Shown here piece by piece: positions 1 through 51,845 of a DNA stretch of 51,845 nucleotides. Positions within the stretch are counted from its first letter, which is position 1. The number at the start of each line of letters is the position of its first letter. A program made the position numbers and the translations under genes. Below the pieces are notes generated by a model. It made no database searches, was not told the origin of the DNA, and saw only the letters and a list, made by a program, of their open reading frames with translations. Source of the DNA: Promethearchaeota archaeon (lineage in GTDB: Archaea > Asgardarchaeota > Lokiarchaeia > Sigyniarchaeales > SOKP01); assembly GCA_048938895.1 (NCBI GenBank), contig JBHLLU010000030.1, positions 1-51,845 of the forward strand. The letters are read 5' to 3'.

Positions 1-425
1 TCGCTAACATATTTAGCTAAACAATCTGTGGGTACAACATCAAATCCAACTCCGGAAATAATTACAATTCCTACATCTTGAGCTTGAGAGTGATATTTAA
101 AGTTTTCTTCGAAAACAGGAATTTCTCCGGTGATGTCAACATAATTCGTGCCCGTCTTTAAACATGCTTTTACCATAGGAGCACTAGTATATTTAAATGG
201 TCCTGCCGCATGAAATACTAGATCAAAATCGTTAAGACTGTCTACTAACGATATCTCTTCCTTTAAATCCAATATAGTATAATCTAAGTCTAATTTTTCT
301 GCTAGAGGAACAAGTTTTTCAGCAGAACGTCCAGCTAATACAGGTTTATGACCCCGACTTATTGCCTCGTGCACTAACAGTTTTCCAGTATATCCATAAG
401 CGCCATATAACATCCATTTTTTCAT
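1..425 (-). CDS. Saccharopine dehydrogenase-like NAD(P)-binding oxidoreductase (3' end runs off the window)
   Basis: Manual translation from ATG at 425: MKKWMLYGAYGYTGKLLVHEAISRGHKPVLAGR..., a Rossmann motif, followed by HAAGPF and YVDITGE motifs typical of the family. Confidence 0.85.
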   Translation of the reverse strand, partial: MKKWMLYGAYGYTGKLLVHEAISRGHKPVLAGRSAEKLVPLAEKLDLDYTILDLKEEISLVDSLNDFDLVFHAAGPFKYTSAPMVKACLKTGTNYVDITGEIPVFEENFKYHSQAQDVGIVIISGVGFDVVPTDCLAKYVS

Positions 426-573
426 AAATATTCATTCCTTTTGATGTTAGTGAAGTAAACAAAATTGTTACTGATAAAATTTGAAACCTTGTCTTTATAA
501 ATTGTTCTTAATTATCAAAAATCATTTATTTATAAGTAAGAGTTGAATTCAAACCTATAAAGTTAATATTTAG

Positions 574-1461
574 TCATTTATATAAGACTGTACCATAAGT
601 ATATCCATCTTCTAGAGAATATGCGGAATAGTAATAGCCATATTCAATTACTGTGAGTAAATCTTTAAAGTGGGGATAATTCTCATATACATACGTAATA
701 AAATTTTCAATATAGATGAAAAATCTACCATATGGGATTGTATAGTTGTTAAATTCTTTATAATTTAAATGAAGTAAGAGAGCTTTGATAAACTGTTCTC
801 TCTTTTTTTGAGGAAATCTTTCAATCAGTTCTAGGAGAAGAGTTACATTGTACCTTAAATCTATATCTATAATTAGATCTAATAGTTCTCTGATTAACTT
901 AAAATTAGTTAAACGAGAGAGAAGTAGTTTCTCTAATCTATTTATCATTTTTTTAATAATTTCTAATCGTGATTGACTAAATATGCTTTCTAATTCTATA
1001 GCATTCAAATAATCCAAATAATTGTTATTAAGAAGATATTGAATATTACTAAGATTACCCGTTTCAAATTTTTTTGCGATTTCTTCTTTAAATTTGATCT
1101 TTGCAACCTTATCTCCTGCATCTGTAAGCTTTTTAAGTAATGGGAAAGCTAAATTACTGTGAAGTAGACATGGATCATAACAATTTTCATACCAAACCTG
1201 CAAATTAGAACAATGTCCCCAAAATTCTATCTCTGGTGTAATTATCATTTTAATATTATTAGAAAATTCATAGAAACCATCAAATTTCTCAACAGTCTCA
1301 TCAATTGATTTAAAATCTTTTAAATTCTCTATTTCTTCAATAGGTATATTTAATAAAAGGTGTTTACACTGAATAAACAATTTGTTACTAACATAAACAT
1401 TCGTTTTCCCTTGTTCTAATCTAAGCTCAAGAAATTTGTTTATTGAAAATTTTAGCATCAA
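574..1461 (-). CDS. Hypothetical protein of a Lokiarchaeia-expanded family (EFWGHCSNLQxW motif)
   Basis: 295-aa ORF; motifs FIQCKHLLLNIP, EFWGHCSNLQVW, LLHSNLAFPLLKKL, FKEEIAK, recalled as a recurrent Loki domain. Confidence 0.7.
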   Translation of the reverse strand: MMLKFSINKFLELRLEQGKTNVYVSNKLFIQCKHLLLNIPIEEIENLKDFKSIDETVEKFDGFYEFSNNIKMIITPEIEFWGHCSNLQVWYENCYDPCLLHSNLAFPLLKKLTDAGDKVAKIKFKEEIAKKFETGNLSNIQYLLNNNYLDYLNAIELESIFSQSRLEIIKKMINRLEKLLLSRLTNFKLIRELLDLIIDIDLRYNVTLLLELIERFPQKKREQFIKALLLHLNYKEFNNYTIPYGRFFIYIENFITYVYENYPHFKDLLTVIEYGYYYSAYSLEDGYTYGTVLYK

Positions 1462-1520
1462 TGTTTTTTGGGGTGCTTATGTTTTAATTCTTTGTATTTA
1501 TGAACGATGGTTAATTAAGT

Positions 1521-1946
1521 ATGATTAAAAATCTTAAATACGTGATAAATAGTATGGAGGATCTTAAAACGCATCTTTACTCAAGAATCCCATTTTACTC
1601 AACACTAGGTCTTGAATTGCTAGAAATAGGTAATGGGAGAGCTAGTTTTGAAATCTCAATACACCAAGAATTAACTCAGAACGGTAATCTGCATGGAGGC
1701 GTTATTGCTTCTTTGATTGATTCAGCATGTGCTTGTGCCGCGATTTCTATAATCTATCCTGATGGTTACATAACAACCATTGATTTACAGGTTGAATTTC
1801 TAAAACCCGTTTCTAAAGGTAAGCTTATAGGAAAAGCAAAATGCATTAAGGCGGGGAAGAATATATTTTTTTGCAAAGCAAAAGTTTGGGATGAAAATAA
1901 TAACCTAATTAGTACTGGAAGCTCACAACTTCTTCGGATTTCCTAA
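1521..1946 (+). CDS. PaaI-family hotdog-fold thioesterase
   Basis: NGNLHGGVIASLID motif and TTIDLQVEFLKP. Confidence 0.92.
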   Translation: MIKNLKYVINSMEDLKTHLYSRIPFYSTLGLELLEIGNGRASFEISIHQELTQNGNLHGGVIASLIDSACACAAISIIYPDGYITTIDLQVEFLKPVSKGKLIGKAKCIKAGKNIFFCKAKVWDENNNLISTGSSQLLRIS

Positions 1947-2074
1947 ACTCTTTGCTTTTACAATTCTGTCCAAAAGATTGGTTCTGACTACTAAACTTTT
2001 TTTATGTTCTACTATTACGGAACACAATTTTTATGGTACTTTTTTAAATTTGATACAAAATAGTATATTATAAA

Positions 2075-2584
2075 ATGAAGAAAACGATTAAAGTCATCGT
2101 ATCTGGGGACGGAGGAGTAGGAAAAACTTCATTTCTTAACCGTTTAATCCATGATAACTTCGATTCCTGTAGTGAATTGACCAAAGGTGTTGACTTCTTT
2201 TCAAAAGATGTAAAGATTAATGGATATGATTACAACTTCGTTATGTGGGATTTTGCCGGCCAGGATCAGTTTAAAAAATTATTATCAGATTTTGTAAACG
2301 GTTCACTCGCTGCATTTGTATTATTTGATTTATCACGATTCAACACCCTTGAGGGGGTCGCGGAATGGATTTCGACTTTAAATCAATTTGGAAACATTCC
2401 CGCATATATTATTGGCACAAAAAGTGACATAATTGATACGAATGAGGCACACATTTTTGATGATTATATCTCAGAAATTATGAGAAATAATAGGAATGTA
2501 ATAGGCTATTCAAAAATATCATCAAAGACAGGATTTAATGTAAAACAAACATTTACTAGTTTATTAGATAAGTTATCAAATTAA
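2075..2584 (+). CDS. Ras-superfamily (Rab-like) small GTPase
   Basis: G1 GDGGVGKT, switch I TKGVDF, G3 WDFAGQ, G4 variant TKSD, G5 SSK. Confidence 0.92.
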   Translation: MKKTIKVIVSGDGGVGKTSFLNRLIHDNFDSCSELTKGVDFFSKDVKINGYDYNFVMWDFAGQDQFKKLLSDFVNGSLAAFVLFDLSRFNTLEGVAEWISTLNQFGNIPAYIIGTKSDIIDTNEAHIFDDYISEIMRNNRNVIGYSKISSKTGFNVKQTFTSLLDKLSN

Positions 2585-2599
2585 AAGAAAAATTAATAA

Positions 2600-3637
2600 T
2601 TAGATTTTAACAATCCACCCAAACTCATCTTCAATATCTAATCGTTGAATCCCTGTAAGAATTTCATACAACTTAGTGGTAATCTCACCAGGATCTTTGT
2701 TATTAAAAATCCGTTCTTTACCCTCCAAAGAAACTGAAGCTATAGGAGTAATAACTGCCGCAGTTCCTGAACAGAATGATTCAGTACAACTCTCATCGAA
2801 TAATTCTTTATAAGATATATCTCTTTCTTCCACTTCTAATCCAAGTTTCTTTGATGCCAATTCTAATATCGCGTCTCTTGTAATTCCTTCAAGGATTGTC
2901 CCAGTTTTTCTAGGAGTCGCTAATTTACCATTTATTAAACCAAAGAAATTAGCAGCTCCAACTTCTTCTATATATTCTAAATTAACAGCGTCTAAGTATA
3001 AAATTTGAGCAAATCCTCTAGATTTTGCTTCTTTCGCGGGTAGCATTGTCCCTGCATAATTACAGATTGTTTTTGTCGACCCAGTACCTCCCGGGGCTGC
3101 TCTTGTATATTCTTTGGAAATTTCTAAGTTAATACCTCGAAAACCTTCTGGGAAATAAGGTCCAACAGGGGCTGTAAAAATAATTAACTTAAATTCTTTC
3201 GCTGGGGCTACCCCTAGCATAGGTCCACTTCCGAATAACATAGGGCGAATATATAAAGCACCTCCGCTATCATAGGGGGGGATGAAATCTTCATTTGCTT
3301 TTACCACCTGTTTGATAGCGTCAATAAATTTAGAAATCTCAAATTCAGGCATTAACATCCTTTTTGCGCTTTTATTAAACCTTTTTCCATTTTCCTCAGG
3401 TCTAAATAAAGTTATTTCCCCGGATTTGGTCCTTAATGCTTTCATTCCTTCAAAAATTCCTTGACCATAATTTAATACACAGGCTACAGGAGAAATTTCT
3501 ATATTACCAAAAAGTACTAATTTCCCCTTATCCCAACCACCATCTTTATAATCAGAAACAAACATTGTCTTAGTTTCAATGAAATCAAAACCTAAAGAGT
3601 AAAAGTCAATATCTTTGGGATCTACCATTATAATCAA
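2600..3637 (-). CDS. ilvE: Branched-chain amino acid aminotransferase
   Basis: LNYGQGIFEGMKA, LYIRP, KTICNYA (PLP lysine), EEVGAAN, ILEGITR, SGTAAVITPI. Confidence 0.95.
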   Translation of the reverse strand: MIIMVDPKDIDFYSLGFDFIETKTMFVSDYKDGGWDKGKLVLFGNIEISPVACVLNYGQGIFEGMKALRTKSGEITLFRPEENGKRFNKSAKRMLMPEFEISKFIDAIKQVVKANEDFIPPYDSGGALYIRPMLFGSGPMLGVAPAKEFKLIIFTAPVGPYFPEGFRGINLEISKEYTRAAPGGTGSTKTICNYAGTMLPAKEAKSRGFAQILYLDAVNLEYIEEVGAANFFGLINGKLATPRKTGTILEGITRDAILELASKKLGLEVEERDISYKELFDESCTESFCSGTAAVITPIASVSLEGKERIFNNKDPGEITTKLYEILTGIQRLDIEDEFGWIVKI

Positions 3638-3932
3638 CTTCTAATTCAAATTTGTAAGTAGTATATGAAACCTCTATAAAAAATCTTTTCAACAAAATTA
3701 CATTTATTATGCAAATTAAATTTTTTTCAGGTATTTTTTTACTTTTCCTTAAAGATTGGGAAAGAGAATAATACCCATATATCTCATTTAATTATTAGTA
3801 TAATGAGGGTATACGGTTTTATAGATATAAATAAAATTATAAATTGGTATTTATAGTTATAATATATACAAGCTTGAACATTTTTGAACACTTGAAAAAA
3901 AATTAATATAAAGCTTAAACAGGAGACATGTA

Positions 3933-5597
3933 ATGGCAGAAGAGTATGACTATCTATTTAAATCAATTGTAGTTGGAGATGGTGGTGTTGGAAAAACAGC
4001 CCTCACACTTCGATTCTCAAAAGGGTTTTTTACTGAAGATTATAAAATGACTATTGGTGTAGATTTTCATGTAAAAACTATTAATATTGATTCTAATGAA
4101 GGACCAATTAGGGCAAAACTCCAAATATGGGATACTGGAGGTCAAGAACGCTTTAGCTCAATTAGACCAATGTATTATCGGGGATCGCTAGGAGCATTAC
4201 TCATTTTTGACTTGACAAATTCTGCTACTTTTGAACACTTACCTGGATGGATTGAAGAAGTCAGAGCAAACGTGAAAACAGAGATACCATTATTATTAGT
4301 GGGAAATAAGAGTGACTTAGTAGATCAAAGAGCAGTTTCTTTAGGAGAAATAAATGAGTTTACTCGAAATTTTAACTTATTTTATATGGAAACTTCTGCG
4401 AAAACAGGAGAGGGGGTTGGCGATTGTTTCTACATTCTTGCTTGTTTAATGATAGGATCTGGTGTCCCTGATCAACTTATAGCCAATAGTGTAGTATTTA
4501 GTCCTGGATTGATTCCAATTACAGCTTCTCAACCATCTGTTGTAAGTACTATTCAATCACAATCGGATTTTGAATTTTCTGCGCCCCCGGTTCCAGAACC
4601 AATATCATCTTTTAAATCTGAACTTGTATCTTCATTTGAACCAGAACCAGAGTTTGAATTTGAAGCACCACCCGTTCCAGAACCTTCTCCTGTAGAGTCT
4701 TCTACACCCCGTCCTACCTTTGAACCTGAATACGAACCAGAAATACCTATCCCTGAACCTAAAATAAAATCAAATATATCACGCTCAAATGATTTTGATT
4801 TTAAGACTCCTGAGGAAATATTAGCAGGAGAACCTCTTGAAGAGGTTGGTGCACCTTCTTTTGAAGGACCTTCCTTTTCTGCAAGTGAAGAACAATATAG
4901 GCCAAAAACAGTTCCTTTTGCTACAAATGTTCCTGTTCCAGCACCAGCACCAGAAGGATTTCGACCTTCTCAAAATTTTCCCCCTGCAGAAAAACATTAT
5001 AAATCTACAGCGCCATTTACTAGTCTAAGCCAAGAATCTCAGGCTAAATCAGATTCTCTTGTAGATTATATGCCTGAACAAGTGATTTCAAAGAAAGAAA
5101 GGAAAAAACTTGAAAAACAAAAGAAAAAGGAAGAAAAAGAGAAGAAAATTCAACAAGAACAAGAAATGAAAAGTGCAAAAAAGGAAAAGAAAGAAAAACA
5201 AAAAAAAGAGAAAAAAGAGAAAGAGGAACCCAGTGAATCTGTTTCACTTGTTCCTGATCCATCTAAGATGTCTAAAACTGAAGTAACCAGTACCCCTTCT
5301 CTTTTTCAAGCACTTACTCAAAAAGGAGAAGAGGCCATAACTAGTCCTTCCTCGCCTTTTGTACCATTTAGTGATATAAAAAAAGACCAAATTCAAGAGG
5401 AGAGTAAATTAAGAATTATCCCCGATGCTACTGATATAAAGCCCAAAGCTAGTGGTTTTACACCACTCCAATCGACAACACCAACTCAAGTCACCACTCC
5501 CTCCTCAAATGGCAAAGAACTAATAGTCTGTAAAAATTGTGGTGCTGTACTCTCATCTGATTATGCTTTTTGTAATAAGTGTGGTACACGTTTATAA
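3933..5597 (+). CDS. Rab-like GTPase with long Pro/Ser/Glu-rich tail, Lys/Glu-rich helix and C-terminal zinc ribbon
   Basis: GDGGVGKT, TIGVDF, KLQIWDTGGQERF, YYRG, NKSD, ETSAK; C-terminal CKNC...CNKC. Confidence 0.92.
   Translation: MAEEYDYLFKSIVVGDGGVGKTALTLRFSKGFFTEDYKMTIGVDFHVKTINIDSNEGPIRAKLQIWDTGGQERFSSIRPMYYRGSLGALLIFDLTNSATFEHLPGWIEEVRANVKTEIPLLLVGNKSDLVDQRAVSLGEINEFTRNFNLFYMETSAKTGEGVGDCFYILACLMIGSGVPDQLIANSVVFSPGLIPITASQPSVVSTIQSQSDFEFSAPPVPEPISSFKSELVSSFEPEPEFEFEAPPVPEPSPVESSTPRPTFEPEYEPEIPIPEPKIKSNISRSNDFDFKTPEEILAGEPLEEVGAPSFEGPSFSASEEQYRPKTVPFATNVPVPAPAPEGFRPSQNFPPAEKHYKSTAPFTSLSQESQAKSDSLVDYMPEQVISKKERKKLEKQKKKEEKEKKIQQEQEMKSAKKEKKEKQKKEKKEKEEPSESVSLVPDPSKMSKTEVTSTPSLFQALTQKGEEAITSPSSPFVPFSDIKKDQIQEESKLRIIPDATDIKPKASGFTPLQSTTPTQVTTPSSNGKELIVCKNCGAVLSSDYAFCNKCGTRL
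4569..4685 (+). repeat. Imperfect coding repeat FEF(S/E)APPVPEP x2 in the GTPase tail
   Basis: Copies at 4569-4601 and 4653-4685, similar at both DNA and protein level. Confidence 0.8.
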
Positions 5598-5642
5598 GTA
5601 CTTTTAAACATATCTTCCCTAATATAGCTTAATCAGGATCTA

Positions 5643-6389
5643 CTACAGATCTTTTCCACAAATTGGACAAGTACTCCACATTTTTTTTATTTTTGAATTA
5701 CAATAACTACATATTTTCAAATCGGGATCAATTTTAGTTTGAGGTGTACCAAAAATCGTTGTTCCTTTGGCAGATTGAGAATCTTGAGGGATTTGTGTAG
5801 ATTGAACCAGCATATCTTTAGTCACCTGAGATTTGGGTATTTGAGGTTCAGAAATCTCTTTTGAATATCTTTGAGGTGCAATAGGAGCTTCCCTAAGTTG
5901 TGCTTTAAATGCTTCTTTTTCTCTTTCTGAAGGTTTTTCTTCGGGCTCTCCAATGGAAACACCTACTTTATAGTAGTAATATTTATTATCATTATTTTCT
6001 ATTATTCTTTCCCCATTCTCTAGATACACTTCTATATAATAAATTATTATTGAACCTGCAGGGATATCATCTATCTCAGCAATAAAATAATCCATTTTTG
6101 TATCCATCGTCATTTGATACCATGATTTCCCTTGATCGGCACTAAATATTAAGTTAACATATAATATCGCATTACTAAAATCTTCTTCAGTTATCTTTAC
6201 GACAATCTTAATTTTTTTTGTATGTTCTTCTGCTGGCGTAGAAAAAGCTTTTGCTTCCATTTCATCCCAAGCTGCCCCACATTTTGGGCAATTAGTGAAC
6301 CAATTAGGATATTCGAAACTACATTTAGAACAACTTTTAGTAAAGTAACGAGTAGTTTTGATTCCTAATGACTTTTTATCTTTTCCCAT
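5643..6389 (-). CDS. Protein with N- and C-terminal zinc ribbons flanking a beta-rich (possibly Ig-like) domain
   Basis: CSKC...CPKC and CSYC...CPIC; alternating hydrophobic strands in the central part. Confidence 0.75.
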   Translation of the reverse strand: MGKDKKSLGIKTTRYFTKSCSKCSFEYPNWFTNCPKCGAAWDEMEAKAFSTPAEEHTKKIKIVVKITEEDFSNAILYVNLIFSADQGKSWYQMTMDTKMDYFIAEIDDIPAGSIIIYYIEVYLENGERIIENNDNKYYYYKVGVSIGEPEEKPSEREKEAFKAQLREAPIAPQRYSKEISEPQIPKSQVTKDMLVQSTQIPQDSQSAKGTTIFGTPQTKIDPDLKICSYCNSKIKKMWSTCPICGKDL

Positions 6390-6578
6390 ATTGCTGTGTC
6401 AGACTGTATGAAATTAAACTCTAAAATAAATTTTTACTAAGTATAAAATAATAAATAGTACTAAATATATTTTTTCATAGGTCTTCTAAATTGGAGCTAT
6501 AGATTCGATTTAAACGCAGATTTGATTTGAGATAATAGAAAGAATTTACTTACAAGCTTGATAAATTAAATACTATTA

Positions 6579-7742
6579 TCAGATTGTAATTTTCTCTAAA
6601 TCGTCACAAAACTTATCTAAGTGAATTTTTTGTACGTGAGGCATAAGCACCACCCTTATTAAGTTGAAATCTATAAATTTTCCAGTCATCCAATTTTTCT
6701 TTCGTAATTGCTCATCAATCGTACAAATGCTTTGACCATTTTCGGTAGTGATCCCCACAATATTCATAACAGGTTCAGTAGCTAGTTTAACACCTCGAAT
6801 CTCTCCTATTCTCTTAATCAAATAATTAGTGTTATCCATGCAATTTTTAATAATTCTATTAAACCCCTTAATTCCTAAATGCTTCATTATAGCCCAAAAT
6901 GCAATTACCGATCCTCCCGGTCTTGTTCCAACAATATGAAGATGTTTAAACGTTCCTCCTGCTAAATAAGGAATTTCAAAACCAATTTTCTCTAAAATTA
7001 ATTTATTTCTAAGAAATATACCTCCGATAGGGATTACTCCCATCCCCATTTTATGTGGATCTGCAGTAATGGAATCAACCTGTTTTATTGAAAAATCCCA
7101 TGAAGGTATCTTGAAATTTAAATTTTTTAGAAAAGGTAATACAAAACCACCAAAGGCGGCATCTACATGAAAAAAAACATCTTTATCTGCAATCATTTGG
7201 CCTATTTCTTCAATTGGGTCAACTAAACCTAAAGAGGTTGTCCCAGCAACACCTACTACACCACATGTATTCTTATTTATTAACGATTTAAAATGATTTA
7301 AATCTAAAGTAAAATCACCCTTTAATCGCGCTTTTCTAAGTTTTATTCCGAGTAGATCAGCAGCCTTATCAAATGAAATGTGAGCAGATATGGGTATCAC
7401 AACTTCAGGTTTTTTAATATCAGCTCTCAATTTTTTTGCTATTCGTAAAGCAATCAAATTTGCTTCTGAACCTCCTGTAGTAAATGTACCAAGGATATTC
7501 TTCCCCCCGAGAAGTTCACCAATCTCTGTTGCTAATTCTTCTTCTAAAGCTACTGTTCCTAAAAATAATCCTGGATCACCTAAATTTTTCGATACATATT
7601 TCATATAGAATTCAGTACCCAAATCAAGTGGAATTGTACACATTGATCCTAATATTGATCCTGATTCGTAGGATTTATCGATTTTTAATTTTTCATCTAG
7701 TAATTTAAGTATAACTTTTTTATTTAATCCTTCTTCCAACAT
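6579..7742 (-). CDS. mfnA: PLP-dependent group II decarboxylase (L-tyrosine/L-aspartate decarboxylase)
   Basis: ILGSMCT, NLGDPGLF, GGSEAN, HVDAAFGG, DPHKMG, GTRPG. Confidence 0.92.
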   Translation of the reverse strand: MLEEGLNKKVILKLLDEKLKIDKSYESGSILGSMCTIPLDLGTEFYMKYVSKNLGDPGLFLGTVALEEELATEIGELLGGKNILGTFTTGGSEANLIALRIAKKLRADIKKPEVVIPISAHISFDKAADLLGIKLRKARLKGDFTLDLNHFKSLINKNTCGVVGVAGTTSLGLVDPIEEIGQMIADKDVFFHVDAAFGGFVLPFLKNLNFKIPSWDFSIKQVDSITADPHKMGMGVIPIGGIFLRNKLILEKIGFEIPYLAGGTFKHLHIVGTRPGGSVIAFWAIMKHLGIKGFNRIIKNCMDNTNYLIKRIGEIRGVKLATEPVMNIVGITTENGQSICTIDEQLRKKNWMTGKFIDFNLIRVVLMPHVQKIHLDKFCDDLEKITI

Positions 7743-7861
7743 GAGTATAAATCTTAGTCTTTTATTTCAGCTATAATCCTTTATGAGATAGTAAGTTTTA
7801 ACCAATTAAAATTTTGCATTCAAGAGAATCTCAAACTGGTCTTTCCTTCATAAAATATGGT

Positions 7862-8188
7862 TTATTTTGATGCTAAAAAGCGTGTTGCATCTCTCTCAGA
7901 ATATTTATTTAAAATTTTGGTAAATTCTTCCCCTAATTCAACTTTATAAAAATTTGCAATGCAAATTATAGAAAACAGAAGATCAGCCAATTCTTCTCCA
8001 AGATTTGAATTTTTTCTAATAGGTTTCTTAGGTTTATACCCTTCAAGAGAATTTATTTCTCTCGCCACTTCGCCTAATTCTTCCATTACAGCACTCACCA
8101 TTGATAGAGGCGCCCAATAACCACCGTGTTTGTGAATAAATCTATCAACAACTTTTTGAATTTCTTTAAGTGAATTCTTTATCTCCAT
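7862..8188 (-). CDS. MazG-like nucleotide pyrophosphohydrolase
   Basis: EELGEVARE and GEELADLLF motifs. Confidence 0.9.
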   Translation of the reverse strand: MEIKNSLKEIQKVVDRFIHKHGGYWAPLSMVSAVMEELGEVAREINSLEGYKPKKPIRKNSNLGEELADLLFSIICIANFYKVELGEEFTKILNKYSERDATRFLASK

Positions 8189-8227
8189 ATATCAATAAAT
8201 GAATGAGAATATTTAAAAAATAAAATT

Positions 8228-10363
8228 TTAATGAACAAGATATTCTCGTTTACGAGCCTCCCATTCAGCTCTTTTACCTGGATTATACCGATTTACTTCG
8301 CTATAGTAGCCAGTAACCCTAGAATATACCCTTACATCCTCAGAATTACAGAGAGGACAGATAAATTGGGCGCCTTTAATCATTTTTCTACATGAAGGGC
8401 AGTAAATAAAATCAATTGTGTATGCAAAGTAAGCAGTATTTGTATTTAGACAGATATTCTTCGTTAATTCCCATAGCCCATGAATGTCTGGTTTTTGTTC
8501 CCCAAGCCAAATATGAGTAATAACCCCTCCATTTACTATCGGATGGAATTCTCCCTGTTTTTTTATTCTTTCTGATAATGGGATATTTGCATCATATCTA
8601 ATATGATCTGAATTTGTATAATAAGCTGCAATACCATTTGACTGAGGAATAGCTTTATTCGGATAATGCTTCAAATCTAGTTTAGCTAAACGATTGGCTG
8701 TTGATTCACTTGGTTGTTCCCATAAAGAATAATATTTATTATCCTTTTCTGTCATGTTATTACACTTAGCAACCATATAACTTAAGATTTTTCTTCCTAA
8801 ATTATAAGAAGATTCATTTTCATGTAATTCATACCCGGTTATACTTTTTACAGCCTCGTTTAATCCAGTAAATCCTATCGAGAGATTCTGATCATTGATA
8901 TTAAAAATTTGTTTTCCATTTATTTTACCACTACAAAGAGGTAAATGACCAGTTTTTAACCGTTTTTCCATCAATCTCCACTTCTTTCTTAGTATTTGGG
9001 CTGATAATTCCATTTTTCTATCTAATATATTAAAGTAATCATCTTCATTTTTGGATATATAAGCATAACGAGGTAAATTTAAACTAACACTTTGTAAAGA
9101 ACCAATTGTAACATAATTTTCCCAAACATTAGCATTTTTTCTTTCTTCTGGATCAAGAATACATTGTTCTATTATTTGATTTCCACTTAAAAATTTTCGA
9201 CAACATTGGCTATGAATTTCATCTGGCATCCAATCTGGACACATGTTTAAAAAATACGGTGTTCCCATTTTAGCAACTTCTTCCATCAATTTCAAATATG
9301 ATGGCTCAAATTCTTTTAACCATTCCTTTTTGATCTTAATTTCATGTTTAGGGAACGCAAAGAGTTTTCCATTGTGATCACCTTGAATATATACTTCAGT
9401 TAGAGCATCAAAAAGTTTAAGGCATTCATCCTTATAATCTCCATATGTCCCTACTATTTTACCATAAGCTCCAATTGCAGGTATATCATATAAACCATCA
9501 GGAACAGTGGGAGTACACGATATAGAAGTGAACGGGACCTGTCCACCTCTCGCCGCAAAAATTTGATTTGTCTCATAGATTAAACACTGCATTGATTGTT
9601 CTATTTCTTTATCTGATATTGAACGTGCATAAGGGGCTAAAAAAGTAGTTATATAATCGTATCCCTGCCCGCCACTAAATTCACCTTGAATGATGCCTAA
9701 CCATTTAGCTAAATGTGTAACTGCAACTCGCAGGCTTCCCGCAGGACCAGATTTGCTGCAATGAGCCCAACTGTCTACAGGGGGTAATCCATGTTCGAGA
9801 ATCATTCGTGGATCCCATTCTTGGCAGAAAGGGCGTAAATCAAAATATCGAAGCATATGAATATGAATATCTCCAAATAAATGAGCGTGTGCTTCTTCTG
9901 AATCTAAAATTCGTAATAAGGCATATTCATCAGAAATCCTATTTGCTGCCCAGTGATGGATACTTTCAGGATTCATGTCTTGGTTTGCATTTTCGTCAAC
10001 ACCATACTCAAGTATAGCTTCATAATCCATCAAAGGCATACCAATTCTAGTGTATATTTTTCGTTCTTCTTCAAAATGTTCTTCTGATAAAATTGAACAT
10101 ACAATTTCTCTAATGTGAGGTCCCGAAAGAAATTTGATTCCTGAAGAAATAATTCTTCTTACAACAAGTTCAGTGATTCTGTCAGCAGATTCTCGATCTA
10201 AACCTGTTTCTCTAATAAGACTATTTTCGATTTTGACAGGATCAAATGGTACAACATCTCCTTCTGTCCTAAACACTTGAGGTAATAGTTTAGTTAAATA
10301 GGTTCTACTAACTTTTTCATTTTTTTTTTTATCTAAAATTTTAGGATCGGATAACAATACCAC
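8228..10363 (-). CDS. nrdD: Anaerobic (class III) ribonucleoside-triphosphate reductase with N-terminal ATP cone
   Basis: ATP cone, GDIHIH, SLNLPR, YYTNS, C-terminal CxxC/CxxC and glycyl-radical loop SRVTGYY. Confidence 0.95.
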   Translation of the reverse strand: MVLLSDPKILDKKKNEKVSRTYLTKLLPQVFRTEGDVVPFDPVKIENSLIRETGLDRESADRITELVVRRIISSGIKFLSGPHIREIVCSILSEEHFEEERKIYTRIGMPLMDYEAILEYGVDENANQDMNPESIHHWAANRISDEYALLRILDSEEAHAHLFGDIHIHMLRYFDLRPFCQEWDPRMILEHGLPPVDSWAHCSKSGPAGSLRVAVTHLAKWLGIIQGEFSGGQGYDYITTFLAPYARSISDKEIEQSMQCLIYETNQIFAARGGQVPFTSISCTPTVPDGLYDIPAIGAYGKIVGTYGDYKDECLKLFDALTEVYIQGDHNGKLFAFPKHEIKIKKEWLKEFEPSYLKLMEEVAKMGTPYFLNMCPDWMPDEIHSQCCRKFLSGNQIIEQCILDPEERKNANVWENYVTIGSLQSVSLNLPRYAYISKNEDDYFNILDRKMELSAQILRKKWRLMEKRLKTGHLPLCSGKINGKQIFNINDQNLSIGFTGLNEAVKSITGYELHENESSYNLGRKILSYMVAKCNNMTEKDNKYYSLWEQPSESTANRLAKLDLKHYPNKAIPQSNGIAAYYTNSDHIRYDANIPLSERIKKQGEFHPIVNGGVITHIWLGEQKPDIHGLWELTKNICLNTNTAYFAYTIDFIYCPSCRKMIKGAQFICPLCNSEDVRVYSRVTGYYSEVNRYNPGKRAEWEARKREYLVH

Positions 10364-10791
10364 GGGATTACATCTCTTTTTTCAATTTCAAATAATCATT
10401 AACAATAAAGAACTATCATCTAATGAAGATAAAATTACAAAATTTTGTCGGTGGTGTGATCTGAAATAAGAGCTTTATTAATTCTTTATTGTCGTAAATA
10501 TTTTACCTCTTTTGATATAAAAATTTATTTGTTTCTCCAATTTAAAGTTATTTTATTAATGGTTTATGTGCAATTTCTTACCTTGTTTACATAGACTTGA
10601 TTAAGATTCATAATTTTTTGGAGTCTAATTGATTTCTAATTTATTATCTTGGTGTTTGTTACTAATACAAAATTATGTCGAAGAGATTATAGTTCCTCCG
10701 CAATTCTTAATTAATGAAATATATTAAAACTAGTGTTGTTTTTATTTAAACAAAAAAATTTATCAAATTCCTTTCTTAAGTTGAATTTATA

Positions 10792-11121
10792 ATGTCAAAA
10801 AATATTATGAGAAGAAATAGTGTTCAACCAATAAAAACTTTCGAAGGAGTGTTTCGAAAAACACTAATATATAACAACAATCTTATGTTATGTCATTTTA
10901 CACTCGAAAAAAATGCCAATATCCCCATACATTCTCATAAAGAACACCAAACAGGGTATGTATTAAAGGGAAAACTAAAATTTCTTACTGAAGAAGGAGA
11001 TTTTATAGCAAAAGAAGGTGACAGTTATATATTTGATTCAAATGAAAAACATGGGGCTGTTATTTTGGAAGATTCTGAAGTGATTGATGTGTTCAATCCT
11101 GCTAGGGAAGACTATAAATAA
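10792..11121 (+). CDS. Cupin domain protein
   Basis: PIHSHKEHQ...H metal motif; C-terminal DVFNPAREDY. Confidence 0.9.
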   Translation: MSKNIMRRNSVQPIKTFEGVFRKTLIYNNNLMLCHFTLEKNANIPIHSHKEHQTGYVLKGKLKFLTEEGDFIAKEGDSYIFDSNEKHGAVILEDSEVIDVFNPAREDYK

Positions 11122-11175
11122 TAAAATTATATATATTCAATTGATATATTATAACATTTCAAAAGAAGCAGAAGT

Positions 11176-11529
11176 TTACCACTGATATGCGGCTACAGCA
11201 AAAATAGAAAACATAGCCAACAAAAACTCTCCTACTAACCAATCAACAAGGATTTGCCTTTTTTTAGTTCTGTCATTTTTAATTTTTGATGCTAAACCAA
11301 AACTTACAGCTGAATTTGTACCAGTAAAGATTATAAGACTGAAGGTCATAGCGTTTAAATTTAAATCAACAATATTGAGAACTGTATCAAGTACAACCCA
11401 ACCTCCCATAAAAAGACATAAAGCAAATAAGAATACCCAACCAGAAAATTGAATAATTTTTTCAAATTTAACATCTAATTCTAAAAGACCTTTCTGAGGA
11501 TCAACCTTTTTTTCCCTAACTTTCGACAT
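11176..11529 (-). CDS. Hypothetical membrane protein (about 3 TM)
   Basis: 117-aa ORF with three hydrophobic segments. Confidence 0.7.
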   Translation of the reverse strand: MSKVREKKVDPQKGLLELDVKFEKIIQFSGWVFLFALCLFMGGWVVLDTVLNIVDLNLNAMTFSLIIFTGTNSAVSFGLASKIKNDRTKKRQILVDWLVGEFLLAMFSIFAVAAYQW

Positions 11530-11616
11530 TTCTTATCAAATATGCTTCTTTTTGAATATTAAAATTTTATAATTCTTAATCTTTATTATTTCTTGTTTTT
11601 AAAAAAAGAACATCTC

Positions 11617-12105
11617 TTAAGGTCTATTTTTTAGAAATAGAATTGCCTTTGCAATATCCCCATCACATTCTTTTAACACAATTTCTGCCTCTTTTGGATC
11701 CACATTTGCCTGAGCAGCTACCAGCATAATATCATTTTCTGTAATGGTTGGTTTAAAATCTATCTCTTCTACGATTGGTTCATCCTCAATTTTAGTATCT
11801 GAAACAACCGTAAGATCATCAGAGGATACTTCTTCTGCTTGTCCTATAATTTGATATATCTCTTGTCCTGCTTGTTTCATTAGAACCACCTCAGGTTGTT
11901 CTAATATTAATGTTTTTTCTGTTCCTTCGATTATAACTCTTGTCGCATCAATTTGATCCATCTCTATACCTTGTTGCTGCATTTTTCTTCGCATTTGTCT
12001 AGTTCCAAATTGAGCTCCTTCTCTTTTAACCGCTGGTTGCGGGCGTTTAGGCTTATTTTTTATCTTATCTTGCATTTCTTTTGGTAGTTTTACCAAAATC
12101 TTCAC
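11617..12105 (-). CDS. nac: Nascent polypeptide-associated complex protein (true start may be the internal ATG, MQDKIK)
   Basis: RQMRRKMQQQGI NAC domain; C-terminal UBA-like DIMLVAAQAN...GDIAKAIL. Confidence 0.92.
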   Translation of the reverse strand: MKILVKLPKEMQDKIKNKPKRPQPAVKREGAQFGTRQMRRKMQQQGIEMDQIDATRVIIEGTEKTLILEQPEVVLMKQAGQEIYQIIGQAEEVSSDDLTVVSDTKIEDEPIVEEIDFKPTITENDIMLVAAQANVDPKEAEIVLKECDGDIAKAILFLKNRP

Positions 12106-12147
12106 TTTAAAAAGTAATTTTTATGTAATAATATAATAACTTACAAA

Positions 12148-12639
12148 TTAAATTTTTGATTTATATACTCCTTTTCGAACATTAACAGCAATCCCACTGG
12201 AAAAAGATTTTACGTAGCTTACGGGTAACATTAGTCTTCCAACTGCAAGTAATTTATCATTTTGATCAACAACTATAACTTCATCTAATGGTCTTAAGTT
12301 CTGATCAACATCAACAACATGTTTACAAAACACATTTCTACCTTTCTTAATAAACTCTGAGATTTCAGTTAAAACTATCACTCTCAACTTTGGGATTGTA
12401 CAATTCTTAATTATACGGTTAGCAGAGTAAAGGCTCAATGTAAAAAAACCATTAGTAGGTCTTAATGTAAGCATTAAACTATCATTGTGATAGATATATC
12501 TTATCTTATTCGTGGTACGAGATCGTTCAAGATGTATATTTTGGAGATCATCAAATAAGATATCAGTAACATCTTTCCCAAATTGGTAATCTGAAATTGC
12601 TGTTACTTGTCTTAAACCTAATAAAAACTTTTGATCCAT
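12148..12639 (-). CDS. PUA-domain RNA-binding protein (archaeosine TGT C-terminal-like)
   Basis: DYQFG, GRNVFCKHV, DEVIVVD...LLAVG, AVNVRKG. Confidence 0.85.
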   Translation of the reverse strand: MDQKFLLGLRQVTAISDYQFGKDVTDILFDDLQNIHLERSRTTNKIRYIYHNDSLMLTLRPTNGFFTLSLYSANRIIKNCTIPKLRVIVLTEISEFIKKGRNVFCKHVVDVDQNLRPLDEVIVVDQNDKLLAVGRLMLPVSYVKSFSSGIAVNVRKGVYKSKI

Positions 12640-12716
12640 TTCTAGTAAATATTAGAAATATTAGTTATATTGAAAAAAAAGCAAATAAGAAATAAATAAT
12701 TTATAATGAATACTTT

Positions 12717-13925
12717 CTATGAGTATAACCTAGATTCAATACATTTATCTCGAACTTTATTCATAACTTTATCAACAGCATCAATAAAATCTTTGCTGCT
12801 AATTATCTCAGCATCTTTTCGAATTGCAAACATACCTGCTTCTGTAGAGATCGCTTTTATATCTGCTCCAGTTGCCCCTTCTGTTAATTGTACCAACCTA
12901 TTGAAGTCTACTTTTTCTTCTATATTCAATCTTCGTGTGTGAATCCTAAAAATAGCCTTCCTTGCTTCATCATCAGGAATAGGAAATTCTATCATACGAT
13001 CGAATCTACCAGGTCTCAGCAAAGCGGGATCTAAAATATCAACCCTATTTGTAGCCCCGATTATTTTCACATCACCTCGTTGTTCAAAACCGTCTAATTC
13101 ACTAAGTAGTTGCATTAAAGTTCTCTGAACTTCTCGATCTCCAGACGTTGCTATTTTTAATCTTTGAGAACCAATTGCATCTAATTCATCAATAAATAAT
13201 ATGGTAGGAGCTTTTTCTTTTGCCAAATTAAAAATTTCTCGAACTAAGCGAGCACCTTCACCAATAAATTTTTGAACTAGTTCAGATCCAATAATTCTAA
13301 TAAATGTTGCTTCTGTTTCGTGAGCGACTGCTTTTGCTAATAATGTCTTACCTGTTCCTGGGGATCCATATAATAAAACACCTTTAGGTGGTTCGATTCC
13401 TATTCTTTCAAATAGGTGAGGTTTCTTTAATGGTAATTCAACAGTTTCTCTAACTTCTTGTAGTTGTTCCTCTAATCCTCCAACATCTGCATAAGAAATG
13501 TCTGGAATTGAATCAATTACTTCCATCCCCTTTACAAAAGGGTCTAATTTTGTTGGTAAAACTTCCATTATGGCGAATGTTCTCTGGTTTAAGGCAACTC
13601 TCATGCCTGGTACTAATTTTTCATTTTTCACTTTTCTACTTGCATTCACCACAAAACTTGGTCCTGTAGAACTTTTTACAATAGCCCTTCCTTTATCATC
13701 AATGAAATCTATAATTGTTGCAGAAACTAATGGTGGTTCTCTTAGTCTATCAATTTCATTTCTTAAACTATGAAGTTCTTGTTCTAATCTTAATCTCTCT
13801 GCATCTAATAATTGCTTTTCTGTTTCTAAATTTCTTAATCTTTTCTCAAGATGTCTAGTATAAGTTATCAAATACTCGCCATCTTTAGTTTCTTCTCTCT
13901 TCCTCTTATCCTTAGTTGTCGTCAA
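12717..13925 (-). CDS. pan: Proteasome-activating nucleotidase
   Basis: N-terminal coiled coil and OB domain; [31 protein letters not shown]; HbYX-type C-terminus LYS. Confidence 0.97.
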
Positions 13926-14169
13926 GAAAATTATACTCCATCTTATGTCTGTTTTCTATTCTTCCTATGAAAGTGCTTTAATTTAATAATAAACTTCTAT
14001 TCATTTAAATTTAAGGTTATCACTTTACTATTTCTTTAAAATCTCGTTTTTTAAAAAATTTATAGATTATAAAATATAATGGGTTAAAAATCGTAAATTA
14101 TAAGAGCTCTCGAATACCTTCTATATATGAAAGAAGATTCTATAAATTTCTAACACTCGTGTTGATTAA

Positions 14170-14718
14170 ATGCCAAAATCCCGCTATAATGATTTAGATA
14201 AAGAATGCCCAATATGTGGAGGTATCATTTGGGGAAGGGGTCAAAGGGTTTTAATAGAGGGTGCCAAAATTGTTGTATGTGATAATTGCGCTCAACATGG
14301 GAAAAAAATCTACCGACCCCCTTCTAATATTCATTCCAAAAATACAAGCCATGTTAAACCTCAAACAATCTCAAAGAAGCAAAGAGTAAAATCAAAAGAC
14401 GTTGAAGAGTTAGAAATTGTTGCAGATTATGCTAAGAAGATTAGAAATGCTAGAACCAATCTAAACTTAAATCAAGATCAGTTTGCTCAAAAATTAAACG
14501 AAAAACCATCATTGCTAAGGAGAATAGAAGCTGGAAAAGTTGAACCTACAGTTAAACTTGCTAAGAAAATATATAAAATCTATAATATTCAGTTAATAAA
14601 GAAACCAAATGATCCTGAGATTAATATTCAGGAAACTAAGTTTATGAAACGATCAGGGGGCAGTTCATTAGGAGACATTGCATTCATTAAAAAAAGAAGT
14701 AAAGATTCAGATTCTTAA
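14170..14718 (+). CDS. mbf1: Archaeal multiprotein bridging factor 1 (Zn ribbon + HTH)
   Basis: CPICG...IEGA..VCDNC; HTH with IRNAR...LNEKPSLLRRIEAG; SLGD; divergent from pan. Confidence 0.9.
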   Translation: MPKSRYNDLDKECPICGGIIWGRGQRVLIEGAKIVVCDNCAQHGKKIYRPPSNIHSKNTSHVKPQTISKKQRVKSKDVEELEIVADYAKKIRNARTNLNLNQDQFAQKLNEKPSLLRRIEAGKVEPTVKLAKKIYKIYNIQLIKKPNDPEINIQETKFMKRSGGSSLGDIAFIKKRSKDSDS

Positions 14719-14779
14719 CCAACATTTTCTCATTATTGATACAAAAAATCGGAAATATTGAGCTTTTATATACCTTTTA

Positions 14780-16807
14780 TTATTTTCTTTTTTGAATTTG
14801 GATCTTTGTTGAATTATAGGCTCCTGAAAGCCCAGATTCTTCAGGTATATCGGGAGTAAAAAGGTTTACATTAGATTGTGTATTATAGGGTGATGATGCA
14901 CCAGAATAGATTAATGCAACCCCTGGTTTCAAAGATTCGAGCTCAGCAAGTATATAATCCGCAGACCCGTATTCATTATACACTTCCACTAAATCATTTC
15001 CTTGGAAATTAATTTTCTTTATGTCTTTTGGATTTAAAAATACTTTCCCAAAATCATCAAAATATACCGAATTCAATTGACCTAATTGAGAATGTAAAAA
15101 AGAAGTATGAGAAGGTGAAATAAGAATAAATTCATTTAATTTATGGGTTAACCTCCGTTTTAAGTCATCTTCACCAAAATTGAATTTAATATGTCGAACA
15201 TTGATTTTATTATTTCGAGTAGGAAAGTTAAGATCATTATATGGGATTTGAGATCGATCAAACAATAAATGATACCCTGTAGAAATCAGATCTTTATGAA
15301 TTCTCGCTGGTAACGTTTCTAATCCTTTAAAAAATAATTCTTCTTGTGTTTCTCTAAAAATAGGAGTCTCATTATAACCAACTTTCCATGCTAATTGTTG
15401 AAAAAATTCATAATTTGACATACAATCTATATAAGGACATGGACCGCCTACATTCAGAGATAAACTGGGAATATAGTATGGACTTACCAAATCACTTACC
15501 TCTAAATCAAATTTAGCGGGTATAACGATATCTGCGTAATTCGTAGTCTCATTCAAAAATAAATCTAAAACTACAACGAATAAATCTTTATCTAAGAGAG
15601 CTTCTCTTACTAAATTTTGATTAGGTAAAGAACTCACTGGATTGAAATTATAGATAAAAATGAGACTAAAATCCTCTTCTGATAATATTTTACCAAGACT
15701 TATCAGAGGGATTTCTCGTGAAGGAGGATATTTTTTAGATTGAGTAATATATTCCAAAAGTGGTGTTGTTATAGGTTTTACAAAATCACTCTGAGAATAA
15801 ATTATCCCAGATCCAGGTTTGGCAATATTACCAAGTAATATTTGAATAAATGCAATAGTTTGAAGGATTCTTCCTCCATAAAAATCTTTCTGTACCCCAA
15901 ACCCAATCAAGAATAATGTATGATGCTTGTTTTCAACTAATAAGTCAACAAAATTTTTAAGATCCTGAGGTTCGATTCCTATTTTAACCAATAATTCATT
16001 ATCATCAAACTTTTCAATTTTTGAAAAAATTGAGGTGTATGAACCCACATTTTTTTTTAGAAAATCAGTATCATATACATCTAATTTAATGAGGTGTTTT
16101 ATGATGATCTTAACTAATATATGTTCTGTGCCTGGATAAGGTTGCAGAAAACAATTGGATTTCTTGGCAATATTAGTATTCCGTGAATCAATTACTACCA
16201 ACTTAGTATTATTTCTTATTGCTTGTTTAACTAAATAATAAGCATGATTATTGCTTTCTGAAAGGTTACTTCCCCAAACCACAATTAAATGAGTTTCTGA
16301 GTTAGTTATTTGTAATGGATTGGTAATTGAATATGTTCCAAATATCTTTGATAATCCTTCACATCCACCTTCATTACATAATCCGGCATTGGTAATTGTG
16401 GCTCCAATCTTATTAAAAAACCTTAATGGTGAATACATAGATATTAATCCGGAATTACCCGCATAGTACGCACCGATAATTGAACTCTGTTCTTGGTGTT
16501 CAATGAGATCCATAACTTTTTTGGTAATAATATCTAATGCTTGTTGAGAGGAAATGGTTTCGAATTTATTATTTGGCTTTGATGCAGTTCTAATTAAGGG
16601 TTTCTTTATACGACTTGGATGATATAATAATTTTTGCCTATTTTTATATTTGGGACAAAAGAAACCATTGGTAAAGGGATGATTTTTAAGAGGTTTGGTA
16701 TATAGTAACTTCTCCTCTAGAGCAGTATCGTCCCAAAAACCTTGAAATACACATGATCCATAACAATCTTTTGTACAAGTTCCAAACCTAATTATATTAT
16801 CCATCAA
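14780..16807 (-). CDS. Molybdopterin-dependent oxidoreductase (DMSO reductase family)
   Basis: N-terminal CTKDCYGSC...HPFTNGFFCPK Fe-S motif; VWGSN; ETTNYADIVIP; C-terminal dinucleotide-binding domain. Confidence 0.88.
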   Translation of the reverse strand: MMDNIIRFGTCTKDCYGSCVFQGFWDDTALEEKLLYTKPLKNHPFTNGFFCPKYKNRQKLLYHPSRIKKPLIRTASKPNNKFETISSQQALDIITKKVMDLIEHQEQSSIIGAYYAGNSGLISMYSPLRFFNKIGATITNAGLCNEGGCEGLSKIFGTYSITNPLQITNSETHLIVVWGSNLSESNNHAYYLVKQAIRNNTKLVVIDSRNTNIAKKSNCFLQPYPGTEHILVKIIIKHLIKLDVYDTDFLKKNVGSYTSIFSKIEKFDDNELLVKIGIEPQDLKNFVDLLVENKHHTLFLIGFGVQKDFYGGRILQTIAFIQILLGNIAKPGSGIIYSQSDFVKPITTPLLEYITQSKKYPPSREIPLISLGKILSEEDFSLIFIYNFNPVSSLPNQNLVREALLDKDLFVVVLDLFLNETTNYADIVIPAKFDLEVSDLVSPYYIPSLSLNVGGPCPYIDCMSNYEFFQQLAWKVGYNETPIFRETQEELFFKGLETLPARIHKDLISTGYHLLFDRSQIPYNDLNFPTRNNKINVRHIKFNFGEDDLKRRLTHKLNEFILISPSHTSFLHSQLGQLNSVYFDDFGKVFLNPKDIKKINFQGNDLVEVYNEYGSADYILAELESLKPGVALIYSGASSPYNTQSNVNLFTPDIPEESGLSGAYNSTKIQIQKRK

Positions 16808-16878
16808 AAGAACCCAATTTATAATAAATTTAAAACTATTGTCAATAATACTGAATTTTTATTGATTTGCTCAAAGAC

Positions 16879-17454
16879 TCAATCAATTGAAATCTTAAAA
16901 TCTTGATTTAATGCGATTTTTTCTCTTAAAAAATCAATAATTTTTTGATTATCCTGAGCTTCTAAAGGATTACCACAATCAGGACATCTAAAGTTAAGTT
17001 CAAAAGCTTCATCAAAATTATACTTAACATTGATATTTTGACAGGTTTTACAAATGAAAAAATAATTGTTTTCCTCAAAACTTAATCTCTCTCTAAGTTT
17101 ATTTTCTACTAATTTTTTCTTTTCAATAAGGATCTCTTCAAGTAAATCGAATTCATGCCACCAGTAATAAATAAACCATCCTGTAGATTTGTCTCGTATT
17201 CGTCTAAATTGAGCTAATTTTTCTGAATATAATTTATAAAGCGTTTTACGTACGGAATTTAGCTTTAAAACCTCGGTATCATCAGGTTCGAAGTCAATTT
17301 CTGTATCCTTAATCTGACGTTTTATATTTTCGGTAATGTCCTCATCGGTTATATCTTGAGATTCAGAATTTAGAAGTTCCATTCCAACATATACTCCAAT
17401 ATCTCCGGCAATTATATAGAGGAATGATTTTAGAAAAGGATTTAATTCTGTAAT
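16879..17454 (-). CDS. tfe: Transcription factor E (TFIIE-alpha homologue); start extended to a probable ATT at 17454
   Basis: LNSVRKTLYKLY, RDKSTGWFIYYW, FDEAFELNFRCPDCG; frame stays open 24 codons upstream of ATG 17382 (ITELNPFLKSFLYIIAGDIGVYVG). Confidence 0.9.
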   Translation of the reverse strand: MTELNPFLKSFLYIIAGDIGVYVGMELLNSESQDITDEDITENIKRQIKDTEIDFEPDDTEVLKLNSVRKTLYKLYSEKLAQFRRIRDKSTGWFIYYWWHEFDLLEEILIEKKKLVENKLRERLSFEENNYFFICKTCQNINVKYNFDEAFELNFRCPDCGNPLEAQDNQKIIDFLREKIALNQDFKISID

Positions 17455-17552
17455 ACAGCTCTACCTTGTTTAAATTTAGTATTTAGTTGATAATTAATTA
17501 TTTATTATAAGAATTAAGTTTTTTTAAAAATTAAATACCCTTACCTCCAAAG

Positions 17553-18338
17553 TTAGACAACAATATTGTATTGCTTTTCGATAATTTCACCATCTATATC
17601 CACTGATCGAAATAATTTCGCTTTTCTTATGGCTAATATTCTTTTTAATCCCCAATTATCCACGTCATCAGGTAATTCGATATCATTAATCCTATAATTA
17701 TTTGAAATAATAATATTTTTCCATTTCTCTGGAAGCTCGGATTTAAAATCTGATAAGACAAGTTCTAAGGTCTTTTTTAAGTTTTGTTCAGTGTTGTTCA
17801 TAATACCTGTACAGAACTGAATCCTTTTATTTATATCATCTTCCTCAACCTTCTTTTTAGAAGGTTGTGGAATATTTTTCTTGGTAGAAACCTTACATGT
17901 AGGGCTTATATTGAAGGAAATTAAATAATAACTAGTTTTTCTAAAAGCTTCGATACTTTCAAGAAACGTACCTCTAGTTGTTTTACTTAGAACATTTGCT
18001 TTATAATTCTTCGTCTGTCCTGATGACTTTTTAATAGTCCAATTGAAACCTAGGTTAGTAATTAGATCGCTAATATCACTGCCAGAAATTAAAACTCCTT
18101 TAATTTCGAATTCATCTTGAGAAATTGTGTTCGCTACAGCCTCCAGAATTACATCTTCATATTCATGGCTACCTTTTAAAGTTATTCGAGTGTTGGTTTT
18201 AGTTATTTTTAGTGCGGGACCTATAAATTCTCCTTTGGAATACCTATAGAAATGACGATGAATATCTTGATGTTCTACAGCAGGATTCTTTAAAATTGGA
18301 GACTCCGTTATCTTTTTTAGAAAATGCATCTTAATCAT
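17553..18338 (-). CDS. Conserved hypothetical protein
   Basis: 261-aa ORF with HRHFYRYSKGEFIGP motif; function not recognised. Confidence 0.7.
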   Translation of the reverse strand: MIKMHFLKKITESPILKNPAVEHQDIHRHFYRYSKGEFIGPALKITKTNTRITLKGSHEYEDVILEAVANTISQDEFEIKGVLISGSDISDLITNLGFNWTIKKSSGQTKNYKANVLSKTTRGTFLESIEAFRKTSYYLISFNISPTCKVSTKKNIPQPSKKKVEEDDINKRIQFCTGIMNNTEQNLKKTLELVLSDFKSELPEKWKNIIISNNYRINDIELPDDVDNWGLKRILAIRKAKLFRSVDIDGEIIEKQYNIVV

Positions 18339-18484
18339 ACAAAAATCTTTGATTAATTATTAAATAGAATGTATTTAATAATTATCAAAAAATTATTATT
18401 TTAAATTTTACTCATCAATAAAATTAAAAAAAAATCCATCATAACTTACAAATACTAGTTATAAAAAAAATTGGTCTTCTGTAA

Positions 18485-18685
18485 ATGGCTCAAATTCCTT
18501 CGTTGTTATTATGGGTATTAGCATGGTTTTTTTTATTTATAGGGCTAACTGCATTGGCAATTTTAGTAATTTATACACGATACGGCAGAGAAAAATCAGT
18601 TCAATTATCAGTAATTAGCATAATTGTCGCATCGGTATTCCTAGGATTCTCTATTCACTTCTTCTTGTTGAATTGGGGAATTTAA
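18485..18685 (+). CDS. Small hypothetical membrane protein (2 TM)
   Basis: 66-aa ORF with two hydrophobic helices. Confidence 0.7.
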   Translation: MAQIPSLLLWVLAWFFLFIGLTALAILVIYTRYGREKSVQLSVISIIVASVFLGFSIHFFLLNWGI

Positions 18686-18823
18686 GGTATATGAATAGAA
18701 TTCTTAAATGAAGTAGTTTTATATTCATTTTGCTTATACTTTCAGAACTCAACCTTTAAAAAAGAAGAACTCATTTATTTTTATTACTGTATTTAAAAAA
18801 AAAATATTACTAAGGTCATAAAA

Positions 18824-19264
18824 ATGTTATTTCAAGATGCTGAACCCCTATTTTTTATCTTATGGTTAATACTAGCGACGGTTATTGTATTCTTAATAAT
18901 ATTTATAGTGGTACTTCTCTTAGAATCGAAAACAAAAGCTTCTGACAAAAAATTCTTGATAGCAATTCTTGCATTCATTATAGTTTTGCTGCTACCCGTT
19001 GTTTTAAACGCAATTAACACAGTATTAAGTGCTATTGGAGATGCTTTAGCTGAAATTAGGAATGTATTTGATGATGGAGGTGTTAACTACTTGACGAATC
19101 TAACACCGATTATTGGATTTCTTATTTTATTAGTTCTTGTAAAGTTTTTAATCGATCTACCATGGGATAAATCTGTGTGGGTTTCTTTATTGACTCTGTT
19201 TATTTTGTACGTACTTTATTGTTTAATACCTGAACTTTATACGTTTTTAGGTTTCGGATTTTAA
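18824..19264 (+). CDS. Hypothetical membrane protein (about 4 TM)
   Basis: 146-aa highly hydrophobic ORF followed by T-tracts. Confidence 0.75.
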   Translation: MLFQDAEPLFFILWLILATVIVFLIIFIVVLLLESKTKASDKKFLIAILAFIIVLLLPVVLNAINTVLSAIGDALAEIRNVFDDGGVNYLTNLTPIIGFLILLVLVKFLIDLPWDKSVWVSLLTLFILYVLYCLIPELYTFLGFGF

Positions 19265-19361
19265 ATTAATAGAGTAATTTAAAAACTTTTTTTTTTCATT
19301 TTTTTAAAAGAGATAAAAAAGAAAATCAATTAAAAAATTTGGAATAAACTAAGTAAATTTC

Positions 19362-22300
19362 TTATATTTTTTCTTTCAATTTAAGCCGAGGTGCTAACCC
19401 TAAACTCATCATTTCTTGTAGTAATAGTTTGAAAGCATATGAACAAACAACCTTTGATATTACTGTGCTCTCTCCACATACAGGACAATACCGCTTATCT
19501 CGATTTCGATCATATACAGCAAGTAGTCCACATTTTTCACATACTAAGATAACTGTTCTATCTGACTCATCTAATAATCTCTCCTTTAGTAGTAATGCTG
19601 ATCCATGTCCTACAAGACAATCTCGTTCCATTTCTCCAAAACGTAACCCTCCCTCTCTTGCTCTACCTTCTGTTGGTTGCCTTGTTAAAATTTGTACGGG
19701 ACCACGAGCTCTAGCATGGAGTTTGTCTGCGACTAGATGATACAATTTTTGGTAATAAATGGGTGCACAGTAGATACCTGCTTCATATTTTTCTCCTGTA
19801 AATCCATTATACATGACTTCTCTACCATTGAATTCAAAGCCAGAGTTCACTAATAACTCCTGAAGTTCAGTTATATCTGTCCATTCAAAAGCGGTAGCAT
19901 CACTTAATTTTCCATTAATACAGGCAATTTTACCACTTATTCCTTCAAATAATTGACCGAGAGTCATTCTAGAGGGCATAGCATGTGGATTCACAATGAT
20001 ATCAGGAATCACACCTGAAGAGGTAAAGGGCATATCAGATTGTTCCACCACTAATCCAAGAACACCCTTCTGACCATGTCTAGAAGAAAATTTATCACCT
20101 AACTCTGGGATTCTGAGATCCCTTACTTTTATTTTTACTAATTTATTACCATCTACTGTTTCAGAAATAATTACAGTATCAACTATTCCTTTTTCATTAT
20201 GTCTCATATTTTTTGAAGTTTCACGCCGATTGGGTTGCATCAATTCAAATTCTTCATAAGATTTAATGAATCTTGGAGGAGATGTTCTCCCAATAAGCAC
20301 ATCTCCACCATTTACTTGGGTTTCAGGTTCTATTATCCCGTCTTCTTCCGATAAAAGCCGATAAGATTCAGCTGATTTAAATCCTCTAACACCTCTTTCT
20401 GGGATCTCAAATTTATCAACTTCTCCTCCAGGATATTTCCTTTCTTCAGCATCATAAGTTCTAAAAAAATGACTGCGAGCAAGTCCTCTTTCTATAGATG
20501 CTTTATTAATAATTATTGCATCTTCAATGTTGAATCCTTCAAAACTCATCATTCCAATAATGAAATTTTGTCCCGCTGGTCGCTTGTTAATTCCGATTAT
20601 CTCCATAGGGCTTGTTTTTACAAGGGGTTGCTGAGGATAATGTAAGGTATGACCTCTAGTATCAAGCCTAAGATGCATATTTGCAGCCCATAGACCTAAA
20701 GCTTGTTTTACCATTCCCGCCTCATAAGTATTTCTTGGTGATTGATTATGCTCTGGAAAAGGAATAATTGAAGCACAGATACCGAGAATCGCTGCAGGAG
20801 AAATTTCTAAATGGGTATGCTCACTAGTTACATCCTCTTCAAACATTGCTATATACGCGTTTTCTTCTTCTTCAGCATCTAAATATTCAATTACACCTTT
20901 TTGAACAAGATCAGACCAGATGTATTTATTTTGTCGTAATTTCTCAATATCTTCCTTTATTATCAAAGGTTTTTTATTTTTTAATACAAAAAGGGGTCTT
21001 GTGGCTCTTCCCGCATCACAGTTAATTTGTATTTCTTTAGAATCATGATAATACCCTATGTTTACATGTTGCCCAATTTCTCCTTTTCTTCTTTTTTCTC
21101 TAAGTTGTCTAATAAAGGGGTTATATTGTTGATGAATCCCAACCAATTTTCCATTAAGAAATACTTTTACCTTATCCCCTCTCACATTTTTTACTTCATT
21201 TATGGGAATAACTCCTAAATCAAATAATATGTTTTCAATAATTCTCTCATCAGTACCAACAGATATTATCGAAGCTAATCCGAGGTTTTTAACCAACCCA
21301 CAATTGGGTCCTTCGGGAGTTTCTGCTGGACAAATTTTTCCCCATTGTGTTGGATGTAGATCTCTAGCCTCAAAATGAGGTTGACTACGACTTAAAGGGG
21401 ATATAACCCTCCTAAGATGACTTAATGTTCCAACATGATTTTGTCTATTTAATAATTGACTCACACCTGCTTTTCCTCCAACCCAATTTCCTGTTGCTAA
21501 AGCGTGTCTAATTCTTTCAGTAATAACATCTGCTCTAACTGCTGTCTTTATATTGGGTGCTCTTCCTCGAACCGCTGTTCTTTCTAGTTGATACTTAATA
21601 TCCTTAACGAGATTTAAAAATGCAACCCTAAATAAACCGGTAAATAACTCACCAGCTAATTTTAACCTCTTATTTGAATAATGGTCTTTATCATCTGGCT
21701 CTCTTAAACCTAGAGCAAGTTCCATTACTTTTTGAGCCATTTGCCCTAAGTAATACGCCTTTTTGATTCTATCTTCTTCAGCATTTCCAATATGCGGTAA
21801 TAAATATCTATCTAAAACCTGAAGAGCTCTTCTAATACGATAATCTTTAGTCTGCCCGATAGCAACTCTTTTTCCAATATAATCAAGAGCATTTTGTTGA
21901 GATTTCTCTGGATCTTTTAATACCTGAATTTCAGAAGCAACATCGATAACAGGGATTAATTCTTTTTGAATTTCATCATTTTCAGATATAGCTTCAAAAA
22001 TTTCTCTATCTGAATGTAGACCTAATGCTCTCATAAGGATCGCTAGGGGAATTTTTCCCGGAACTGAAGGAAATGATACTCTTAGGTTCCCATCCTTCTT
22101 CCTCTCGATTGTAACTGGAGCACGGAAACCACTTCTCGTGGAAAATACTTTTGCTTGATGAGTAGCACTAGAACTTCTACTTGCTTCCTCTGCAAGGATT
22201 CTATTGGGTGCTAAATCTTCTTGAGTTACCAAAACTCGTTCGGTACCATTTATTATAAAATAACCACCAGGATCTAATGGATCTTCACCCCTATTAATTA

Positions 22301-22733
22301 ATTCTTGCTCAGATAGACTTTCTAAGGGACAACGGCAGCTTTTTAACATTATTGGAATCTTTCCTATGTATATATCCAATGTTTCTTCTGCCTCTTCTCT
22401 CTGTGTGCGTTCATCTATCGTGATAGGGGTCATTTCTAAAGTAATATCTGCAGCATAACTCAATTCTCTTATGCGGGCTTCTATCGGAGTAATCTCCATC
22501 GTAGCTCCGTCAGCTTCTCGAACTTTTGGCATTCCTACTTTAATTTTACCAAATTTAATCTTAAAACCAGGGATGTCAGGTATTACCTCCCCAGATTCGT
22601 CGACAATCGCCTGCATTTCATGCTCAATGAAATCATTATAAGAATCTAGATGTTGTCGAACAAGCCCCTTCTCATCAAAAAGACTTTTTAACACAATCCA
22701 CTTATCTTCATTAGATAATTTTTCGGTACTCAA
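19362..22733 (-). CDS. rpoB: DNA-directed RNA polymerase subunit B (unsplit Rpo2)
   Basis: GGYFIINGTERV, CPAETPEG, GDKFSSRHGQKG, GGLRFGEMERD, C-terminal zinc finger. Confidence 0.99.
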   Translation of the reverse strand: MSTEKLSNEDKWIVLKSLFDEKGLVRQHLDSYNDFIEHEMQAIVDESGEVIPDIPGFKIKFGKIKVGMPKVREADGATMEITPIEARIRELSYAADITLEMTPITIDERTQREEAEETLDIYIGKIPIMLKSCRCPLESLSEQELINRGEDPLDPGGYFIINGTERVLVTQEDLAPNRILAEEASRSSSATHQAKVFSTRSGFRAPVTIERKKDGNLRVSFPSVPGKIPLAILMRALGLHSDREIFEAISENDEIQKELIPVIDVASEIQVLKDPEKSQQNALDYIGKRVAIGQTKDYRIRRALQVLDRYLLPHIGNAEEDRIKKAYYLGQMAQKVMELALGLREPDDKDHYSNKRLKLAGELFTGLFRVAFLNLVKDIKYQLERTAVRGRAPNIKTAVRADVITERIRHALATGNWVGGKAGVSQLLNRQNHVGTLSHLRRVISPLSRSQPHFEARDLHPTQWGKICPAETPEGPNCGLVKNLGLASIISVGTDERIIENILFDLGVIPINEVKNVRGDKVKVFLNGKLVGIHQQYNPFIRQLREKRRKGEIGQHVNIGYYHDSKEIQINCDAGRATRPLFVLKNKKPLIIKEDIEKLRQNKYIWSDLVQKGVIEYLDAEEEENAYIAMFEEDVTSEHTHLEISPAAILGICASIIPFPEHNQSPRNTYEAGMVKQALGLWAANMHLRLDTRGHTLHYPQQPLVKTSPMEIIGINKRPAGQNFIIGMMSFEGFNIEDAIIINKASIERGLARSHFFRTYDAEERKYPGGEVDKFEIPERGVRGFKSAESYRLLSEEDGIIEPETQVNGGDVLIGRTSPPRFIKSYEEFELMQPNRRETSKNMRHNEKGIVDTVIISETVDGNKLVKIKVRDLRIPELGDKFSSRHGQKGVLGLVVEQSDMPFTSSGVIPDIIVNPHAMPSRMTLGQLFEGISGKIACINGKLSDATAFEWTDITELQELLVNSGFEFNGREVMYNGFTGEKYEAGIYCAPIYYQKLYHLVADKLHARARGPVQILTRQPTEGRAREGGLRFGEMERDCLVGHGSALLLKERLLDESDRTVILVCEKCGLLAVYDRNRDKRYCPVCGESTVISKVVCSYAFKLLLQEMMSLGLAPRLKLKEKI

Positions 22734-22780
22734 TTCTATTCTTCCAAAATATATAATTTTTATATTTGTTCAAAACTAAT

Positions 22781-23038
22781 TTACGCTTTTTCCTTTTTCA
22801 CATACCGATAGTAATCTATAGATCTTACTGTCGTATCTGAATCTCTGATTATTCTAATAATATCCCCCTCCTTAGCTCCGATGGCAACCGCCACTGGATC
22901 TTTTTCAAATATTTGAGGTAAATCAGTTACTTCTATTTTATATTTATCTAAGAGTTCTAAAGTTTCTTCTTTAGTTAAAAGAATATGTGGGGGAACGAAT
23001 TTATGTAATAAGACATCAATTCTTTTTTTCTTAGTCAA
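22781..23038 (-). CDS. rpoH: RNA polymerase subunit H (Rpo5); probable TTG start at 23038
   Basis: HKFVPPH, LPQIFEKDPV, GDIIRIIRDS, YYRYV; directly upstream of rpoB. Confidence 0.95.
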   Translation of the reverse strand: MTKKKRIDVLLHKFVPPHILLTKEETLELLDKYKIEVTDLPQIFEKDPVAVAIGAKEGDIIRIIRDSDTTVRSIDYYRYVKKEKA

Positions 23039-23154
23039 GGAAAAATCCTCATAAAATACGATTAATAATAAAAGAAATATAACATTTCTAAAAAATTTTA
23101 CCAATTTTTCCTATTTTATATTAAATTTTGAAGGATAAAAAGATGTTCTCTCCT

Positions 23155-23781
23155 TCATACAAACCTGAACACCCAATATCCACTTCTTTTACAAAGGATC
23201 TCGGTGATATTATTTGGATAATTTTTAGTGATATAGTCTAAAATATATGGTGCTCCCATTTTCTTTCTAATTACAAATTGAAATGAACCTTGTGGTTTCA
23301 GGTAATCAGAGATAGTATCAAATAACTTTAAGAAGTCCTTTCTACCTTGTCGTAAGGGAGGATTCATGAAAATTCCATCAAATTGTAAATTCTTCTTTTT
23401 GATTGGTTCGAAATAATTTCCCTGCAATGTGAACACATTCTTTTTTGTAATCTTTAGATTTATTTGTATATTTTCTTTAGCACACCAAATAGCACGTTTA
23501 TTAATATCGAGCAAATACACTATACTATCAGGTGATTCATAGCTTAGTACAATGCCAATAGGGCCATATCCACACCCCAAATCGAGAAAAATTCCAGGTT
23601 TCTCTGGAAGGATCATATTTTCAATTAAAACTTTAGTTCCTAGATCTATTTTACTAAAAGAGAAAACCCCGGTAATCGTTTTAAAGATATAGAGATGCCT
23701 TCTTAAGCTTTCTGAAATTGTATGAATTTTAACTTTCACATCAGGAGATTCATCAAAATAATGTTGATTATTATTAACCAT
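23155..23781 (-). CDS. Class I SAM-dependent methyltransferase (MTS/RsmC-like); probable ATG at 23781
   Basis: QHYF, GVFS...IDLGT, LDLGCGYGPIG, MNPP, SGYWV. Confidence 0.9.
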   Translation of the reverse strand: MVNNNQHYFDESPDVKVKIHTISESLRRHLYIFKTITGVFSFSKIDLGTKVLIENMILPEKPGIFLDLGCGYGPIGIVLSYESPDSIVYLLDINKRAIWCAKENIQINLKITKKNVFTLQGNYFEPIKKKNLQFDGIFMNPPLRQGRKDFLKLFDTISDYLKPQGSFQFVIRKKMGAPYILDYITKNYPNNITEILCKRSGYWVFRFV

Positions 23782-23809
23782 AATAAATAACGGTATAGAA
23801 ATACTTTCT

Positions 23810-24814
23810 CTATTTTTTTTCATTCCAACGAGGATAAACTCCTCTATTCATAAAAACCTTATCAGTTTTTACTAAGATACCTGATTTAGCTTTATAAATC
23901 TGCATAGCACTTTTTAATGAAGTGCCAAATCCAATTAACTCTTTTTTTAAAGTCATTAAAGCAACTAATATGTTAGGTTTTATTCTAGCGTCAATATAGC
24001 ATATACCAGCTGAAGCTAAATCAGCACCATGGCAAATAGCATCGACAGCCGTATCTCGAATATAGATTTTTGGTAGATGGGACACCATTTTTTCCATTGG
24101 AAAAACAATTTCTTTTAGATAGGTTTCATCATTCTCCAATTGATAAATTGTATAAGCATCTTTTAGATCTTGGAGGGTAATAAGCTTATAGTTTTCCTTA
24201 AAATTTCCTACTCTTGTTCTTCGTAATTCTAACATATGTGCTCCTGAACAAAGAGCTTCTCCAATATCAAAACAATATTTCCGAATATAGGTACCTGCTT
24301 CACACCCAATTCTAAATAAAACGTGCTTATTTTTCACTTCAATAATTTGGTTATAATATATCTCTCTTATCCTAAGTCTTCTTACTACTGAGGATTTTAA
24401 AGGAGGTCTCTGATATATTTTACCACTAAATAATTTAAATATTTTTTCAATTCTGGTACGGTTCTCGGGAGAATGTAAATAAATTATGCCAACATATTCC
24501 TTTCCAGCATTCAATAATGATGATAAAGCTCTTGTAGCTTTTCCAAGAGCACAGGGTAAAACACCTGTAACCTTTGGATCTAAAGTACCACCATGTCCTG
24601 CATTCGAAATTCCTAATATTTTACGAACCCATGATACTACCTCATGACTAGTTGGACCACTTGGTTTATCTAAATTAATTACTCCATACTGTAAATGATT
24701 AGCTATATCTCTTTTTTCTGGCTCACATCCATAATTAGGATTACTATTATCTTGTGATTTAACTAATAGCTGCTCAGGTTCATCGGAGGGTAATTTTAAT
24801 TCTATATCTTCCAT
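23810..24814 (-). CDS. cbf5: H/ACA RNA-guided pseudouridine synthase Cbf5
   Basis: LDKPSGPTSHEV, GHGGTLDPKVTG, YQRPP, GTYIRK, PUA domain. Confidence 0.97.
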   Translation of the reverse strand: MEDIELKLPSDEPEQLLVKSQDNSNPNYGCEPEKRDIANHLQYGVINLDKPSGPTSHEVVSWVRKILGISNAGHGGTLDPKVTGVLPCALGKATRALSSLLNAGKEYVGIIYLHSPENRTRIEKIFKLFSGKIYQRPPLKSSVVRRLRIREIYYNQIIEVKNKHVLFRIGCEAGTYIRKYCFDIGEALCSGAHMLELRRTRVGNFKENYKLITLQDLKDAYTIYQLENDETYLKEIVFPMEKMVSHLPKIYIRDTAVDAICHGADLASAGICYIDARIKPNILVALMTLKKELIGFGTSLKSAMQIYKAKSGILVKTDKVFMNRGVYPRWNEKK

Positions 24815-24928
24815 AATAAAAAATGTTGTGGAGAATCTTTATATATGTATAACCTTAGACATTTCATAAATATTTCTTGAAATGTAAATAGAAATTCAAT
24901 ATGAAAACAAAAATAATAAAACATTAAA

Positions 24929-25032
24929 CGGGCTATAGGGGAATTGAACCCCTGACCTTCCTTTCTATAAGAGACCATCTAATAAATTTCAGGTTAAAAG
25001 CCTGCCGCGCTACCTGCCTGCGCTAATAGCCC
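24929..25032 (-). tRNA. tRNA-Lys(UUU) with a 30-nt non-canonical intron (24958-24987, about position 44/45)
   Basis: Acceptor GGGCTAT/ATAGCCC+G, D stem GCGC/GCGC, anticodon loop CTTTTAA, T arm AGGGG-TTCAATT-CCCCT. Confidence 0.92.
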
Positions 25033-25168
25033 ATACCTATAGTTCTTTGTTTACATTTACAAAAGGTGTATGAAATAAATCAATTATAGTTTAAAAATTT
25101 TATTTTATAGAGTGTCTATCTACTGCTGATTGAATGTTTTGTAAACCAGAATTCTTAATTCAAGCTTA

Positions 25169-26182
25169 TTAATTGAAATGAGCAAAGCCATAACTTTTTA
25201 ATTCAATTTTTTTATTATCTTTCATTACATAGATATATTCTTCAGGTATAACCCTACCTATTTTAATAAGCTTTCCACCTTTTTGTTCAATCTCTTTTTT
25301 TGCCTTAGAAAAATCTTTTTCACTCAATGTAAATAAGTGAATATATTCTTCTCCTCCATTAAAAACAAGATCTTCCAAACGAATGCTAAACTCCTGAGAA
25401 TACTTAATTGCCTCATCATCAATTAAATCTTCATTAAAATCAATTTCAAATCCTATATTTGGATTAGATATCATTAAGTCCAGTAAAGATTTCGATAATC
25501 CATCAGAGGAATCAATACTTGATGTTGCCAACTTTCTTTTGGATAAAATATGTGCTTCTATCCCTGAAACCTCTGGCTCTAAAACACTTTTGATGGATCT
25601 ACTATAATTTAAAAACTGATTAGGGTCTTTTTTATGTAAGAGAATTTCAAAACCGACACCAGTTAATCCGAATTTTTTGTTAATCACTAAAATATCATCA
25701 ACTTTAATTCCTTCTCTTAAAATAATATTTGAAGGCATCTCAAAGCCAAATACTGTAGGATTTATAATAATTTCTTCTGTTTCATTAATATCTCCCCCAA
25801 TAAGTACAAGATTAAATTTTAAAGAACTATCAATTATCCCATTTATAATATCTAAGAAATTGGTTTTTTTAAGTACTTTTGGTAAACCTAAAGATATGAT
25901 GATTCCCCTGGGTTTAACTCCCTTTACTAACAAATCACTAATATTCATAATAACAGATTTCTTACCAATTTGATACGAATTCATCTGTGGTGGTACATCA
26001 GTAGAAGATACAAGCATATCTGAATTTAGAACTAAATTTTCCTTAAACTCACTCTCAGGAAGATCAAAAAAAAAAGCGTCATCTCTAATCAATAATTTTC
26101 CAGTCTTCTCTTTTACCAATTGTTCAATAATTTTTATTAATTTTAATTCTCCTAGGTTTCCTATTTGAGGATTGTCACTCAT
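25169..26182 (-). CDS. thiL: Thiamine-monophosphate kinase (probable ATG at 26182)
   Basis: LGELKLI, DDA, NISDL, IGGDIN, IDSSDGL, GGEEY. Confidence 0.9.
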   Translation of the reverse strand: MSDNPQIGNLGELKLIKIIEQLVKEKTGKLLIRDDAFFFDLPESEFKENLVLNSDMLVSSTDVPPQMNSYQIGKKSVIMNISDLLVKGVKPRGIIISLGLPKVLKKTNFLDIINGIIDSSLKFNLVLIGGDINETEEIIINPTVFGFEMPSNIILREGIKVDDILVINKKFGLTGVGFEILLHKKDPNQFLNYSRSIKSVLEPEVSGIEAHILSKRKLATSSIDSSDGLSKSLLDLMISNPNIGFEIDFNEDLIDDEAIKYSQEFSIRLEDLVFNGGEEYIHLFTLSEKDFSKAKKEIEQKGGKLIKIGRVIPEEYIYVMKDNKKIELKSYGFAHFN

Positions 26183-26250
26183 TAGATAAATTTTATAATT
26201 TTTTAACAATTATTGTTTCTGAATAAACTTATATTTTTAAAAATTACTAT

Positions 26251-26352
26251 GCCTCTGTGGCTTAGTGGTAGAGCTATTGATTCGTAATCAATTGATCACG
26301 TGATTCAAGCGATCAGATGATTCGGTCGGGGGTTCAATTCCCCCCAGAGGCT
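26251..26352 (+). tRNA. tRNA-Thr(CGU) with a 30-nt non-canonical intron (26292-26321, about position 42/43)
   Basis: Acceptor GCCTCTG/CAGAGGC+T, anticodon arm ATTGA-TTCGTAA-TCAAT, T arm GGGGG-TTCAATT-CCCCC. Confidence 0.92.
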
Positions 26353-26356
26353 CTTT

Positions 26357-27370
26357 TTATACATCTTCAGTGAAAACATATTGTTTTATTATTTGAAGGG
26401 CAAGCATGTTAAATGCATCATTTATATTTTCACCTGTTTTTGCTGAAGTTTCTATATAGGAAAGATTTAAAGTTTTAGCTAAACTCTCTCCGGTTTCAGT
26501 GGAAATCACCCTTTCTTCTTCTAAATCTATTTTATTTCCTACTAAAATTAAGGAAATTTTTGGCGATACTTCCATTATCTCATTATACCAATTTTCAACT
26601 TTATCATAAGTATCTTGACGAGTTACATCATATACTAAAATCCCAGCTTCAGCATTTGATAAATATGATTGTCTTACTCGTTTGAATTGGGCCTGTCCTG
26701 CTAGATCCCAAAGTACAAATCTTACTTTTGACTCTAAACCTTCAAAATCACATTCCTTTTTCATAATCGACGTCCCAATTGTAGATTTATAATCGGTTTG
26801 AAATGAATTTTCAACAAAACGATGTACCATACTTGTTTTTCCTACTCCTCCTTCCCCCCCTAAGATTAGTTTATAGGCATATTCTCCCGATTTAATCTTT
26901 ATTTTTTGAAGAGTATCTACTTTTCGTTCAATCTTTTCAACATTTTGTTCTGAAAAAAGTTTAGGAATCACAGGACTTACTGGTCTCCCATCAAAAATTC
27001 GAGCTATTTTTTCAGCTGCTAAATAGGCATATGGAAAAATAGGATCAACCATAGCAATTGACTCTAAAACAGTAACAAAAATCGCTTCAGATCCTGCTTC
27101 GCAAAAAATAATACGATGTTCTTCTGTATCAAATGTTCCTGTTCCAAAAGCACCTGAGCTGAACTCTTCTGTAATTCTGGTTAGAACAGGTTCCACTAAA
27201 GCGCTAACACCACCAATTACATCTTCCTCCACTTCCGTCTCTGATTCTCCTTTTAGAGCAGCCATTACCAATCCCTCTCTATTCACAATTATGGCCGCAA
27301 TCAAATTTATACCCACTTCTTGTCTATACCACTTTAATAATGCCTCTAGTTTATCTCGATCAACTGACAT
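26357..27370 (-). CDS. Roadblock/LC7 domain fused to a Rab-like small GTPase
   Basis: N-terminal AAIIVNREGLVMA roadblock pattern; C-terminal GEGGVGKT, WDLAGQ, NKID, ETSAK. Confidence 0.9.
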   Translation of the reverse strand: MSVDRDKLEALLKWYRQEVGINLIAAIIVNREGLVMAALKGESETEVEEDVIGGVSALVEPVLTRITEEFSSGAFGTGTFDTEEHRIIFCEAGSEAIFVTVLESIAMVDPIFPYAYLAAEKIARIFDGRPVSPVIPKLFSEQNVEKIERKVDTLQKIKIKSGEYAYKLILGGEGGVGKTSMVHRFVENSFQTDYKSTIGTSIMKKECDFEGLESKVRFVLWDLAGQAQFKRVRQSYLSNAEAGILVYDVTRQDTYDKVENWYNEIMEVSPKISLILVGNKIDLEEERVISTETGESLAKTLNLSYIETSAKTGENINDAFNMLALQIIKQYVFTEDV

Positions 27371-27773
27371 GAAATCACAAAGCGTTTTTAAATATAAATT
27401 AACCTAACTACAATTTTATTATTTAATATAATAAGTTTATCTTAAAAAGTTATAGAAAACGATAATCCTTCAGACTTCAAGAATTGATGATTTTATTATA
27501 ATAGAACAATAATCTCTTAGTTTTGTTAATGATATTAAATCGTTAATTTGTTAATTTGGATAATTTCTAAATAGTTTATCTAATTCTTTCTCTTCCGTCA
27601 TTTAGAGGTATTATAATTTCATAATAAGCTCACATAACCTTCTATAATTATATATTTAAACTGATAGAGTAAAGGATTTAAATGATAGTAAAATATTAAA
27701 GTCCTAAAGATTTCAATTTATCAATTAATCTTTCTAAATGAATTATTAGAAGAGAGAAAAAATAAAAAGAAAA

Positions 27774-27953
27774 GCAGGGGTAGCCAAGATTCTAGAATAG
27801 ATCTTCTAGAATTATACTAGAGAATACCTCTAAAATACTAGAATGGGAATTGGTCTACGGCGCTAGACTGAGGCTCTAGTGACATAGGTCTTCGTGGGTT
27901 CGAAAATTGAATATAGATCATATCGATCACCTTAGAAAATCCCACCTCCTGCA
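27774..27953 (+). tRNA. tRNA-Leu(GAG) with a D-loop insert (27789-27849, two nested introns) and a T-loop intron (27905-27939)
   Basis: Acceptor GCAGGGG/CTCCTGC+A, anticodon arm CTAGA-CTGAGGC-TCTAG, long variable arm, T stem GTGGG/CCCAC; removing 61+35 nt leaves an 84-nt class II tRNA. Confidence 0.9.
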
Positions 27954-28066
27954 ATATTTAAGACATTCTTTTGTATTTTCTTGTTATAATATTGAGAAAG
28001 ATCTATAATATCATCTAGTTTGTTTAATAATGATCGAAAAATAAGAAAATTAAAATTACGATATTT

Positions 28067-29269
28067 TTGGTGTTTTTTATTACAAGTGTATTAATAAATA
28101 AAGAATATGAAGCCAAAAAACATGTTGAATCACTGGCTTTTAATAGATCTGCCTCATCTACCGGAGAAACAAAGGCTATTGATTATATTGAAGAAGAATT
28201 AAGAAAAGAGAACATTGATTCTAAACGTGAATATTTTCACTGGACAGGTCCTACAAGAATCTTAATGAGAACCAGTTATTTAATTCTAATCACATATCTC
28301 CTATTATCTCGGTTAATTTTGGTAATAGTAATTTACTTTGTTATAAAACACCTATTTGAAAGAACACGGAAAATGACTTTAATAAAAAAAGAAACATCTA
28401 AAAGTATTTACGCTGAAATACCTGCAAGTAATCAAGAATCAAAAAAACCTCTCATAATTTTTTCTGCTCATTATGATTCAGTTTCAGCAAACATTCCCTT
28501 TCGGTTTCAAGTTATGATGTTTTTGATATATAGAATGATAGTTGCTTTTTATATTCTAATTGTTATTATATTTTCCATCTGGCTTACTCTTGATATTTTT
28601 AGCCTTTTTAGCCTTCCAAGTAATATTATAAATATAATTGCAATAGTCTCTTTATTTGGAATAGTAGTATCACTTCCAATACTATACCTTGTTTTTAATG
28701 AAAAACCCTCTTCATGCTCAATAGATAATGCTAGTGGTGTTGCGATATTAATTGAATTAGCTAAATTTTTCCAGAGAGATCCGTTAGAAAATTTTGATTT
28801 ACTATTTATTTGGCCTGGTGCTGAAGAATGGGGTTTAAAAGGATCCAAGAAATTTTGTGCTCAACATTTTGGTACTTTAAAAGAAAAATATGATCTAAAT
28901 AAATCTATAAATATCAATATAGATATGGTTGGGACTTATATTGGATTGTTAGATAAAGCAGGATTTCCATTAAGAAAAAAGATGAATAAAGATTATAATA
29001 ATCTTATAGAAACCACCGCAAATTCATTAGATATCCCAATTACTAGATATAATAAAATAATAGAACCAAAAAGTGACCATATAATTTTCAGGAGAAAAGC
29101 TAGAAGATTTGGGAAAAAATTTCAAACTATCTTCTTCCACTCAGATAAAGATTCTAAGTATATTCACTCTCTACGAGATACTCCCGATAAAGTTTTGCCT
29201 GAAAACTTAAATGGGTGCGTAGCAATTTGTTACCACGTTTTAAAAGATATCGACAATGGGATAGAGTAA
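28067..29269 (+). CDS. Membrane-embedded M28 family metallopeptidase
   Basis: AHYDS, DNASG, AEEWGL, NIDMVG, SDH, IHSLRD motifs with inserted TM segments. Confidence 0.88.
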   Translation: MVFFITSVLINKEYEAKKHVESLAFNRSASSTGETKAIDYIEEELRKENIDSKREYFHWTGPTRILMRTSYLILITYLLLSRLILVIVIYFVIKHLFERTRKMTLIKKETSKSIYAEIPASNQESKKPLIIFSAHYDSVSANIPFRFQVMMFLIYRMIVAFYILIVIIFSIWLTLDIFSLFSLPSNIINIIAIVSLFGIVVSLPILYLVFNEKPSSCSIDNASGVAILIELAKFFQRDPLENFDLLFIWPGAEEWGLKGSKKFCAQHFGTLKEKYDLNKSININIDMVGTYIGLLDKAGFPLRKKMNKDYNNLIETTANSLDIPITRYNKIIEPKSDHIIFRRKARRFGKKFQTIFFHSDKDSKYIHSLRDTPDKVLPENLNGCVAICYHVLKDIDNGIE

Positions 29270-29270
29270 T

Positions 29271-32200
29271 CTAGAAAAAATCTCCTAATTTATATTGCTT
29301 AATTTTGGGATTATTGGTTAAACTCTCTACATATTCTTCAATTAACTCCATCCTTTGAATTGTATATTCGTTAAGTCTAAAATCTTCGCATAGTTTTAAA
29401 GCTCTTGAGATATATTTTTCAATCCCACCGCGATTTACAGTTAAAATTATTTTATTTCCACATTTAGGGCATTTCCCCGAATTAGAAAGTGGAGGTCTTC
29501 TGTACTTTGAGTTACATTTTACGCACCTAAATGTCTGTATACTAAACTTTCTTAAATTACCTAAAATATCTGGATTGAAATGGGTGGAGAGTATTTTTTC
29601 TGCAACTTTTTTTGCATCAACCGCTCTAATCAACTTAGCTAAATGTAACTGAGCATCTATTTTCTCATCCATAGATTCATATAACTTATATGCCGTAGTT
29701 TTAGGCCCTTCATTAATATCCCTGGTGGGAATGTTAAATCCAATATTTTCGTATTGATCTGCAGTACCTAAACGATTGTTTACTAGATTCATGATATCTT
29801 CAATTTCTGATGGAGATTTATATTGTTCTGTGGCTAAATAAAATTCTAATGGGTATCGAAATGCTGTATCAACATTGTGTGCCTCTGGTTCAATTTCATT
29901 CGGATCTAAAAGAGTGCTTATTACTAAAGTCGCATCCATCCTCCCACCTATTTTATTTGGTAAATAATGTCTTGAAAAATTTAATAAAGGATCCAATAGT
30001 AACATAATACCATCTTCATCACCATCACAATTCCGTCTTTTTGAACTATGCCAGAATGGATGAGCATAGATAGACCTAGCAGGAGAAAATCCAATTATCC
30101 TTCCTATTATTCCTGCACTTGTATGTGGTGCCAAACCAACTACAAGATGGCCTATTAAGTCTTTTGGCTCATCAAAATTATAAAAAGGACTCATCTTATA
30201 AAAATATTCTAACTCATCATCTAAGAATTTGGCAACCTTAACAAAATATTGCCCACAATCTTCTGAAAGAATAACATCTTGCACCTTTATTTCAATTATT
30301 TGATCATCATACCGTAAAGGCTCACCTTTATAATCATGAGAATATCCTAATTCTTTAAGGATTTTGATAGAACTTCCAATTTCTCCTGGTTTAAAGTGTG
30401 TTATCGGGATATCAGTTGCATCGTATCTGATTTCAGCAGTTTTATAAACAAGTACATTATTTTTTGCTCTTAAAATTCCTTTCTCTAATGGTTCAGGAAC
30501 TTTAAATTGATTAGTCAAGCCATAAATACCCTTTAATTTCTTTGGTAAAGGAATCTGTAACGAGTGTAAAATTAAATTCATATGATTCTTAATATTAAAA
30601 ATTGCTTCGCTAGAGGCTACTAGCCTTCCATTACATTGAGGACATTTCTCTTCATTTTTCGGTTCACTAGGAGGATAAATCTTTTTACATTTTTCACAAA
30701 TCGAACCTAGTTCAGTATGAGTGGCGCATTTAGGACATATATTAAAGATACTTATCGTCCCGCAATTTGGACATTTCTTTCTGCATACATCTATCTTTAT
30801 TTTTTGCAGGTCAAGTGCTTTTTCTACCGTCCGTGAGCTTCCGACTTTATCACTTAAAGGAAATAGTGCATGAACACCCTTCATGCTTTTTCTCTCAGAT
30901 TTTTCTGGTCTACCCATGCGAGATCCTATGAAATGGGGTGCTTTATTTTTAATATGTATTGAGGAAATTTTAAAAAAGTAGGTAAAAATATCATCTTCTT
31001 TTTCAAATTTTATTTCTTTTTTTCCTTCAAGATTGAATATTTCAATATAAACAAGATTCCTACTCTTGCGGAATAAAATTTTGTTATCTCTTACCTTATG
31101 AACAATGAATGCCTTTTCAAGTATTTTTTTAATGCTTTCCTCATAATTTAAAACAATTTTCTTTTCTGTTGAAGAATAACCATTCAAAAAAGCCTTTCTC
31201 AAAGTAGAGAGTTCTTCAGGTGAAAGGTTCCCCCAAAAGTCTGTAAAAAAAGGGTGTAAAGGAATATTATACTCTTTAGATATCTGAATTGCCTCCTCCG
31301 CAGTTGGTTTAGATTTAAAAGGATTTTCAATTAATTCATGTAGTCTAGATTCAATCCTTCCTTCTTCTTTTAGAGCTTTCTTTAAATCTAATACCCACCA
31401 TTCTTCTACATATCCGGATGGTATCAATTTATGATTATTTTCAGTAAATTCACCAAATCCGAAAAGTATATCTCCTAAGAAAAGAACTTCTTCTATCTCA
31501 GGAAATACCTTTTTCGCCATTTTATATGAAATAACTCTGATTACATTACCATTTTTCAATTTTACAATAGGAGGTTCAATAGAACTAACAGGACAAACAC
31601 TTGTGCTCTTGCCAGGTCTCTCAATTCTTAGTTGTGTGCCAATTGCCACAAAATCATCCAAAATACCCATCGTAGCAGGATGCATGCCTCCAGCTGCTAA
31701 TCCCGTATTCCTAGAACGTCCATATCTTATCCTATGACCTCCAATTTCTGAAGGATGGCTAAACACAGGTCTCCCTGCGATAATATCAGCAACATATTTA
31801 AAATTTGGTGCAATATAGGATTTTTCGTCCGTCTTTTTATTATCCATATCTATTAATTCCTCCTTGGATGCTTCTTTCTGTGCTATTTTTTTCAGTTCAG
31901 CAAGCCAATCCCATCCTTCTAACTTCATAGATTTCGCAATTTTTAACAATTTGGGGGCTTTCAATAAGATACCATCGTTTAATACAAGACACGCTCCACC
32001 CCTAATATTATTTGTCTCAATTCTGGGTAAATCTCTAAAAGCAGATACTTCCTCAACTTCAGTTGAATCACCATTAATTTCAATTGGTAAATTTTTTACA
32101 GCGTACCTTATCTCACGGTTAGAAGATGGGTATTGTAAATGAACATTTCTGTCATAAAGCTTTACTTCTTCTACATATCTTCCTATTTCTGCTTCTGTAG

Positions 32201-32741
32201 CTTCATATCTTGGAATATTTGATTTTCTTCTGACATAATCTGCAATGAGCACACACAATGCCGCAGTCGTCCCCCCAGCGGCTCTTATTGGCCCTGCAAA
32301 ATAAAGAGATAGATATTTTTTTCCAGATTGATCTGTCCGAATCAATATTTTGGAAATTCCCTCAAGAGGAGCGCTTACTACACCCATTGTCTTGATAGCT
32401 AACCCTGCTCTTATAGCTCTTTCCACACGTTCTTCTAGTGAATTTATTCTTCCAATTTGTTTGTCTAAAATATCAGTTACTACTTTGAAAACAATTTCAT
32501 CATCATTTAGTCCTCTTTTTTTTAAATTTCTTATTTCTTCAGCAATACCATCAGGACCAACTAATTTTTCAACTCTTCCAGCTAAATCTTTTGCTTGTGG
32601 GCATTCTACGTATTCTTCTGGATCATAACCTTTACGGCGTGCTTCCTCTGCAATTGAATAACATCGATCTACTTGATCTTGAATTGAAGCAAAATAGTCT
32701 TCAATTTCTTTATTCATTTCTGCCATAATCCATCGTTTCAA
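29271..32741 (-). CDS. polC: DNA polymerase D large subunit DP2
   Basis: YFAGPIRAAGGT, RYGRSRNTG, RMGRPEK, KRRNCDGDED catalytic motif, C-terminal zinc finger; no intein. Confidence 0.98.
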   Translation of the reverse strand: MKRWIMAEMNKEIEDYFASIQDQVDRCYSIAEEARRKGYDPEEYVECPQAKDLAGRVEKLVGPDGIAEEIRNLKKRGLNDDEIVFKVVTDILDKQIGRINSLEERVERAIRAGLAIKTMGVVSAPLEGISKILIRTDQSGKKYLSLYFAGPIRAAGGTTAALCVLIADYVRRKSNIPRYEATEAEIGRYVEEVKLYDRNVHLQYPSSNREIRYAVKNLPIEINGDSTEVEEVSAFRDLPRIETNNIRGGACLVLNDGILLKAPKLLKIAKSMKLEGWDWLAELKKIAQKEASKEELIDMDNKKTDEKSYIAPNFKYVADIIAGRPVFSHPSEIGGHRIRYGRSRNTGLAAGGMHPATMGILDDFVAIGTQLRIERPGKSTSVCPVSSIEPPIVKLKNGNVIRVISYKMAKKVFPEIEEVLFLGDILFGFGEFTENNHKLIPSGYVEEWWVLDLKKALKEEGRIESRLHELIENPFKSKPTAEEAIQISKEYNIPLHPFFTDFWGNLSPEELSTLRKAFLNGYSSTEKKIVLNYEESIKKILEKAFIVHKVRDNKILFRKSRNLVYIEIFNLEGKKEIKFEKEDDIFTYFFKISSIHIKNKAPHFIGSRMGRPEKSERKSMKGVHALFPLSDKVGSSRTVEKALDLQKIKIDVCRKKCPNCGTISIFNICPKCATHTELGSICEKCKKIYPPSEPKNEEKCPQCNGRLVASSEAIFNIKNHMNLILHSLQIPLPKKLKGIYGLTNQFKVPEPLEKGILRAKNNVLVYKTAEIRYDATDIPITHFKPGEIGSSIKILKELGYSHDYKGEPLRYDDQIIEIKVQDVILSEDCGQYFVKVAKFLDDELEYFYKMSPFYNFDEPKDLIGHLVVGLAPHTSAGIIGRIIGFSPARSIYAHPFWHSSKRRNCDGDEDGIMLLLDPLLNFSRHYLPNKIGGRMDATLVISTLLDPNEIEPEAHNVDTAFRYPLEFYLATEQYKSPSEIEDIMNLVNNRLGTADQYENIGFNIPTRDINEGPKTTAYKLYESMDEKIDAQLHLAKLIRAVDAKKVAEKILSTHFNPDILGNLRKFSIQTFRCVKCNSKYRRPPLSNSGKCPKCGNKIILTVNRGGIEKYISRALKLCEDFRLNEYTIQRMELIEEYVESLTNNPKIKQYKLGDFF

Positions 32742-32953
32742 AAATTTATTTTTAAATCCTAAGGATTATTTAATAGATATTATTATACATATCTCCTAAC
32801 ATAAATTAAAGTCATTTATTAATCAGCTATTTCATTTATAAAGGAGACGACAATGCTAATTTATAACACCCCTTTGAAATATAAAGATATGATGTTTTTC
32901 CTTTAATAAAAAATGATTTAATTTTGTTATGCACTATTTAATTAAATTCAATC

Positions 32954-34750
32954 TTGGAATGGGGAACTGTGAAAACTGAAAAAACTGATGTGAAAAAGAC
33001 CGTCATAAAGAAATTAGTTAATTCTGGGATTAATATTACTCCATCTCTCTTAGATTTTGTGTTAGAACTTGAAGATCCTTTAAATAAAATAAATTTAATA
33101 ATAAAGGATACAAGTTTTATTCCAAGTTTTAGAAGTCACCTAACTGAAGACATATTAAAAAAAACTTCTAACGAAGAAATAAAGAAAATATTGAAAAGGA
33201 AAATTGTTAAGGCAGAAGTTGGCTCCAAGGAAGACGACATAGAAATGATACTTAATTTAGATAGCTCTAGAAAAAAAACTTTAGAATCTACTAATTCTGT
33301 TCCATTGAAAAGTGATAGATCTCCACCCATAAGTATTGAAACTAGAAATTCCGAGATATTTACTCTTTTAAGGCAAAATGATAATAATGAATTGTCTAAA
33401 GGGGATGTGGTCAGGAATTCTAAAATAGAACTAGTAGAGGGCGCTAAATCCTCACTTACTTTCACCCCAATAGCAAAGGATTATAGTTCAAAATATGAAA
33501 TTCTTAAAGACCCTACTGGCAAGTTATATACAACTGGAGAATATAAGGATTTTTATGATCTCACATTAGATAAATTCAATAGACTGAGAACTCTAATGAG
33601 AAAAAGAACAGAAGTTCACAATGCTGATAACATTAACAATATTTTACGACTATCCAGTAGAGTAGAAGTATCTCTAATTGGCCTTGTAAATGAAATAAGA
33701 ATAACAAAAAATGGATTTTACCTAATAACTTTAGAAGATCTTACTGGTCTAATCAATGTAATCATTAGAAAAGATACAGAAAATCAAGATAATGTGAAAA
33801 TAGCCGAAAGGACCCTCAATGATCAAATGCTTTACATAGAAGGAACCTATAATCCTGGAGATAAGGGAAAATCTGGTGTTATCTATGGTAATTATATTTC
33901 AAAAATTGATATTCCACGAGATTTTGAGCCTAATAAATCTAGTGATCCGTTATCAATAGTATTGACGTCTGATACACATATTGGGAGTAAAGAATTTGAA
34001 GCTAAATTATGGAAGAGATTCATAGAATTTCTAAATGGAAAAATAGGAAATAAAGCTCAAAGAGATAGAGCGGGTAGAATTAAATATTTGGTAATCAACG
34101 GGGATTTAATTGATGGAATTGGGGTGTATCCCGCACAAGAAAACGATCTACTTATCTCCAATATATATGAACAATTTCACAAAGCAGCAGAATTCCTTAC
34201 AGAAATACCAGATTATATTAAGATCTTTTATAGTTCAGGAAACCACGAACCTGTAAGAAATGCTATTCCGAGACCAGCCGTACCGAAAAAATATTCAAAA
34301 GAACTTATTGATATCGGTGTAAAATGTATTGGTAATCCCTCTATTATTAAAACGCATGATGTAAATACTCTAATTTTTCATGGAGATAGTATTCTCGACT
34401 TGAATATGTTAATTCCCGGAATGGAACATACTAAATCCGCTGAAACTATGAAAGAATTCTTGAAATGTAGACATTTAGCTCCAGTTTATGGAAAAAAGAC
34501 TCAGATTGCTCCCACACAAAAGGATTGGTTAATAATTGATAAAATTCCAGATATTTTCCATACCGGACACATCCACATTAATGATATGGATACTTATAAT
34601 AACGTTATTTTAGTTAACTCAGGATGCTTTCAAAGTCAAACAGAATTTATGAATTCATTGGGGATCCACCCCACACCAGGAATTATATCCATTGTAGATT
34701 TAGATACTCTGAGAGGTACGCAATTAGACTTAAAAAGCAAAATACTTTAA
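32954..34750 (+). CDS. polB: DNA polymerase D small subunit DP1 (3'-5' exonuclease)
   Basis: OB fold LEDLTG; phosphoesterase motifs SDTHIGS, GDLIDGIGVYP, GNHE, HGDS, RHLAP, GHIH. Confidence 0.96.
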   Translation: MEWGTVKTEKTDVKKTVIKKLVNSGINITPSLLDFVLELEDPLNKINLIIKDTSFIPSFRSHLTEDILKKTSNEEIKKILKRKIVKAEVGSKEDDIEMILNLDSSRKKTLESTNSVPLKSDRSPPISIETRNSEIFTLLRQNDNNELSKGDVVRNSKIELVEGAKSSLTFTPIAKDYSSKYEILKDPTGKLYTTGEYKDFYDLTLDKFNRLRTLMRKRTEVHNADNINNILRLSSRVEVSLIGLVNEIRITKNGFYLITLEDLTGLINVIIRKDTENQDNVKIAERTLNDQMLYIEGTYNPGDKGKSGVIYGNYISKIDIPRDFEPNKSSDPLSIVLTSDTHIGSKEFEAKLWKRFIEFLNGKIGNKAQRDRAGRIKYLVINGDLIDGIGVYPAQENDLLISNIYEQFHKAAEFLTEIPDYIKIFYSSGNHEPVRNAIPRPAVPKKYSKELIDIGVKCIGNPSIIKTHDVNTLIFHGDSILDLNMLIPGMEHTKSAETMKEFLKCRHLAPVYGKKTQIAPTQKDWLIIDKIPDIFHTGHIHINDMDTYNNVILVNSGCFQSQTEFMNSLGIHPTPGIISIVDLDTLRGTQLDLKSKIL

Positions 34751-34786
34751 ATCAATTTAATAATATATAAAAGATAATAATATACT

Positions 34787-35470
34787 ATGAATTTAGCAAT
34801 TCCTCGTGGAAGTAATAAAGAGTTACTATTGTATATTTGGAAAATTATAGATTTACCTAACATTGAATTGAAGGATCTACTATTTAGAATTTCTTTTGAA
34901 CTATTTTTATTCCCTCCTGATCAAGGAAAAAAGTTTATTGATAATTGTTTTAAGGATAAACTATTGTATGAAGATGAAAATGCGAGTCTGAACTTATCTA
35001 CTTCTCTAAATGAAAGATTGGCACAATGGCAAAAAGGAAGAAAAAGGGAAATATTAAATAATATAAAGTCAGCAACTAACAATATTCATCTCAGAATGCA
35101 TATTGAAAATGATAATAAATCAAGTTTTAGTGTTTTCTTAAAATCATTTGCAGATAAAGGTACTCTAAATAGAGCAGTAAATATATTAGATAACGCATTT
35201 GAATTAAAAGACATAGATGATGGAAAAAGTGTTTTGTTTTCTTCAGTTAAAGGTTCTAAGGAAGATTCCTATTATATTGAATTTAATTTAAAAAATAAAT
35301 TGTTAAAACACAATTGTCATGATTTTATCACAAGAAAGAGTAAACAAAAACAATTTTGTAAGCATTTGGTAAAATATTTCTTATTATTAAAGGAAAGATT
35401 CCCAGCATCCACAGAAACTCTTATAAAGGAATTAGAAGAAAATATTGATAAATGGGAATTTAGTTCCTAA
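34787..35470 (+). CDS. Hypothetical protein with C-terminal SWIM-type zinc finger
   Basis: HNCHDF...FCKHL preceded by VKGS...YYIEF strands. Confidence 0.75.
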   Translation: MNLAIPRGSNKELLLYIWKIIDLPNIELKDLLFRISFELFLFPPDQGKKFIDNCFKDKLLYEDENASLNLSTSLNERLAQWQKGRKREILNNIKSATNNIHLRMHIENDNKSSFSVFLKSFADKGTLNRAVNILDNAFELKDIDDGKSVLFSSVKGSKEDSYYIEFNLKNKLLKHNCHDFITRKSKQKQFCKHLVKYFLLLKERFPASTETLIKELEENIDKWEFSS

Positions 35471-36774
35471 ATAAGCTTTTTAAAGATATTATTTTTCAAT
35501 TTAACCTTATCAGTTTGTAATAATATAGGTTTATGATTTATAATTCCCTGAAACTTATCAATCTCACACAGAGCTTTTTCAATTATATCTACACCAATAT
35601 CAAATTTAATTATTTTTGTTCTCCCGTAGTGTCCCATTGATTTAACTTCTGCAATAATTATACCTGCTAATGCTAATTCATTTATATAATCACTAATCCT
35701 ACGTTTTGTTAATTGACGAACTCCTGGAATTAACGATCTTATTTCAGAATGAACATCATAGATATCTCCTGAAATAATTATGTGATCAGGGTTAAATTTT
35801 GAAATTAAATAGATTGAAGTTAAAATCAGTTGAGCTTGAAGTGGTAAACCTTTTATATATTCCATGACATAATCTTTTTCTATATCTTCTTGCGCTTTTT
35901 CAACATATTTTGAGGTTACAAATTTACTCTGTGCTCTTTCGGCTAACTCTCCTGCCTTTCTTAATAATTGTAATGCTTTTCTAGCATCTCCATGTTCTTT
36001 TGCGGCTATTGCAGCACATAAAGGAATAACATCTTCCTTTAGGACATCTTCATGAAATGTAATCTTAACTCTCTCATTTAAGATATCTCTAAGTTCACTT
36101 GCATCATATGAAGGAAAAACAATATGTTCTTCTCCTAAACTAGATAAAATTCTTGGATCTAAGCTATCTCTAAACTTCAATTTGTTTGAGATGCCGATTA
36201 TGCTAGTCTTACAATTATCTAAATTTTCATTTAACCGAGTTAAATCATATAATATTTCATTTCCCCCTTTTTTATCTACTAAGATATCTATTTCATCTAA
36301 TACGAGAAAACATATCGATTTCCTTACTTTAGAATCAAGAAGACCAAGCAATTTTTTAAATATTATATCTTTAGGAAGCCCCGTTGGGGGAATTTTTTCT
36401 TCCCTTGAAATCGTATTATATATATGTGCTAAAATACGATATGGTGTGGAGACAATGTTACAATTGATATATATCCACCATGGTTTAATCTCTGAACTCT
36501 GTTGTGCTAATTTTTGACTTACGTATCTAATCGTAGCTGTTTTTCCGGTTCCAGTTTGACCATAACATAAAAAACTTGGGGGTGCATCTCCTAACAATGC
36601 GCATGCTGTTTTCTCGGCTATATCCTTTATCTGAACATCTCGGTGAGGCAGGTTTTCGGGAATATAAGATGGTTCTAACGAATTACGATTGTTGAATATT
36701 TTAGGGCCCTTAAGATAGTTCTTATAAAATCTATCGATATTAAATTGATAATTATTGTCGTGATTTTTCAACAA
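35467..36774 (-). CDS. cdc6: Orc1/Cdc6 replication initiator
   Basis: LPHRD, GQTGTGKT, VLDEID, LDPRILSSL, GDARKAL, C-terminal winged helix with GRT. Confidence 0.96.
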   Translation of the reverse strand: MLKNHDNNYQFNIDRFYKNYLKGPKIFNNRNSLEPSYIPENLPHRDVQIKDIAEKTACALLGDAPPSFLCYGQTGTGKTATIRYVSQKLAQQSSEIKPWWIYINCNIVSTPYRILAHIYNTISREEKIPPTGLPKDIIFKKLLGLLDSKVRKSICFLVLDEIDILVDKKGGNEILYDLTRLNENLDNCKTSIIGISNKLKFRDSLDPRILSSLGEEHIVFPSYDASELRDILNERVKITFHEDVLKEDVIPLCAAIAAKEHGDARKALQLLRKAGELAERAQSKFVTSKYVEKAQEDIEKDYVMEYIKGLPLQAQLILTSIYLISKFNPDHIIISGDIYDVHSEIRSLIPGVRQLTKRRISDYINELALAGIIIAEVKSMGHYGRTKIIKFDIGVDIIEKALCEIDKFQGIINHKPILLQTDKVKLKNNIFKKLI

Positions 36775-36795
36775 TTATAACACCGTTAGTCATTT

Positions 36796-36808
36796 TTCCA
36801 CTCGAAAT
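36796..36808 (+). promoter_or_regulatory. Candidate ORB/mini-ORB element upstream of cdc6
   Basis: TTCCACTCGAAAT resembles the archaeal ORB core TTCCAxTGGAAA; it lies 21 bp upstream of cdc6 beside a very AT-rich spacer. Confidence 0.4.
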
Positions 36809-37082
36809 ATTGTATTATACAGTATTTCTACTGCATTTATAAACTTAATTATTAATCTTGAAATTAATTGAAAGATGTTAAAGCTTTAATATTTAATTTT
36901 GAATAATCTTTTTAATTAGTTATATATTTATTGTCGGTACTTTAAAAGAATATTATTTATGAAGCAATACCTATTAAGATCTAGTTAATAAAAAGTGCTT
37001 AATAAAAATTTAATTTAAATAATAATTTGGTTAATTAGTTAATTATATATTGAAGTCGTACACCATAGGTTAGTAAAAAATT

Positions 37083-37853
37083 TTGACATCAAAGGATAAT
37101 ATAGAAGAAAGAGAAAAGAGAAATAAGAGGATAGCTTTTATTTTAGCTTTATTTTTCACTTTTTTAATCCTTATAAACTTTTTAACTATCTCTGTTTTTT
37201 TTTCATGGGCAGATTGGGTTAGTCTTTTAATATTTTCATTATTATTAATTGTACCTGCTTACTTTTCTAATGCATCAATGGTAATAACAGGTGGAGGGCG
37301 TCCTATCGATGGTGGTAAGGTTCTTAAAGATGGTAGAAGATTATTGGGGGACCATAAAACTGTAAATGGATTAAAAGGACCTTTGTATGTTGGTATTCCT
37401 CTTTCATTTTTGCTATTTCTGCTATTTATAGTCCTTTGGGAACCGATAAAAGAAACAATTGTACAAGCGTTAAACCAAGGGCAGTATTTATTATATAATA
37501 ATATTGACGTCTTTAGATATTATTTTATTGGGGGTCAAATTCCCATAAATTTCTTAGTTTTAATTATTAGAATTGTACTTGCCTCTTATGGGGCGGTACT
37601 AGGAGATTTAGTAGGTTCTTGTTTAAAAAGGCGTTTTGATATAAAGAGCGGCGCTCCCTTTTGGATTGTTGATCAGTTAGATTTTGCTTTATTTGCAATT
37701 TTATTTATCACAATTCCAGGATTCATTTCACCTACAATATTTTATTTACCTGATATTCATATATTCATTTTTTTAATGATAATAACCCCGGCAGTAAGTA
37801 TTATTGCTAATACTATTGCTTATTTAGTAGGGTTAAAGTCTGTCCCATACTAA
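37083..37853 (+). CDS. carS: CDP-archaeol synthase
   Basis: PAYFSNA, PIDGGK..DGRRLLGDHKT, GDLVGSCLKRR, DQLDF. Confidence 0.93.
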   Translation: MTSKDNIEEREKRNKRIAFILALFFTFLILINFLTISVFFSWADWVSLLIFSLLLIVPAYFSNASMVITGGGRPIDGGKVLKDGRRLLGDHKTVNGLKGPLYVGIPLSFLLFLLFIVLWEPIKETIVQALNQGQYLLYNNIDVFRYYFIGGQIPINFLVLIIRIVLASYGAVLGDLVGSCLKRRFDIKSGAPFWIVDQLDFALFAILFITIPGFISPTIFYLPDIHIFIFLMIITPAVSIIANTIAYLVGLKSVPY

Positions 37854-37858
37854 AAAAT

Positions 37859-38359
37859 TTAAGTTAAGACTTTACATTTTATTTCTAATGGTGTTAATTT
37901 ATTTTCAAGAACAATATATTTTTGACATAATTCATTTAGTGTCTTAATATAATCTCCTCGTCTCCCTATTGCTATTCCTCTATCCCTGTAATTCAAAAAG
38001 TATAAGGATATCTCTCTTTCTCCAGATTCATCACTTTCTATTAAAAATTGATGAATGTATAAATCTGGAAAGAAACTTACAAGCAAATTAATGAAAACAT
38101 TATCGGTTCTTATTATTAATACTTTTTTAGGTGCGATTTCTCTTCGCATAGAGTCTAAATAAATTTTTGATGAAAAATATCTATCTTTTTTTACAAAAAA
38201 GAAGATAAAATTGTTTATTACTGCAATAAATTCTGGAAATATTCCTTTAGTTTTGTTATAAAAGTAATGGCCTAACTTAAGCTCAAAATTAGAATATTTT
38301 CTTACAAATGATAACATTTGATAGAAATATAGGTCATCAATTATTGTATAGAAACCCAT
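37859..38359 (-). CDS. Divergent NusA-like KH-domain protein
   Basis: RGIAIGRRGDYIK KH GxxG loop in the second half, as in archaeal NusA; first KH degenerate. Confidence 0.65.
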   Translation of the reverse strand: MGFYTIIDDLYFYQMLSFVRKYSNFELKLGHYFYNKTKGIFPEFIAVINNFIFFFVKKDRYFSSKIYLDSMRREIAPKKVLIIRTDNVFINLLVSFFPDLYIHQFLIESDESGEREISLYFLNYRDRGIAIGRRGDYIKTLNELCQKYIVLENKLTPLEIKCKVLT

Positions 38360-38478
38360 GTAAAAATTTCTTAAAGGAAAAATTTAAAGTACTAAGAAAT
38401 TCATATAATTTGATGTGATTTTTTAATATTTAACTTGGTTAGATTTGATTAGATTAAACCTAAAATGGATTAATAAGA

Positions 38479-38916
38479 ATGAAAGATGCCGGATTTGAAT
38501 TTAAGGATCACACTGCTGATGTAAGTGTTAAATGTTGGGGTAAAACTCTAGAGGATGCTATTTCTCAATGTGCATTAAGTCTAATGACAACCCTTACGCC
38601 TAATTTAAGCAAAATTGAGCCAAAAATCGAGAAGCAGCTAGAGGTTACAGCGGAAGATAAATATGCATTATGTTTTGATTTTTTATCAGAATTTCTTTAC
38701 TTATTTGATGTAGATGATTTAGTTTTTAATGAAATCACAGTAGAATCAATCGTTAAAATGGAACATAAATTTAAATTAAAGGCAAAACTGAGAGGAGAAA
38801 AATTTGATAAAAATAAACATGAAATTGGCACAGAGGTAAAAGCGATTACTTATTCATTTATGAATATTGAAGAAAAAAAGAATAGAGTTGAAATTAATAT
38901 TGTGTTTGATATCTAA
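38479..38916 (+). CDS. Archease (RtcB cofactor)
   Basis: DHTADV, EVKAITY, C-terminal VFDI. Confidence 0.96.
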   Translation: MKDAGFEFKDHTADVSVKCWGKTLEDAISQCALSLMTTLTPNLSKIEPKIEKQLEVTAEDKYALCFDFLSEFLYLFDVDDLVFNEITVESIVKMEHKFKLKAKLRGEKFDKNKHEIGTEVKAITYSFMNIEEKKNRVEINIVFDI

Positions 38917-38931
38917 TCATTCAAGTTATTC

Positions 38932-40422
38932 TTACCCCTTAACAACTCCTACTGGTACAAGTCTTACAACCTTTTCAACAATATCCAGATCATGACTCAC
39001 TTGAACCACTTGATCTATATCTTTGTAGGCTCCGGGACTTTCTTCGGCTAGCACTTTCATAGAGGCACTTTTTACTAAAATACCTTTCTTTCCTAAATCT
39101 TCTTGAATTTTAGTTCCCCAGTATCTTTTGACTGCTTTTGATCTAGACATAACTCTACCCGAACCGTGAGCAGTTGATCCAAAAGATAACTCCATGGCTC
39201 TTGGTTTACCAACGCATAAGTAAGAGGCTGACCCCATAGTTCCAGGAATTAAGGCAGGTTGACCAATGTCTTTATAATCTTGAGGTAAAACTGGGTGATT
39301 TGGAGGAAATGCTCTAGTTGCTCCCTTTCTATGCACATTTAATTTCATCCTTTTTCCATTTACTTCATGCTCTTCTATCTTGAGAATGTTATGGCAAACA
39401 CCATATATCATATGTAAATCCAACTCATCTAAATCTTTCTTAAATGCATTTTGAAAGGATTCTCTTAACCAATGTGTTATTAATTGACGATTTGTAAATC
39501 CAAAATTAGCAGCACAAGCCATTTGTTGTAAATAATTCTGTGCTTCAAGAGTATCCGCAGGTACACAAGCTAGTTCTCTATCAGGCACTTTAATCTTATA
39601 TTTTTTCATTGCTTGTTCTATTTTTCGCAAACTATCTGTACAAACTTGATGTCCTAATGCTCTACTCCCTGTATGAATCATTATAGTGATTTGATTCTTT
39701 TCAGTTATTCCTAATTTCTTAGCAATTGGGGTATTATAAATTTGATCTACTTTCTGAATCTCAAGAAAATGGTTTCCGCTTCCTAATGATCCAAGCTGTT
39801 TAATTGCTCTCTGTTTTGCTTTCTGTGACACCAAACTTGCATCTGCATTCTTCAAACATCCACGTTCTTCTAAGTGTTTAAGATCTTCGTCAATGGCATA
39901 ACCATTTTCTAACGCCCAATTGACCCCATTATTTAGTACTCTATCTAAATCTGAATAGCTTATATTTAGTTTACCTTTAGAACCTAATCCGGAAGGGATA
40001 TTATTAAATATTTTATCTAATAAATTTGGGAGTACATTTTTAAGATCGTTAAGAGATAGATTTGATCTTAATAAACGTACACCACAATTAATATCGTACC
40101 CTACGCCTCCTGGAGATATCATTCCAGTCTCAGCATCTGTCCCAGCAACCCCACCAATACAAAAACCATATCCTTGGTGGGCATCTGCTAATGCGATTGC
40201 ATGTTTTTGAATTCCTGGAAGGCATGCTACATTTGCGATTTGATCTAATGTCCGATCCTGTTTTATTTTTTCTAAGATATAATTATTGGCATAGATCTTG
40301 ACAGGGACTCGCATCTGGAATTTTTCTATATTTCCTTGAATACGCGTCATCAAAGTTTTAGGAGATATCTCATAGATATTCTCCTCAACTTTATTCACAT
40401 TCATACTGCAATTATAAGTCAA
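38932..40422 (-). CDS. rtcB: tRNA-splicing ligase RtcB (start possibly ATG 40404)
   Basis: DAHQGYGFCIG, GVGYDINCG, GSGNHFLE, HTGSR, HRKGATR, HGSGR, EESPGAYK; no intein. Confidence 0.98.
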   Translation of the reverse strand: MTYNCSMNVNKVEENIYEISPKTLMTRIQGNIEKFQMRVPVKIYANNYILEKIKQDRTLDQIANVACLPGIQKHAIALADAHQGYGFCIGGVAGTDAETGMISPGGVGYDINCGVRLLRSNLSLNDLKNVLPNLLDKIFNNIPSGLGSKGKLNISYSDLDRVLNNGVNWALENGYAIDEDLKHLEERGCLKNADASLVSQKAKQRAIKQLGSLGSGNHFLEIQKVDQIYNTPIAKKLGITEKNQITIMIHTGSRALGHQVCTDSLRKIEQAMKKYKIKVPDRELACVPADTLEAQNYLQQMACAANFGFTNRQLITHWLRESFQNAFKKDLDELDLHMIYGVCHNILKIEEHEVNGKRMKLNVHRKGATRAFPPNHPVLPQDYKDIGQPALIPGTMGSASYLCVGKPRAMELSFGSTAHGSGRVMSRSKAVKRYWGTKIQEDLGKKGILVKSASMKVLAEESPGAYKDIDQVVQVSHDLDIVEKVVRLVPVGVVKG

Positions 40423-40584
40423 ACAGATTTCAAAAATATTTCCATTTATATTTAATAAATTGATAGTTTTATATTGAATCGTAATATTCGATAATTTTTG
40501 AATTTAGCCAATAAAAATATAATCCGAAATTACTTTAAATTAAGTTATCGTAGATAACTAATATAGAAGGATTGGTTTTCTCTT

Positions 40585-40947
40585 ATGGTTTTATTAAATC
40601 TATATGATTACCAGATACCACAACAAATTCTTGGTTTACTCATATTTCTTGGTATCCCCTTAATGATCATTTTAGAAGTATATTTTGAAAAAATACGGAA
40701 AATATACCATGTGAAAACAATATTTGGGGTTTTATCAATCCTATTAGGTTCAATTATTGTCATTATAGCCATTTGGGGTAATATCGGATGGAAACCAGAA
40801 TATATACAACCTGTTTTAGGACCCCATTATAGCGATTATCGCTTTACTTTTTATGTAAGCATAATAATTGCTGTAGGATTAATCATATATGGAATGCTTT
40901 TAATTCATAAAGCAGTATTAGTGAAGAAAAGAGTTAAATACTTTTAA
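40585..40947 (+). CDS. Hypothetical membrane protein (about 3 TM)
   Basis: 120-aa ORF with three hydrophobic segments. Confidence 0.7.
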   Translation: MVLLNLYDYQIPQQILGLLIFLGIPLMIILEVYFEKIRKIYHVKTIFGVLSILLGSIIVIIAIWGNIGWKPEYIQPVLGPHYSDYRFTFYVSIIIAVGLIIYGMLLIHKAVLVKKRVKYF

Positions 40948-40963
40948 AAAATATTAATCGAAA

Positions 40964-41749
40964 TTATTTGATTTCGACAAAGGAAAGAAGCTCTAACTTA
41001 TCCAAGTTATTCATTATCTTCTGAATTTCTGATTCTGGGCGACCAGATTCTTCAGCAATGTCAGCAATCGTATGAAATCCGTCAGCTAAATGTGCAATCT
41101 CAAATTCTTCTTCATCCAATACTCCCTGTGCAACGACTTGTTTTGGTAAACGTTTACTAGTCCATTCTGGTTTGACGTCCTTCACTTCACGTAAGTCTTC
41201 CTCTGATAAGATTAATCCTTTCTTGGCAATTTGCTTCTGGGATTTAAGGAAATCTTTTTTAAAAATTTTCAAAATGGGAATCTTTAATTGGATCTCGGCA
41301 ACCTTACCACTCTTTAATATCTCATCTATTACACTCTCAAAATCTCGGAAAATCCTTACATCTCCAGACCAACCGTCAAGTTGATCACCAAATTTTCCTA
41401 CAAACTTATCAATTATATCAGTTAACGCTTTATGAGTAATTTTAGCATCATCATTTTTATCAGCGGCAGCAGTACATAAAACACCCTCCTTAAAGACTAA
41501 TAACAGGTAAAAAACCTGCATGTCTTTACTAATAGATAGAATCTATCTATAACCTATAACTTTAAGTTCCCCACTTCCCTTAGAGAACTCAACACTAAAG
41601 TCTTTAAGTGCTGTGAGAAAACCGCTGACTAAATCCTGATTAAATTCAATCCTCCCATACTTTCTGTGGATTAAACAAATACCCGTTCATAACCAATGGA
41701 GAACTCCCGTTGATTTATATTGGTGTATCAAGTAAAAATTATGTAAAAT
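40964..41749 (-). CDS. Longin-domain + winged-helix protein, three exons (41749-41716, 41685-41554, 41523-40964), 241 aa after splicing; ATT start
   Basis: Spliced N-terminus (I/M)LHNFYLIHQYTGICLIHRKYGRIEFNQDLVSGFLTALKDFSVEFSKGSGELKVIDMQVFYL is a longin pattern, in frame with the 185-aa ORF; SD-like GAGGTGA 9 nt before the ATT. Confidence 0.85.
41524..41553 (-). other. Predicted BHB intron 2 of the longin gene (30 nt, contains in-frame TAG)
   Basis: G-TTAT-AG^G-TTATAGATAG-ATT-CTATCTATTA-GTAA-AG^A-C: 4-bp central helix, two 3-nt bulges, 8-bp perfect inner stem. Confidence 0.85.
41686..41715 (-). other. Predicted BHB intron 1 of the longin gene (30 nt, contains in-frame TGA)
   Basis: CC-AATA-TA^A-ATCAA...TTGGT-TATG-AA^C-GG: central helix 3 bp + A.G, inner stem ATCAA/TTGGT, outer pairs CC/GG and ATAC/GTAT. 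Confidence 0.78.
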
Positions 41750-41811
41750 GGGACCTTTTCACCTCTAACCTTTATATTTTAAACATTACAATTAACTATG
41801 ATTCTATTAAA

Positions 41812-41826
41812 TAATATAAGTTTTTC
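41812..41826 (-). promoter_or_regulatory. Candidate BRE/TATA promoter of the longin gene
   Basis: Minus strand GAAAAAC-TTATATTA about 63 nt upstream of the ATT start; AT-rich background limits specificity. Confidence 0.4.
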
Positions 41827-41932
41827 AACTTATCTTTATGATTAATAATGTTTTTAATATTTATAATTTCTTATTGAAACAAGTGTGTTCTTTCTAGTTT
41901 AAATCTCTTCATCAGATGTAAAAAAATGAACT

Positions 41933-44560
41933 TCATTTAATTAAATCATAAAGAGACTGTATCTTGAAAGAATTCTTTATTTCCTGTTCTGAGTATTTTT
42001 TACCTAAATCAAGATAATTCATAATCTCAATATCAATATCCCTGACGTCATTAGGTTCCATAGAAAAGAAGTTATCAGAAGCTATAAAATCAACTAAATC
42101 CGAGTCGATATTGACATATAAAGCAATATTCTTTGCCTGTAGTTTCAGTCTAAATTGAATTTGGTTATTTTCTTCTCCTACTATATCCCCGAAAATACTT
42201 GATATCTTTGGATCTTGTAATTTGAAAAATTTTGGAGCTTCAAATAAACGAAAACCTTGATGTACCAAAATTTTGCCATTATCCTTTGAAAATAATTTAT
42301 AAAAGATTATATTATTTTGAAGTGATGATTTGTCTGAATTTATTAGGCTTACATCAACCAAATGAACCATTAATGAAGTGCAAGGTAATAAAATAGATGT
42401 ATTAACTCCATTGGCTTGTATTTCCCCTTCAGAATTCATTATTTTCCAATTTAGTTCAATATCATAAGACTTTTTTAAATCATTTGTAACCCAGAATTCG
42501 ACTATCTCAACATTTTCCCTAACACTCGCAAATAATGGTTGGTAAAATCGCTTTGTAAAATAGTGAAGTGCTTTCCACCTACCATAATAATCTAGTGAGG
42601 CCCAACTTGCAACAGGCCAACAATCATTTAGTTGCCAATAAAGAGATCCCATACAACGGAAATCACTACGATTTTGTCGCCAATATTCAACGCCATATTC
42701 TATCGCTTCTGCTTGAGTAATTTGAGATAAATCCACTTGACGCCTAAATTCTTGCGGAATGGAAAAACGCTTTTCCATATAATCCATAATTTTCTGATTA
42801 CCTGCTAAGTTTTTTTGATGGTTCTTCATAATTGGTGAATTGATATCATACTGATTAGTGGGACAAAATTCTTTAATTGTCTTTAAAGAAGGAAAGGATT
42901 CAAAGCCAAATTCAGACATAAAACGAGAATTGAAGTTTCTATATGTAGAGAAAGGCATATTCCCATGCCAAACTGCCCAGTAATGTGAATCACCTGCATT
43001 AGGATCATTTGATCTCCGTAAAACGAAATTTTCGCTAATAAAACCACTTGATGGTGAACTAGGCCAATATGGTCGAGTAGGATCTAATCTCTTTATCAAC
43101 TCAGGAAGCATTTCTTCAAAGATTTTAGAATAAAAATCAATCAAAAAATGATGTTTTTCTCTTTCATCCTTTTCAATCCCGGAATTTATTAACATCATTT
43201 TCCATAACCATTCTATTTCATTATTCCCACACCATAAAGCGAGACTAGCATGCTTTCGTATTCTTATTATATTTTGAGTAGCTTCTAATTCAACACTTTT
43301 AATAAATTCCTCGTTATAAGGATAAAGAGCACACGCGAATGGAAAATCCTGCCAAACAAGTAATCCTAATTCATCACAGAGGTTATAAAATACCTCATCT
43401 TCATATATCCCTCCGCCCCATACACGAATCATGTTCATATTTGCTTGTTTCGCATAATGTAAATTCATAGAATAAAGCCCTAACTTTTTACCTCTCGGAA
43501 TAAAGCTATCTACGGGAATCCAATTTGCTCCCTTCGCAAAGATTGGGATACCGTTTAATAAAAAATAGAAAGTTTCTCCCCACCTATCCGGTTTTCTAAC
43601 AAGTCGAATCTCACGTAATCCTATCATTTCTGTTACTTTTTCTAACACATCATCTTTTAAGATAGAAACTTCTACTTTGTAGAGATTTGGGGTACCCAGA
43701 TCATGGGTCCACCATAACAGTGGTTCTTTAATATCAAAACTGAGTATTTCCTTTGGTTTACTCAAGGGGATTTCCTTAATGTAAATTTCTTCAGTTGGTG
43801 ATTTTACTTGTGCTCTAATATTATAAGAAGTCCTCTGGATATTTTCATTATTGATCATTAATTCGATTTCAATAAATAACTCTGCAGATTTTACATCAAT
43901 TGTAGAAATTTCAGAAGGGTTACTGATACTCAATGGATCTTTATTATATTTGAGAATTGCATAAGGATAAATTGACTTTATTTTAATTTCATCGAATCCT
44001 ATTAATTCTACAGATTTCCATATTCCGATATCCGGTAGTTTCGGCCCCCAATCCCAACCAAAAGAATACTGCGCTTTTCTCAAATATGGGACTCCTGGAA
44101 TTCCGGCATAACCGGTGTTTAAGTTGATTTTATATTTTTCTATTAATTCTCGACTTTTTACAGTAGGGCTCTTAAAATTGATTATGATTTTATTTTCAGA
44201 TTCCTTAAGTTTAGTTTTCACTTCAAAATCATATCTTACAAACATGTTGTTTACAGAACCTATTCGTTCCCCATTTAACTGAACATCTGCTATGGTATCC
44301 AATCCGTTAAATCGTAAGATTATATATTTGTGCTTTAAAAATTCTGGTTTGAGAGTGAATTCTTTTTCATAAGACCAGTCAGATTCATAAACCCATTTCA
44401 TTTCAAGCTCGTTTTCTCCATAAAAAGGATCAATAATGACATTATTGTTAATTAGAGCTTCAAAAACAGTTCCAGGAACTTGGGCGTTTACCTCAACCGA
44501 TTTTACATAACACTTTAATCCCCAGAACCCATCTAAAGAAATTTTTTCCACTTTCCTCAA
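41933..44560 (-). CDS. Glycoside hydrolase family 2, beta-mannosidase-like
   Basis: [33 protein letters not shown] (acid/base), GDSHYW, FMSEFG (nucleophile). Confidence 0.95.
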
Positions 44561-44690
44561 TACTCAAATCAACTGAAAAAATTAGATATTAAAGTTAAAG
44601 TAATTTTTGTGTTAAAAATGAAATAAATCTTAAATAAATTGATGTCAAGTAATGCATTAATCAGAACTATAAATATAATTAAATTATAAA

Positions 44691-45005
44691 ATGATTTATT
44701 ACCTGTTCATAGTAACTGTTCCAAATATAGAAGAGGGACAAAAAATAGCCCGAAATTTGGTTGAAAGCAAACTTGCAGCTTGTGTAAACATTGTAAAAAA
44801 TATAGTTTCAATATATAGATGGAAAGGAGAAATTGAAGAGGATAATGAGCATCTGTTATTGATTAAAACAACAGAAGAGAAATCCGACCTACTAATACAA
44901 AATATACGTGAAATTCATTCCTACGAGAATCCTGAATGTATTGGTCTAAAAATTGAAAAAGGATCGAATATATATTTAAATTGGATTAAAGACGTTGTAG
45001 ATTGA
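44691..45005 (+). CDS. cutA: Divalent-cation tolerance protein CutA
   Basis: LAACVN, SIYRWKG, HSYENPE, YLNW. Confidence 0.95.
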   Translation: MIYYLFIVTVPNIEEGQKIARNLVESKLAACVNIVKNIVSIYRWKGEIEEDNEHLLLIKTTEEKSDLLIQNIREIHSYENPECIGLKIEKGSNIYLNWIKDVVD

Positions 45006-45029
45006 ATAAAAAGTTATTTACTTAAAATC

Positions 45030-45872
45030 ATGTTAAGCCAAGCCTATCATATAGATTGGGTTTTTATTGATACAATTATAATTATTTTCTTATTTTTGCT
45101 TCTAATAGGTGTAAAAATTTTCAAATCAACACATCGATGGCGTTTGAGATTCTCTAATGAAGCATTAGAAGATTTCCCTTGTACAAATCCATTTTATAGC
45201 GATAATAACTATCATTTCAAAGTAAAACATTGTAATTTAGTAAGAAATTCATCTTTACATAACCAATATGATAAAAATCCTTTAATTTTATTAATTAGAA
45301 CAAATTTCAAACGGCACCTTGCGAAAATCATAACTGAAGGATTATGCAGTTATGGTTTTAATGTGATTAATTTGAAGCTAAGCTATAATCGTGATTCACA
45401 TGTAAACATTTTTAGTAATAAGGCAAATAAGGAATTAAAATCCCTTATTTCAATTAACATTAAAAACTTTGAAAATCAGGGGCTTATCTGGAATTCAAAA
45501 TATCTATTAATAGATATATCAAAAACTTTAATACCTAAGAGAGAAGTTATATTCAATTCAAATGAGATTGGATATATTATTATTAATCCTAGAGTTGAAA
45601 AAGATAAAGGAGTTAATTCACAAAAATTTATTTATAATTCTTTAAAAAATCCTCAATTATTTTATATTTTTTGTAAACGAAGTTTCTTTTATTTTAGAAA
45701 TAGTGATTTTAAACATATATATAAAGAAATAGATCAAAAACTCACAACTTTTACAAATTTAATAATATTAGAAAAATCCACTAAAAGTTTTAGATATTAC
45801 GAAACGATTCTTTTAGGCATTATTATTGATATAATTGAAAATAAATTATTTAGATCTGAAAATTCTATATAA
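45030..45872 (+). CDS. Hypothetical protein with N-terminal membrane anchor
   Basis: 280-aa ORF in operon context; one TM helix at the N-terminus. Confidence 0.65.
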   Translation: MLSQAYHIDWVFIDTIIIIFLFLLLIGVKIFKSTHRWRLRFSNEALEDFPCTNPFYSDNNYHFKVKHCNLVRNSSLHNQYDKNPLILLIRTNFKRHLAKIITEGLCSYGFNVINLKLSYNRDSHVNIFSNKANKELKSLISINIKNFENQGLIWNSKYLLIDISKTLIPKREVIFNSNEIGYIIINPRVEKDKGVNSQKFIYNSLKNPQLFYIFCKRSFFYFRNSDFKHIYKEIDQKLTTFTNLIILEKSTKSFRYYETILLGIIIDIIENKLFRSENSI

Positions 45873-45875
45873 TTC

Positions 45876-46583
45876 ATGAAAAACACCAAAATTTTAAGAG
45901 ATCATCATAATATCATAACATATTCAGAAGATAAATGGGCTCTATTAAAACAAAAAAGAGAAAACGCTATAAATCTATTATATCTTTTTGTTAAGGAAGG
46001 GCTTCAACCAACTATCTATGGAAGTATTGCTCGGGGGGATGTGCATAAAGCAAGTGATATCGATATCGTTTTCTTTCAAAATGTTCCTTCATTTCAAATT
46101 GAATATATTCTAAATAAAAGTGGATGTACCAATTATTTTAGGGAAATTATCATGGCAACACCCCAAGATGCAATTAAATTATACATTTATTTAAGTGAGT
46201 TAGAGAGCATTACTGTTCCCCTTTCAAAGCTTGATCGGAATGTTTATGAATTTTATAATTTTGGGGGTAATGCAACCTTAAAAGATCTTAAATCAGAAAT
46301 CCGAGTTGCAGGAATAGATAAAAGACTTGTATTAATTAAACCTAACAAGTATGGACATGAAGAAACTTCAATCATTGGAAATGAAGCTGCTGCCGCTAAA
46401 GAAGTAGGCGTTAGTTTAGATATCGTAAATGAACGTAAAAGAGTTCTATTAAAAAGAGAGAGATATGGAAGAACAGGAGTCTTTCTTAAAAAGAGTCTTC
46501 AAATTAATGAATCTACAGAGGAAGTACTTAAAAATCTCGCTAAAAAAAAGTCCATTGTGCGAAAAAAATTATTAAAACCATGA
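45876..46583 (+). CDS. Archaeal Pol-beta-superfamily nucleotidyltransferase
   Basis: YGSIARGDVHKASDIDI; RVAGIDKRL; GRTGVF. Confidence 0.9.
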   Translation: MKNTKILRDHHNIITYSEDKWALLKQKRENAINLLYLFVKEGLQPTIYGSIARGDVHKASDIDIVFFQNVPSFQIEYILNKSGCTNYFREIIMATPQDAIKLYIYLSELESITVPLSKLDRNVYEFYNFGGNATLKDLKSEIRVAGIDKRLVLIKPNKYGHEETSIIGNEAAAAKEVGVSLDIVNERKRVLLKRERYGRTGVFLKKSLQINESTEEVLKNLAKKKSIVRKKLLKP

Positions 46584-47731
46584 AAAAAGCTAAAATAGCA
46601 AAAACAAAAGAAAATAATCATTATATCAAAGGAAGAGGACTTCCTAAAGGATGTGAATATTGTCTTAAAGGTCAAAAGGCGGTTTTATTTTTAAATGGGA
46701 TTTGTCAAAACCCAGTTAATTGCTCTTGGTACTGTCCTATATCAACAGAACGGAAAGGGAATGATTTAACTTATGCAAATGAAATTGAAATTACTAAAGA
46801 AAAAGAATTGCTAGAAGAAATTAATAAGATAGATGCTAGAGGAATGAGTATTACTGGAGGTGAACCTCTATCAAAACAAAATCTGGAGAAAACACTTGAT
46901 TATATTAAATACATAAAAGCTAACAAAGGAAACAAATTTCATATACACCTTTACACCAACGGTATTAATTTCAATGAATCTATTGCGAGTAAACTGGCTT
47001 TGGCAGGATTAGATGAAATCAGATTCCATGCTTCTAGAGAATTTTGGTCAAATATCCATTTAGCCTTGAATAAAGGGATAGAGGTTGGATCAGAAGTTCC
47101 TGTCATTCCAAATAACGAAAATCTTAAAGAGCTTCATGAATTAATCCTATATCTGGATACTATTGGCGTAGATTTCATAAATTTAAATGAATTTGAATAT
47201 TGTTTTTCAAACAGCGAATCATTGAAGAATCGAGGTTTTCAACTGAAAGAAGGAACTATCGCTTCAGTAGTCAATAGCTACGAAGCTGCGATTGAAATAA
47301 TGAAGGATTTAGGGAATAAGGTGTCTCTCAAAATCCATTTCTGTCCTATACGTTCAAAAGATTATTATCAATTAAAAAATAGATACTTAAGAAGAGCAAA
47401 AAATATAAGATTGCCGTTTGAGGTAATTTCAGAGGAGGGCTTGTTACTATTTGCCCAAATCGAAGGGAATGAAGTTAACCTCGAAAAATTGGAAATGGTC
47501 ATGTTAAAAGATATGAAAATTGATCAGCATCTAGTATCATTAGAAGGAAAAACCTTAAAAATGCCGTTATATATCTCAATAAATAAAAGAATTATCTCTT
47601 TAATAGAAAAGTATCAACTTAATGGATATATCATTGAAATGACACCATTCAGAAGACAAAAATATCAGCAAATAACAGAAAAAACCCCACTAAAATTATT
47701 TAAAGAAGAAATCGGTTTAAATGAAGATTAA
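46580..47731 (+). CDS. Radical SAM protein (conserved archaeal family)
   Basis: LPKGCEYC, CQNPVNCSWYC, ITGGEP, HIHLYT, LDEIRFH, NLNE. Confidence 0.9.
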   Translation: MKKAKIAKTKENNHYIKGRGLPKGCEYCLKGQKAVLFLNGICQNPVNCSWYCPISTERKGNDLTYANEIEITKEKELLEEINKIDARGMSITGGEPLSKQNLEKTLDYIKYIKANKGNKFHIHLYTNGINFNESIASKLALAGLDEIRFHASREFWSNIHLALNKGIEVGSEVPVIPNNENLKELHELILYLDTIGVDFINLNEFEYCFSNSESLKNRGFQLKEGTIASVVNSYEAAIEIMKDLGNKVSLKIHFCPIRSKDYYQLKNRYLRRAKNIRLPFEVISEEGLLLFAQIEGNEVNLEKLEMVMLKDMKIDQHLVSLEGKTLKMPLYISINKRIISLIEKYQLNGYIIEMTPFRRQKYQQITEKTPLKLFKEEIGLNED

Positions 47732-48170
47732 AGACGCAAAATTCACAGACTTAAAACATATTATGATCCTCGAAGTTGAATTATTTAGAGAAAATGCATT
47801 TACTAGGCAATTAATGGAAGATTTACTACGCCATAACACTTTTTTCTTAAAATTGGTAAATGATAAGAACGATAATAAGTTAATTGGGTTTATTATTGCT
47901 ATTAGAGATAAAATAGATAGAATCAATATAATTAATTTTCTTATTGACCCAAAATTTCAAAACAAAGGATATGGGGCACTTCTACTAAATGATGTTATCG
48001 AAAGAATAAAAAAAATAGGAGAAATTAAACAGATAGTATTAAATGTTCAAGTAAATAATATTGCCGCCATTAAATTATATGAGAAATTTAACTTTAAAAG
48101 AAATCCTAATGAACTTGTTAATTATTATCCCTCTGGGGAAAACGCGTATTTTATGGAATTAGAAATCTAA
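47721..48170 (+). CDS. RimI/Ard1-like GNAT N-acetyltransferase
   Basis: FQNKGYG acetyl-CoA loop, NIAAIKLYEKFNF, NYYPSGENAYFM. Confidence 0.9.
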   Translation: MKIKDAKFTDLKHIMILEVELFRENAFTRQLMEDLLRHNTFFLKLVNDKNDNKLIGFIIAIRDKIDRINIINFLIDPKFQNKGYGALLLNDVIERIKKIGEIKQIVLNVQVNNIAAIKLYEKFNFKRNPNELVNYYPSGENAYFMELEI

Positions 48171-48269
48171 ATTTTTCTTTACTAAGAATTTATAAATAAA
48201 TTCTATTATAATATGGGTAAATATCAATATTAATTCAGATCAATTTTAAACAAAAGGGGTTGATAATAA

Positions 48270-48425
48270 GTGGCACCTATTGATAAAGACCTACAAGATG
48301 AAATTAAAAAAGGCGTTTCACTCACTAAAGTTGATGAAGCTGATCTTCTCCGAAGGGAAGAAGAAAAGAAAAAACGCATGGAAGAACTAGAAAAAGTAAA
48401 GGCAGCTTTAGGGCAAAAAGATTAA
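48270..48425 (+). CDS. 51-aa small protein with WH2-like motif (absent from ORF track)
   Basis: GTG...TAA ORF MAPIDKDLQDEIKKGVSLTKVDEADLLRREEEKKKRMEELEKVKAALGQKD; SD-like GGGGTTGA upstream, T-rich tract downstream, coding-like composition within an AT-rich spacer. Confidence 0.8.
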   Translation: MAPIDKDLQDEIKKGVSLTKVDEADLLRREEEKKKRMEELEKVKAALGQKD

Positions 48426-48565
48426 ACATTACTAGTTAGTTCTGGTTATTTTTTATCTATTTTTATTTCTTTTATTTTAACTCAATCTCATCTTAATAAA
48501 AATTAAGCTTATCTAAGATTTTACATTATTTGTAATTAGCAATTAATTGGAGATAAGTACTGTAT

Positions 48566-49639
48566 TTGAAAATACTAGAGATTGATAAGAAACTTAGAGA
48601 GATAATTGTAAAGCCCGAGAATCTTAACGATTTATGGACCCTCTATAACATCATAAGCGAGGGAGATGAAGTCTCTGCCCGTACGCAGCGGAGGGTAATT
48701 TTAAAAGAAGGTTCTAAGGGCGAAAGAAAAGTAATGACCTTGAAACTGAAAGTTGAATCAATTTCTTTTCATGAATTTTCAAATCGATTAAGAGTTAAAG
48801 GAAAGATTTTAGAAGGTCCTGCTGATTTTATCAGCTACGGATCTTATCATACTTTTAATATTGAAGCATTACAGAAAATCACCATAATTAAAGAAAAATG
48901 GTCAAATTATGAAATAAAAAGACTCAAGGAAAGTTCAAAATTTGAAAATAACTTCATTATATTAATAGTGGCAATAGAAACAGGATTAGCAACCATTGGT
49001 CTTATAACTAACTTTAGCCATAACAGAATTGCGACTATTAAATCGCACATACCAGGTAAACGATATCCACAAACTCATCGTAATAAGGCACTACTAGAAT
49101 TTTATGATGCTATAGGAAAAATAGTTAAGGAGAATCTAAAGACTCACGATGTAAATGTAATAATTGCTTGCGGTCCCGGGAATACAAAAGACCATTTCAT
49201 TGAACATCTTAGAAAAAATCTAGATGCCGAATATTCCCCAAGAATTGAAAATTGTCACGCAAGCTCAGGAACAGAAAGTGCAATTATTGAAACCTTAAAG
49301 TCTAAAAAATTAGCAAAATTGAAGAAAGATGTGAAAGTTTTGCAGGAAACAGAACTTATTGAAAGTGTGATTTCCCAGTTTGCTCTTGATGCGGATCTCA
49401 TTGTAATAGGATTAGACGAGGTTTCTGATGCCTCTGAGAAGGGAGCAATTAACCAGCTTCTTATAGCTGATACGATGATCAGGGGAACTTCTAAAGATCA
49501 TAAATTAAAAATTGAAGAGATTATAACTAACGTAGAAAATGCTGGAGGCTCAATAGCTATTATGAGTACTGAAAATGTTGCTGGAGAACAATTAGTAGGT
49601 TTAGGGTCAATAGTTGGGATTTTACGTTATAAATTGTAG
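48566..49639 (+). CDS. pelA: mRNA surveillance protein Pelota
   Basis: PENLNDLWTL, FHEFSNRLRVKG, GSYHT, IPGKR, GILRY. Confidence 0.96.
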   Translation: MKILEIDKKLREIIVKPENLNDLWTLYNIISEGDEVSARTQRRVILKEGSKGERKVMTLKLKVESISFHEFSNRLRVKGKILEGPADFISYGSYHTFNIEALQKITIIKEKWSNYEIKRLKESSKFENNFIILIVAIETGLATIGLITNFSHNRIATIKSHIPGKRYPQTHRNKALLEFYDAIGKIVKENLKTHDVNVIIACGPGNTKDHFIEHLRKNLDAEYSPRIENCHASSGTESAIIETLKSKKLAKLKKDVKVLQETELIESVISQFALDADLIVIGLDEVSDASEKGAINQLLIADTMIRGTSKDHKLKIEEIITNVENAGGSIAIMSTENVAGEQLVGLGSIVGILRYKL

Positions 49640-49648
49640 TATATTAAT

Positions 49649-50683
49649 ATGAAAACTGAACTAATTTATGTTGATAAAAGATCGGGAATACCTCTATATG
49701 GAATAGATTTTATAGGAGTAATTGACCGGGGAACAAATGTAATTGAATTAAAACCTCTAACATTATGCAATTTAAAATGTAAGTATTGTTTTGTAAGTGC
49801 AGGGGATTATACAACTAATTTTATGGTCGATCCTTATTACCTAATCAATAAAGTAGATGCAATAATTGAAAATAAAGGAAGATATAACATAGAAATCCAT
49901 ATTGCACCGTATGGAGAAATTCTTTTATATCCTAAAATGATTGAATTAATAGATAACCTCTGGAAGATTAAAGGAGTTGAAATTATTTCTATGCAGTCAA
50001 ATGGTTTGCTCCTTAATCAGGAGATCATTAAAAAGCTCGAAGAAATAAGATTAACACGTATTAATATTAGCCTTAATTCTCTTAATCAAGAAAAACTTGG
50101 CTACTTGTCGAATTCAAATAATTTCGATATCACATTTCTTGTCAAAAATATAAGAACTCTTCTAAACACTAAAATAAATGTATTATTAGCTCCTGTGTGG
50201 TTCCCAGGAGAAAATGACGAAGATATCGAAGAAATTATTAAATTTATAATTGAATTAAGAGAGCAGGGTTATTCAAAAGAAAAAATTCAGATTGGAATTC
50301 AGAAATATTTGATTTATAAAACAGGAAGAAAATTAAAAAAAATAAGACCAAAAAGTTGGGGTTATTTCTATAAACAACTGACTAGATTAGAGAGAAAATA
50401 TAAAATAAAACTAAAACTTGGACCCAAAGACTTTCATATTCATAAGCGGAAAAAGGTAATACCATCAAATATCCAAAAGAATGATTTGATATCCCTTACA
50501 ATTGTTTCGAAGGGACGATGGAAGAATGAATACATTGGAAAAATTGATGAAAATCATGGAATAAAAGTACTTATTAATGACCCATTAATCATTTCTGAAA
50601 ATATTATTAGTAAGAATATCACAGCAAGAGTCATTAAAGCCAACTATAAAGATAACATTTTAACCGCAGTATTTCCAATATAA
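49649..50683 (+). CDS. Radical SAM protein (archaeal family with C-terminal beta domain)
   Basis: IPLYG...GVIDRGTN, CNLKCKYC, SMQSNG, RINISL. Confidence 0.9.
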   Translation: MKTELIYVDKRSGIPLYGIDFIGVIDRGTNVIELKPLTLCNLKCKYCFVSAGDYTTNFMVDPYYLINKVDAIIENKGRYNIEIHIAPYGEILLYPKMIELIDNLWKIKGVEIISMQSNGLLLNQEIIKKLEEIRLTRINISLNSLNQEKLGYLSNSNNFDITFLVKNIRTLLNTKINVLLAPVWFPGENDEDIEEIIKFIIELREQGYSKEKIQIGIQKYLIYKTGRKLKKIRPKSWGYFYKQLTRLERKYKIKLKLGPKDFHIHKRKKVIPSNIQKNDLISLTIVSKGRWKNEYIGKIDENHGIKVLINDPLIISENIISKNITARVIKANYKDNILTAVFPI

Positions 50684-50777
50684 ACTTAAATAGTAAAAAT
50701 GTTATATAAATCAAAATAAATAATCTTTTAAGACATATTTCATAGTTGTATAAAATTTATTGAGAGATTAGATTGAT

Positions 50778-51401
50778 ATGAGTCCAATTATAACCCATGA
50801 AGACGAATTAGAACTAGCAAAAATGGAAAAGGAATTAGTTTCCCAACTCAAAAAACTCTCTAGAGCACAAAGTGCCCTTATAAGTTCTCAAATAAAGTAT
50901 GCAGAAAATATTTCTAAAGCAAATGTGACGAGAGATATGCTTAATCGTACCTTTAGAGATGTTTTAAAACAAATGCAAACCCTTGCTCGAGAACATCGCT
51001 CTAACATTAAGGATGAAGAAGTAAAGCTATTTCAAGAAATTATTAAGGAAAATGATGATTACATTAAAGGTAATAATATGTATTTAAATGCAATTAAAGA
51101 TTTGGCAGTGCAAAAAGAATATTTAGTTGCTAAAAAAGATGAATTTGTAGAAGCTTTGTCTGATGTAGCAAATAAACGATCAACTGTAATTAAGAAGGCC
51201 TTAGATGTTGAAAAAGCAAAAAATAAATTAATTGATGGTGATAGGTTAAATATTCTTGATCAAGAATTAAATGATGTACAAAGAGAATTTGATAGAGCTC
51301 GGGATATCTTTCTTAAGAAAGTATATCAATTTAAAGAAGTCAGAGATGAAATCAATGCTCTATGGCTTAAGCTAAAAGAAACTGTTACAGGATTAAGTTA
51401 A
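50778..51401 (+). CDS. All-helical coiled-coil protein, possibly BAR-like
   Basis: 207 aa, almost no Pro/Gly, continuous amphipathic heptads. Confidence 0.75.
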   Translation: MSPIITHEDELELAKMEKELVSQLKKLSRAQSALISSQIKYAENISKANVTRDMLNRTFRDVLKQMQTLAREHRSNIKDEEVKLFQEIIKENDDYIKGNNMYLNAIKDLAVQKEYLVAKKDEFVEALSDVANKRSTVIKKALDVEKAKNKLIDGDRLNILDQELNDVQREFDRARDIFLKKVYQFKEVRDEINALWLKLKETVTGLS

Positions 51402-51531
51402 AACAATTATATTCTTCTTTTTTTCTGTTAATATCAAAATTTCCTTCTTTTCCATAGACTTAAATTTATTAAATAAAAATCCATATAATTAATAGATAAA
51501 ATGTAATTGAAACTATAAAAATTGAAGAAAA

Positions 51532-51845
51532 ATGTGTGCAGAAGAATTTGCTTCATTTATGGAAAGTACAAGAAAAGCACCAATGGAAGAAAAATTAAAT
51601 GCGTTCGGTGAGATTGTTGAAAAAATTATGCAAATTGTACTAAAAATACCTGATTTAGTTGATCAAAGTCTACAAGGTATTAATACGAAGGTTTCTAACT
51701 TGCAAAATCAAGTAAATGCTGTAAATAGCGAAATTAGCGCTCTTAAATCCCGATCTGGAGGTGCTCCAGCAGCATCTGCATCCGCTATGGGTTCTGCACC
51801 TGGAGGACCCCCTGGTCCCCCTCCAAGAAGCGTTCCGCCAGCACC
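51532..51845 (+). CDS. Coiled-coil protein with Gly/Ala/Pro-rich region (runs off the window)
   Basis: Manual translation MCAEEFASFMESTRKAPMEEKLNAFGEIVEKIMQIVLKIPDLVDQSLQGINTKVSNLQNQVNAVNSEISALKSRSGGAPAASASAMGSAPGGPPGPPPRSVPPA... Confidence 0.8.
   Translation, partial: MCAEEFASFMESTRKAPMEEKLNAFGEIVEKIMQIVLKIPDLVDQSLQGINTKVSNLQNQVNAVNSEISALKSRSGGAPAASASAMGSAPGGPPGPPPRSVPPA

Follow-up and report, generated by a model that had tools for sequence, protein, structure and literature searches.

The 51,845-nt stretch of Promethearchaeota DNA analysed here (the window) raises the question of whether the short inserts in three of its tRNA genes and in one of its protein-coding genes are introns of a single kind, and whether a message can be spliced as a tRNA is. 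We consider it probable, at roughly 80%, that the tRNA and mRNA inserts are alike minimal, self-contained bulge-helix-bulge (BHB) introns that would be cut by the endonuclease EndA and joined by the RNA ligase RtcB. The seven inserts of the original prediction, with lengths of 30, 30, 29, 32, 35, 30 and 30 nt, all exist.

Without intron handling, ARAGORN called no tRNA anywhere in the window. Rfam found two, each interrupted on the 3′ side of its anticodon stem by an insert of about 30 nt:

24929..25032, minus strand: tRNA-Lys(UUU) gene, 104 nt including its intron (RF00005, 54.9 bits)
24958..24987, minus strand: Lys intron, 30 nt, between tRNA positions 44 and 45
26251..26352, plus strand: tRNA-Thr(CGU) gene, 102 nt including its intron (61.3 bits)
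26292..26321, plus strand: Thr intron, 30 nt, between positions 42 and 43, on the 3′ strand of the anticodon stem

Excision in silico yielded ARAGORN calls of tRNA-Lys(ttt) and tRNA-Thr(cgt); the unspliced genes yielded none. The Lys motif is a relaxed BHB with a central helix of 3 bp and a G.A mismatch, and the Thr central helix has 3 bp and an A.G mismatch. A further gene, tRNA-Leu(GAG), was overlooked by Rfam as well as ARAGORN and was first read by eye from the sequence:

27774..27953, plus strand: tRNA-Leu(GAG) gene, 180 nt, with three introns (ARAGORN call after three excisions)
27789..27811, plus strand: first 23 of the 29 nt of Leu intron A, in the D-loop
27812..27843, plus strand: Leu intron B, 32 nt, strict hBHBh′ motif with 4/4 central pairs and a 4-bp outer helix
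27844..27849, plus strand: last 6 nt of Leu intron A, resuming after intron B
27905..27939, plus strand: Leu intron C, 35 nt, in the T-loop (59/60), of hBH type

Intron B is thus nested within intron A, whose BHB (3 bp and a G.G in the central helix, 8 bp in the inner helix) is predicted to form on the B-spliced RNA. For intron C the T-stem provides the outer helix; 3 bp plus G.A make up the central one. With all three removed in silico, ARAGORN calls tRNA-Leu(gag). All five tRNA introns lie away from position 37/38, as originally proposed.

The remaining two inserts, each of 30 nt, interrupt a gene for a protein with a longin domain and a winged helix (longin-wHTH). It forms a single reading frame interrupted by TGA and TAG, and in alignment both inserts are missing from 241-aa homologues:

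40964..41749, minus strand: longin-wHTH gene, three exons making 241 codons plus stop, first codon ATT
41716..41749, minus strand: exon 1, 34 nt, by alignment with intron-free homologues
41686..41715, minus strand: mRNA intron 1 (site A), 30 nt, containing TGA
41554..41685, minus strand: exon 2, 132 nt, by the same alignment
41524..41553, minus strand: mRNA intron 2 (site B), 30 nt, containing TAG and TAA
40964..41523, minus strand: exon 3, 560 nt with stop; on its own a 185-aa ORF to gene callers

Intron 2 lies where it had been placed, at 41553..41524, but intron 1 occupies 41715..41686, 25 nt upstream of the 41690..41661 first suggested. The outer and inner helices of the intron 1 BHB measure 2 and 5 bp, and its central helix has 3 bp and an A.G mismatch; the BHB of intron 2 has 4/4 central pairs and a long inner helix. 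Since a 450-nt contig from a second sample of the study to which the probable source run belongs spans both inserts with four differences and no gaps, the inserts are real DNA. The AF2 model of an intron-free homologue (P0002, 92% identical, pLDDT 93.3) has the beta-beta-alpha-beta-beta-beta-alpha order of a longin fold, and its top Foldseek matches are small and medium subunits of AP-3, AP-1 and AP-2, TRAPP, Mon1-Ccz1 and Sec22b (TM-score on target 0.59–0.71). The cut-off of Pfam Longin (PF13774) was reached neither by the window ORF (E 0.14) nor by P0002 (no match), and in ten distant relatives this profile gave E 0.003–0.007 in two, with all scores below 26.2 bits; Pfam winged-helix matches of the protein likewise fall below cut-off.

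All seven inserts fit one geometry, in which two 3-nt bulges lie on opposite strands, 4 bp apart, and the cut falls after the second bulge nucleotide. The central helix has 4/4 pairs in Leu intron B and longin intron 2 and 3/4 in the other five, and is therefore relaxed rather than strict; the purine-purine mismatch that had been noted at the end of this helix is present in those five (Thr A.G, Lys G.A, Leu-A G.G, Leu-C G.A, longin-1 A.G). The inner stem reported for six is in register in six, Leu intron C having only an out-of-register hairpin. The inserts are AT-rich, as described, relative to tRNA exons but not relative to the window (intron GC 0.23–0.40, window GC about 0.30). A two-subunit EndA would cut in both 3-nt bulges flanking the helix of about 4 bp, and the exons would then be joined by RtcB with the assistance of archease. 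The 5′ exon would supply just four central-helix nucleotides and two bulge nucleotides, and the 30 nt of the intron would comprise one nucleotide completing the first bulge, a hairpin some 23 nt long, four nucleotides complementary to the exon tetranucleotide and two nucleotides of the second bulge. The primary longin-wHTH transcript could not yield the 241-aa protein, and two excisions would restore the frame.

We compared 81 Lokiarchaeial homologues of the longin-wHTH gene, of which 15 bear inserts (the window included) and 66 have none at the sites A, A′ or B. The three sites are occupied in 14, 5 and 4 genes by inserts of 29–37 nt, most of exactly 30 nt, which bring stop codons or a frame shift, with lengths of 29, 31, 34 and 37 nt among them. 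Excision of the aligned inserts leaves a frame without internal stop in 14 of the 15 bearers; in the exception (L061, site A′), where the excision boundary is not fixed, the alignment-based cut leaves a stop. At site B (14 genomes), 90.4% of the BHB positions are paired, compared with 37–52% when the partner is slid; all four central pairs are kept in 14/14, and 7 of 15 pairs have changed on both sides, against 0–2 in the slid controls and a value of 7 in 1 of 500 shuffles. Site A (five genomes) is similar, with 86.7% paired versus 40–45% and both-side changes in 7 of 15 pairs, central-helix exon-intron pairs among them. The covariation of the Lys intron across 18 genomes of the genus is weaker (80.3% paired, two pairs changed on both sides, a score no better than that of the +1 slide); its inner helix is 90.7% paired and its central helix just 56.9%, and two of the four central pairs form in 13 of the 18 orthologues.

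Selection acts on the exons as well. Codons 2–56, in the upstream exons, show a pN/pS of 0.071 at a pS of 0.73 (78 pairs, 13 bearers), and purifying selection on exon 3 of the bearers is weaker (0.188). Where synonymous exon positions contribute to the exon side of the motif, they are fixed in bearers only: codon 54 has T at its third position in 14/14 bearers versus 14/66 non-bearers, and codon 55 is ATA in 14/14 versus 19/66, counts in which kin are not independent. Homologues, covariation and exon selection together back the earlier claim that introns of this kind occur in mRNA.

Two readings would do without splicing. The gene could be split or truncated by palindromic DNA insertions, with a working protein of 185 aa starting at Met57 and exons 1 and 2 either dead or encoding a separate peptide. 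A 185-aa product from exon 3 alone is possible: intron 2 ends 2 nt ahead of the conserved ATG57, the 185-aa ORF stands in the ORF listing, and 17 among the 120 database homologues listed are annotated at this length. As an account of the inserts we nevertheless regard it as very improbable, given that selection in bearers is stronger on the supposedly dispensable exons than on exon 3, that all residues lost would come from strands one to four and the first helix of a confident longin model, and that an exon 1 of 11 codons is implausible as a peptide. Moreover, the frame is recovered exactly when inserts of 29, 30, 31, 34 and 37 nt are removed at the BHB cut sites, and covariation preserves the cut-site geometry.

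The same covariation bears on translational recoding, by which ribosomes would either bypass the inserts in the manner of phage T4 gene 60 or read through the stops of an unprocessed RNA. A hairpin and nearby stop codons are features of the gene 60 bypass element, and every insert here has a hairpin with stop codons close to its start. However, the covarying pairs are the BHB pairs, exon-intron ones included, and the same type of element sits in the window's tRNAs, where translation has no role. Site B also has no matching take-off and landing codons (ATA precedes the insert, AAA the resuming GAC), and inserts of 29, 31, 34 and 37 nt are beyond read-through; recoding is the least credible explanation that we considered. 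EndA/RtcB splicing is very likely because the inserts carry stops or frame shifts and form covarying BHB folds between exons under purifying selection. We infer the cutting and joining, with EndA and RtcB as agents, from this anatomy, homology, covariation and exon selection and from the enzymes that the genome encodes.

A PF01974 profile search of the genome returned two EndA paralogues of about 200 aa each. Among solved structures, the alpha paralogue is best matched by that of the alpha subunit from A. pernix (3p1z_B, E 7e-35); the aligned His is retained, and a KPR motif aligns with residues 44–46, giving K and R at K44 and R46. In the second paralogue, closest by sequence to the homotetramer subunit 1a79 (E 2e-22), a Ser aligns with the M. 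jannaschii His that we take to be the catalytic His of EndA. By these alignments the genome's EndA is predicted to be of (alpha-beta)2 type with a broad-specificity loop and a beta-like second subunit lacking the catalytic His, which agrees with the relaxed-specificity endonuclease originally proposed. The loop Lys and Arg of A. pernix (K44, R46) broaden EndA specificity (PMC3241643). The two paralogues thus resemble (alpha-beta)2 EndA with the Crenarchaea-specific loop (L1) (PMC3241643, PMC5829648), the latter having already reported the (alpha-beta)2 type for Asgard archaea. Unlike in crenarchaeal EndA, the beta-like subunit is nearest to the M. jannaschii homotetramer subunit, and both assembly and substrate range are predictions. 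The genome has one match to PF01139, a single RtcB ligase gene, and it adjoins the longin-wHTH gene:

38932..40422, minus strand: rtcB, directly downstream of the longin-wHTH gene on the same strand (Pfam RtcB, E 6.7e-170)
38479..38916, plus strand: archease gene, tail to tail with rtcB (Pfam Archease, E 2.6e-42)

RtcB is activated by archease. Downstream of the homologous gene, rtcB is found at 64 of 81 loci, with no association between this adjacency and introns (11/15 bearers, 53/66 non-bearers).

The near-constant size of the inserts could reflect no rule at all, only the shared descent of a few orthologous introns and selective noticing. Orthology reduces the 18 Lys introns at 44/45 to a single intron, and the 14 introns at site B to another; Asgard tRNA inserts overall have a median of 22–23 nt according to a preprint (bioRxiv 10.64898/2026.10.13.758758), and in two Ser tRNAs of the genome introns of 15 and 19 nt apparently occupy 37/38. 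This explanation appears unlikely, in that sizes stay narrow when counted by site: 30 and 30 nt for Lys, 29, 32 and 35 nt for Leu, about 30, 29–30, 31, 31 and 18 nt at five Thr sites, and 30–31, 29–30 and 29–37 nt at the CDS sites A, B and A′. The genome has 26 tRNA candidates whose T-arm is intact; 15 of them measure 98–111 nt, with none longer and none of 85–97 nt.

The idea of ongoing intron gain fared differently in tRNAs and in the mRNA. In a comparison within one genus, which covered the window and 19 relatives (20 genomes), the inserts of the syntenic tRNA-Thr lie at five different positions, that of the window being occupied in 4/20 and the remainder having inserts elsewhere, and tRNA-Lys has a 30-nt intron at either of two positions; such turnover is in keeping with the proposal. 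The site-B intron, by contrast, is homologous even between genes that diverged deeply, and its distribution on the gene tree is patchy, with 12 changes, at least 8 of them forced by well-supported branches of a tree built on 720 columns with saturated synonymous sites. It looks more like an old intron, precisely lost many times, than like ongoing gain. A spread from tRNAs into mRNAs finds no support: the seven introns, compared with each other and with the whole genome, had best non-self matches of 13 nt (E about 1), and without shared sequence neither source nor direction of spread is readable. Two genome-wide screens of little power for further CDS introns gave no excess over controls. The original observation is in part confirmed and its interpretation in part supported.

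Watanabe is said to have described a BHB intron in cbf5 pre-mRNA in 2002. Such an intron occurs in Desulfurococcales and Sulfolobales (PMC2738675), and that paper describes much that recurs here: a short tRNA-type intron in an archaeal protein-coding gene that gene callers mis-annotate, a patchy distribution (put down to lineage-specific loss for cbf5) and a heterotetrameric EndA in the hosts, where we predict an (alpha-beta)2 type. The present host differs in belonging to the Lokiarchaeia (Asgard) rather than the Crenarchaeota, and the gene in adjoining rtcB, in having two introns and three insertion sites in its family, and in a size nearly fixed at 30 nt. Splicing of cbf5 was shown on RNA, whereas the longin-wHTH introns are known from DNA alone.

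Non-canonical and multiple tRNA introns are found in Thermoproteales. The Asgard preprint describes tRNA genes interrupted at D-arm, variable-loop and T-loop positions with BHB-forming boundaries, overlooked by standard tools and with recurrent gains on the tree (10.64898/2026.10.13.758758). The D-arm, variable-loop and T-loop interruptions found here share these boundaries and are likewise missed by standard tools, and recurrent gain is common to both; the preprint finds the heaviest loads in Jordiarchaeia and Atabeyarchaeia, and the median insert it gives, 22–23 nt, contrasts with a mode of 30 nt here. Its main text never uses the term mRNA, and its supplements may hold Lokiarchaeial data (10.64898/2026.10.13.758758). 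For Asgard archaea, both the heavy interruption of tRNA genes and an EndA of this type have already been published. Our literature search found no paper on mRNA introns in Asgard archaea.

The mRNA of HAC1/XBP1 is spliced unconventionally in eukaryotes, IRE1 cutting paired stem-loops. The longin-wHTH message would resemble it as the mRNA of a probable DNA-binding protein in need of non-spliceosomal cutting and RtcB-type ligation, but the putative cutter is EndA acting on a BHB rather than IRE1, and nothing in the present data points to regulation; 66 of 81 homologues have no insert at site A, A′ or B. Production of the protein very probably requires that this message first be cut and rejoined. 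With so little demanded of the exon, the module would fit many tRNA positions and, equally, coding sequence.

The longin-wHTH gene (41749..40964, minus strand) forms a single frame interrupted by TGA and TAG. A search with its 185-aa open reading frame returned 413 relatives at E ≤ 0.001 from 577 candidates, and the listing of 120 homologues includes 55 of 241 aa and 17 of 185 aa. The 241-aa homologues are uninterrupted at both spots where the window's gene has a 30-base surplus. Introns were delimited by alignment with these homologues and by a scripted fit to bulge-helix-bulge (BHB) geometry (4-base central helix, 3-nt bulge per strand, cut after the second bulge base), which placed two of them:

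41715..41686, minus strand, longin-wHTH intron 1 (site A)
41553..41524, minus strand, longin-wHTH intron 2 (site B)

The original prediction of introns in this gene thus described something real and had the second intron exactly right but misplaced the first, at 41690..41661; homologues are contiguous there, and the 30 nt they lack lie 25 nt upstream. A loose BHB scan of four regions was discarded for excess noise. The first codon of the gene (41747-41749, minus strand) is often unusual, being ATT (I) in the window and T (ACG), L, V or M elsewhere. Most genes shown have GAGGTG or GGAGGT 5′ of it, at a distance of a few to some ten bases, and residues 3-8 are invariant. The pattern suggests translation from near-cognate start codons.

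Both sites recur in other Lokiarchaeia. Among 81 genes (the window's and its counterparts from 80 species-level genomes), 14 have an insert at site B, of 30 nt in 13 and 29 nt in one, and five have one at site A, of 30 nt in four and 31 nt in one. At a third site, A′, located 6 nt 3′ of A, four of the 81 genes have unrelated inserts of 29, 33, 34 and 37 nt; A and A′ are two separate gains 6 nt apart. All three sites are phase 1 when read from the cut sites, and 15 of the 81 genes bear an insert at one or more of them; L007, L009 and L011 are examples of intron-bearing relatives. Excision of the aligned inserts leaves no internal stop in frame in 14 of these 15 bearers; in the remaining one (locus L061) alignment-based excision at A′ retains a stop, and the A′ boundary there is uncertain. 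Surplus stretches of 22 nt near the gene start of L078 (~1339) and of 56 nt in L079 (~1346) may be further insertion sites or start-codon alignment artefacts.

A gene tree of 80 spliced coding sequences requires 12 changes at site B, at least eight of which are forced by well-supported branches, and the clustering of site B is not above that of shuffled labels (122/500). The 14 site-B introns share a mean column identity of 85%, and their distribution tracks local clades. The window's gene falls in a well-supported clade of 11 rows, in which four genes have both introns and seven have neither; the five genes nearest to the window's, L001 first, are intron-free. Among 36 matched congeneric genomes, which probably overlap the 80-genome set, site B is occupied in three and site A in two, as judged by match length. 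We read the site-B intron as old and precisely lost many times, often along with its neighbour, with transfer between relatives as a possible alternative to repeated loss.

Several comparative signals bear on whether the inserts are removed from the mRNA. Across codons 2-56 of the site-B bearers, pN/pS is 0.071 at a pS of 0.73 (78 pairs, 13 genes, without L061), a value below those of exon 3 (0.188) and of insert-free genes (0.167). Over 14 sequences, 90.4% of the site-B motif is paired, compared with 37-52% on sliding of the 3′ partner; its four central pairs are kept in 14/14, and seven of 15 pairs vary on both sides. At site A (five sequences) the motif is 86.7% paired and seven pairs vary on both sides, two of these joining an exon base with an intron base. 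At site B, the synonymous positions that build the motif's exon half are fixed in bearers alone, at 14/14 bearers against 14/66 non-bearers and 14/14 against 19/66, a contrast that Fisher values overstate since kin are non-independent. Were the inserts left unspliced, the product would be a truncated 185-aa protein; this is very unlikely, being at odds with the selection on exons 1 and 2 and costing half of the longin fold. Ribosomal bypass or read-through across the inserts is hardly credible, as the insert lengths are incompatible with it and bypass would lack a landing codon. Splicing, for which the comparative evidence is strong, is the default reading of the longin-wHTH inserts, and the predicted mechanism is the known one, that of the tRNA-splicing enzymes.

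Both inserts are covered by a DNA contig from another sample of the study to which the probable source run belongs, so that an assembly artefact is ruled out. DNA contigs of the same samples include the insert-bearing allele together with insert-free relatives, and the two kinds therefore coexist side by side. In the relatives' contigs from runs X1, X3, X4 and X5, exon 3 joins exon 2 without the 30-nt insert. These contigs have loose ends at 41524; the positions noted were 41524 and 41614.

The longin label itself holds for the fold, as judged from models, and not for the Pfam family. Pfam gave Longin at E 0.14 and a winged helix at the C-terminus below threshold only. An AF2 model of the intron-free homologue P0002, built on an alignment of 80 diverse relatives, reached pLDDT 93.3 (a first model from 25 near-identical homologues was unusable at 42.1), and Foldseek groups the N-terminal domain with longin domains of AP complexes, TRAPP, Mon1-Ccz1 and Sec22b. 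Of the 640 relatives obtained by profile search, most share the first 125-135 residues alone; in three of ten scanned, the domain is fused with a Ras-type GTPase or TIR domain. Homologues are almost exclusively from Promethearchaeota (= Lokiarchaeia), and a Protein Atlas search returned Asgard clusters without a name and nothing else. The tRNA genes for Thr and Leu flank a gene for a 337-aa protein (26357-27370, minus strand) with a Ras-family GTPase domain at 167-328 and no assignment for its N-terminal ~160 residues. Its layout equals that of P0157, a 336-aa relative in the longin-domain family, and it may thus be a longin-GTPase fusion.

The tRNA genes of the window are interrupted by introns of similar size. 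The window's contig (C5) belongs to a 4.65-Mb genome of 174 contigs with a GC content of about 0.30. ARAGORN reported zero tRNAs on the window as it stands, and Rfam found tRNA-Thr(CGU) and tRNA-Lys(UUU), each with ~30 surplus bases on the 3′ side of the anticodon stem; a tRNA-Leu gene was overlooked by both. The features are as follows, the Thr and Lys introns being placed by the BHB fit:

26292..26321, plus strand, Thr intron at tRNA positions 42/43
24987..24958, minus strand, Lys intron at tRNA positions 44/45
27774..27953, plus strand, tRNA-Leu(GAG) gene
27812..27843, plus strand, Leu inner intron, 32 nt, strict motif
27789..27811 plus 27844..27849, plus strand, Leu outer intron, 29 nt, enclosing the 32-nt intron
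27905..27939, plus strand, Leu T-loop intron, 35 nt

The outer BHB motif of tRNA-Leu forms only with the inner 32-nt intron already removed, which implies a splicing order of inner before outer. Once the inserts are excised in silico, ARAGORN calls the Thr, Lys and Leu tRNAs (3/3). Two details of the original prediction agree with the BHB fit: none of the window's tRNA introns sits at 37/38, and a single purine-purine mismatch at one end of the central helix occurs in five of the seven window motifs. The nested Leu D-loop pair (27789-27849) is common to the congeneric genomes L088, L090, L098 and L101, and seems to be present in the partly masked L102; in others the D-arm is intact or holds a different intron.

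This tRNA region is syntenic within the genus, and the window was compared with 19 relatives. The tRNA-Lys gene is 104 nt long in all 20 genomes, of which 18 have the 30-nt insert at 44/45 and two have it in the T-loop; the Lys motif in relatives is very relaxed, its central helix being 56.9% paired. Inserts in tRNA-Thr occupy five places across the 20 genomes. Three genomes have 31 nt in the D-arm, and two of these three have a further 31 nt in the T-loop. In 11 genomes the insert measures 29-30 nt and lies at about 28/29, in four it measures 30 nt and lies at 42/43, and in two the anticodon loop holds 18 nt altogether.

In L101 and L102, tRNA-Lys is without the variable-loop intron and has a 30-nt T-loop intron instead, and tRNA-Thr has a 31-nt T-loop intron as well; these T-loop introns may be related to each other.

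Genome-wide, Rfam gave 26 tRNA matches, 16 of which ARAGORN called unaltered and insert-free; the other ten comprise nine of 99-108 nt and one partial match. A T-arm and acceptor-stem finder yielded 26 candidates, 15 of 98-111 nt and none of 85-97 nt. An ARAGORN deletion scan of 18 insert-bearing tRNA genes gave best-fitting excisions mostly of 28-33 nt, plus introns of 15 and 19 nt at 37/38 in two Ser tRNAs, lengths that are good only to ~2 nt because ARAGORN accepts too many variants. The tRNA set was recovered incompletely, so that more genes with several introns, as in Leu, probably remain hidden. Two intron-free tRNA-Ala(GGC) genes are present (C113:80815-80886 and C63:1558-1629 of the window's genome, G000); the genome is rated 7.49% contaminated, and one of the two may belong to another organism.

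The idea that this intron class spread from tRNAs into mRNAs found no echo in the intron sequences: BLAST of the seven introns all-vs-all and against the genome revealed no shared sequence, with 13-nt chance matches as the best. As for further CDS introns, two genome-wide screens, both of low power, gave no usable excess over their controls. The first, requiring BHB geometry and at least 60 open codons on either side, gave 6625 matches against 6538 in a wrong-stagger control (143 against 119 at a stricter setting for 28-33 nt), and is blind to introns near gene starts, so that both longin introns would escape it. The second, requiring a paralogue to span the predicted junction, gave 48 real against 47 control loci; none of its six best 29-31-nt candidates was convincing by eye.

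The candidate enzymes are encoded in the same genome. The splicing endonuclease EndA (PF01974) is represented by two genes. One, on contig C83, is nearest to the catalytic alpha subunit of A. pernix and keeps the specificity-loop Lys and Arg, residues reported to widen specificity (PMC3241643); the other, beta-like and on contig C123, has Ser at the position of the His in the M. jannaschii enzyme. By sequence, the genome's EndA belongs to the (alpha-beta)2 class with L1 loop, as previously reported in Asgard archaea (PMC5829648), and these two paralogues with conserved L1 loop residues fit the relaxed-specificity endonuclease that had been proposed. The ligase gene lies in the window:

38932..40422, rtcB, the genome's sole RtcB gene, 541 nt downstream of the longin-wHTH gene

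An archease gene adjoins rtcB. Of the 81 loci, 64 have rtcB downstream of the homologous gene (11/15 bearers, 53/66 others). The intervening gap is 541 nt in the window and about 100-190 nt in the loci listed. It holds a 120-aa open reading frame (40585-40947, plus strand) with no Pfam match, for which the other 80 loci have no counterpart.

Heavy interruption, under-detection and repeated gains have been described for Asgard tRNA genes (preprint October 2026, 10.64898/2026.10.13.758758), and BHB introns in archaeal mRNA have been published for cbf5 (PMC2738675). In our literature search, cbf5 was the one gene for which pre-mRNA splicing by tRNA-splicing enzymes is established in archaea, and papers on BHB introns in Asgard protein genes were not found. 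Compared with cbf5, longin-wHTH is a second, unrelated host gene, from an Asgard lineage and with two introns. What is new is the presence of two introns in one gene, of three sites in the family and of one tRNA intron nested in another, together with the adjacency to rtcB.

For annotation, the consequence is that longin-wHTH is called as a 185-aa fragment in the window, as are 17 of the 120 homologues listed, and that three tRNAs of the window are missed or mis-sized. With regard to intron origin, a 30-nt module borrowing just four exon nucleotides can reside anywhere in a transcript; with regard to dynamics, the inserts of one gene occupy three sites and have been lost precisely many times. 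The adjacency of longin-wHTH to rtcB means that its mRNA splicing may be linked to control of the splicing machinery. That the protein regulates or partners rtcB while its own mRNA is an EndA/RtcB substrate, in a feedback loop sensing the tRNA-splicing machinery, is a rather unlikely, speculative reading. If it were true, full-length protein would be made only at sufficient RNA-ligation capacity in intron-bearing lineages, the system would be an archaeal equivalent of HAC1/XBP1 splicing, in the prokaryotes most closely related to eukaryotes, and three separate intron sites in one short gene would reflect selection, not accident.

Follow-up and report, generated by a model that had tools for sequence, protein, structure and literature searches.

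A candidate BHB-type intron module lodged within another in the D-loop of an Asgard tRNA-Leu(GAG) gene

The window analyzed here, a stretch of 51,845 nucleotides with a G+C content of about 30% from a Promethearchaeota archaeon (assembly GCA_048938895.1, contig JBHLLU010000030.1), carries on its forward strand a tRNA-Leu(GAG) gene at positions 27774-27953, which sits in an ORF-free gap between the end of the upstream ORF at 27370 and the start of the downstream ORF at 28067. In-silico splicing combined with ARAGORN resolved the 180-nt pre-tRNA into the three exons of a class II tRNA gene and three intron modules, all on the forward strand. The 5' exon (27774-27788) corresponds to tRNA positions 1-15, is collinear with orthologues that lack the D-loop insert and is invariant in the 10 orthologues that bear it. 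It is followed by a composite 61-nt insert (27789-27849) at position 15/16 of the D-loop, which has a homologue of 59-61 nt in 10 of the 54 genomes of the genus. The middle exon (27850-27904) comprises the rest of the D-loop, the anticodon arm with the GAG anticodon at 27870-27872, the long variable arm and the 5' half of the T-arm, and it is separated from the 3' exon (27940-27953) by a third intron of 35 nt (27905-27939), of the relaxed hBH type, at position 59/60 of the T-loop.

When 27789-27849 and the 35-nt T-loop insert were deleted by their coordinates, ARAGORN called an 84-nt tRNA-Leu(GAG), and the spliced product was a normal class II tRNA. This confirmed the identity assigned to the locus in a first-pass annotation made from the letters alone, and the dimensions given there also held, i.e. 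an insert of 61 nt (27789-27849), an inner part of 32 nt (27812-27843) and a remainder of 29 nt. The D-loop left after removal of the insert was normal, as had likewise been proposed; it measures 12 nt here and 13 nt in the nine other insert-bearing orthologues, the latter being the length found in intron-less relatives. The exons are collinear with those of orthologues lacking each insert, which supports a canonical tRNA after removal. The 35-nt T-loop intron had been absent from the first-pass annotation. Its registers 27903-27937, 27904-27938 and 27905-27939 all yield an identical product, and its BHB uses the T-stem as h (5 pairs), a central helix with 3 of 4 pairs and an h' of 1 pair, so that it is effectively without h'. 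It occurs in some of the orthologues and is missing from that of genome G027.

ARAGORN called no gene in the unspliced sequence, in the form from which only the D-loop insert had been removed, or in the form lacking only 27812-27843, and the unspliced locus was also missed by Rfam at its gathering and E-value thresholds, which returned one chance snoRNA match there (E 5.9). ARAGORN found no tRNA anywhere in the window, and the only tRNAs that Rfam reported in it were two others, at 26251-26352 and 24929-25032. The case thus shows why tRNA-Leu(GAG) escapes standard finders. That neither program sees the gene would also fit a decaying pseudogene whose insert stays unspliced, with tRNA-Leu(GAG) supplied elsewhere or unneeded, the more so in a 174-contig draft with an estimated contamination of 7.5%. 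Against this, intact exons show no variation across 10 species, in contrast to the variable intron loops, two other studies have contigs with near-identical copies, splicing yields a normal tRNA, and the GAG anticodon arm of this gene is the only one in the assembly, which is 98.7% complete; we regard a pseudogene as very improbable. As the sole GAG anticodon arm of the assembly lies here, the cell should obtain its tRNA-Leu(GAG) from this locus.

The D-loop insert is built around the palindrome TTCTAGAA, which is present twice, as segment A (27790-27797) and segment B (27804-27811). Its last six bases recur a third time as segment C (27838-27843, CTAGAA), which provides a CTAG helix strand and two bulge bases. 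The 5' part of the outer module (27789-27811) consists of the third base of a bulge, segment A, a 6-nt loop (27798-27803) and segment B, and its 3' part (27844-27849) consists of a TGGG strand that pairs with the exon bases CCA and of two bulge bases. Between them lies the inner module of 32 nt (27812-27843), formed by the third base of a bulge, a hairpin (27813-27837) and segment C; this piece therefore sits between the outer hairpin strand, which ends at 27811, and the outer pairing strand, which starts at 27844. The bulge-helix-bulge (BHB) motif of archaeal protein-spliced introns has a 4-bp helix between one 3-nt bulge on each strand and is cut behind the second base of each bulge. A BHB scan identified the inner module as a strict BHB with cuts at 27811|27812 and 27843|27844, in which the CTAG of segment B pairs with the CTAG of segment C in a complete central helix (4/4), the two bulges are of 3 nt each (AAT and AAT), the h flank has 4 pairs (two of them G-U), and h' has 3 pairs, a 2x2 internal loop and 5 more pairs. 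The first-pass description of the inner intron as a strict BHB was thus corroborated, and the complete central helix and the 3-nt bulges recur in 10 of 10 orthologues. For the outer module the scan gave cuts at 27788|27789 and 27849|27850, a central helix of 3/4 pairs between exon CCA and TGG with G10 unpaired, the bulges AGA and AAT, and, once the inner piece is gone, an h' made of the 8-pair A:B hairpin. All 10 orthologues show this relaxed HBh' form. The anatomy that had been proposed, one module of 32 nt wholly within another of 29 nt, accordingly stands, and we consider the nested anatomy of the 61-nt insert highly probable.

Several other features of the insert were noticed along the way. 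A C/D-box guide within the insert was rejected by inspection, as 27789-27849 contains neither a TGATGA nor a CTGA box. The loop 27798-27803 is complementary to the D-loop exon at 27852-27857 over 6 pairs, a pairing that we take as chance; the loop differs in the other nine species. The anticodon stem (27863-27867 and 27875-27879) is built of a CTAG palindrome like segments A, B and C, and segment C and the 3' strand of that stem are paired in the fold of minimum energy predicted for the entire precursor. An intron directly after the CTAG of the anticodon stem is present in 9 of the 10 insert-bearing orthologues.

The two-module insert was found in 10 of the 54 genomes of the genus, that analyzed here included, and full genes were recovered from all ten. 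In the alignment of the 10 sequences, the share of paired cells is 100% for the central helix of the inner motif. For the inner hairpin h' it is 86.7%, including 2 compensatory pairs, and for the inner h it drops to 65%. The remainder after removal of the inner piece is 29 nt in all ten, with an h' of 7-9 pairs in nine of them, and the 3/4 pairs of the outer central helix are invariant throughout. For the A:B helix the share of paired cells is 92.5%. Invariant columns amount to 7/8 in segment A, 5/5 in the core of segment B, 3/6 in segment C and 2/14 in the loop (B core versus loop, Fisher p = 0.0018). The 1-nt and 0-nt spacers that set the exact BHB geometry are constant in the 10 species, while the loops accept indels.

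Further occurrences of the insert were found in other material. A nested insert is also present in metagenome contig L129, and genome G021 holds the 3' part of the insert at the same locus, the remainder reading N. In one of the near-identical copies from the two other studies, position 27794 is changed from A to G, and both possible pairings are kept as G-U. A pattern search of the genus for the inner module matched 7 of the 9 other insert-bearing loci and the same locus in G021, leaving G000, G023 and G027 unmatched; a match in G068 with 3 mismatches was taken as chance. Neither the 54 genomes of the genus nor 4 metagenome runs contained the outer module alone with the same hairpin sequence, and the contigs of 4 DNA runs showed neither a joint nor an allele without the inner piece. 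When the insert was compared with its own genome by blastn-short, the matches listed were, besides the locus itself, only short ones of 11-22 nt.

To evaluate the size of the insert, 34 orthologous genes were aligned to the spliced reference without the use of motifs. Besides 69 inserts of 22-35 nt, five of which the aligner had cut into two, this gave 10 inserts of 60-61 nt at position 15/16 and none of intermediate length. With 60-61 nt against 22-35 nt elsewhere, the composite insert therefore has both the dimensions and the construction of two ordinary modules. Two sibling genera have tRNA-Leu(GAG)-like genes in which this site is occupied by a simple intron, of 28 nt in G088 and G092 and of 33 nt in G107 and G109, with the same boundaries, namely the bulge AGA, the TGGG strand and AA. 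These introns were picked up by a pattern search with matches in 5 of 161 genomes of the class, at 6 places of which 2 are chance matches in coding DNA. A metagenome scan with an 18-nt signature of the 5' exon yielded 23 stretches; L129 and L142 are the two relevant to position 15/16, five (L132, L135, L137, L141 and L150) resemble other tRNA-Leu genes, and the other 16 lack a tRNA-Leu D-loop after the match. Contig L142 shares the 5' exon signature of the clade and carries a simple 36-nt intron at 15/16. As side observations, a soil-metagenome relative in run X6 has a different hairpin with the same TGGAAA ending at the same D-loop site (30 letters, before 27850), and the tRNA-Leu(GAG)-like genes of G088 and G092 (L042 and L043) have C at anticodon-loop position 33, which is usually T.

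These comparisons bear on a different reading, according to which all 61 nt make up one intron that is excised in a single step by cuts at the outer sites, its internal BHB-like fold being an unused by-product or relic of three CTAG copies and a structured interior. The stem of the 36-nt intron of L142 resembles segments A and C around a plain loop, so that the interior could simply have grown, and a control in which BHB introns were peeled from the precursor reached tRNA-Leu(GAG) through a direct 61-nt cut. On the other hand, at 60-61 nt the insert is about twice as long as every other insert in the 34 orthologues, and the fixed spacers among loops with indels are not what one-step removal would lead one to expect. 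One of the shuffle controls speaks for one-step removal. When the insert was shuffled 5000 times by mononucleotides and 5000 times by dinucleotides, a strict internal BHB of some kind appeared in 470 and 489 of the shuffles, respectively (about 10%), and one BHB motif alone is therefore weak evidence. With the boundaries fixed, a shuffled 32-mer combined a 4/4 helix with an h' of at least 3 pairs in only 47 of 200000 trials. Covariation overall was not above that of shuffles, since 72-97 of 500 shuffles attained the observed values, and no observed substitution distinguishes the A:B, B:C and A:C pairings, A, B and C all being copies of a single palindrome. Conservation is a stronger argument than these shuffle statistics.

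The first-pass annotation had claimed that the outer intron forms only after removal of the inner one, and had concluded that splicing is obligatorily ordered. The BHB scan does not support the first of these claims as it was worded. In the unspliced RNA, bases 27790-27795 of segment A can pair with segment C (27838-27843), which builds the outer motif with a 6-pair h' and an outer central helix of 3/4. The obligatory order went further than the sequence dictates, as the A:C pairing gives the outer motif an alternative route; the order is not enforced by the sequence alone because C repeats the end of B, letting A pair with C. A fixed, obligatory order is therefore doubtful as judged from the sequence. 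The same A:C helix, which completes the relaxed outer motif in the unspliced RNA and is paired in 98.3% of cells across the 10 species, speaks for removal of all 61 nt at once, and the inner central helix is seldom populated in the predicted ensemble of this genome (0.015-0.03, with 0.96-0.98 for the A:B hairpin). Nevertheless, the ensemble probability of A:C did not exceed 0.036 in any of the 10 species, and that of B:C reached 0.37-0.92 in G024, G008 and G023. The calculated energies were -10.8 kcal/mol for A:B plus the hairpin, -8.9 kcal/mol for the outer motif via A:C and -6.9 kcal/mol for the inner BHB, which counts against removal of the inner piece first. In the folding models, A:C pairing is thermodynamically disfavoured.

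Sequence variants bear on the same choice. In G070 and L129 the A:C pair adjoining the cut site is broken, and G070 keeps the inner motif, which counts against one-step removal; in G026 the A:B helix is weakened and A:C is perfect, which counts against removal of the inner piece first. The core of segment B is invariant, even though one-step removal would leave it unpaired, and a model that relies on A:C only does not account for this conservation and gives B no role. The invariance of B argues for use of the inner motif. We therefore consider removal of the insert as a single 61-nt intron possible but unlikely, and separate excision of the inner piece, as suggested by the sequences compared, somewhat probable. 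Folding has its limits in this question. The 3-bp outer helix had a folding probability of at most 0.06 even in the intermediate or in fragments, and because it is never predicted, folding cannot decide whether the motif forms, and some of the work must fall to protein binding. Since the T-loop intron in this pre-tRNA is without h', the enzyme may well cut loosely defined sites, which counts against removal of the inner piece first.

The CTAGAA repeats permit several registers, which raised a further possibility, that of two abutting introns in tandem instead of a nested pair. No two adjacent motifs that together restore the D-loop emerged from the scan. The pair 27811/27849 does not qualify, its h' having 1 pair by hand count and the pair not being among the scan results, and the 59-nt register 27789/27848 leaves a D-loop of 14 nt here and of 15 nt in relatives. 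A tandem arrangement is hardly credible on these grounds.

Two genes with an EndA domain (PF01974) were identified, on contig C83 (202 aa; about 69404-70012, plus strand) and contig C123 (200 aa; about 60543-61145, minus strand). The C83 protein aligns with PDB chain 3p1z_B (E 7e-35) gap-free across the loop, keeps the Tyr, His and Lys residues, and retains a Lys and an Arg matching K44 and R46 of the Crenarchaea-specific loop (CSL). The C123 protein has a Ser at the position of a His in chain 1a79_A, which we take to be a catalytic residue. As judged from these alignments, the pair would fit an (alpha-beta)2 EndA composed of a predicted catalytic subunit and a non-catalytic paralogue. Asgard archaea are described as possessing an (alpha-beta)2 EndA with an L1 loop in the account of Kaneta et al. 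(PMC5829648), and the Crenarchaea-specific loop is described as conferring broad substrate specificity, D-loop introns included, in that of Hirata et al. 2011 (PMC3241643). The window itself contains on the minus strand, at 38935-40242, a gene for an RtcB RNA ligase (PF01139, 566.5 bits, E 4.9e-170), which is likely the exon-joining enzyme. Its location in the same window, about 11 kb from the tRNA genes, is probably a coincidence.

Our preferred reading, to which we assign a probability of roughly 60%, is that the insert represents two BHB-type modules, the 32-nt one placed exactly where, in the 29-nt one, the hairpin meets the 4-nt strand that pairs with the exon. From the anatomy, its conservation, the enzyme genes and the tRNA product we infer cutting at these sites and its order, which would proceed as follows. 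The heterotetrameric EndA would cut the inner motif, which arises when B pairs with C and the inner hairpin stacks on that helix, and RtcB would ligate the ends. Segment B would then adjoin TGGG, and the A:B hairpin together with the CCA:TGG helix would present the outer motif for a second EndA cut and RtcB ligation, giving the 12-nt D-loop. The T-loop intron would be taken out independently. The inner-first order would be preferred and not enforced, and the A:C alternative would free all 61 nt in one piece.

Nesting of this general kind has precedents. The 2009 work of Tocchini-Valentini reportedly agrees with a last intron whose motif forms once processing of the others is complete. For Crenarchaeota (Thermoproteales), two reviews describe a last intron that forms its motif only after the others are processed (PMC3728597, PMC3978253), in agreement with the earlier statement that nested introns are known from this group; the primary sources that they cite are Sugahara et al. 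2007 RNA 13:671 and Tocchini-Valentini et al. 2009 PNAS 106:20246. The present locus shares with the crenarchaeal pre-tRNAs, as those reviews portray them, BHB introns of which one interrupts the motif of another and an EndA of the broad-specificity (alpha-beta)2 type. In contrast, it belongs to Promethearchaeota (Asgard), its inner module lies wholly within the outer intron, at the junction of hairpin and pairing strand, and its triplicated palindrome offers the outer motif a second route, so that the order may not be enforced. This comparison follows the reviews' descriptions.

Other precursors resemble parts of the system. The Aeropyrum pernix pre-tRNA-Thr, as presented by Hirata et al. 2011 (PMC3241643), also has a D-loop intron, and its heterotetrameric EndA uses the K44 and R46 loop, both residues of which are kept here; it differs in having a single intron, in coming from a thermophilic crenarchaeon and in having been tested experimentally. 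The pre-tRNAs of Cyanidioschyzon merolae likewise hold several BHB motifs per precursor and, in the account of Soma et al. 2013 (PMC3728597), show a preferred order of removal that follows motif stability, but this organism is a eukaryote and its motifs are explicitly not nested, each folding alone. High intron loads have been published for Asgard tRNA genes (PMC11291895; Goswami et al. 2026, bioRxiv 10.64898/2026.10.13.758758), and these accounts have in common with the present locus many non-canonical or multiple introns, D-arm inserts that escape annotators, and BHB sites. As far as their available text goes, the two papers centre on Atabeyarchaeia, Freyarchaeia and related families, and in that text the word "nested" has 0 occurrences; the preprint's supplements might list cases. 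No Asgard case of nested or twin BHB introns was found in the literature searched, with the same reservation as to those supplements. Nested tRNA introns are thus of a kind already known, and Asgard archaea are a lineage for which no earlier report was found.

How Asgard tRNA introns arrive, in numbers described as unusually high, is presented as an open question in that preprint (bioRxiv 10.64898/2026.10.13.758758), and observations on other introns touch on it. In the tRNA-Leu(GAG) genes of seven genus genomes (L022, L024-L028 and L030) the D-arm intron is a copy of the gene's own anticodon-stem intron. Over their first 24 nt the two introns are 58-100% identical (24/24 in L025), and the copies differ mainly in their 4-nt strand for pairing with the local exon. 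Judging by these sequences, the D-arm intron of the seven genomes looks like the outcome of intragenic intron copying, and the nested module and the D-arm copies together point to hairpin modules being copied into sites that pair with their 3' strand.

Other tRNA genes carry unusual inserts as well. The two tRNAs recognized by Rfam in the window, at 26251-26352 (+) and 24929-25032 (-), with CGU (Thr) and UUU (Lys) in their anticodon loops, each hold an insert of about 31 nt that lies, at a non-canonical position, between the anticodon stem and the T-stem. A T-arm/acceptor scan with in-silico intron peeling, which was a partial and noisy census that skipped genes with T-loop introns, gave six more tRNA candidates missed by Rfam on contigs C39, C91, C99, C113 and C138 of genome G000. 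They are best read as tRNAs for Met, Glu (two), Asp, Leu(CAG) and Ala, with one intron of 25-37 nt each, and ARAGORN offers an alternative for each. About a dozen tRNAs of G000 are still unaccounted for after this partial census.

With 180 nt, three introns and two enzyme genes, the pre-tRNA provides a defined substrate for the question of splicing order. In its strongest form the proposal would be a literal intron within an intron, maintained while at least 10 Promethearchaeota species diverged. An existing intron would have gained a new BHB intron in its interior, with removal of the inner piece as a required first step and the triplicate CTAG as a partner switch in which B pairs with C and then with A; we put this forward tentatively, as an outcome that is possible and rather unlikely. 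If it were true, intron gain in Asgard archaea would be blind to exon function and would target any site that pairs with the 4-nt strand, and the locus would be a natural substrate both for ordered splicing and for intron arrival. The inner module gives no benefit to the mature tRNA, and the nested module would therefore be a clean record of the insertion process.

What the first reader, a model, noticed from the sequence alone, without database searches (positions are those of the whole stretch)
40964..41749. Protein-coding gene split by two tRNA-type (BHB) introns
Seen: the 185-aa ORF begins mid-domain. Upstream, the same frame continues as a clean longin N-terminus but is broken by two 30-nt inserts, each with a stop codon and a hairpin. 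In both, cutting after the second nucleotide of each 3-nt bulge (the EndA rule) rejoins the frame, giving ...LIHQY|TGICL... and ...ELKVI|DMQV.... Established: archaeal EndA cleaves BHB motifs and RtcB ligates the exons; the well-known archaeal mRNA example is the single cbf5 intron of Crenarchaeota. Inference: this is a multi-intron mRNA in an Asgard archaeon, in a eukaryotic-signature gene, whose expression needs splicing. Standard gene callers would truncate such genes. I cannot confirm whether this has been described before.
Basis: partly seen in the sequence, partly recalled or inferred. Interest (0 to 1): 0.97.

Follow-up and report, generated by a model that had tools for sequence, protein, structure and literature searches.

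The report
Protein gene split by tRNA-type introns
A conserved Asgard-archaeal gene is interrupted by two 30-base inserts that look exactly like the introns cut out of tRNAs, and the same kind of insert sits in other genes of this genome, including the RNA polymerase gene, so messenger RNAs here probably need tRNA-style splicing.

Summary
The minus-strand gene 40964-41749 is one reading frame broken by two 30-nt inserts, 41686-41715 and 41524-41553. Each carries a stop codon. Each sits exactly at a 10-residue gap against a strongly conserved 241-aa orthologue family.

Both inserts fold into bulge-helix-bulge (BHB) motifs. The best BHB register is the one that restores the orthologous protein. 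The same inserts occur in other species (site 2 in 13 of 80 genomes, site 1 in 4 of 80), with compensatory base changes that keep the helices. The exons are under strong purifying selection (dN/dS about 0.02-0.06). Contigs from three studies contain the inserts, so they are not assembly errors.

The genome encodes two EndA paralogues and RtcB. A motif-free comparison with 42% of a relative's genome found six more such inserts in other genes, and a seventh turned up through a paralogue match. One lies inside the GHFGHI|ELARP motif of single-copy RNA polymerase subunit A'.

Splicing itself is inferred, because no RNA data were available. Eight literature searches found no report of mRNA BHB introns in Asgard archaea. 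The known precedents are the crenarchaeal cbf5 intron and one Haloferax 5'-UTR intron.

The parts
40964..41749 (-). The whole interrupted gene. It encodes a 241-aa protein with an N-terminal longin-fold domain and a C-terminal winged-helix domain, in three exons and two introns.
   Evidence: Pfam wHTH hits are below cut-off.
41716..41749 (-). Exon 1 (34 nt). It starts with ATT at 41749-41747, at the position of the orthologues' start codon.
   Evidence: In the DNA alignment of 20 loci, the codon at this position is ATT, ATC, TTG, GTG or ATG.
41686..41715 (-). Intron 1 (30 nt, contains TGA). This is a relaxed BHB motif. The central helix is 41721-41718 (AAUA, in exon 1) paired with 41691-41688 (UAUG), giving 3 pairs plus an A.G mismatch. 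The bulges are 41717-41715 and 41687-41685. The outer pairs are 41723-41722 with 41684-41683.
41554..41685 (-). Exon 2 (132 nt).
41524..41553 (-). Intron 2 (30 nt, contains TAG). The central helix is 41559-41556 (UUAU, in exon 2) paired with 41529-41526 (GUAA), 4 of 4 pairs. The bulges are 41555-41553 and 41525-41523. The inner hairpin pairs 41552-41543 with 41539-41530.
40964..41523 (-). Exon 3 (560 nt including the TAA stop at 40964-40966). A gene caller would report only its 185-aa ATG-started part (40964-41521).
   Evidence: Public protein sets hold fragments of 187-190 aa that start at orthologue residue 58-59, and of 55-73 aa that cover residues 6-58.
41759..41765 (-). GAGGTGA, a Shine-Dalgarno-like stretch 9 nt upstream of the ATT start.
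   Evidence: Read directly from the sequence. Similar GAGGT stretches appear in the relatives. Its function is inferred.
38932..40422 (-). RtcB RNA ligase gene, the presumed exon-joining enzyme. It lies two genes downstream on the same strand. The adjacency is probably coincidental, because the intron-less relative G002 has the same gene order.
   Evidence: Pfam RtcB E = 6.7e-170. Synteny.

Best explanation
The gene is transcribed with two 30-nt intervening sequences. At each exon-intron pair the pre-mRNA folds into a bulge-helix-bulge motif: four exon bases just upstream of the 5' splice site pair with four bases near the intron's 3' end, flanked by two 3-nt bulges. The heteromeric archaeal splicing endonuclease EndA cuts after the second base of each bulge, and RtcB joins the exons. 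The result is an mRNA for the conserved 241-aa longin/winged-helix protein. Without splicing, translation would stop after 24 codons.

Shown here: the anatomy, the register, conservation and covariation of the motif, intact and selected exons, the presence of the enzymes, and the same kind of insert in other genes of this genome, including an essential one.

Inferred: that cleavage and ligation actually occur, and how efficiently.
For: 1. Exact 10-residue gaps against orthologues. 22 of 24 same-genus genomes hold a full orthologue and most lack both inserts. There is no second orthologous copy in this genome; the next-best own match has E = 4e-11.
2. The best BHB register of 9 tested equals the protein-restoring register for both introns.
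3. The cut rule was checked on canonical 37/38 introns of this genome's own tRNA-Met and tRNA-Lys, with offset 0.
4. Intron 2 is present in 13 of 80 species loci plus this window. On those 14 sequences 90.5% of cells are paired, against 36-52% when partners are slid. Seven pairs change on both sides (1 of 500 shuffles reach this). The central helix is 100% paired. An exon-exon outer pair covaries through synonymous sites (GC 10, AU 2, GU 1).
5. Intron 1 is present in 4 of 80 loci. One of these is 31 nt long, so that allele is only in frame after removal. On 5 sequences 85.3% of cells are paired against 41-52% slid. Six pairs change on both sides, two of them in the central helix (AAUA/UAUG against AGCA/UGCG or UGUU).
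6. Purifying selection: dN/dS is 0.020 against the nearest intron-less allele. The median is 0.06 for the 20 carrier-carrier pairs that could be computed, against 0.049 for 258 non-carrier pairs. dS is saturated.
7. DNA contigs carry the inserts. An independent assembly of the probable source run has zero differences. A 450-nt contig from another sample spans both inserts with 4 differences and no gaps. Two further studies have contigs covering intron 2, and one of them also intron 1.
8. The genome has two EndA paralogues, both above the Pfam cut-off, and RtcB. Passages of PMC5829648 say Asgard archaea have the (alpha-beta)2 EndA with the loop linked to broad specificity.
9. tRNA genes here are heavily interrupted: 13 of the 24 that aragorn could find carry introns.
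10. Motif-free census: tblastn of 1955 ORFs from 1.86 Mb of relative G002 gave 17 frame-breaking insert events in this genome. Five score 15 or more on my BHB scale, where 0.2 are expected (P = 0.013 per site).
11. For 8 of 8 candidates tested, the BHB-rule junction peptide aligns without a gap to the orthologue. One of these lies in single-copy rpoA1, inside GHFGHI|ELARP. Two other species also have BHB inserts there, one at a site 4 nt away.
Against: - No RNA evidence of any kind exists: no spliced junction, no circular intron, no peptide.
- Intron 1 has only 3 Watson-Crick pairs plus an A.G in the central helix. Its BHB score of 13 is reached by 19% of random coding sites when 21 registers are allowed.
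- The outer helix of intron 2 is weak: one covarying pair, then mismatches.
- Single-sequence folding energies are not unusual.
- The covariation controls cannot fully remove the effect of shared ancestry, and intron 1 rests on 5 sequences.
- The cut rule (after the second bulge base) is recalled. It was checked here on only two canonical tRNA introns. For 6 of the 9 aragorn tRNA introns that could be scored, my scorer chose other boundaries than aragorn.
- Two ab initio structure-plus-ORF scans showed no excess over shifted-register decoys. The motif alone therefore does not identify such introns.
Confidence: 0.85

Rival explanations
1. The gene is a decaying pseudogene, or an allele inactivated by two small palindromic insertions. 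The BHB resemblance is chance, or a by-product of hairpin-forming insertions.
For: Both inserts carry stops. The start codon is ATT rather than ATG. Intron 1's motif is imperfect. Hairpins are common in AT-rich DNA, and structure scans are noisy.
Against: - Exon dN/dS is 0.02-0.06, the same as in intron-less alleles, with synonymous sites saturated.
- The same inserts are kept at the same sites in 13 and 4 other species, with compensatory changes.
- ATT or ATC starts also occur in intron-less orthologues.
- There is no other orthologous copy in the genome.
- The same type of insert interrupts single-copy rpoA1 in three species.
Confidence: 0.03
2. The inserts stay in the mRNA and the ribosome skips them (programmed translational bypassing, as in phage T4 gene 60 or yeast mitochondrial 'byps'), or the stops are read through by recoding.
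For: The inserts are short, carry a stop near the 5' end and contain a hairpin. These features superficially resemble bypass elements (recalled, not tested).
Against: - There are no matching take-off and landing codons that would give the orthologous junction (read).
- The conserved and covarying feature is a helix between exon bases and the intron's 3' end, flanked by two 3-nt bulges. That is the EndA substrate geometry, not a bypass signal.
- Stop identity varies among carriers (TGA, TAG, TAA), and some carry two stops. Other inserts are 29, 31, 47 and 85 nt long and shift the frame. Read-through cannot explain these.
- Ten extra residues inside the conserved longin core are absent from all 241-aa orthologues.
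Confidence: 0.04
3. The inserts are assembly, binning or sequencing artefacts.
For: The window comes from a fragmented metagenome-assembled genome (174 contigs, contamination estimate 7.49%).
Against: Contigs from an independent assembly of the probable source run, and from three further runs in two other studies, carry the inserts. Homologous inserts are present in 13 other species' assemblies.
Confidence: 0.01
4. The motifs are real EndA substrates, but splicing is partial or conditional. The introns then act as a switch on protein output, or cleavage without ligation destroys the mRNA.
For: The Haloferax HVO_1309 5'-UTR BHB intron seems to matter for expression (passages of PMC7714728). Intron 1's relaxed motif might be cut inefficiently. 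This is inference.
Against: Nothing here speaks for regulation. Carriers and non-carriers are interleaved on the gene tree, which fits neutral presence or absence better than a conserved regulatory role. An intron in rpoA1 must be removed efficiently.
Confidence: 0.07

Closest known systems
The cbf5 pre-mRNA BHB intron of Crenarchaeota (Watanabe 2002, Yoshinari 2006, Yokobori 2009). I saw the abstract of PMC2738675 and the reference lists and passages of PMC5829648, PMC7714728 and PMC12397907.
   Same: It is a protein-coding gene interrupted by a short intron with a BHB motif, removed by the tRNA splicing endonuclease of the hetero-oligomeric type. Lineage-specific presence and loss occur, and gene callers mis-predict the gene.
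   Different: That case is one intron in one gene in hyperthermophilic Crenarchaeota. Here there are two introns in one gene, with a third site in other species. At least seven other genes of the same genome carry such inserts, mostly 29-31 nt long, in an Asgard archaeon. The host genes are not homologous to cbf5. Splicing is experimentally shown for cbf5 and not shown here.
The BHB intron in the 5' UTR of Haloferax volcanii HVO_1309 (passages of PMC7714728).
   Same: It is an mRNA substrate of EndA outside tRNA and rRNA.
   Different: It lies in the untranslated region, so the reading frame does not depend on it. That paper states that cbf5 was until then the only other mRNA case.
[quoted passage not shown]
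   Same: The same clade, presumably the same enzyme and the same motif. Introns are small, sit at many positions and show repeated gain or loss. This genome also has many intron-bearing tRNA genes.
   Different: Those reports concern tRNA genes only. In the passages I read, protein-coding genes appear only as synteny anchors.
Unconventional HAC1/XBP1 mRNA splicing in eukaryotes (recalled; only a reference title on RtcB and HAC1 was seen).
   Same: It is non-spliceosomal, protein-enzyme splicing of an mRNA at paired stem-loop sites, with RtcB-type ligation in metazoa. Removal changes the reading frame.
   Different: The endonuclease is IRE1, not EndA/TSEN, and the process is stress-regulated. 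No homology of the introns is implied.
Longin-domain proteins (AP-complex sigma/mu, Sec22b, TRAPP, Mon1-Ccz1).
   Same: The orthologue model has beta-beta-alpha-beta-beta-beta-alpha-alpha topology. The top PDB fold hits are longin domains, for example Sec22b 1ifq with target-normalised TM 0.74. Remote homologues hit Pfam Fuz_longin_1 (6 of 61), Clat_adaptor_s (4 of 61) and Longin (4 of 61).
   Different: The window's own sequence is below the Pfam Longin cut-off. Here the domain is fused to a C-terminal winged helix. The function is unknown.

Membership tests
Archaeal BHB (EndA/RtcB-spliced) intron in a pre-mRNA | [quoted passage not shown] | tested here: met
   Intron 2 has 4 of 4 central pairs and 3-nt bulges, with a strong inner helix and a weak outer one (a relaxed HBh'-like form). 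Intron 1 has 3 pairs plus an A.G mismatch, which is also relaxed.
Archaeal BHB (EndA/RtcB-spliced) intron in a pre-mRNA | Cutting at the symmetric bulge positions gives a functional mature RNA. | tested here: met
   The register chosen by the motif restores the orthologous protein for both introns and for 8 of 8 candidates genome-wide. The rule itself is recalled. It was checked on two canonical tRNA introns of this genome.
Archaeal BHB (EndA/RtcB-spliced) intron in a pre-mRNA | The structure is maintained by selection (compensatory changes). | tested here: met
   14 sequences; 5 sequences. Shared ancestry limits the strength of the intron 1 result.
Archaeal BHB (EndA/RtcB-spliced) intron in a pre-mRNA | The organism encodes a splicing endonuclease of a broad-specificity type, and RtcB. 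| tested here: met
   Two tRNA_int_endo paralogues score 99.8 and 66.2 bits (cut-off 27). RtcB is in the window. The alpha/beta assignment and the presence of the specificity loop were not tested.
Archaeal BHB (EndA/RtcB-spliced) intron in a pre-mRNA | Spliced RNA and an excised (often circular) intron are observed, or cleavage occurs in vitro. | not testable with these tools
   No RNA run was listed for this stretch.
Archaeal BHB (EndA/RtcB-spliced) intron in a pre-mRNA | Intron-less orthologous alleles have identical flanks. | tested here: met
   59 of 80 loci are a plain 723 nt.
Longin domain | A five-stranded sheet with beta-beta-alpha-beta-beta-beta-alpha-alpha order, and similarity to solved longin domains. 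| tested here: met
   Tested on orthologue P0002 (86% identical), not on the window's own spliced product. The model has pLDDT 84.7. Foldseek top hits are longin domains with E from 1.6e-5.
Longin domain | Pfam Longin-family match above the gathering score. | tested here: not met
   The window's read-through translation scores 15.2 bits against 26.2. Only remote homologues match longin families.
Programmed translational bypass element | Matching take-off and landing codons flank the skipped stretch. | tested here: not met
   Inspection found no codon pair that would give the VI|DM or QY|TG junctions. The definition of the feature is recalled.

The most novel reading that the evidence does not exclude
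This Asgard (Promethearchaeota) genus carries a whole population of roughly 30-nt BHB mini-introns in protein-coding genes, on the order of tens per genome. The hosts include essential genes such as RNA polymerase A', Elf1, CdhD and a thioredoxin. The introns are gained, lost or moved so often that close relatives differ at most sites. [quoted passage not shown] That would be an enzyme-catalysed, intron-rich mRNA state that precedes and is independent of the spliceosome, and it is invisible to standard gene callers.
Probability: 0.6. Interest if true: 0.93.

Novelty: new variant of a known kind. Interest (0 to 1): 0.88.

Why it matters
The papers I read give only two messenger-RNA cases of tRNA-type introns: the crenarchaeal cbf5 intron and one haloarchaeal 5' UTR. 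A 2020 paper says so explicitly, and the 2018 and 2025 papers I saw cite the same cbf5 studies.

The present case differs in three ways:
- One gene has two such introns.
- The same genome has at least seven more, in unrelated genes including the catalytic RNA polymerase subunit.
- Relatives carry others at different sites.

If splicing is confirmed, three things follow.
1. Gene catalogues of Asgard archaea systematically truncate or split such genes. Fragments consistent with this are already in public protein sets.
2. EndA and RtcB become part of general gene expression in this lineage.
3. Intron gain and loss in coding genes, without a spliceosome, becomes directly testable in the lineage closest to eukaryotes.

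The patchy distribution of a clearly homologous intron also raises the question of how such introns are lost precisely, or spread.

Tried and rejected
Expression
- No RNA holder was listed for window 40900-41900, so nothing can be said about expression or splicing.

Ab initio genome scans for BHB motifs that join two open frames
- One search gave 144,837 hits.
- Searches gave 18,441 hits in the true register against 17,650-18,836 in shifted-register decoys.
-, restricted to 27-35 nt with a long inner hairpin, gave 843 against 788-901.
- There was no excess in any of them. The noise comes from adjacent same-strand genes and chance open frames. I dropped this method and used a comparative census instead.

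Other negative or weak results
- A DNA-level blastn indel list between G000 and G002 (83 gaps of 9 nt or more) was too noisy at 72-80% identity. I replaced it with tblastn of ORFs.
- BLAST of both introns against the whole genome found no other copies, so they are not a repeated mobile element.
- Single-sequence folding was not significant.
- The first AlphaFold job, on a shallow alignment, gave pLDDT 41.2 and was unusable.
- A profile search of PDB sequences gave nothing below E = 0.4.
- The ESM Atlas gave only unnamed Asgard clusters.

tRNA positive control
- Of 12 aragorn intron calls, 9 could be scored.
- In 3 of those 9 my best BHB register matched aragorn's boundaries. In the other 6 it did not.
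- This may be because these tRNAs carry several introns and aragorn does not use the motif, but I did not resolve it.

Census events I do not count as introns
- These are 9 of the 17 events and 10 of the 14.
- They have low BHB scores, lie within the first 20 or so residues, or rest on identity below 60%.
- They are probably start-site or upstream differences.

Alternatives considered and rejected: selenocysteine or pyrrolysine read-through, inteins, group I/II introns and MITE-like translated palindromes. They fail on size, on the varied stops or on the frame-shifting lengths.

Supplements of the papers were not available. Supplementary tables of PMC11291895 and of the 2026 tRNA preprint could mention non-tRNA introns that I could not see.
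Full report
WHAT IS IN THE SEQUENCE

On the minus strand, one reading frame runs from an ATT at 41749-41747 to a TAA at 40966-40964. It is broken by in-frame stops at 41689-41687 (TGA) and 41545-41543 (TAG). A GAGGTGA stretch lies 9 nt upstream of the ATT.

I read the frame through with X at the stops and searched. There were 404 proteins at E <= 0.001 among 1189 candidates, and the best 120 were listed. Most of those are 241 aa long and 70-86% identical, from records that their sources name Promethearchaeota, Lokiarchaeota and similar.

In an alignment with 10 of them, both gaps are exactly 10 residues long and fall at LIHQY|TGICL and ELKVI|DMQV. The exons sum to 726 nt, which is 241 codons plus the stop.

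THE START CODON

The ATT start is not a sign of decay. In a DNA alignment of 20 same-genus loci, the codon at that position is ATT or ATC in several intron-less orthologues and TTG, GTG or ATG in the rest.

ARE THE INSERTS BHB MOTIFS?

I wrote a small scorer for the canonical layout:
- four exon bases pairing with four bases near the intron's 3' end;
- a 3-nt bulge on each strand;
- an inner intron helix and an outer exon helix;
- a cut after the second bulge base.

The cut rule is recalled. As a check, on this genome's own tRNA-Met and tRNA-Lys the scorer places the cuts at the canonical 37/38 position with the anticodon stem as outer helix. For 6 of the 9 aragorn tRNA introns that could be scored, it disagreed with aragorn, and I did not resolve that.

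For both inserts, of nine registers tried, the best is the one that restores the protein.
- Intron 2 has a 4-of-4 central helix (UUAU/GUAA), bulges AGG and AGA, and a 9-of-10 inner hairpin. Its outer helix is weak.
- Intron 1 has AAUA/UAUG (an A.G mismatch plus three pairs), bulges UAA and AAC, an inner helix and an outer CC/GG.

Folding energies of the single sequences are unremarkable.

COMPARATIVE EVIDENCE

Among 24 same-genus genomes, 22 hold a full orthologue, one holds a partial one and one holds none. In 20 aligned loci, the site-1 insert is present in 2 and the site-2 insert in 3, counting this window each time. The two closest relatives lack both.

A scan of one genome per species returned 80 loci.
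- 59 are a plain 723 nt.
- 13 carry a 30-nt insert at site 2.
- 4 carry an insert at site 1. Three of these are 30 nt long and one is 31 nt, so that allele is in frame only after removal.
- 3 carry an insert at a third site two codons further on.
- Every insert has a stop or shifts the frame.

Covariation at site 2, on 14 sequences:
- 90.5% of cells pair, against 36-52% when partners are slid by 1-3 columns.
- 7 pairs change on both sides (1 of 500 shuffles reach this).
- The central helix is 100% paired.
- The first outer pair, made of two synonymous exon positions, covaries (GC 10, AU 2, GU 1).

Covariation at site 1, on 5 sequences:
- 85.3% pair, against 41-52% slid.
- 6 pairs change on both sides, two of them in the central helix.
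- Relatedness inflates such numbers, and five sequences are few.

SELECTION AND REALITY OF THE DNA

dN/dS of this gene is 0.020 against its nearest intron-less relative. The median is 0.06 among the 20 carrier pairs that could be computed, and 0.049 among 258 non-carrier pairs. Synonymous sites are saturated. There is no second orthologous copy in the genome.

No RNA run was listed. DNA contigs of four runs were laid on the stretch.
- An independent assembly of the probable source run matches both inserts without a difference.
- A 450-nt contig of another sample spans both inserts with 4 differences and no gaps.
- Runs of two other studies cover intron 2, and one of them also covers intron 1.
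- Intron-less relatives occur in the same samples.

THE MACHINERY

RtcB lies at 38932-40422 (Pfam E = 6.7e-170). Two endonuclease paralogues of about 200 aa lie on other contigs, both above the Pfam cut-off. Passages of PMC5829648 state that Asgard archaea have the (alpha-beta)2 enzyme with the loop tied to broad substrate range. With intron search switched on, aragorn finds only 24 tRNA genes, 13 of them with introns. This fits published reports of heavily interrupted Asgard tRNA genes.

IS THIS GENE ALONE?

Ab initio scans were pure noise. I therefore fetched 1.86 Mb (42%) of relative G002 and ran tblastn of its 1955 ORFs of 100 aa or more against this genome. I kept only inserts that carry a stop or shift the frame. 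This gave 17 events.

Best BHB scores (maximum 17; host genes from Pfam):

| Score | Length | Host gene | Place |
|---|---|---|---|
| 17 | 30 nt | AIR-synthase-like | C101 4435-4464 |
| 16 | 30 nt | CdhD | C117 20988-21017 |
| 15 | 85 nt | RNA polymerase A' | C159 9088-9172 |
| 15 | 31 nt | Elf1 | C77 30531-30561 |
| 15 | 30 nt | intron 2 of this gene | window 41524-41553 |
| 14 | 47 nt | flavodiiron protein | C144 62167-62213 |
| 13 | 30 nt | intron 1 of this gene | window 41686-41715 |
| 10 | 30 nt | SCP2 | C101 22160-22189 |

The other nine events score 12 or less, mostly at N-termini or at low identity.

At 4000 random coding sites per length, with the same 21 registers allowed, a score of 15 or more occurs at 1.3%, 14 or more at 6% and 13 or more at 19%. 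Five events at 15 or more, where 0.2 are expected, is a clear excess.

For 8 of 8 candidates, the junction peptide given by the BHB rule aligns without a gap to the orthologue. A ninth insert, 31 nt in a hexapeptide-repeat protein at C123 71049-71079, came from a paralogue match and was checked only by reading the two ORFs.

In the reverse direction, 4947 ORFs of this genome were searched against the G002 sample. That gave 14 events, 4 of them mid-gene and BHB-like, one next to the WCGPC motif of a thioredoxin.

THE rpoA1 CASE

The 85-nt insert lies inside GHFGHI|ELARP. The gene gives a single match in this genome. The same insert, diverged, is in one other of the 30 loci fetched from the 41 genomes searched (BHB score 16). 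A third species has a different 30-nt BHB insert 4 nt upstream (score 15). The other 27 loci fetched are uninterrupted. An essential single-copy gene cannot be left unspliced. This is the strongest indirect argument that such inserts are removed.

EVOLUTION

The 14 carriers of intron 2 are scattered over the gene tree. At least 12 changes are needed, 11 of them forced by well-supported branches, against a shuffled mean of 13.1. Yet the introns are plainly homologous. This means either many precise losses or lateral spread, and I cannot tell which. Neither intron has another copy in the genome.

THE PROTEIN

The window's sequence is below the Pfam cut-offs: Longin 15.2 bits against 26.2, and the HTH families are also below.

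A search of 1.84 billion representatives found 488 relatives. Most of the more distant ones listed share only the N-terminal 130 residues.

Of 61 aligned members, 6 hit Fuz_longin_1, 4 hit Clat_adaptor_s, 4 hit Longin, and 7 carry Ras/Roc GTPase domains.

With that alignment, the orthologue model reached pLDDT 84.7 with beta-beta-alpha-beta-beta-beta-alpha-alpha order. Its best PDB matches are longin domains of AP complexes, TRAPP, Sec22b and Mon1-Ccz1.

The same search lists fragments of 55-73 aa covering residues 6-58, and of 187-190 aa starting at residue 58-59. That is what gene callers would produce from intron-bearing alleles. I did not check their loci.

WHAT IS KNOWN

Eight full-text searches found no report of BHB introns in Asgard protein-coding genes.
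- PMC7714728 (passages) states that cbf5 was the only mRNA BHB intron reported before its own 5'-UTR case.
- PMC12397907 (2025, reference list seen) cites the same three cbf5 papers.
- The Asgard tRNA-intron papers (passages) deal with tRNA genes only.
- Subscription journals and supplements were not searchable, so priority cannot be excluded.

VERDICT

The mechanism belongs to a known kind. Its scale and setting appear to be new: several introns in one gene, many genes, an essential gene, and an Asgard lineage. RNA-level proof is missing.

Noticed in passing
G000 contig C159 9088-9172 (locus L120 1089-1173; L206): An 85-nt BHB insert that shifts the frame interrupts the single-copy RNA polymerase A' gene inside the GHFGHI|ELARP motif. 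G022 has the same insert. G017 has a different 30-nt BHB insert 4 nt upstream. The other 27 loci fetched have none.
   Followed up: yes
G000 contigs C77 30531-30561, C101 4435-4464, C101 22160-22189, C117 20988-21017, C144 62167-62213, C123 71049-71079: Further BHB-type inserts of 30-47 nt break the frames of genes for Elf1, an AIR-synthase-like protein, SCP2, CdhD, a flavodiiron protein and a hexapeptide-repeat protein. Most are 29-31 nt long, and their bulges usually begin with A.
   Followed up: partly
G002 (relative): C1 288828-288858, C3 about 215412-215439, C2 178201-178231, C2 163690-163720: The relative has its own BHB-like inserts where this genome's genes are uninterrupted. One sits next to the WCGPC motif of a thioredoxin. 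Intron positions therefore differ between close relatives.
   Followed up: partly
L190, L192, L203 (other species' orthologues of the window gene): A third intron site exists in the same gene, two codons after site 1 (after TG, within the I codon), with inserts of about 33 nt. All three loci also carry intron 2.
   Followed up: partly
window 24929-25032 (-) and 26251-26352 (+): Two tRNA genes of 102-104 nt (Rfam tRNA, 54.9 and 61.3 bits). They carry introns: aragorn with intron search calls Lys(TTT) with 22 nt and Thr(CGT) with 17 nt. The default tRNA tool found none in the window.
   Followed up: partly
window 41747-41749 and loci L004, L006, L008, L009, L010: The gene family uses ATT or ATC at the start-codon position in several species, preceded by a GAGGT-like stretch. 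Other species have TTG, GTG or ATG there.
   Followed up: no
window 38932-40422 (-): The RtcB ligase gene lies two genes from the intron-bearing gene. The order is the same in the intron-less relative, so the adjacency is probably coincidental.
   Followed up: partly
proteins P0140, P0145, P0152, P0127, P0133: Public protein collections hold short proteins that match only residues 6-58 or only residues 58-240 of the family. They look like gene-caller fragments of intron-bearing alleles. Their loci were not examined.
   Followed up: no
gene tree of 81 alleles: Carriers of the homologous intron 2 are no more clustered on the gene tree than shuffled labels (12 changes against a mean of 13.1). This implies many precise losses or lateral spread.
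   Followed up: partly
G000 contig C51 105615-105707 and contig C124: aragorn calls a tRNA-SeC on C51 and a doubtful tRNA-Pyl with an 1828-nt 'intron' on C124. Neither was checked.
   Followed up: no

Follow-up and report, generated by a model that had tools for sequence, protein, structure and literature searches.

Does a reading frame that contains stop codons mark a dead gene, a gene that is read in an unusual way, or a gene whose message is repaired before translation? The question is raised by a locus of a Promethearchaeota archaeon (genome of 4.65 Mb, ~30% G+C, 98.7% complete) that lies in the window, i.e. the whole stretch of 51,845 nucleotides of DNA analysed here. On its minus strand, a single frame running from 41749 to 40964 is broken by two in-frame stops, TGA at 41689-41687 and TAG at 41545-41543. 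An earlier note, based on the letters of the window, placed the second stop within a BHB intron of a protein-coding mRNA (intron 2, 41524-41553). Comparison with relatives makes it very likely that intron 2 is an archaeal BHB intron, spliced by EndA and RtcB out of a longin-like/winged-helix coding sequence. Four observations favour the note's reading: the insert is precisely absent from orthologues; 21 alleles keep its geometry and show compensatory changes; the exon letters engaged in the pairing are fixed in carriers only; and the conserved protein is recovered when the insert is taken out in silico at the bulge cuts.

The interrupted gene and its neighbourhood

The host gene starts with an ATT codon, and its three exons total 723 nt, equivalent to 241 codons; the match to orthologues on the window extends over 40967-41749. 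The relevant features are the following.

40964-41749, minus strand: host gene, 241 codons, longin-like with a C-terminal winged-helix domain, three exons
41749-41716, 41685-41554 and 41523-40964 (stop included), minus strand: exons of the host gene
38932-40422, minus strand: rtcB, RNA 3'-phosphate/5'-OH ligase (Pfam RtcB, PF01139, E = 6.7e-170)

The host protein has no significant match to a Pfam or NCBIfam family, matches to Longin, HTH_47 and TrmB being below the cut-off. Its AlphaFold model (pLDDT 68, medium confidence) comprises a beta-beta-alpha-beta-beta-alpha longin-like N-domain and C-terminal helices. When this model was compared with the PDB by Foldseek, there were no matches at E <= 0.001, and the top, non-significant matches (E of at least 0.0097) were longin proteins, e.g. 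GATOR1/SEA subunits, AP sigma and Sec22b. Placed on the predicted fold, intron 1 separates strand 1 from strand 2, and intron 2 separates helix 1 from strand 3. The rtcB gene is located 540 nt downstream on the strand of the host gene, and adjoins the orthologue of the host gene in 38 of 41 loci examined, including three loci of other families at 45-48% identity.

Geometry of intron 2

The minus strand from 41560 to 41522 reads G TTAT AGG TT ATAGATAG ATT CTATCTAT TA GTAA AGA C, as the earlier note had written it, and is organized into the elements listed below, together with a hairpin in the exon that follows.

41524-41553, minus strand: intron 2, 30 nt, with in-frame TAG at 41545-41543
41556-41559, minus strand: central helix H, exon side TTAT, pairing with 41529-41526 (intron GTAA)
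41553-41555, minus strand: 5' bulge AG^G, predicted cut between 41554 and 41553
41523-41525, minus strand: 3' bulge AG^A, predicted cut between 41524 and 41523
41530-41552, minus strand: inner helix h' and loop, i.e. T-A, T.T, then an 8-bp perfect stem and the loop ATT
41522 and 41560, minus strand: outer pair G-C (minimal outer helix h)
41503-41519, minus strand: hairpin in exon 3, GCAGGT-TTTTT-ACCTGT, 4 nt past the 3' cut of intron 2, with a putative role

The pairings that had been claimed for this segment are present. The central helix is fully paired through three A-U pairs and one G.U; the bulges at 41555-41553 (AGG) and 41525-41523 (AGA) have 3 nt each; the perfect 8-bp stem joins 41550-41543 (ATAGATAG) to 41539-41532 (CTATCTAT) around the loop ATT (41542-41540); G41560 faces C41522; and the TAG within the intron is in frame. 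Because the outer helix consists of one pair only, the motif is best classed as the relaxed HBh' type, not the full hBHBh'. The probability of finding a BHB of like quality at one given site for a length of 30 nt, with quality defined as all four central pairs, the first outer pair and at least nine of ten inner pairs, is 1.6e-5 (151 of 9,280,466 genome positions), and a blind scan of the whole genome that combined structure and open reading frames re-found exactly 41524-41553.

RNA folding, which the earlier note had proposed as a check, recovered the motif in part. The inner hairpin was returned both by minimum free energy (MFE) and by RNAalifold; the A/U-rich central helix was not, and RNAalifold gave a competing 3-bp outer pairing in its stead. 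Folding energy by itself does not set the region apart: its MFE of -10.2 kcal/mol compares with -7.19 +/- 2.14 for shuffled sequences (z = -1.41, not significant), and 19 of 200 shuffles fold equally well. As for the ends of the intron, the heptamer GTTATAG does stand in tandem in the window allele (41560-41554 and 41553-41547), and it had been suggested that this repeat might record the insertion. That suggestion is not supported by the other alleles: a perfect GTTATAG/GTTATAG is found in only two of 21 (G000 and G096), the remainder beginning with GTTGTAA, GTTTTAG, ATCGTAG, ATTGTGG, AATTTTG and so forth. The GT and AG at the two ends, regarded from the start as probably coincidental, occur together in only seven of the 21 alleles.

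Distribution among relatives

In a six-frame search within the genus, 23 of an initial sample of 24 genomes had the host gene, as did 49 of 53 subsequently. In a MAFFT alignment of 38 loci from the genus, 29 alleles lack exactly 41553-41524 and read ...K-V-I-D-M-Q... without interruption, and nine have a 30-nt insert at that point. Interrupted copies of the host gene are present in 10 of the 50 genus genomes that have the gene. Extending the search to the order (154 genomes, with a match in 134) added interrupted copies in nine genomes belonging to four other genera of the same family; in three further families (f2-f4), none of the seven matching genomes has an interrupted copy. Eleven of these loci were examined, one of which ends at a contig edge, and nine carry an insert at site 2, of 29 nt in two cases; a diverged second copy in one genome has an insert at site 2 as well. 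Among metagenome loci, 80 were kept and site 2 could be recognized in 65, with an insert in six that represent four distinct sequences. Altogether, intron 2 is known as 21 distinct alleles of 29-30 nt, all at the same site, from several genera and from metagenomes. Depending on the allele, the stop is TAG, TAA or TGA, and the 29-nt alleles (G144 and G093) shift the frame.

DNA contigs from other samples also span the insert. In the study of the window, contigs of two samples besides its own cross intron 2 or intron 1 and differ at 0-3 positions, those of runs X2 and X4 crossing intron 2; a contig of X5, from another study, crosses intron 2 and differs at three positions, a change of TAG to TAA among them. 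The sequencing runs searched for the locus included no RNA run that contains it. In three runs, with one raw-assembly contig each, the match to exon 3 runs up to 41524 and is followed by what reads as the exon 2 end of an intron-less relative; these contigs are read as the same precise absence of intron 2.

Covariation and constraint on the exons

For the covariation analysis, the BHB was set as the structure line of the alignment, and the cells able to pair were counted; shuffles and alignments in which the partner was slid by 1-3 columns served as controls. With the nine genus alleles, 95.2% of cells are paired and two pairs show double changes, the covariation score being reached by 25 of 500 shuffles. 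With 12 alleles, 91.1% of cells are paired, there are five double-change pairs, and none of 500 shuffles reaches the observed values on four of five measures. The full set of 21 distinct alleles has 92.3% of 313 cells paired and double changes in 9 of 15 pairs (22 cells), and again its values are reached by none of 500 shuffles on four of five measures; in the slid controls on the same alleles, 36-52% of cells are paired. Since the alleles are related, the shuffle tests overstate independence, while the slid controls and the distinct pair types are unaffected by kinship.

Within the motif, all 84 cells of the 4-bp central helix pair across the 21 alleles, and the bulges do not vary in length. 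The fourth pair of this helix alternates between G.U and A-U. Its one U-A to C-G exchange, in allele L121, turned the exon codon GTT into GTC and intron GTAA into GTGA, whereby the central pairing is kept. The inner helix h' is paired in 88.9% of cells, with 7 of its 10 pairs changed on both sides over the 21 alleles, and entirely different hairpin sequences retain their pairing (TTGTTGTTAG/CTAACAATAA and TTTGCTA/TAGCAAA). At the outer pair, 16 alleles have G-C, three have A-U and one has G.U, and in one allele it is unpaired.

The exons are constrained too. The letters GTTATAG/AC are found in nine of nine carriers and in 1 of 29 non-carriers; among the alleles compared, the exon letters of the motif are thus fixed only where the intron is present. 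The cut sites of intron 2 were fixed by orthologue alignment, independently of the BHB structure. The second letter of the 3' bulge, which precedes AC, varies among alleles (G, A, T or C), and in alleles with AA/AC, AT/AC or AC/AC ends the conserved GAC (Asp) codon is restored by the splice only. For the 5' cut, 41554/41553 is the sole position at which every allele yields GTT ATA G/AC ATG. The cuts are pinned to 41554/41553 and 41524/41523 because only the joining of ...ATAG to AC... restores the invariant Asp, and these are the positions that a BHB predicts.

Splicing and other ways of reading the gene

If intron 2 is spliced, the pre-mRNA would fold so that exon TTAT meets intron GTAA in a 4-bp helix; this helix would have a 3-nt bulge on either side, one on each strand, and a hairpin of 8-10 bp would close its inner side. 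EndA cuts after the second bulge letter. A heterotetrameric EndA, for which there are two paralogues in the genome, would accordingly cut after the second letter of each bulge here, and RtcB would join ...GTTATAG to ACATG..., removing the TAG. The predicted exon 2/exon 3 junction is ...AAAGTTATAG/ACATGCAG..., and the spliced product would read V-I-D-M as in the intron-less orthologues. Cleavage, ligation and the identities of the enzymes are deduced from sequence features.

The genome contains the components that such a route would need. Two open reading frames of ~200 aa each score above the cut-off for the EndA family (PF01974), and they fit the (alpha-beta)2 enzyme reported for Asgard archaea, in which an L1 loop gives broad specificity (PMC5829648). 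According to the same report, relaxed motifs are cut by (alpha-beta)2 EndA, which fits the single outer pair of intron 2 (PMC5829648); cutting inside each bulge is also described in a recent preprint (bioRxiv 10.64898/2026.10.13.758758). ARAGORN identified only 24 tRNA genes in the genome, 13 of them with introns; 12 of these introns measure 6-33 nt, and the thirteenth (1828 nt) is probably spurious. These tRNA introns agree with descriptions of heavily interrupted tRNA genes in Asgard archaea (bioRxiv 10.64898/2026.10.13.758758; PMC11291895).

In-silico removal at the bulge cuts leaves every one of the 38 alleles with an uninterrupted frame, 241 codons long (242 in one), and with the junction V-I-D-M. 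An insert that is simply retained would imply something else: the gene would be dead in carriers, or would yield only an N-terminally truncated product of 185 residues starting from the ATG at 41521. An ATG does stand directly after the insert, and the corresponding open reading frame (40964-41521) is among those listed for the window. The median dN/dS values make this reading highly improbable. In 10 carriers they are 0.028 for exons 1-2 and 0.058 for exon 3, compared with 0.023 and 0.053 in non-carriers (dS ~1.5-2 in this comparison), so that the exons upstream of both stops, with dS ~1.5, are as strongly purified in carriers as elsewhere. By this measure the host gene is alive in carriers, since selection of this kind on the first 55 codons would not persist in a gene that is dead or truncated, and a pseudogene is rejected on the same ground. 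Furthermore, carriers span several genera, and the structure of the insert and the pairing exon letters are conserved with compensatory changes, which a dead insert would not keep.

A living gene could also be expressed without EndA. Known bypass and readthrough signals place a stop codon beside a stable hairpin, and this is the layout of intron 2; moreover, AAA or AAG codons precede both GTT and GAC in most alleles. Translational bypassing of the T4 gene 60 type, recoding of the stop (pyrrolysine, selenocysteine or readthrough) or cleavage of the hairpin by a nuclease other than EndA might therefore be considered, and each has very little in its favour once the alleles are compared. Recoding and readthrough are rejected: the stop is TAG, TAA or TGA according to the allele, with no single type kept, and readthrough cannot work because the 29-nt alleles of intron 2 and the 31-nt alleles of intron 1 shift the frame. 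Programmed bypass is rejected as well. The sole matched codon pair is Lys to Lys, and a hop between these codons would delete V-I and would lose the invariant Asp in the AA/AC, AT/AC and AC/AC alleles, Asn or Tyr taking its place in the AA/AC and AT/AC alleles. The features that are conserved, namely the 4-bp helix between exon and intron and the 3-nt bulges, are those of a BHB and are not needed for bypass. Self-splicing as a group I or group II intron is rejected on size, the insert having 30 nt against the hundreds of nt of a ribozyme core.

Intron 1

For the spliced reading of the locus to yield the 241-residue protein, intron 1 would have to be removed as well. Its features are as follows.

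41686-41715, minus strand: intron 1, 30 nt, placed to within 1 nt and containing an in-frame TGA (41689-41687)
41723-41722 with 41684-41683, minus strand: outer helix CC/GG
41721-41718 with 41691-41688, minus strand: central helix, A.G and ATA/TAT
41717-41715 and 41687-41685, minus strand: bulges TAA and AAC
41714-41692, minus strand: inner hairpin

The predicted spliced junction is ...CAATATA/CGGGTAT.... Intron 1 is known from six alleles of 30 or 31 nt, causes a frameshift in two species, and is more variable than intron 2. In these six alleles 87.5% of cells pair and 9 of 16 pairs are double-changed, which is reached by none of 500 shuffles; the changes in the exon-intron helix include U-A to C-G and A-U, G.U and G-C. 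RNAalifold extended the outer helix to ATAC.CC/GG.GTAT and did not recover the short central helix. The exon letters CACC..ATA/CGGGT are present in six of six carriers of intron 1 and in 1 of 32 other alleles.

Searches for further introns in the genome

Genome scans that combined BHB geometry with the fusion of open reading frames gave no excess over a control with mirrored geometry (655 vs 608, and 1798 vs 1917), and ten hand-picked top-scoring candidates, viewed by eye and without orthologue comparison, included none that was convincing. Covariance models, with which 150 of 3016 first-look candidates were scored for intron 2 and 150 of 1463 for intron 1, returned only self-matches, the next-best matches having E values of 2 to 7. 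Since the scans show no excess and no further copy was found among the candidates scored, such introns cannot be called widespread or common in the genome, and intron 2 gains no prior support from that side.

Origin and spread

How intron 2 came to its present distribution is a separate matter, and one possible answer, which is compatible with splicing and is offered tentatively, is that it is a selfish passenger. It would have spread between species by homologous recombination together with ~60 nt of flanking exon (co-conversion), and would have been kept where the site allows a BHB, rather than being of ancient origin with repeated losses. On the gene tree, which is built from ~700 nt only, the carriers lie scattered. 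Over ~100 nt flanking intron 2, with the BHB-paired letters excluded, the nearest neighbour of a carrier is another carrier in nine of nine cases, as against two of nine over codons 90-240, where ~1.9 would be expected by chance. Third-position identity among carriers is 0.63-0.71 in codons 33-72 vs 0.37-0.5 elsewhere, and among the carriers of intron 1 it is raised in codons 9-16. The intron itself has a mean column identity of 85-91%, although dS between carriers is saturated.

A structural constraint on the flanks would give the same pattern, however, and the exon hairpin at 41519-41503 is indeed kept in carriers with compensatory changes. It pairs in 53 of 54 cells in the nine carriers and in 142 of 174 cells in the 29 non-carriers, and all six of its pairs form in eight of nine carriers vs 10 of 29 non-carriers. 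Also against mobility, no homing endonuclease or other mobility gene is present at the host-gene locus. The likeness of carrier flanks may thus reflect either travel with the flanking exon by recombination or an extra structural constraint on the flanks.

Comparison with known systems

The closest known case to intron 2 is the cbf5 pre-mRNA intron of Desulfurococcales and Sulfolobales (Crenarchaeota), described as BHB-like, 16-44 bp in length and cut by a hetero-oligomeric EndA (Watanabe 2002; Yoshinari 2006; Yokobori 2009, PMC2738675). Both cases involve a short BHB-type intron in a coding sequence, with some lengths being multiples of three, a patchy pattern of gain and loss among relatives, a host with hetero-oligomeric EndA, and an insert too short to encode a homing enzyme (PMC2738675). 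The present case differs in its lineage, which is of the Loki type within the Asgard archaea, in its host gene, and in the presence of two introns in one gene. The cbf5 motifs are described as often relaxed, whereas intron 2 has a regular central 3-4-3 geometry, a long inner helix and a nearly fixed length of 29-30 nt; in addition, splicing of cbf5 was shown experimentally, and that of intron 2 is predicted from its sequence (PMC2738675). Membership of the cbf5 intron lineage is rejected, as the host is a longin-like/wHTH protein and not cbf5/pseudouridine synthase.

A second archaeal example is the HVO_1309 mRNA of Haloferax volcanii, whose 5' UTR contains a BHB intron shown in vivo and in vitro; apart from this 5'-UTR case, that 2020 study states, BHB introns in mRNA were then known from cbf5 alone (PMC7714728). 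In both HVO_1309 and, by prediction, the present gene, an mRNA is the substrate of the tRNA splicing endonuclease; the Haloferax intron lies in an untranslated leader, while intron 2 lies within the reading frame. The introns of Asgard tRNA genes, as described so far, share the motif, a similar size, presumably the same enzymes, and a history of repeated, lineage-specific gains (bioRxiv 10.64898/2026.10.13.758758; PMC11291895). The substrate here differs in being a translated mRNA. A search through the full texts of papers turned up no BHB intron described in a protein-coding gene of Asgard archaea.

Among eukaryotes, the HAC1 and XBP1 mRNAs are cut by IRE1, with ligation by RtcB in animals; the XBP1 intron measures 26 nt, and regulation by stress has been shown. 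The likeness to the route predicted here consists in the non-spliceosomal removal of a short intron from a mature-looking mRNA, in ligation of the RtcB type, and in a change to the protein. In HAC1 and XBP1 the nuclease is IRE1 and the motif a pair of stem-loops, and regulation in the present case is conjecture.

Implications

In the host gene, a C-terminal winged-helix domain is combined with a conserved position next to rtcB, on its upstream side. The idea may be put forward, as a doubtful one, that the host protein regulates the RNA ligase or acts as its partner, and that its own mRNA can be translated only after cutting by EndA and joining by RtcB at two sites, the introns being kept, or re-acquired by co-conversion, for such coupling. 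If this were true, synthesis of the host protein would report the capacity of the cell for RNA splicing and ligation, and the locus would form a circuit that refers back to itself, matching HAC1/XBP1 splicing in the archaea that stand closest, among prokaryotes, to the eukaryotes.

BHB introns in mRNA are a known kind, and it is the mosaic flanks and the conserved adjacency to rtcB that are worth following. BHB introns are already known to abound in the tRNA genes of Asgard archaea; for these archaea the locus adds a protein-coding gene with two candidate BHB introns, and the 21 alleles provide a natural covariation series for how codons become the exon half of the motif. Interrupted genes of this type will be reported by gene callers as broken or truncated. 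With its scattered distribution, its flank mosaicism and its position next to rtcB, the locus offers a tractable system in which the arrival and persistence of introns could be followed.

Conserved pairing of the host gene with rtcB

The longin-like/winged-helix gene that hosts the two predicted introns (40964-41749, minus strand) and rtcB (38932-40422, minus strand) form a conserved same-strand pair: rtcB adjoins the host-gene orthologue, on the same strand, in 38 of 41 loci (among L014-L057), three of which belong to other families, at 45-48% identity. The two genes are separated by approximately 130-150 nt in most members of the genus. The gap in the window reaches 540 nt, being widened by an open reading frame for which no family match was found in Pfam or NCBIfam, and it is likewise wider at two of the orthologous loci, L043 and L045.

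40585-40947, plus strand: hydrophobic ORF of 120 residues, between the host gene and rtcB and on the opposite strand to them

First codon and exon sequence of the host gene

The first codon of the host gene was read from the sequence as follows.

41747-41749, minus strand: first codon, ATT

At this position the aligned orthologues carry TTG, ATG, GTG, ATT or ATC, and a GAGGT-like motif lies about 10 nt before it; such variety after the motif suggests that the host-gene orthologues use near-cognate start codons. The exon upstream of intron 2 could form a 5-bp hairpin, GAGTT ... AACTT (41565-41590, minus strand), which was given no weight because it is largely set by E-F and E-L codons.

Predicted interruptions elsewhere in the genome

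The source genome (G000) is rated 98.7% complete, and ARAGORN recognized only 24 tRNA genes in it, 13 of them with introns; many of its tRNA genes are probably too interrupted for recognition. Among the top-scoring candidates of a genome-wide scan for bulge-helix-bulge (BHB) motifs that would fuse ORFs are four of 31-32 nt near gene starts, on contigs C32, C37, C57 and C1.

C32:3140-3170, minus strand: BHB-plus-ORF candidate
C37:100301-100331, minus strand: BHB-plus-ORF candidate
C57:4126-4156, plus strand: BHB-plus-ORF candidate
C1:21248-21279, minus strand: BHB-plus-ORF candidate

As further mRNA introns these four were unconvincing on inspection by eye, and the number of candidates in the scan was no different from that of the control with mirrored geometry.

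Further inserts in relatives of the host gene

A second, diverged copy of the host gene in genome G083 (L157, a paralogue; match E = 1.5e-58) is likewise interrupted at the intron 2 site, by an insert of 30 nt that contains TAA. Inserts of approximately 29-37 nt, with hairpins of their own, also occur in the 5' end of the host gene at four loci of another genus (L150, L151, L152 and L153, in G138, G140, G125 and G137, respectively). By our own reading these lie a few nucleotides downstream of the site of intron 1 (41686-41715, minus strand), being placed after ACC GG; intron 1 of the window follows A. On that reading, either introns would occur at a third position in this gene or the position of intron 1 would have slid.

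Follow-up and report, generated by a model that had tools for sequence, protein, structure and literature searches.

In archaea, a protein-gene intron that depends on the tRNA-splicing endonuclease has been described in Crenarchaeota: according to the available portion of PMC2738675, the cbf5 pre-mRNA of Aeropyrum and Sulfolobus contains a BHB intron, and the accessible text of PMC12397907 (2025) gives cbf5 as its examples of endonuclease introns in protein genes, citing Watanabe 2002 and Yoshinari 2006. In the literature searched (full text, with few subscription journals and without supplements, some articles being available in part), archaeal protein-gene endonuclease introns appeared only in crenarchaeal cbf5, and those reported from Asgard archaea were tRNA introns only (PMC11291895; bioRxiv 10.64898/2026.10.13.758758). 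The word 'mRNA' has 0 occurrences in the available text of bioRxiv 10.64898/2026.10.13.758758. Here we describe a 30-nt insert at positions 41686-41715 (minus strand) of a contig from a Promethearchaeota (Asgard) genome, labelled G000; other G numbers denote genomes of the same genus. The insert is very probably a BHB intron within a gene that encodes a protein and bears two such 30-nt introns, both presumably excised with the tRNA-splicing enzymes. Promethearchaeota is a phylum within the kingdom Promethearchaeati.

As far as the cbf5 intron is described in the sources above, the insert resembles it in being a short, BHB-folding intron that interrupts a protein-coding gene, in having its removal attributed to a hetero-oligomeric tRNA-splicing endonuclease, and in showing patchy gain and loss among relatives. 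It differs in its phylum, Promethearchaeota, in its host, a longin-wHTH gene, and in being known from sequence rather than from RNA. Also unlike cbf5, there are two introns in this one gene, their length is a uniform 30-31 nt, and at least five host genes are found in one genome. With the BHB introns of Asgard tRNAs, as presented in the available parts of PMC11291895 and bioRxiv 10.64898/2026.10.13.758758, it shares the lineage, the presumed enzyme, a motif of which half is exonic, and repeated gain and loss. The tRNA inserts of the window, i.e. the whole stretch of DNA that was analysed (51,845 nt), are approximately 31 nt long and thus of the same size class. Unlike in the tRNA introns, the exon half of the motif here consists of codons, which constrains synonymous sites, and as these introns sit in an mRNA, they have to be removed ahead of translation or in competition with it. 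The unconventional splicing of the HAC1/XBP1 mRNAs in the cytoplasm of eukaryotes (Ire1 plus tRNA ligase/RTCB) and, in the available text of PMC12779559, the 'SOS splicing' of inverted-repeat transposons are also spliceosome-independent, guided by RNA structure and dependent on an RtcB-type ligase; these are likenesses by analogy only, as the endonuclease and the motif are other ones and the locus has no stress-sensor context. Judged by sequence comparison, the insert is a real BHB intron; its kind is known, its lineage and host gene are new, and it is one of several in its genome.

Several other identities were considered and rejected. The insert is 30 nt long, too short for a group I or group II self-splicing intron, whose ribozyme core takes up hundreds of nt, and with Rfam at the gathering threshold the window matches nothing other than two tRNAs (ARAGORN finds no tRNA). 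A mobile, MITE-like repeat was rejected because blastn-short of both introns against G000 returned no other match longer than 19 nt; the 19-nt match is the palindrome of intron 2 itself, read on the other strand. An intron at the cbf5 site was rejected because the host is the longin-wHTH gene; the cbf5/TruB_N homologue of G000, which lies in the same window (24470-24625), is uninterrupted and stands in an open 342-aa frame without a stop.

The interrupted gene and its orthologues

The gene lies on the minus strand and is predicted to consist of three exons. Exon 1 (34 nt, 41716..41749) comprises an ATT start codon, 10 codons and 1 nt, giving a phase-1 junction. A Shine-Dalgarno-like AGAGGTGA, read from the sequence at 41759..41766, is located 9 nt 5′ of the start, and GAGGTG-type motifs similar to it also precede the aligned start in orthologues. 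Among the 49 orthologues, the first codon in the alignment was TTG (25), ATT (13), ATG (3), ATC (3), GTG (3), ACG (2), ATA (1) or CTG (1). Intron 1 (30 nt, 41686..41715) contains an in-frame TGA, exon 2 (132 nt, 41554..41685) was delimited by translation and orthologue alignment, intron 2 (30 nt, 41524..41553) contains an in-frame TAG, and exon 3 (560 nt including the stop codon, 40964..41523) was again delimited by translation and orthologues. The predicted spliced coding sequence of 726 nt encodes 241 aa, with AATATA (ending at 41716) joined to CGGGTAT (from 41685) and GTTATAG (ending at 41554) joined to ACATGCAG (from 41523). Unspliced, the frame runs through 20 sense codons from the ATT at 41749 and then meets the TGA, exactly as the initial annotation had stated; a second in-frame stop, TAG, follows 54 codons past the TGA, and the frame is thereafter open down to 40964. 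The open reading frame listed in the exon 3 region starts from an ATG at 41521 and encodes 185 aa (40967-41521), against 241 aa after splicing.

Using the 185-aa open reading frame as query, one orthologue each was found in 49 of 54 genomes of the genus, and the loci were fetched and the coding sequences rebuilt by script. The spliced coding sequence is 726 nt in all 49 full-length orthologues and ends in a single terminal stop in 48 of them, the G059 copy having no stop within the extracted 726 nt. Intron 1 is absent from 43 of the 49 and intron 2 from 40, at exactly the predicted bounds. Retention of the 10 codons as sense sequence in orthologues, which the initial annotation had named as the result that would overturn its reading, was not found: the 43 orthologues lacking exactly these 30 nt have HQ[YH]TGICL at the junction. 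In the sister G002, which is intron-free, the residues are HQYTGICL, the very junction foretold for G000. Inserts at the intron 1 site occur in six genomes (G000, G021, G052, G054, G061 and G069), and four of them are 30 nt long. The other two, in G021 and G054, have 31 nt and shift the frame, so that no reading without removal yields the protein. Intron 2, with 30 nt and a stop, was found in nine genomes (G000, G020, G022, G042, G052, G053, G054, G061 and G069), at a site between VI and DMQ.

The gene could be a recent pseudogene, in which the 30 nt are a junk insertion or the TGA has arisen as a nonsense mutation, and the complete protein is not produced. The in-frame stops in both inserts, the absence of the insert from 43 of 49 relatives and folding energies no better than those of shuffled sequences (see below) would agree with this. 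However, related inserts occupy the same two sites in six and nine genomes at pS of 0.67-0.81 and dN/dS of 0.02-0.07, and the helices are maintained through compensatory change. Between the copies of different genomes, pS is 0.41-0.81 (synonymous sites near saturation), pN is 0.03-0.13 and dN/dS is 0.018-0.072 overall; where both genes bear introns, dN/dS is 0.044 (G069/G061), 0.038 (G020/G022) and 0.045 (G000/G054). Values of 0.02-0.07 even between intron-bearing copies indicate that the gene is no pseudogene. Apart from the introns, there is no frame damage in the 49 coding sequences, and G000 has no second close copy that could serve as a spare. Decay of the gene is therefore exceedingly unlikely and close to refuted. 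An assembly or sequencing artefact has practically no probability: G000 is a metagenome-assembled genome of 174 contigs with 7.5% estimated contamination, but diverged homologous inserts are present at the same sites in 10 separate assemblies, which refutes this explanation.

The host protein produced no Pfam match above threshold, the sub-threshold matches being HTH_47, TrmB and Longin, and no NCBIfam match at threshold. An AlphaFold2 model built with 33 intron-free relatives (pLDDT 73) has an N-domain with the order beta-beta-alpha-beta-beta-alpha and a helical C-domain, and its top Foldseek matches in the PDB are longin domains, namely the AP-complex sigma and mu subunits, Sec22b and SRX (E from 1.6e-4). 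The product is predicted, in this model of moderate confidence, to be an N-terminal longin-like domain followed by a C-terminal winged helix. Intron 1 maps to the loop joining strands 1 and 2 of the predicted fold, and intron 2 to a low-confidence loop ahead of strand 3.

The model also bears on whether the gene is split, the 185-aa open reading frame from the ATG at 41521 being functional and the upstream pieces dispensable. Exon 3 does start two bases before this conserved ATG, and the 185-aa frame is listed as an open reading frame in its own right. The Met at 41521, however, is internal (VID-MQVFY) in all intron-free orthologues, and by reading no Shine-Dalgarno-like motif precedes it. Exons 1 and 2 are conserved as well as exon 3 in the intron-bearing genomes, and in the model they contribute strands 1-2 together with helix 1 to the longin-like fold. 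We consider a split gene very unlikely, and a single gene with two introns remains the preferred reading.

Pairing in the introns and the putative splicing enzymes

The minus strand at 41728..41679 matches the motif set out in the initial annotation letter for letter: ATAC-A-CC, AATA, TA^A, ATCAA, a 13-nt loop, TTGGT, TATG, AA^C and GG-GTAT. In the whole BHB motif of intron 1 (41679..41728), the outer helix ATAC-A-CC/GG-GTAT lies in the exons. The central helix pairs the exon bases AATA (41721-41718) with TATG in the 3′ part of the intron (41691-41688), and reading confirmed that it has three standard pairs plus an A.G mismatch. The bulges are TAA (TA^A, 41717-41715) and AAC (AA^C, 41687-41685), and the inner hairpin, within 41686..41715, is ATCAA/TTGGT with a loop of 13 nt. 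In intron 2, the exon bases TTAT (41559-41556) pair with GTAA of the intron (41529-41526), the bulges are AG^G and AG^A, and the inner hairpin ATAGATAG/CTATCTAT lies within 41524..41553. The initial annotation had ascribed the same A.G imperfection to a tRNA-Thr intron, for which several BHB registers are about equal by the pair-count score.

Folding of the single sequences gave no signal over shuffled ones. The minimum free energy (MFE) of intron 1 is -8.5 kcal/mol (z = -0.29; 69 of 200 shuffles as good), and that of intron 2 has z = -0.66. In the MFE fold of intron 1 the central helix is unpaired, and in the centroid the register is one base off, so that neither forms the annotated central helix. 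As the single-sequence fold is no better than shuffles, the motif is not separable from chance on one sequence alone, and the alignments of the six intron 1 copies (A1) and the nine intron 2 copies (A2) were considered.

The six copies in A1 diverge considerably and yet share a single fold. Pairing holds in 88.9% of cells and drops to 38-50% once the 3′ partners are slid by 1-3 columns; by helix, 95.2% of the outer and 88.3% of the inner one are paired. Changes on both sides occur in 10 of 21 pairs, a count reached by 1 of 500 shuffles, and the covariation score was reached by 0 of 500, though these controls are lenient and overstate significance because sequences within the genus are related. 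The exon-intron central helix covaries at columns 13/43 (CG in three copies, UA in three) and 12/44 (AU in four, GC in one, GU in one), such that exon AATA is matched by intron TATG, AGCA by TGCG or TGTT, and AACA by TGTG. Such covariation between exon codon bases and the intron's 3′ end is what marks out a BHB central helix. The A.G mismatch is present in five of the six copies and replaced by A-U in G069, which has four pairs there. In A2, 84.3% of cells are paired against 31-48% when slid, and the central helix TTAT/[GA]TAA has its full 4 bp in all nine copies (100% paired). Covariation in A2 is weak, with compensatory change in 2 of 17 pairs, which 43 of 500 shuffles reach, and so does not go beyond shuffles. 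The outer helix of intron 2 is also weak (G-C, mismatch, A-U; 66.7% paired). Intron 2 is better conserved than intron 1.

The BHB rule, a cut after the second bulge base, returns the orthologue junction for both introns. The initial annotation had looked to orthologues for the exact boundaries, and the 43 intron-free copies do fix the bounds of intron 1, except that sliding both of its cuts by 1 nt (-1) gives an identical product. For intron 2, G000 allows slides of 0 or -1 and G053 of 0 or +1, so only the BHB register fits in both. Counting pairs in the motif, with a maximum of 13 (4 central, 3 outer and 6 inner), intron 1 has 10 and intron 2 has 11; the genomic background over all positions is P(>=10) = 0.72% and P(>=11) = 0.13% per register. 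Intron 1 can be classed as a BHB intron in relaxed form. This classification, already proposed in the initial annotation, is backed by compensatory change in the other copies and by strong purifying selection on the interrupted genes.

The splicing endonuclease of G000 is represented by two EndA paralogues, encoded on C83 and C123, which measure 202 and 200 aa and share 30% identity; each has the N-terminal and the catalytic domain (PF01974 and PF02778). By eye, the first carries a Tyr/His/Lys pattern, and the second is without the His. The alpha-beta heterotetramer is one of two enzyme types that cut non-canonical introns, according to the available text of PMC5829648, and the two distinct EndA subunits apparently fit this type; its architecture and broad specificity are deduced from the paralogue pair and that source. 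The exons are likely joined by RtcB, an RNA ligase (PF01139, E = 6.7e-170) encoded at 38932..40422 on the same (minus) strand, 542 nt downstream of the gene. The adjacency of the two genes is probably incidental, as the same synteny is present in the intron-free G002. In the proposed course of events, exon AATA of the pre-mRNA would pair with TATG at the intron's 3′ end and so give the central helix, the exon bases on either side would form the outer helix, and the intron would fold into its own hairpin, which would expose the two 3-nt bulges. An EndA alpha-beta heterotetramer would then cut once per bulge, at TA^A and AA^C, and RtcB would seal the exons after cutting. Excision would remove the TGA and restore the frame to read ...HQY-TGICL.... 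From these features we infer that the RNA is cut and ligated, where exactly the cuts fall (two registers 1 nt apart) and how the enzyme is built.

In gene 60 of phage T4, a short stop-containing gap with a hairpin is bypassed by the ribosome and is absent from the protein. A similar bypass of a retained insert, by a programmed hop, readthrough or a frameshift, would explain how the protein, which has to be produced somehow, is made here, and some inserts do have a stop near their 5′ end and a hairpin in the gap. Unlike in gene 60, there are no matched take-off and landing codons (by reading, TAT/CAT stands before the gap and TGA/TAA-type codons before the resume point), and the gap pairs with the exon in BHB geometry. 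Gaps of 30, 31 and 47 nt occur in different genes with BHB as their sole common feature, and the covarying pairs between exon and insert 3′ end match EndA substrates, whereas bypassing needs none. Bypass is thus highly improbable, and removal as a BHB intron is the reading followed below.

Similar inserts in other genes of the genus

Interruptions of coding sequence were sought without reference to the motif by tblastn in both directions between G000 and 1,292,366 nt of G002 (about 29% of the G002 genome), and each insert that bore a stop or split a match was inspected. Across the 52-kb window, the coding interruptions were solely the two introns of the longin-wHTH gene. Elsewhere in G000, four more inserts were found whose removal in the BHB register restores the orthologous protein. 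They are a 31-nt insert that splits the zinc knuckle CPE/CG of Elf1 (BHB score 12), a 30-nt insert in CdhD (score 12), a 30-nt insert in an AIR-synthase-related gene (score 13) and a 47-nt insert in a flavodiiron-like gene (score 10). Three inserts are present in G002 and absent in G000: in thioredoxin just before WCGPC (score 10), in PurA inside GDEGKGK (score 9, with one extra base) and in a LOR/zinc-ribbon gene (score 10). An SCP2 gene of G000 (C101, near 22190) also carries a 30-nt stop-bearing insert, which has no BHB in any frame-restoring register tried; not every 30-nt stop-bearing insert fits the BHB model. Among the ten interruptions defined by homology, the BHB score is at least 9 in nine and at least 10 in eight, against 0.72% expected per register for a score of at least 10.

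In 17 genomes of the genus, Elf1 is interrupted by its intron at one and the same site. In the intron alignment 85.2% of cells are paired against 35-48% when slid, and 8 of 18 pairs are compensatory, which 0 of 500 shuffles reach. The wobble base of a Pro codon in Elf1 covaries with an intron base (AU 10, UA 4, GC 1).

An intrinsic genome-wide scan for BHB motifs (ORF-restoring, L 20-60, flanks of at least 40 codons) did not distinguish the real register from registers slid by 1-3 nt (410 versus 408-434 at a score of at least 12), and it was dropped in favor of the motif-free comparison because neighbouring same-strand genes swamp the signal. Rows of that comparison rejected as gene starts, intergenic regions, non-coding frames or tRNA were C119:10278, C105:1340, C51:25911, C130:6235 and C113:664 in G000, and C14 piece 7285, C2 102392, 226263 and 334150, C1 376271 and the split match at C2 89519-89843 (query G000 ORF C47|-|12445) in G002. 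Low-identity rows were set aside (C117:44633, C88:70189, C71:2437, C114:14481 and C53:72645; in the reverse search, G002 C1 10163 and C15 7570). The bounds of the inserts in the two tRNA genes of the window are not fixed by the pair-count scorer.

Scaling these counts gives roughly 20 such introns in G000 that are absent from G002 and roughly 10 vice versa, as an order of magnitude only. It is likely that the protein genes of the genus harbour a whole set of BHB mini-introns, typically near 30 nt in length (30-47 nt), which by rough extrapolation would number about ten to a few tens in each genome. Their hosts would include eukaryote-like genes (Elf1, longin) and core metabolism (PurA, CdhD, thioredoxin), and they would be gained, inherited and precisely lost by lineage.

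Inheritance of the introns and what they would mean

On a maximum-likelihood tree of the 49 spliced coding sequences, intron 1 requires at least four changes and intron 2 at least six. The copies of each intron are recognisably akin to one another in A1 and A2, and the likeliest history of each, read from the gene tree in place of a species tree, is a single origin, after which the intron was repeatedly lost in a precise manner and/or spread by recombination. Only in intron-bearing genes are the exonic parts of the motifs invariant at synonymous sites: GTTATAG at intron 2 is found in all nine bearers versus 2 of 40 genes without the intron, and CACC...CGGGTAT at intron 1 in all six bearers versus 1 of 43 without. 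These invariant flanks fit selection for pairing, and they could also result from co-transfer of the intron and its flanks by recombination.

The initial annotation further suggested that splicing of the intron could switch the protein on and off. It is unusual for one small gene to have two introns, the relaxed central helix with its A.G mismatch could lower the efficiency of cutting, and with the BHB just 34 nt past the start codon, its folding could compete with the loading of ribosomes. The competing pairing put forward with that suggestion, ACCAAT/ATTGGT, does consist of exact complements, but in A1 it is perfect in G000 only. Close relatives do without intron 1 (43 of 49) and intron 2 (40 of 49), the introns are scattered on the gene tree with at least the numbers of changes given above, and similar introns occur in housekeeping genes such as PurA and CdhD. 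Such patchy presence in close relatives argues against an indispensable regulatory role, and regulated removal is an unlikely explanation. Most likely, the introns amount to insertions that are tolerated and inherited, and at times precisely lost or spread through recombination, and not to a switch that is needed.

The finding would place protein-gene BHB introns in the Asgard lineage, two in one gene and in several genes per genome. They would be a hidden source of mis-annotation, since such genes are called as truncated open reading frames or pseudogenes (here 185 aa instead of 241), and codons can be constrained by an RNA-processing motif. The lineage is the archaeal sister of eukaryotes. 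The ten intron sites offer concrete junctions to look for in transcriptomes and proteomes, and a question on the origin of eukaryotes, that of coupled transcription and translation versus introns in mRNA, becomes testable in living relatives, including cultured ones if they bear such introns. If true, the closest archaeal relatives of eukaryotes would routinely splice mRNAs with the tRNA-splicing machinery, before or against translation, and without a nucleus.

Second intron and apparent start codon of the longin-like/winged-helix gene

The gene carrying intron 1 contains a second BHB intron of 30 nt with an in-frame TAG, located at 41524-41553 on the minus strand and found in 9 of the 49 full-length orthologues of the genus. 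The two strands of its central helix, TTAT/[GA]TAA, were paired in all nine copies. Translation of the gene apparently begins at ATT (41747-41749, minus strand), with a strong SD-like motif ahead of it. Across the 49 orthologues, the codon aligned with this start was TTG (25), ATT (13), ATG (3), ATC (3), GTG (3), ACG (2), ATA (1) or CTG (1). Immediately upstream of the gene lies an 875-aa ORF with glycoside-hydrolase-like sequence (41933-44560, minus strand), and its alignment with the syntenic region of the sister genome (G002) was limited to short stretches.

Inserts in Elf1 and other protein-coding genes

In the source genome (G000), the first zinc knuckle of Elf1 (PF05129) is split by a 31-nt BHB intron at C77:30531-30561 on the plus strand (232-262 of L204, the Elf1 locus). 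The same site was filled in 17 genomes of the genus, and compensatory changes were observed among the intron copies, a Pro wobble base included. Other inserts in BHB register were located in the source genome in CdhD (C117 near 21017, minus strand, 30 nt), an AIR-synthase-like gene (C101 near 4437, plus strand, 30 nt) and a flavodiiron-like gene (C144 62171-62211, minus strand, 47 nt). Those in the sister genome, all 30 nt long and on the minus strand, lie in a thioredoxin gene (C1 near 288858), PurA (C2 near 178231) and a LOR/zinc-ribbon gene (C2 near 163720). In an SCP2-domain gene of the source genome (C101 near 22190, minus strand; L208), a stop-bearing insert of 30 nt (NFFGTTV*GR) showed no BHB in the frame-restoring registers tried; the gene may be broken, or the insert may be a substrate of a different shape.

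tRNA genes and the cbf5 homologue

The window carries tRNA-Thr(CGU) (26251-26352, plus strand) and tRNA-Lys(UUU) (24929-25032, minus strand), neither detected by ARAGORN, each with an insert of about 31 nt (bounds approximate) placed directly past the anticodon stem rather than at position 37/38. The intron-bearing tRNA-Lys(UUU) adjoins a cbf5/TruB_N homologue (24470-24625, minus strand). In the literature searched, cbf5 was the one protein-coding gene for which a crenarchaeal BHB intron turned up (PMC2738675). The homologue here is uninterrupted, with an open frame of 342 aa.

Loops of the intron hairpins

In unrelated host genes, many intron hairpins are centred on a loop resembling (A)TTC or GAATTC (TTC, ATT, ATTC, AATTC); the loops concerned include 41700-41706 and 41537-41541 in the window and those in L204, L205 (a further locus) and others. 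Common descent, a preference of the enzyme or chance in AT-rich sequence could each account for this likeness.

Follow-up and report, generated by a model that had tools for sequence, protein, structure and literature searches.

We identified a 51-amino-acid (aa) open reading frame (ORF) in the 51,845-nucleotide stretch of Promethearchaeota DNA analyzed here (the window), and this ORF is a genuine small gene, strongly conserved among Loki-type Asgard archaea. Its product, a microprotein, is the free-standing, single-copy form of a module of ~45 residues, which consists of a short amphipathic helix, a G-x-x-L-x-K-V stretch and a long charged helix rich in E, K and R. A tie of the module family to actin is supported by two independent lines: the module is fused to a profilin fold, and a form with ten repeats co-immunoprecipitates with Lokiactin. 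We put the probability that the microprotein is an actin-binding WH2/thymosin-like peptide at about 0.5.

A conserved small gene upstream of Pelota

The ORF spans positions 48270..48425 of the + strand, from a GTG start to a TAA stop codon. The WH2-like motif noted in a sequence-only reading of this DNA is present, as L8-x3-I12-x2-G15-x2-L18-T-K-V21, and is followed by a charged stretch. A coding sequence at this position is supported by the frame itself, its conservation, pN/pS values, start-codon swaps and predicted helices. The upstream neighbor is a RimI-like GNAT N-acetyltransferase gene (47721-48170, + strand; TIGR01575 at 78.3 bits, below the cut-off of 86.4), and the downstream neighbor encodes the ribosome-rescue factor Pelota (48566-49639; TIGR00111, 268.8 bits). 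A RimI-like GNAT gene also lies directly upstream of the microprotein gene in genomes G030, G034 and G037 and in Candidatus Lokiarchaeum ossiferum. The microprotein starts with M-A-P or M-S-D/E and, speculatively, may be a candidate substrate for N-alpha-acetylation given the RimI-like neighbor. Elsewhere in the window, a 207-aa charged, helix-rich ORF (50778-51401, + strand) matched no NCBIfam family.

Conservation in relatives, which the sequence-only reading had named as a check, was found both within and beyond the genus. A search with the protein gave matches at E ≤ 10 in 40 of 41 related genomes. Matches at E ≤ 4.2e-12, with open frames of 51-63 aa, occurred in 22 of 24 same-genus genomes, and no such match was detected in the same-genus genomes G006 (90% complete) and G020 (92% complete). 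Eight genomes from three other families of the order matched at 1.5e-8 to 9.1e-4, again in small frames. A word-index search returned 149 of 150 scored candidates at E ≤ 1; among the matches listed (120), proteins are 44-51 aa long and 68-100% identical. Several of the orthologs are labeled “hypothetical protein” in NCBI MAG records.

When the family profile was searched against a 301-genome sample of the phylum, 72 genomes matched at E ≤ 1e-3. By family, matches were found in 63 of 68 genomes of the window's own family (f1) and in all seven of family f2; the 225 genomes from the remaining families yielded a single weak match. In this sample the module thus appears almost confined to one order of Lokiarchaeia. 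Such confinement counts against an actin role, because the other sampled Asgard families are all expected to have actin. The sole match outside f1 and f2 is a 258-aa protein of Asgard family f11 (L121:949-1722, + strand; G272:C1), in which a WH2-looking stretch, LKASILSGVSLKKVDEE, stands by itself and the charged helix is absent.

Alignment of 18 same-genus loci revealed one shared start position, occupied by ATG in five loci, GTG in ten and TTG in three. Pooled pN/pS was 0.151 in the coding frame versus 1.03 and 1.99 when the same strand is read in its two alternative frames, and the variable columns at the first, second and third codon positions numbered 19, 10 and 42 of 49.

The same 18 loci share the signals that flank the gene. 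A promoter-like block at 48185..48220 (+ strand), whose role we infer, has most columns at ≥80% identity and the consensus AAAACTTATAAATAA.TTCTATTATA.T.T.TGTAA. Inside it is a TATA-like core, TTTATAAATA (48189-48198, + strand), ~72-81 nt upstream of the start codon. The Shine-Dalgarno-like sequence AAAGGGGTT (48253..48261, + strand) lies 9-17 nt before the GTG; its consensus AAAGG.GTT is kept across the alignment, with AAAGGTGTT in the majority of loci. Downstream of the stop codon, a T-rich tract at ~48447..48479 (+ strand), conserved as TTTTTATC-TTTTTTATTTATTTTATTTT in the 18 aligned downstream regions, resembles an archaeal terminator and probably acts as one. The TATA-like, Shine-Dalgarno-like and T-rich elements are all conserved, whereas the spacer around them is variable. 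The earlier description of an Asgard small gene with these three elements is borne out, and the conserved promoter-like and terminator-like signals are the gene's own.

One alternative is that the ORF is a chance open frame in AT-rich intergenic DNA and not a gene. It is short, it starts with GTG, and the bare motif is within chance expectation: a loose WH2 pattern matched 9 of the 29,726 six-frame stretches of the source genome versus 10-23 (mean 15.2) in 20 residue shuffles. The motif by itself is thus not statistically remarkable genome-wide. The degree to which the ORF is conserved, and the motif along with it among family members, greatly exceeds chance. We rejected the chance reading, and consider its probability negligible, given the low pN/pS in the coding frame alone, the dominance of third-position variation, the start-codon swaps at one position, the retention of the ORF in families f1 and f2, and ortholog peptides detected by mass spectrometry.

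These peptides come from L. ossiferum, in which a profile search found one single-module ORF (L073:1453-1662), directly after a GNAT gene. Based on gene order and three masses (calculated 8.24, 23.48 and 24.82 kDa; listed 8.24, 23.47 and 24.81 kDa, PMC13716822), we assign it to GNAMCCOK_02436/UYP46132.1. A candidate ortholog position beside Pelota (GNAMCCOK_02288) was rejected; GNAMCCOK_02436 adjoins another GNAT gene. The L. ossiferum single-module ortholog is expressed as protein: it has proteome rank 519, with values in 15 of 15 measurements, and is represented in the Lokiactin co-immunoprecipitation (co-IP) by five peptides covering 43.5% of its length (PMC13716822). Proteomics, another check proposed from the sequence, thus shows translation of the ortholog; for the window protein itself it is predicted.

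The place between a RimI-like GNAT gene and Pelota could also suggest a translation-linked small protein, for example a ribosome-associated one like TMA7. The order GNAT - microprotein - Pelota - radical SAM is common to the window and three family f2 genomes, and the charged half of the microprotein has a likeness to eukaryotic TMA7. However, Pelota is not a neighbor in L. ossiferum or in family f4, the microprotein gene has its own conserved promoter-like block, and the Pfam TMA7 model (PF09072) had no match in the source genome at E ≤ 10. Moreover, tandem and profilin-fused forms would make no sense for a ribosome-bound peptide. We consider a role of this kind highly improbable.

Likeness of the module to WH2 and beta-thymosin

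AlphaFold2, provided with a 24-sequence alignment, predicted a helix at residues 6-14, a loop at 15-22 (G-V-S-L-T-K-V-D) and a second helix at 23-49, with a mean pLDDT of 82.8 and a pTM of 0.39. The latter value implies that the 51-aa protein has no compact fold. A Foldseek search of the model against the PDB returned no hits, and no NCBIfam family matched the microprotein.

Among 52 diverse single-module members, the consensus is DELKxEIxxGxxLxKVDxxELKxREEEKKKRxEELxKxKxAL. In detail, L18 and E39 are invariant, and G15, E32, K33, K35, R36 and L40 are conserved in at least 90% of members. The window protein has both halves of the module, including G15, L18 and the stretch E32-K-x-K-R-x-x-E-L40. 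It matched the family profile (A1) at E = 1.9e-27, the protein itself being part of that alignment, and a profile built from the ten-repeat proteins alone at E = 1.3e-12.

Both halves of the module are constrained, the charged helix more so than the WH2-like half. The WH2/beta-thymosin-like layout recognized in the sequence-only reading is conserved across the family, but the best-conserved half is the charged helix. The strong conservation of E32, K33, K35, R36, E39 and L40 favors the chief rival to the actin-binding reading, namely a charged-helix module (a single helix or coiled coil) of general use in interaction or spacing, which makes no direct contact with actin and whose WH2 look is convergent or due to chance. 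In that case the small protein would serve as an adaptor, as a chaperone-like helper or as regulator of a different partner. The near-invariant G15 and the invariant L18 in the WH2-like half argue against this explanation, which we regard as somewhat unlikely while giving it serious weight.

In its layout the module shares several features with WH2 (PF02205; N-WASP, WAVE, MIM, Spire). A short amphipathic helix leads through a short linker to an LKKV/LKKT-like motif, here G-x-x-L-x-K-V with the N-WASP spacing (a pattern that alone is within chance per genome); the microprotein has a predicted helix and then an extended stretch; and the module is found as a single copy, in arrays of tandem repeats and alongside profilin-related functions. 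Unlike WH2, the window protein keeps only one of the two leading hydrophobic residues (L8, followed by Q9). The first basic position of LKKV varies in the family, with T in the window protein, and the module continues with an invariant acidic residue and then a long, conserved helix of charged residues. Actin binding, established for WH2, is predicted for the module.

Beta-thymosin and ciboulot (PF01290) share with the module a length of ~45-50 aa and an arrangement of N- and C-terminal helices joined by an LKKT-like linker; in the 51-aa microprotein these parts correspond to the helix at 6-14, the motif at 18-21 and the helix at 23-49. In both cases free peptides and tandem repeats exist. The C-terminal helix of the module is, however, much longer and is E/K/R-rich, and some of its relatives have ten repeats, whereas ciboulot and tetrathymosin have 3-4.

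The Pfam models do not recognize the window protein. The WH2 search, likewise proposed as a check, gave no match to this protein at E ≤ 10, and the model missed it also when run over the whole source genome, so that the gathering cut-off of 23.1 bits was not reached. Five of the 52 diverse members matched the WH2 model at E ≤ 1, and P0150 alone passed the cut-off (23.7 vs. 23.1 bits). No thymosin match was detected in a Pfam scan of the window protein or the 52 members; in the source genome the thymosin model found nothing at the gene and two matches of 11-13 bits elsewhere. The size and layout likeness to actin-monomer-binding peptides proposed from the sequence holds, but the Pfam WH2 and thymosin models miss the protein. 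The absence of a WH2 match for the window protein and the chance-level frequency of the bare motif are consistent with a general charged-helix element. We conclude that the family is borderline for the WH2 model: its motif is WH2-like, but membership in the WH2 family is not demonstrable.

Weak matches to other Pfam models are more common than those to WH2 among the 52 members: 12 matched DUF3006 and seven matched Histone_HNS_N, the latter with a best E of 1.3e-4. The Histone_HNS_N matches raise the possibility of a nucleic-acid-associated or oligomerizing coiled-coil peptide similar to the H-NS N-terminus, possibly acting with fused RHH domains, and in LRR and GTPase fusions an RHH-like (DUF6290/NikA-like) domain indeed follows the module immediately. 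Against this, all of the matches fall below the Pfam cut-offs, the small protein by itself lacks a DNA-binding domain, and the profilin fusions and the actin co-IP would be left unexplained. We consider this alternative improbable.

For the single protein, phmmer ranked an N-WASP WH2 construct third of six PDB hits (E = 0.72). The family profile, searched against 177,635 PDB sequences, had 11 hits at E ≤ 10, four of which are WH2 peptides: the N-WASP tandem WH2 construct 3m3n_W as top hit (E = 1.6e-5), 2vcp_D of N-WASP (0.024), 3mn7_S of Spire (0.047) and 2d1k_C of MIM (0.13). The other hits are a designed TIM barrel (two sequences), M protein, EF-1beta, Alba, flagellin and AfTrax (two sequences). 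The significant totals are sums over repeats (three stretches in 3m3n_W), and single WH2 stretches have individual E-values of 3-49. HMMER aligned residues 8-23 of the window protein to the N-WASP WH2 repeats (LLDQIRQGIQLKKVEQ). The presence of these WH2 peptides among the PDB hits is a further point against a charged-helix element without actin contact.

Searched against 1.84 billion representative sequences, the family profile had 70 hits at E ≤ 1e-3. These include P0184 (E = 9.6e-5), a genuine Pfam-WH2 protein with six WH2 repeats (80.8 bits). Aligning the 52-member alignment to the six WH2 repeats of P0184 with hhalign gave a score of 21.6 (P = 2.8e-5), and none of 200 column shuffles reached this value (mean 6.8, maximum 11.2); this comparison is biased toward success, as P0184 was picked by the family profile itself. 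In the ESM Atlas, the nearest named cluster carries thymosin (score 0.87), which we treat as a lead only. Another protein, P0169 (762 aa), is a eukaryote-like FHA + PP1-binding + SAP protein with seven EIKAGxSLRQV-type repeats, which match profile positions 8-23 and are sub-threshold for Pfam WH2 (E = 0.0021).

The strongest version of the actin-binding reading would be that the module is a true homolog of the eukaryotic WH2/beta-thymosin motif and forms a third class of Asgard actin regulators besides profilin and gelsolin, with the free protein as monomer holder and the ten-repeat form as nucleator or stabilizer. We consider both this combination and WH2 homology as such rather unlikely; a motif of 20 residues is too short to settle the latter.

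Tandem and fused forms, and co-immunoprecipitation with Lokiactin

Of the 70 profile hits, 55 have at most 100 aa and the other 15 are longer. Five of the longer hits are proteins of ~480 aa or pieces thereof. Each of five full-length ~480-aa proteins contains ten repeats with a period of ~45 residues, many of which start with LLxEIxxGxxLxK[IV]D. Among the relatives sampled, ten-repeat ORFs were found in family f2 only. A word-index search with a ten-repeat protein returned nothing but itself, and a word-index search for longer, fused forms scored none; the fusions surfaced in the exhaustive profile search.

Head-to-tail motif arrays are also found in the tandem-WH2 actin nucleators Spire, Cordon-bleu and VopL/VopF. 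The module arrays share this arrangement, and a ten-repeat relative co-purifies with actin; they differ in having ten repeats, a 45-residue period and helical spacers. The ten-repeat protein may be considered a candidate nucleator.

In L. ossiferum B35, the ten-repeat ORF (L069:5992-7458) encodes 488 aa with a calculated mass of 56.45 kDa. On one side it is flanked by a thermosome gene and then a PLP-homeostasis gene, and on the other side a serine hydroxymethyltransferase gene lies four genes away. These neighbors correspond to GNAMCCOK_04087, 04086 and 04081 (supplementary file 13, PMC13716822). Given the gene order and mass, we infer that the ORF is GNAMCCOK_04085/UYP47766.1 (listed mass 56.41 kDa). 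In the Lokiactin co-IP, this protein was detected with 44 peptides, 70.5% coverage and 366 spectra (Radler et al., 2026; PMC13716822). Its log2(actin/IgG) of 4.53 (P = 4.5e-5, adjusted P = 2.1e-3; PMC13716822, supplementary file 13) is similar to the value of 4.44 for Lokiactin itself in the same table, and its proteome rank is 301 (PMC13716822). Three proteins rank above both in the CoIP sheet, GNAMCCOK_00333 (log2 of 9.18), 02751 (7.72) and 04250 (5.11), the last with 91.7% coverage and 207 spectra (PMC13716822).

Radler et al. name profilin, gelsolins, an Arf GTPase and BAR proteins (Nature 2026, PMC13716822), and GNAMCCOK_04085 is not mentioned in the parts of the text searched. In 12 of its 14 supplementary files, UYP47766.1 occurs in data tables only, “WH2” refers to gelsolins only and “thymosin” is absent (PMC13716822).

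Enrichment of the ten-repeat form as strong as that of actin, with 366 spectra, argues against a module that makes no contact with actin. On the other hand, the cells used for co-IP were fixed with formaldehyde (PMC13716822), so the association may be indirect. If the module is a general charged-helix element, the ten-repeat form could have come down with actin because of cross-linking, charge or a partner common to both, for instance profilin.

The single-module ortholog GNAMCCOK_02436 was not significantly enriched in this co-IP (log2 of 0.57, P = 0.042, adjusted P = 0.105; PMC13716822). Of all the results, this one speaks most clearly against the free form being strongly associated with actin, and it fits the charged-helix explanation. 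The WH2-like half of this ortholog is degraded, with no G and with M-K-H-V instead of L-x-K-V, and an experiment of this type could miss a protein that binds monomers weakly.

The second line of evidence for the actin-binding reading is fusion to profilin-like domains. The module follows such a domain in P0152, P0166 (with four modules) and P0185, and inspection of 12 loci revealed the same fusion in three family f1 genomes (L110, L113 and L119). The Pfam Profilin model is sub-threshold on these fusions (E = 2.5e-4 and 1.5e-3). However, an AlphaFold2 model of P0185 had a pLDDT of ~90 over residues 1-125, the profilin-like domain. At E ≤ 1e-3, a Foldseek search with this domain gave 48 hits, almost exclusively profilins, the best being OdinProfilin/actin (5zza_P; E = 1.5e-9, TM 0.83), LokiProfilin2 and LokiProfilin1. 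By this structural model, the fused domain is an Asgard profilin fold. Its recurrence beside the module in several genomes is difficult to reconcile with a general charged helix, whereas two other observations favor such a helix: the module has low confidence within the P0185 model (pLDDT 45-60), and the remaining fusion partners are diverse and not actin-specific (LRR, small GTPase, RHH-like and RING).

In the source genome, 2 of the 29,726 six-frame stretches carry the module, the microprotein and an LRR-module-RHH ORF (G000:C53:38422-39786, - strand); the profile search of these stretches detected no ten-repeat protein and no profilin-module fusion. The latter ORF, also represented by L109:1023-1883, combines LRR, module, an RHH-like (DUF6290/NikA-like) domain and a second half-module, and P0180 and P0187 are its relatives. 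Other architectures include small GTPase + module + RHH-like (L112:989-1939, - strand; L115:927-1982, - strand; L116:663-1733, + strand) and a coiled-coil protein with one module at its end (L114, L117 and L118).

Possible mode of action, and the actins and profilins of the host group

If the actin-binding reading is correct, the microprotein would bind archaeal actin in the way that WH2/beta-thymosin peptides bind eukaryotic actin. The first amphipathic helix, of three turns with I4, L8 and I12, would sit in the cleft separating actin's subdomains 1 and 3, and the LxKV stretch would extend upward along the surface of actin. Further actin contacts, or a rigid spacer, would be the contribution of the charged helix. 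A single module might act as a holder or buffer of monomers, or it might compete for this cleft with profilin and gelsolin, and the ten-repeat relatives might bind several protomers at once and thus stabilize or nucleate filaments.

The actin of the source genome aligns over its full length with eukaryotic actins at ~500 bits, and Asgard profilins and gelsolins have, according to the literature searched, been crystallized on rabbit actin. Given these two observations, a conserved barbed-end cleft is plausible.

Profilins and gelsolins are the only characterized Asgard actin regulators in the literature searched. In that literature the sole WH2-like Asgard elements are LKKT-type motifs in the linkers of Asgard two-domain gelsolins, seen on actin in crystals (Akil et al., 2020, 2022; PMC7444086, PMC9433394). 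These are four residues long (LRRV, LKHV, LVDV/LKDV), belong to a gelsolin fold instead of forming free-standing modules of helix plus motif, and are unrelated in sequence to the module described here. Among the papers on WH2, thymosin and Lokiactin searched, none describes a free-standing Asgard WH2 or thymosin-like protein. A free-standing WH2/thymosin-like peptide would thus add a missing class to the pre-eukaryotic actin toolkit, with a candidate nucleator on offer because a tandem relative co-purifies with Lokiactin. An actin role is directly testable, as 51 residues can be synthesized and cultured Lokiarchaea, a Lokiactin antibody and actin assays exist. Should binding fail, the family would be an unexplained, very strongly conserved, order-specific module.

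The complete actin of the source genome is a paralog (C99) that is 78-81% identical to the genus-wide Lokiactin; the genome's own copy of canonical Lokiactin ends at a contig end (G000:C58:8890-9795, L030) with a 301-aa open frame. The paralog, a second actin gene (L029:1495-2697, - strand, and L080:709-1959, - strand; G000:C99), adjoins a 417-aa ORF whose N-domain is profilin-like and whose middle part resembles a winged helix, and the same pair occurs in G007, G008, G022 and G024. In addition, profilin-like proteins of ~211 aa (L107:565-1194, + strand, G000:C39, and ~20 relatives) have a low-complexity linker and a conserved C-terminal tail, DPQLKGEIQSFLDWIKD... Profilin-like paralogs number 1-6 per genome, with at least one in 41 of 41 genomes.
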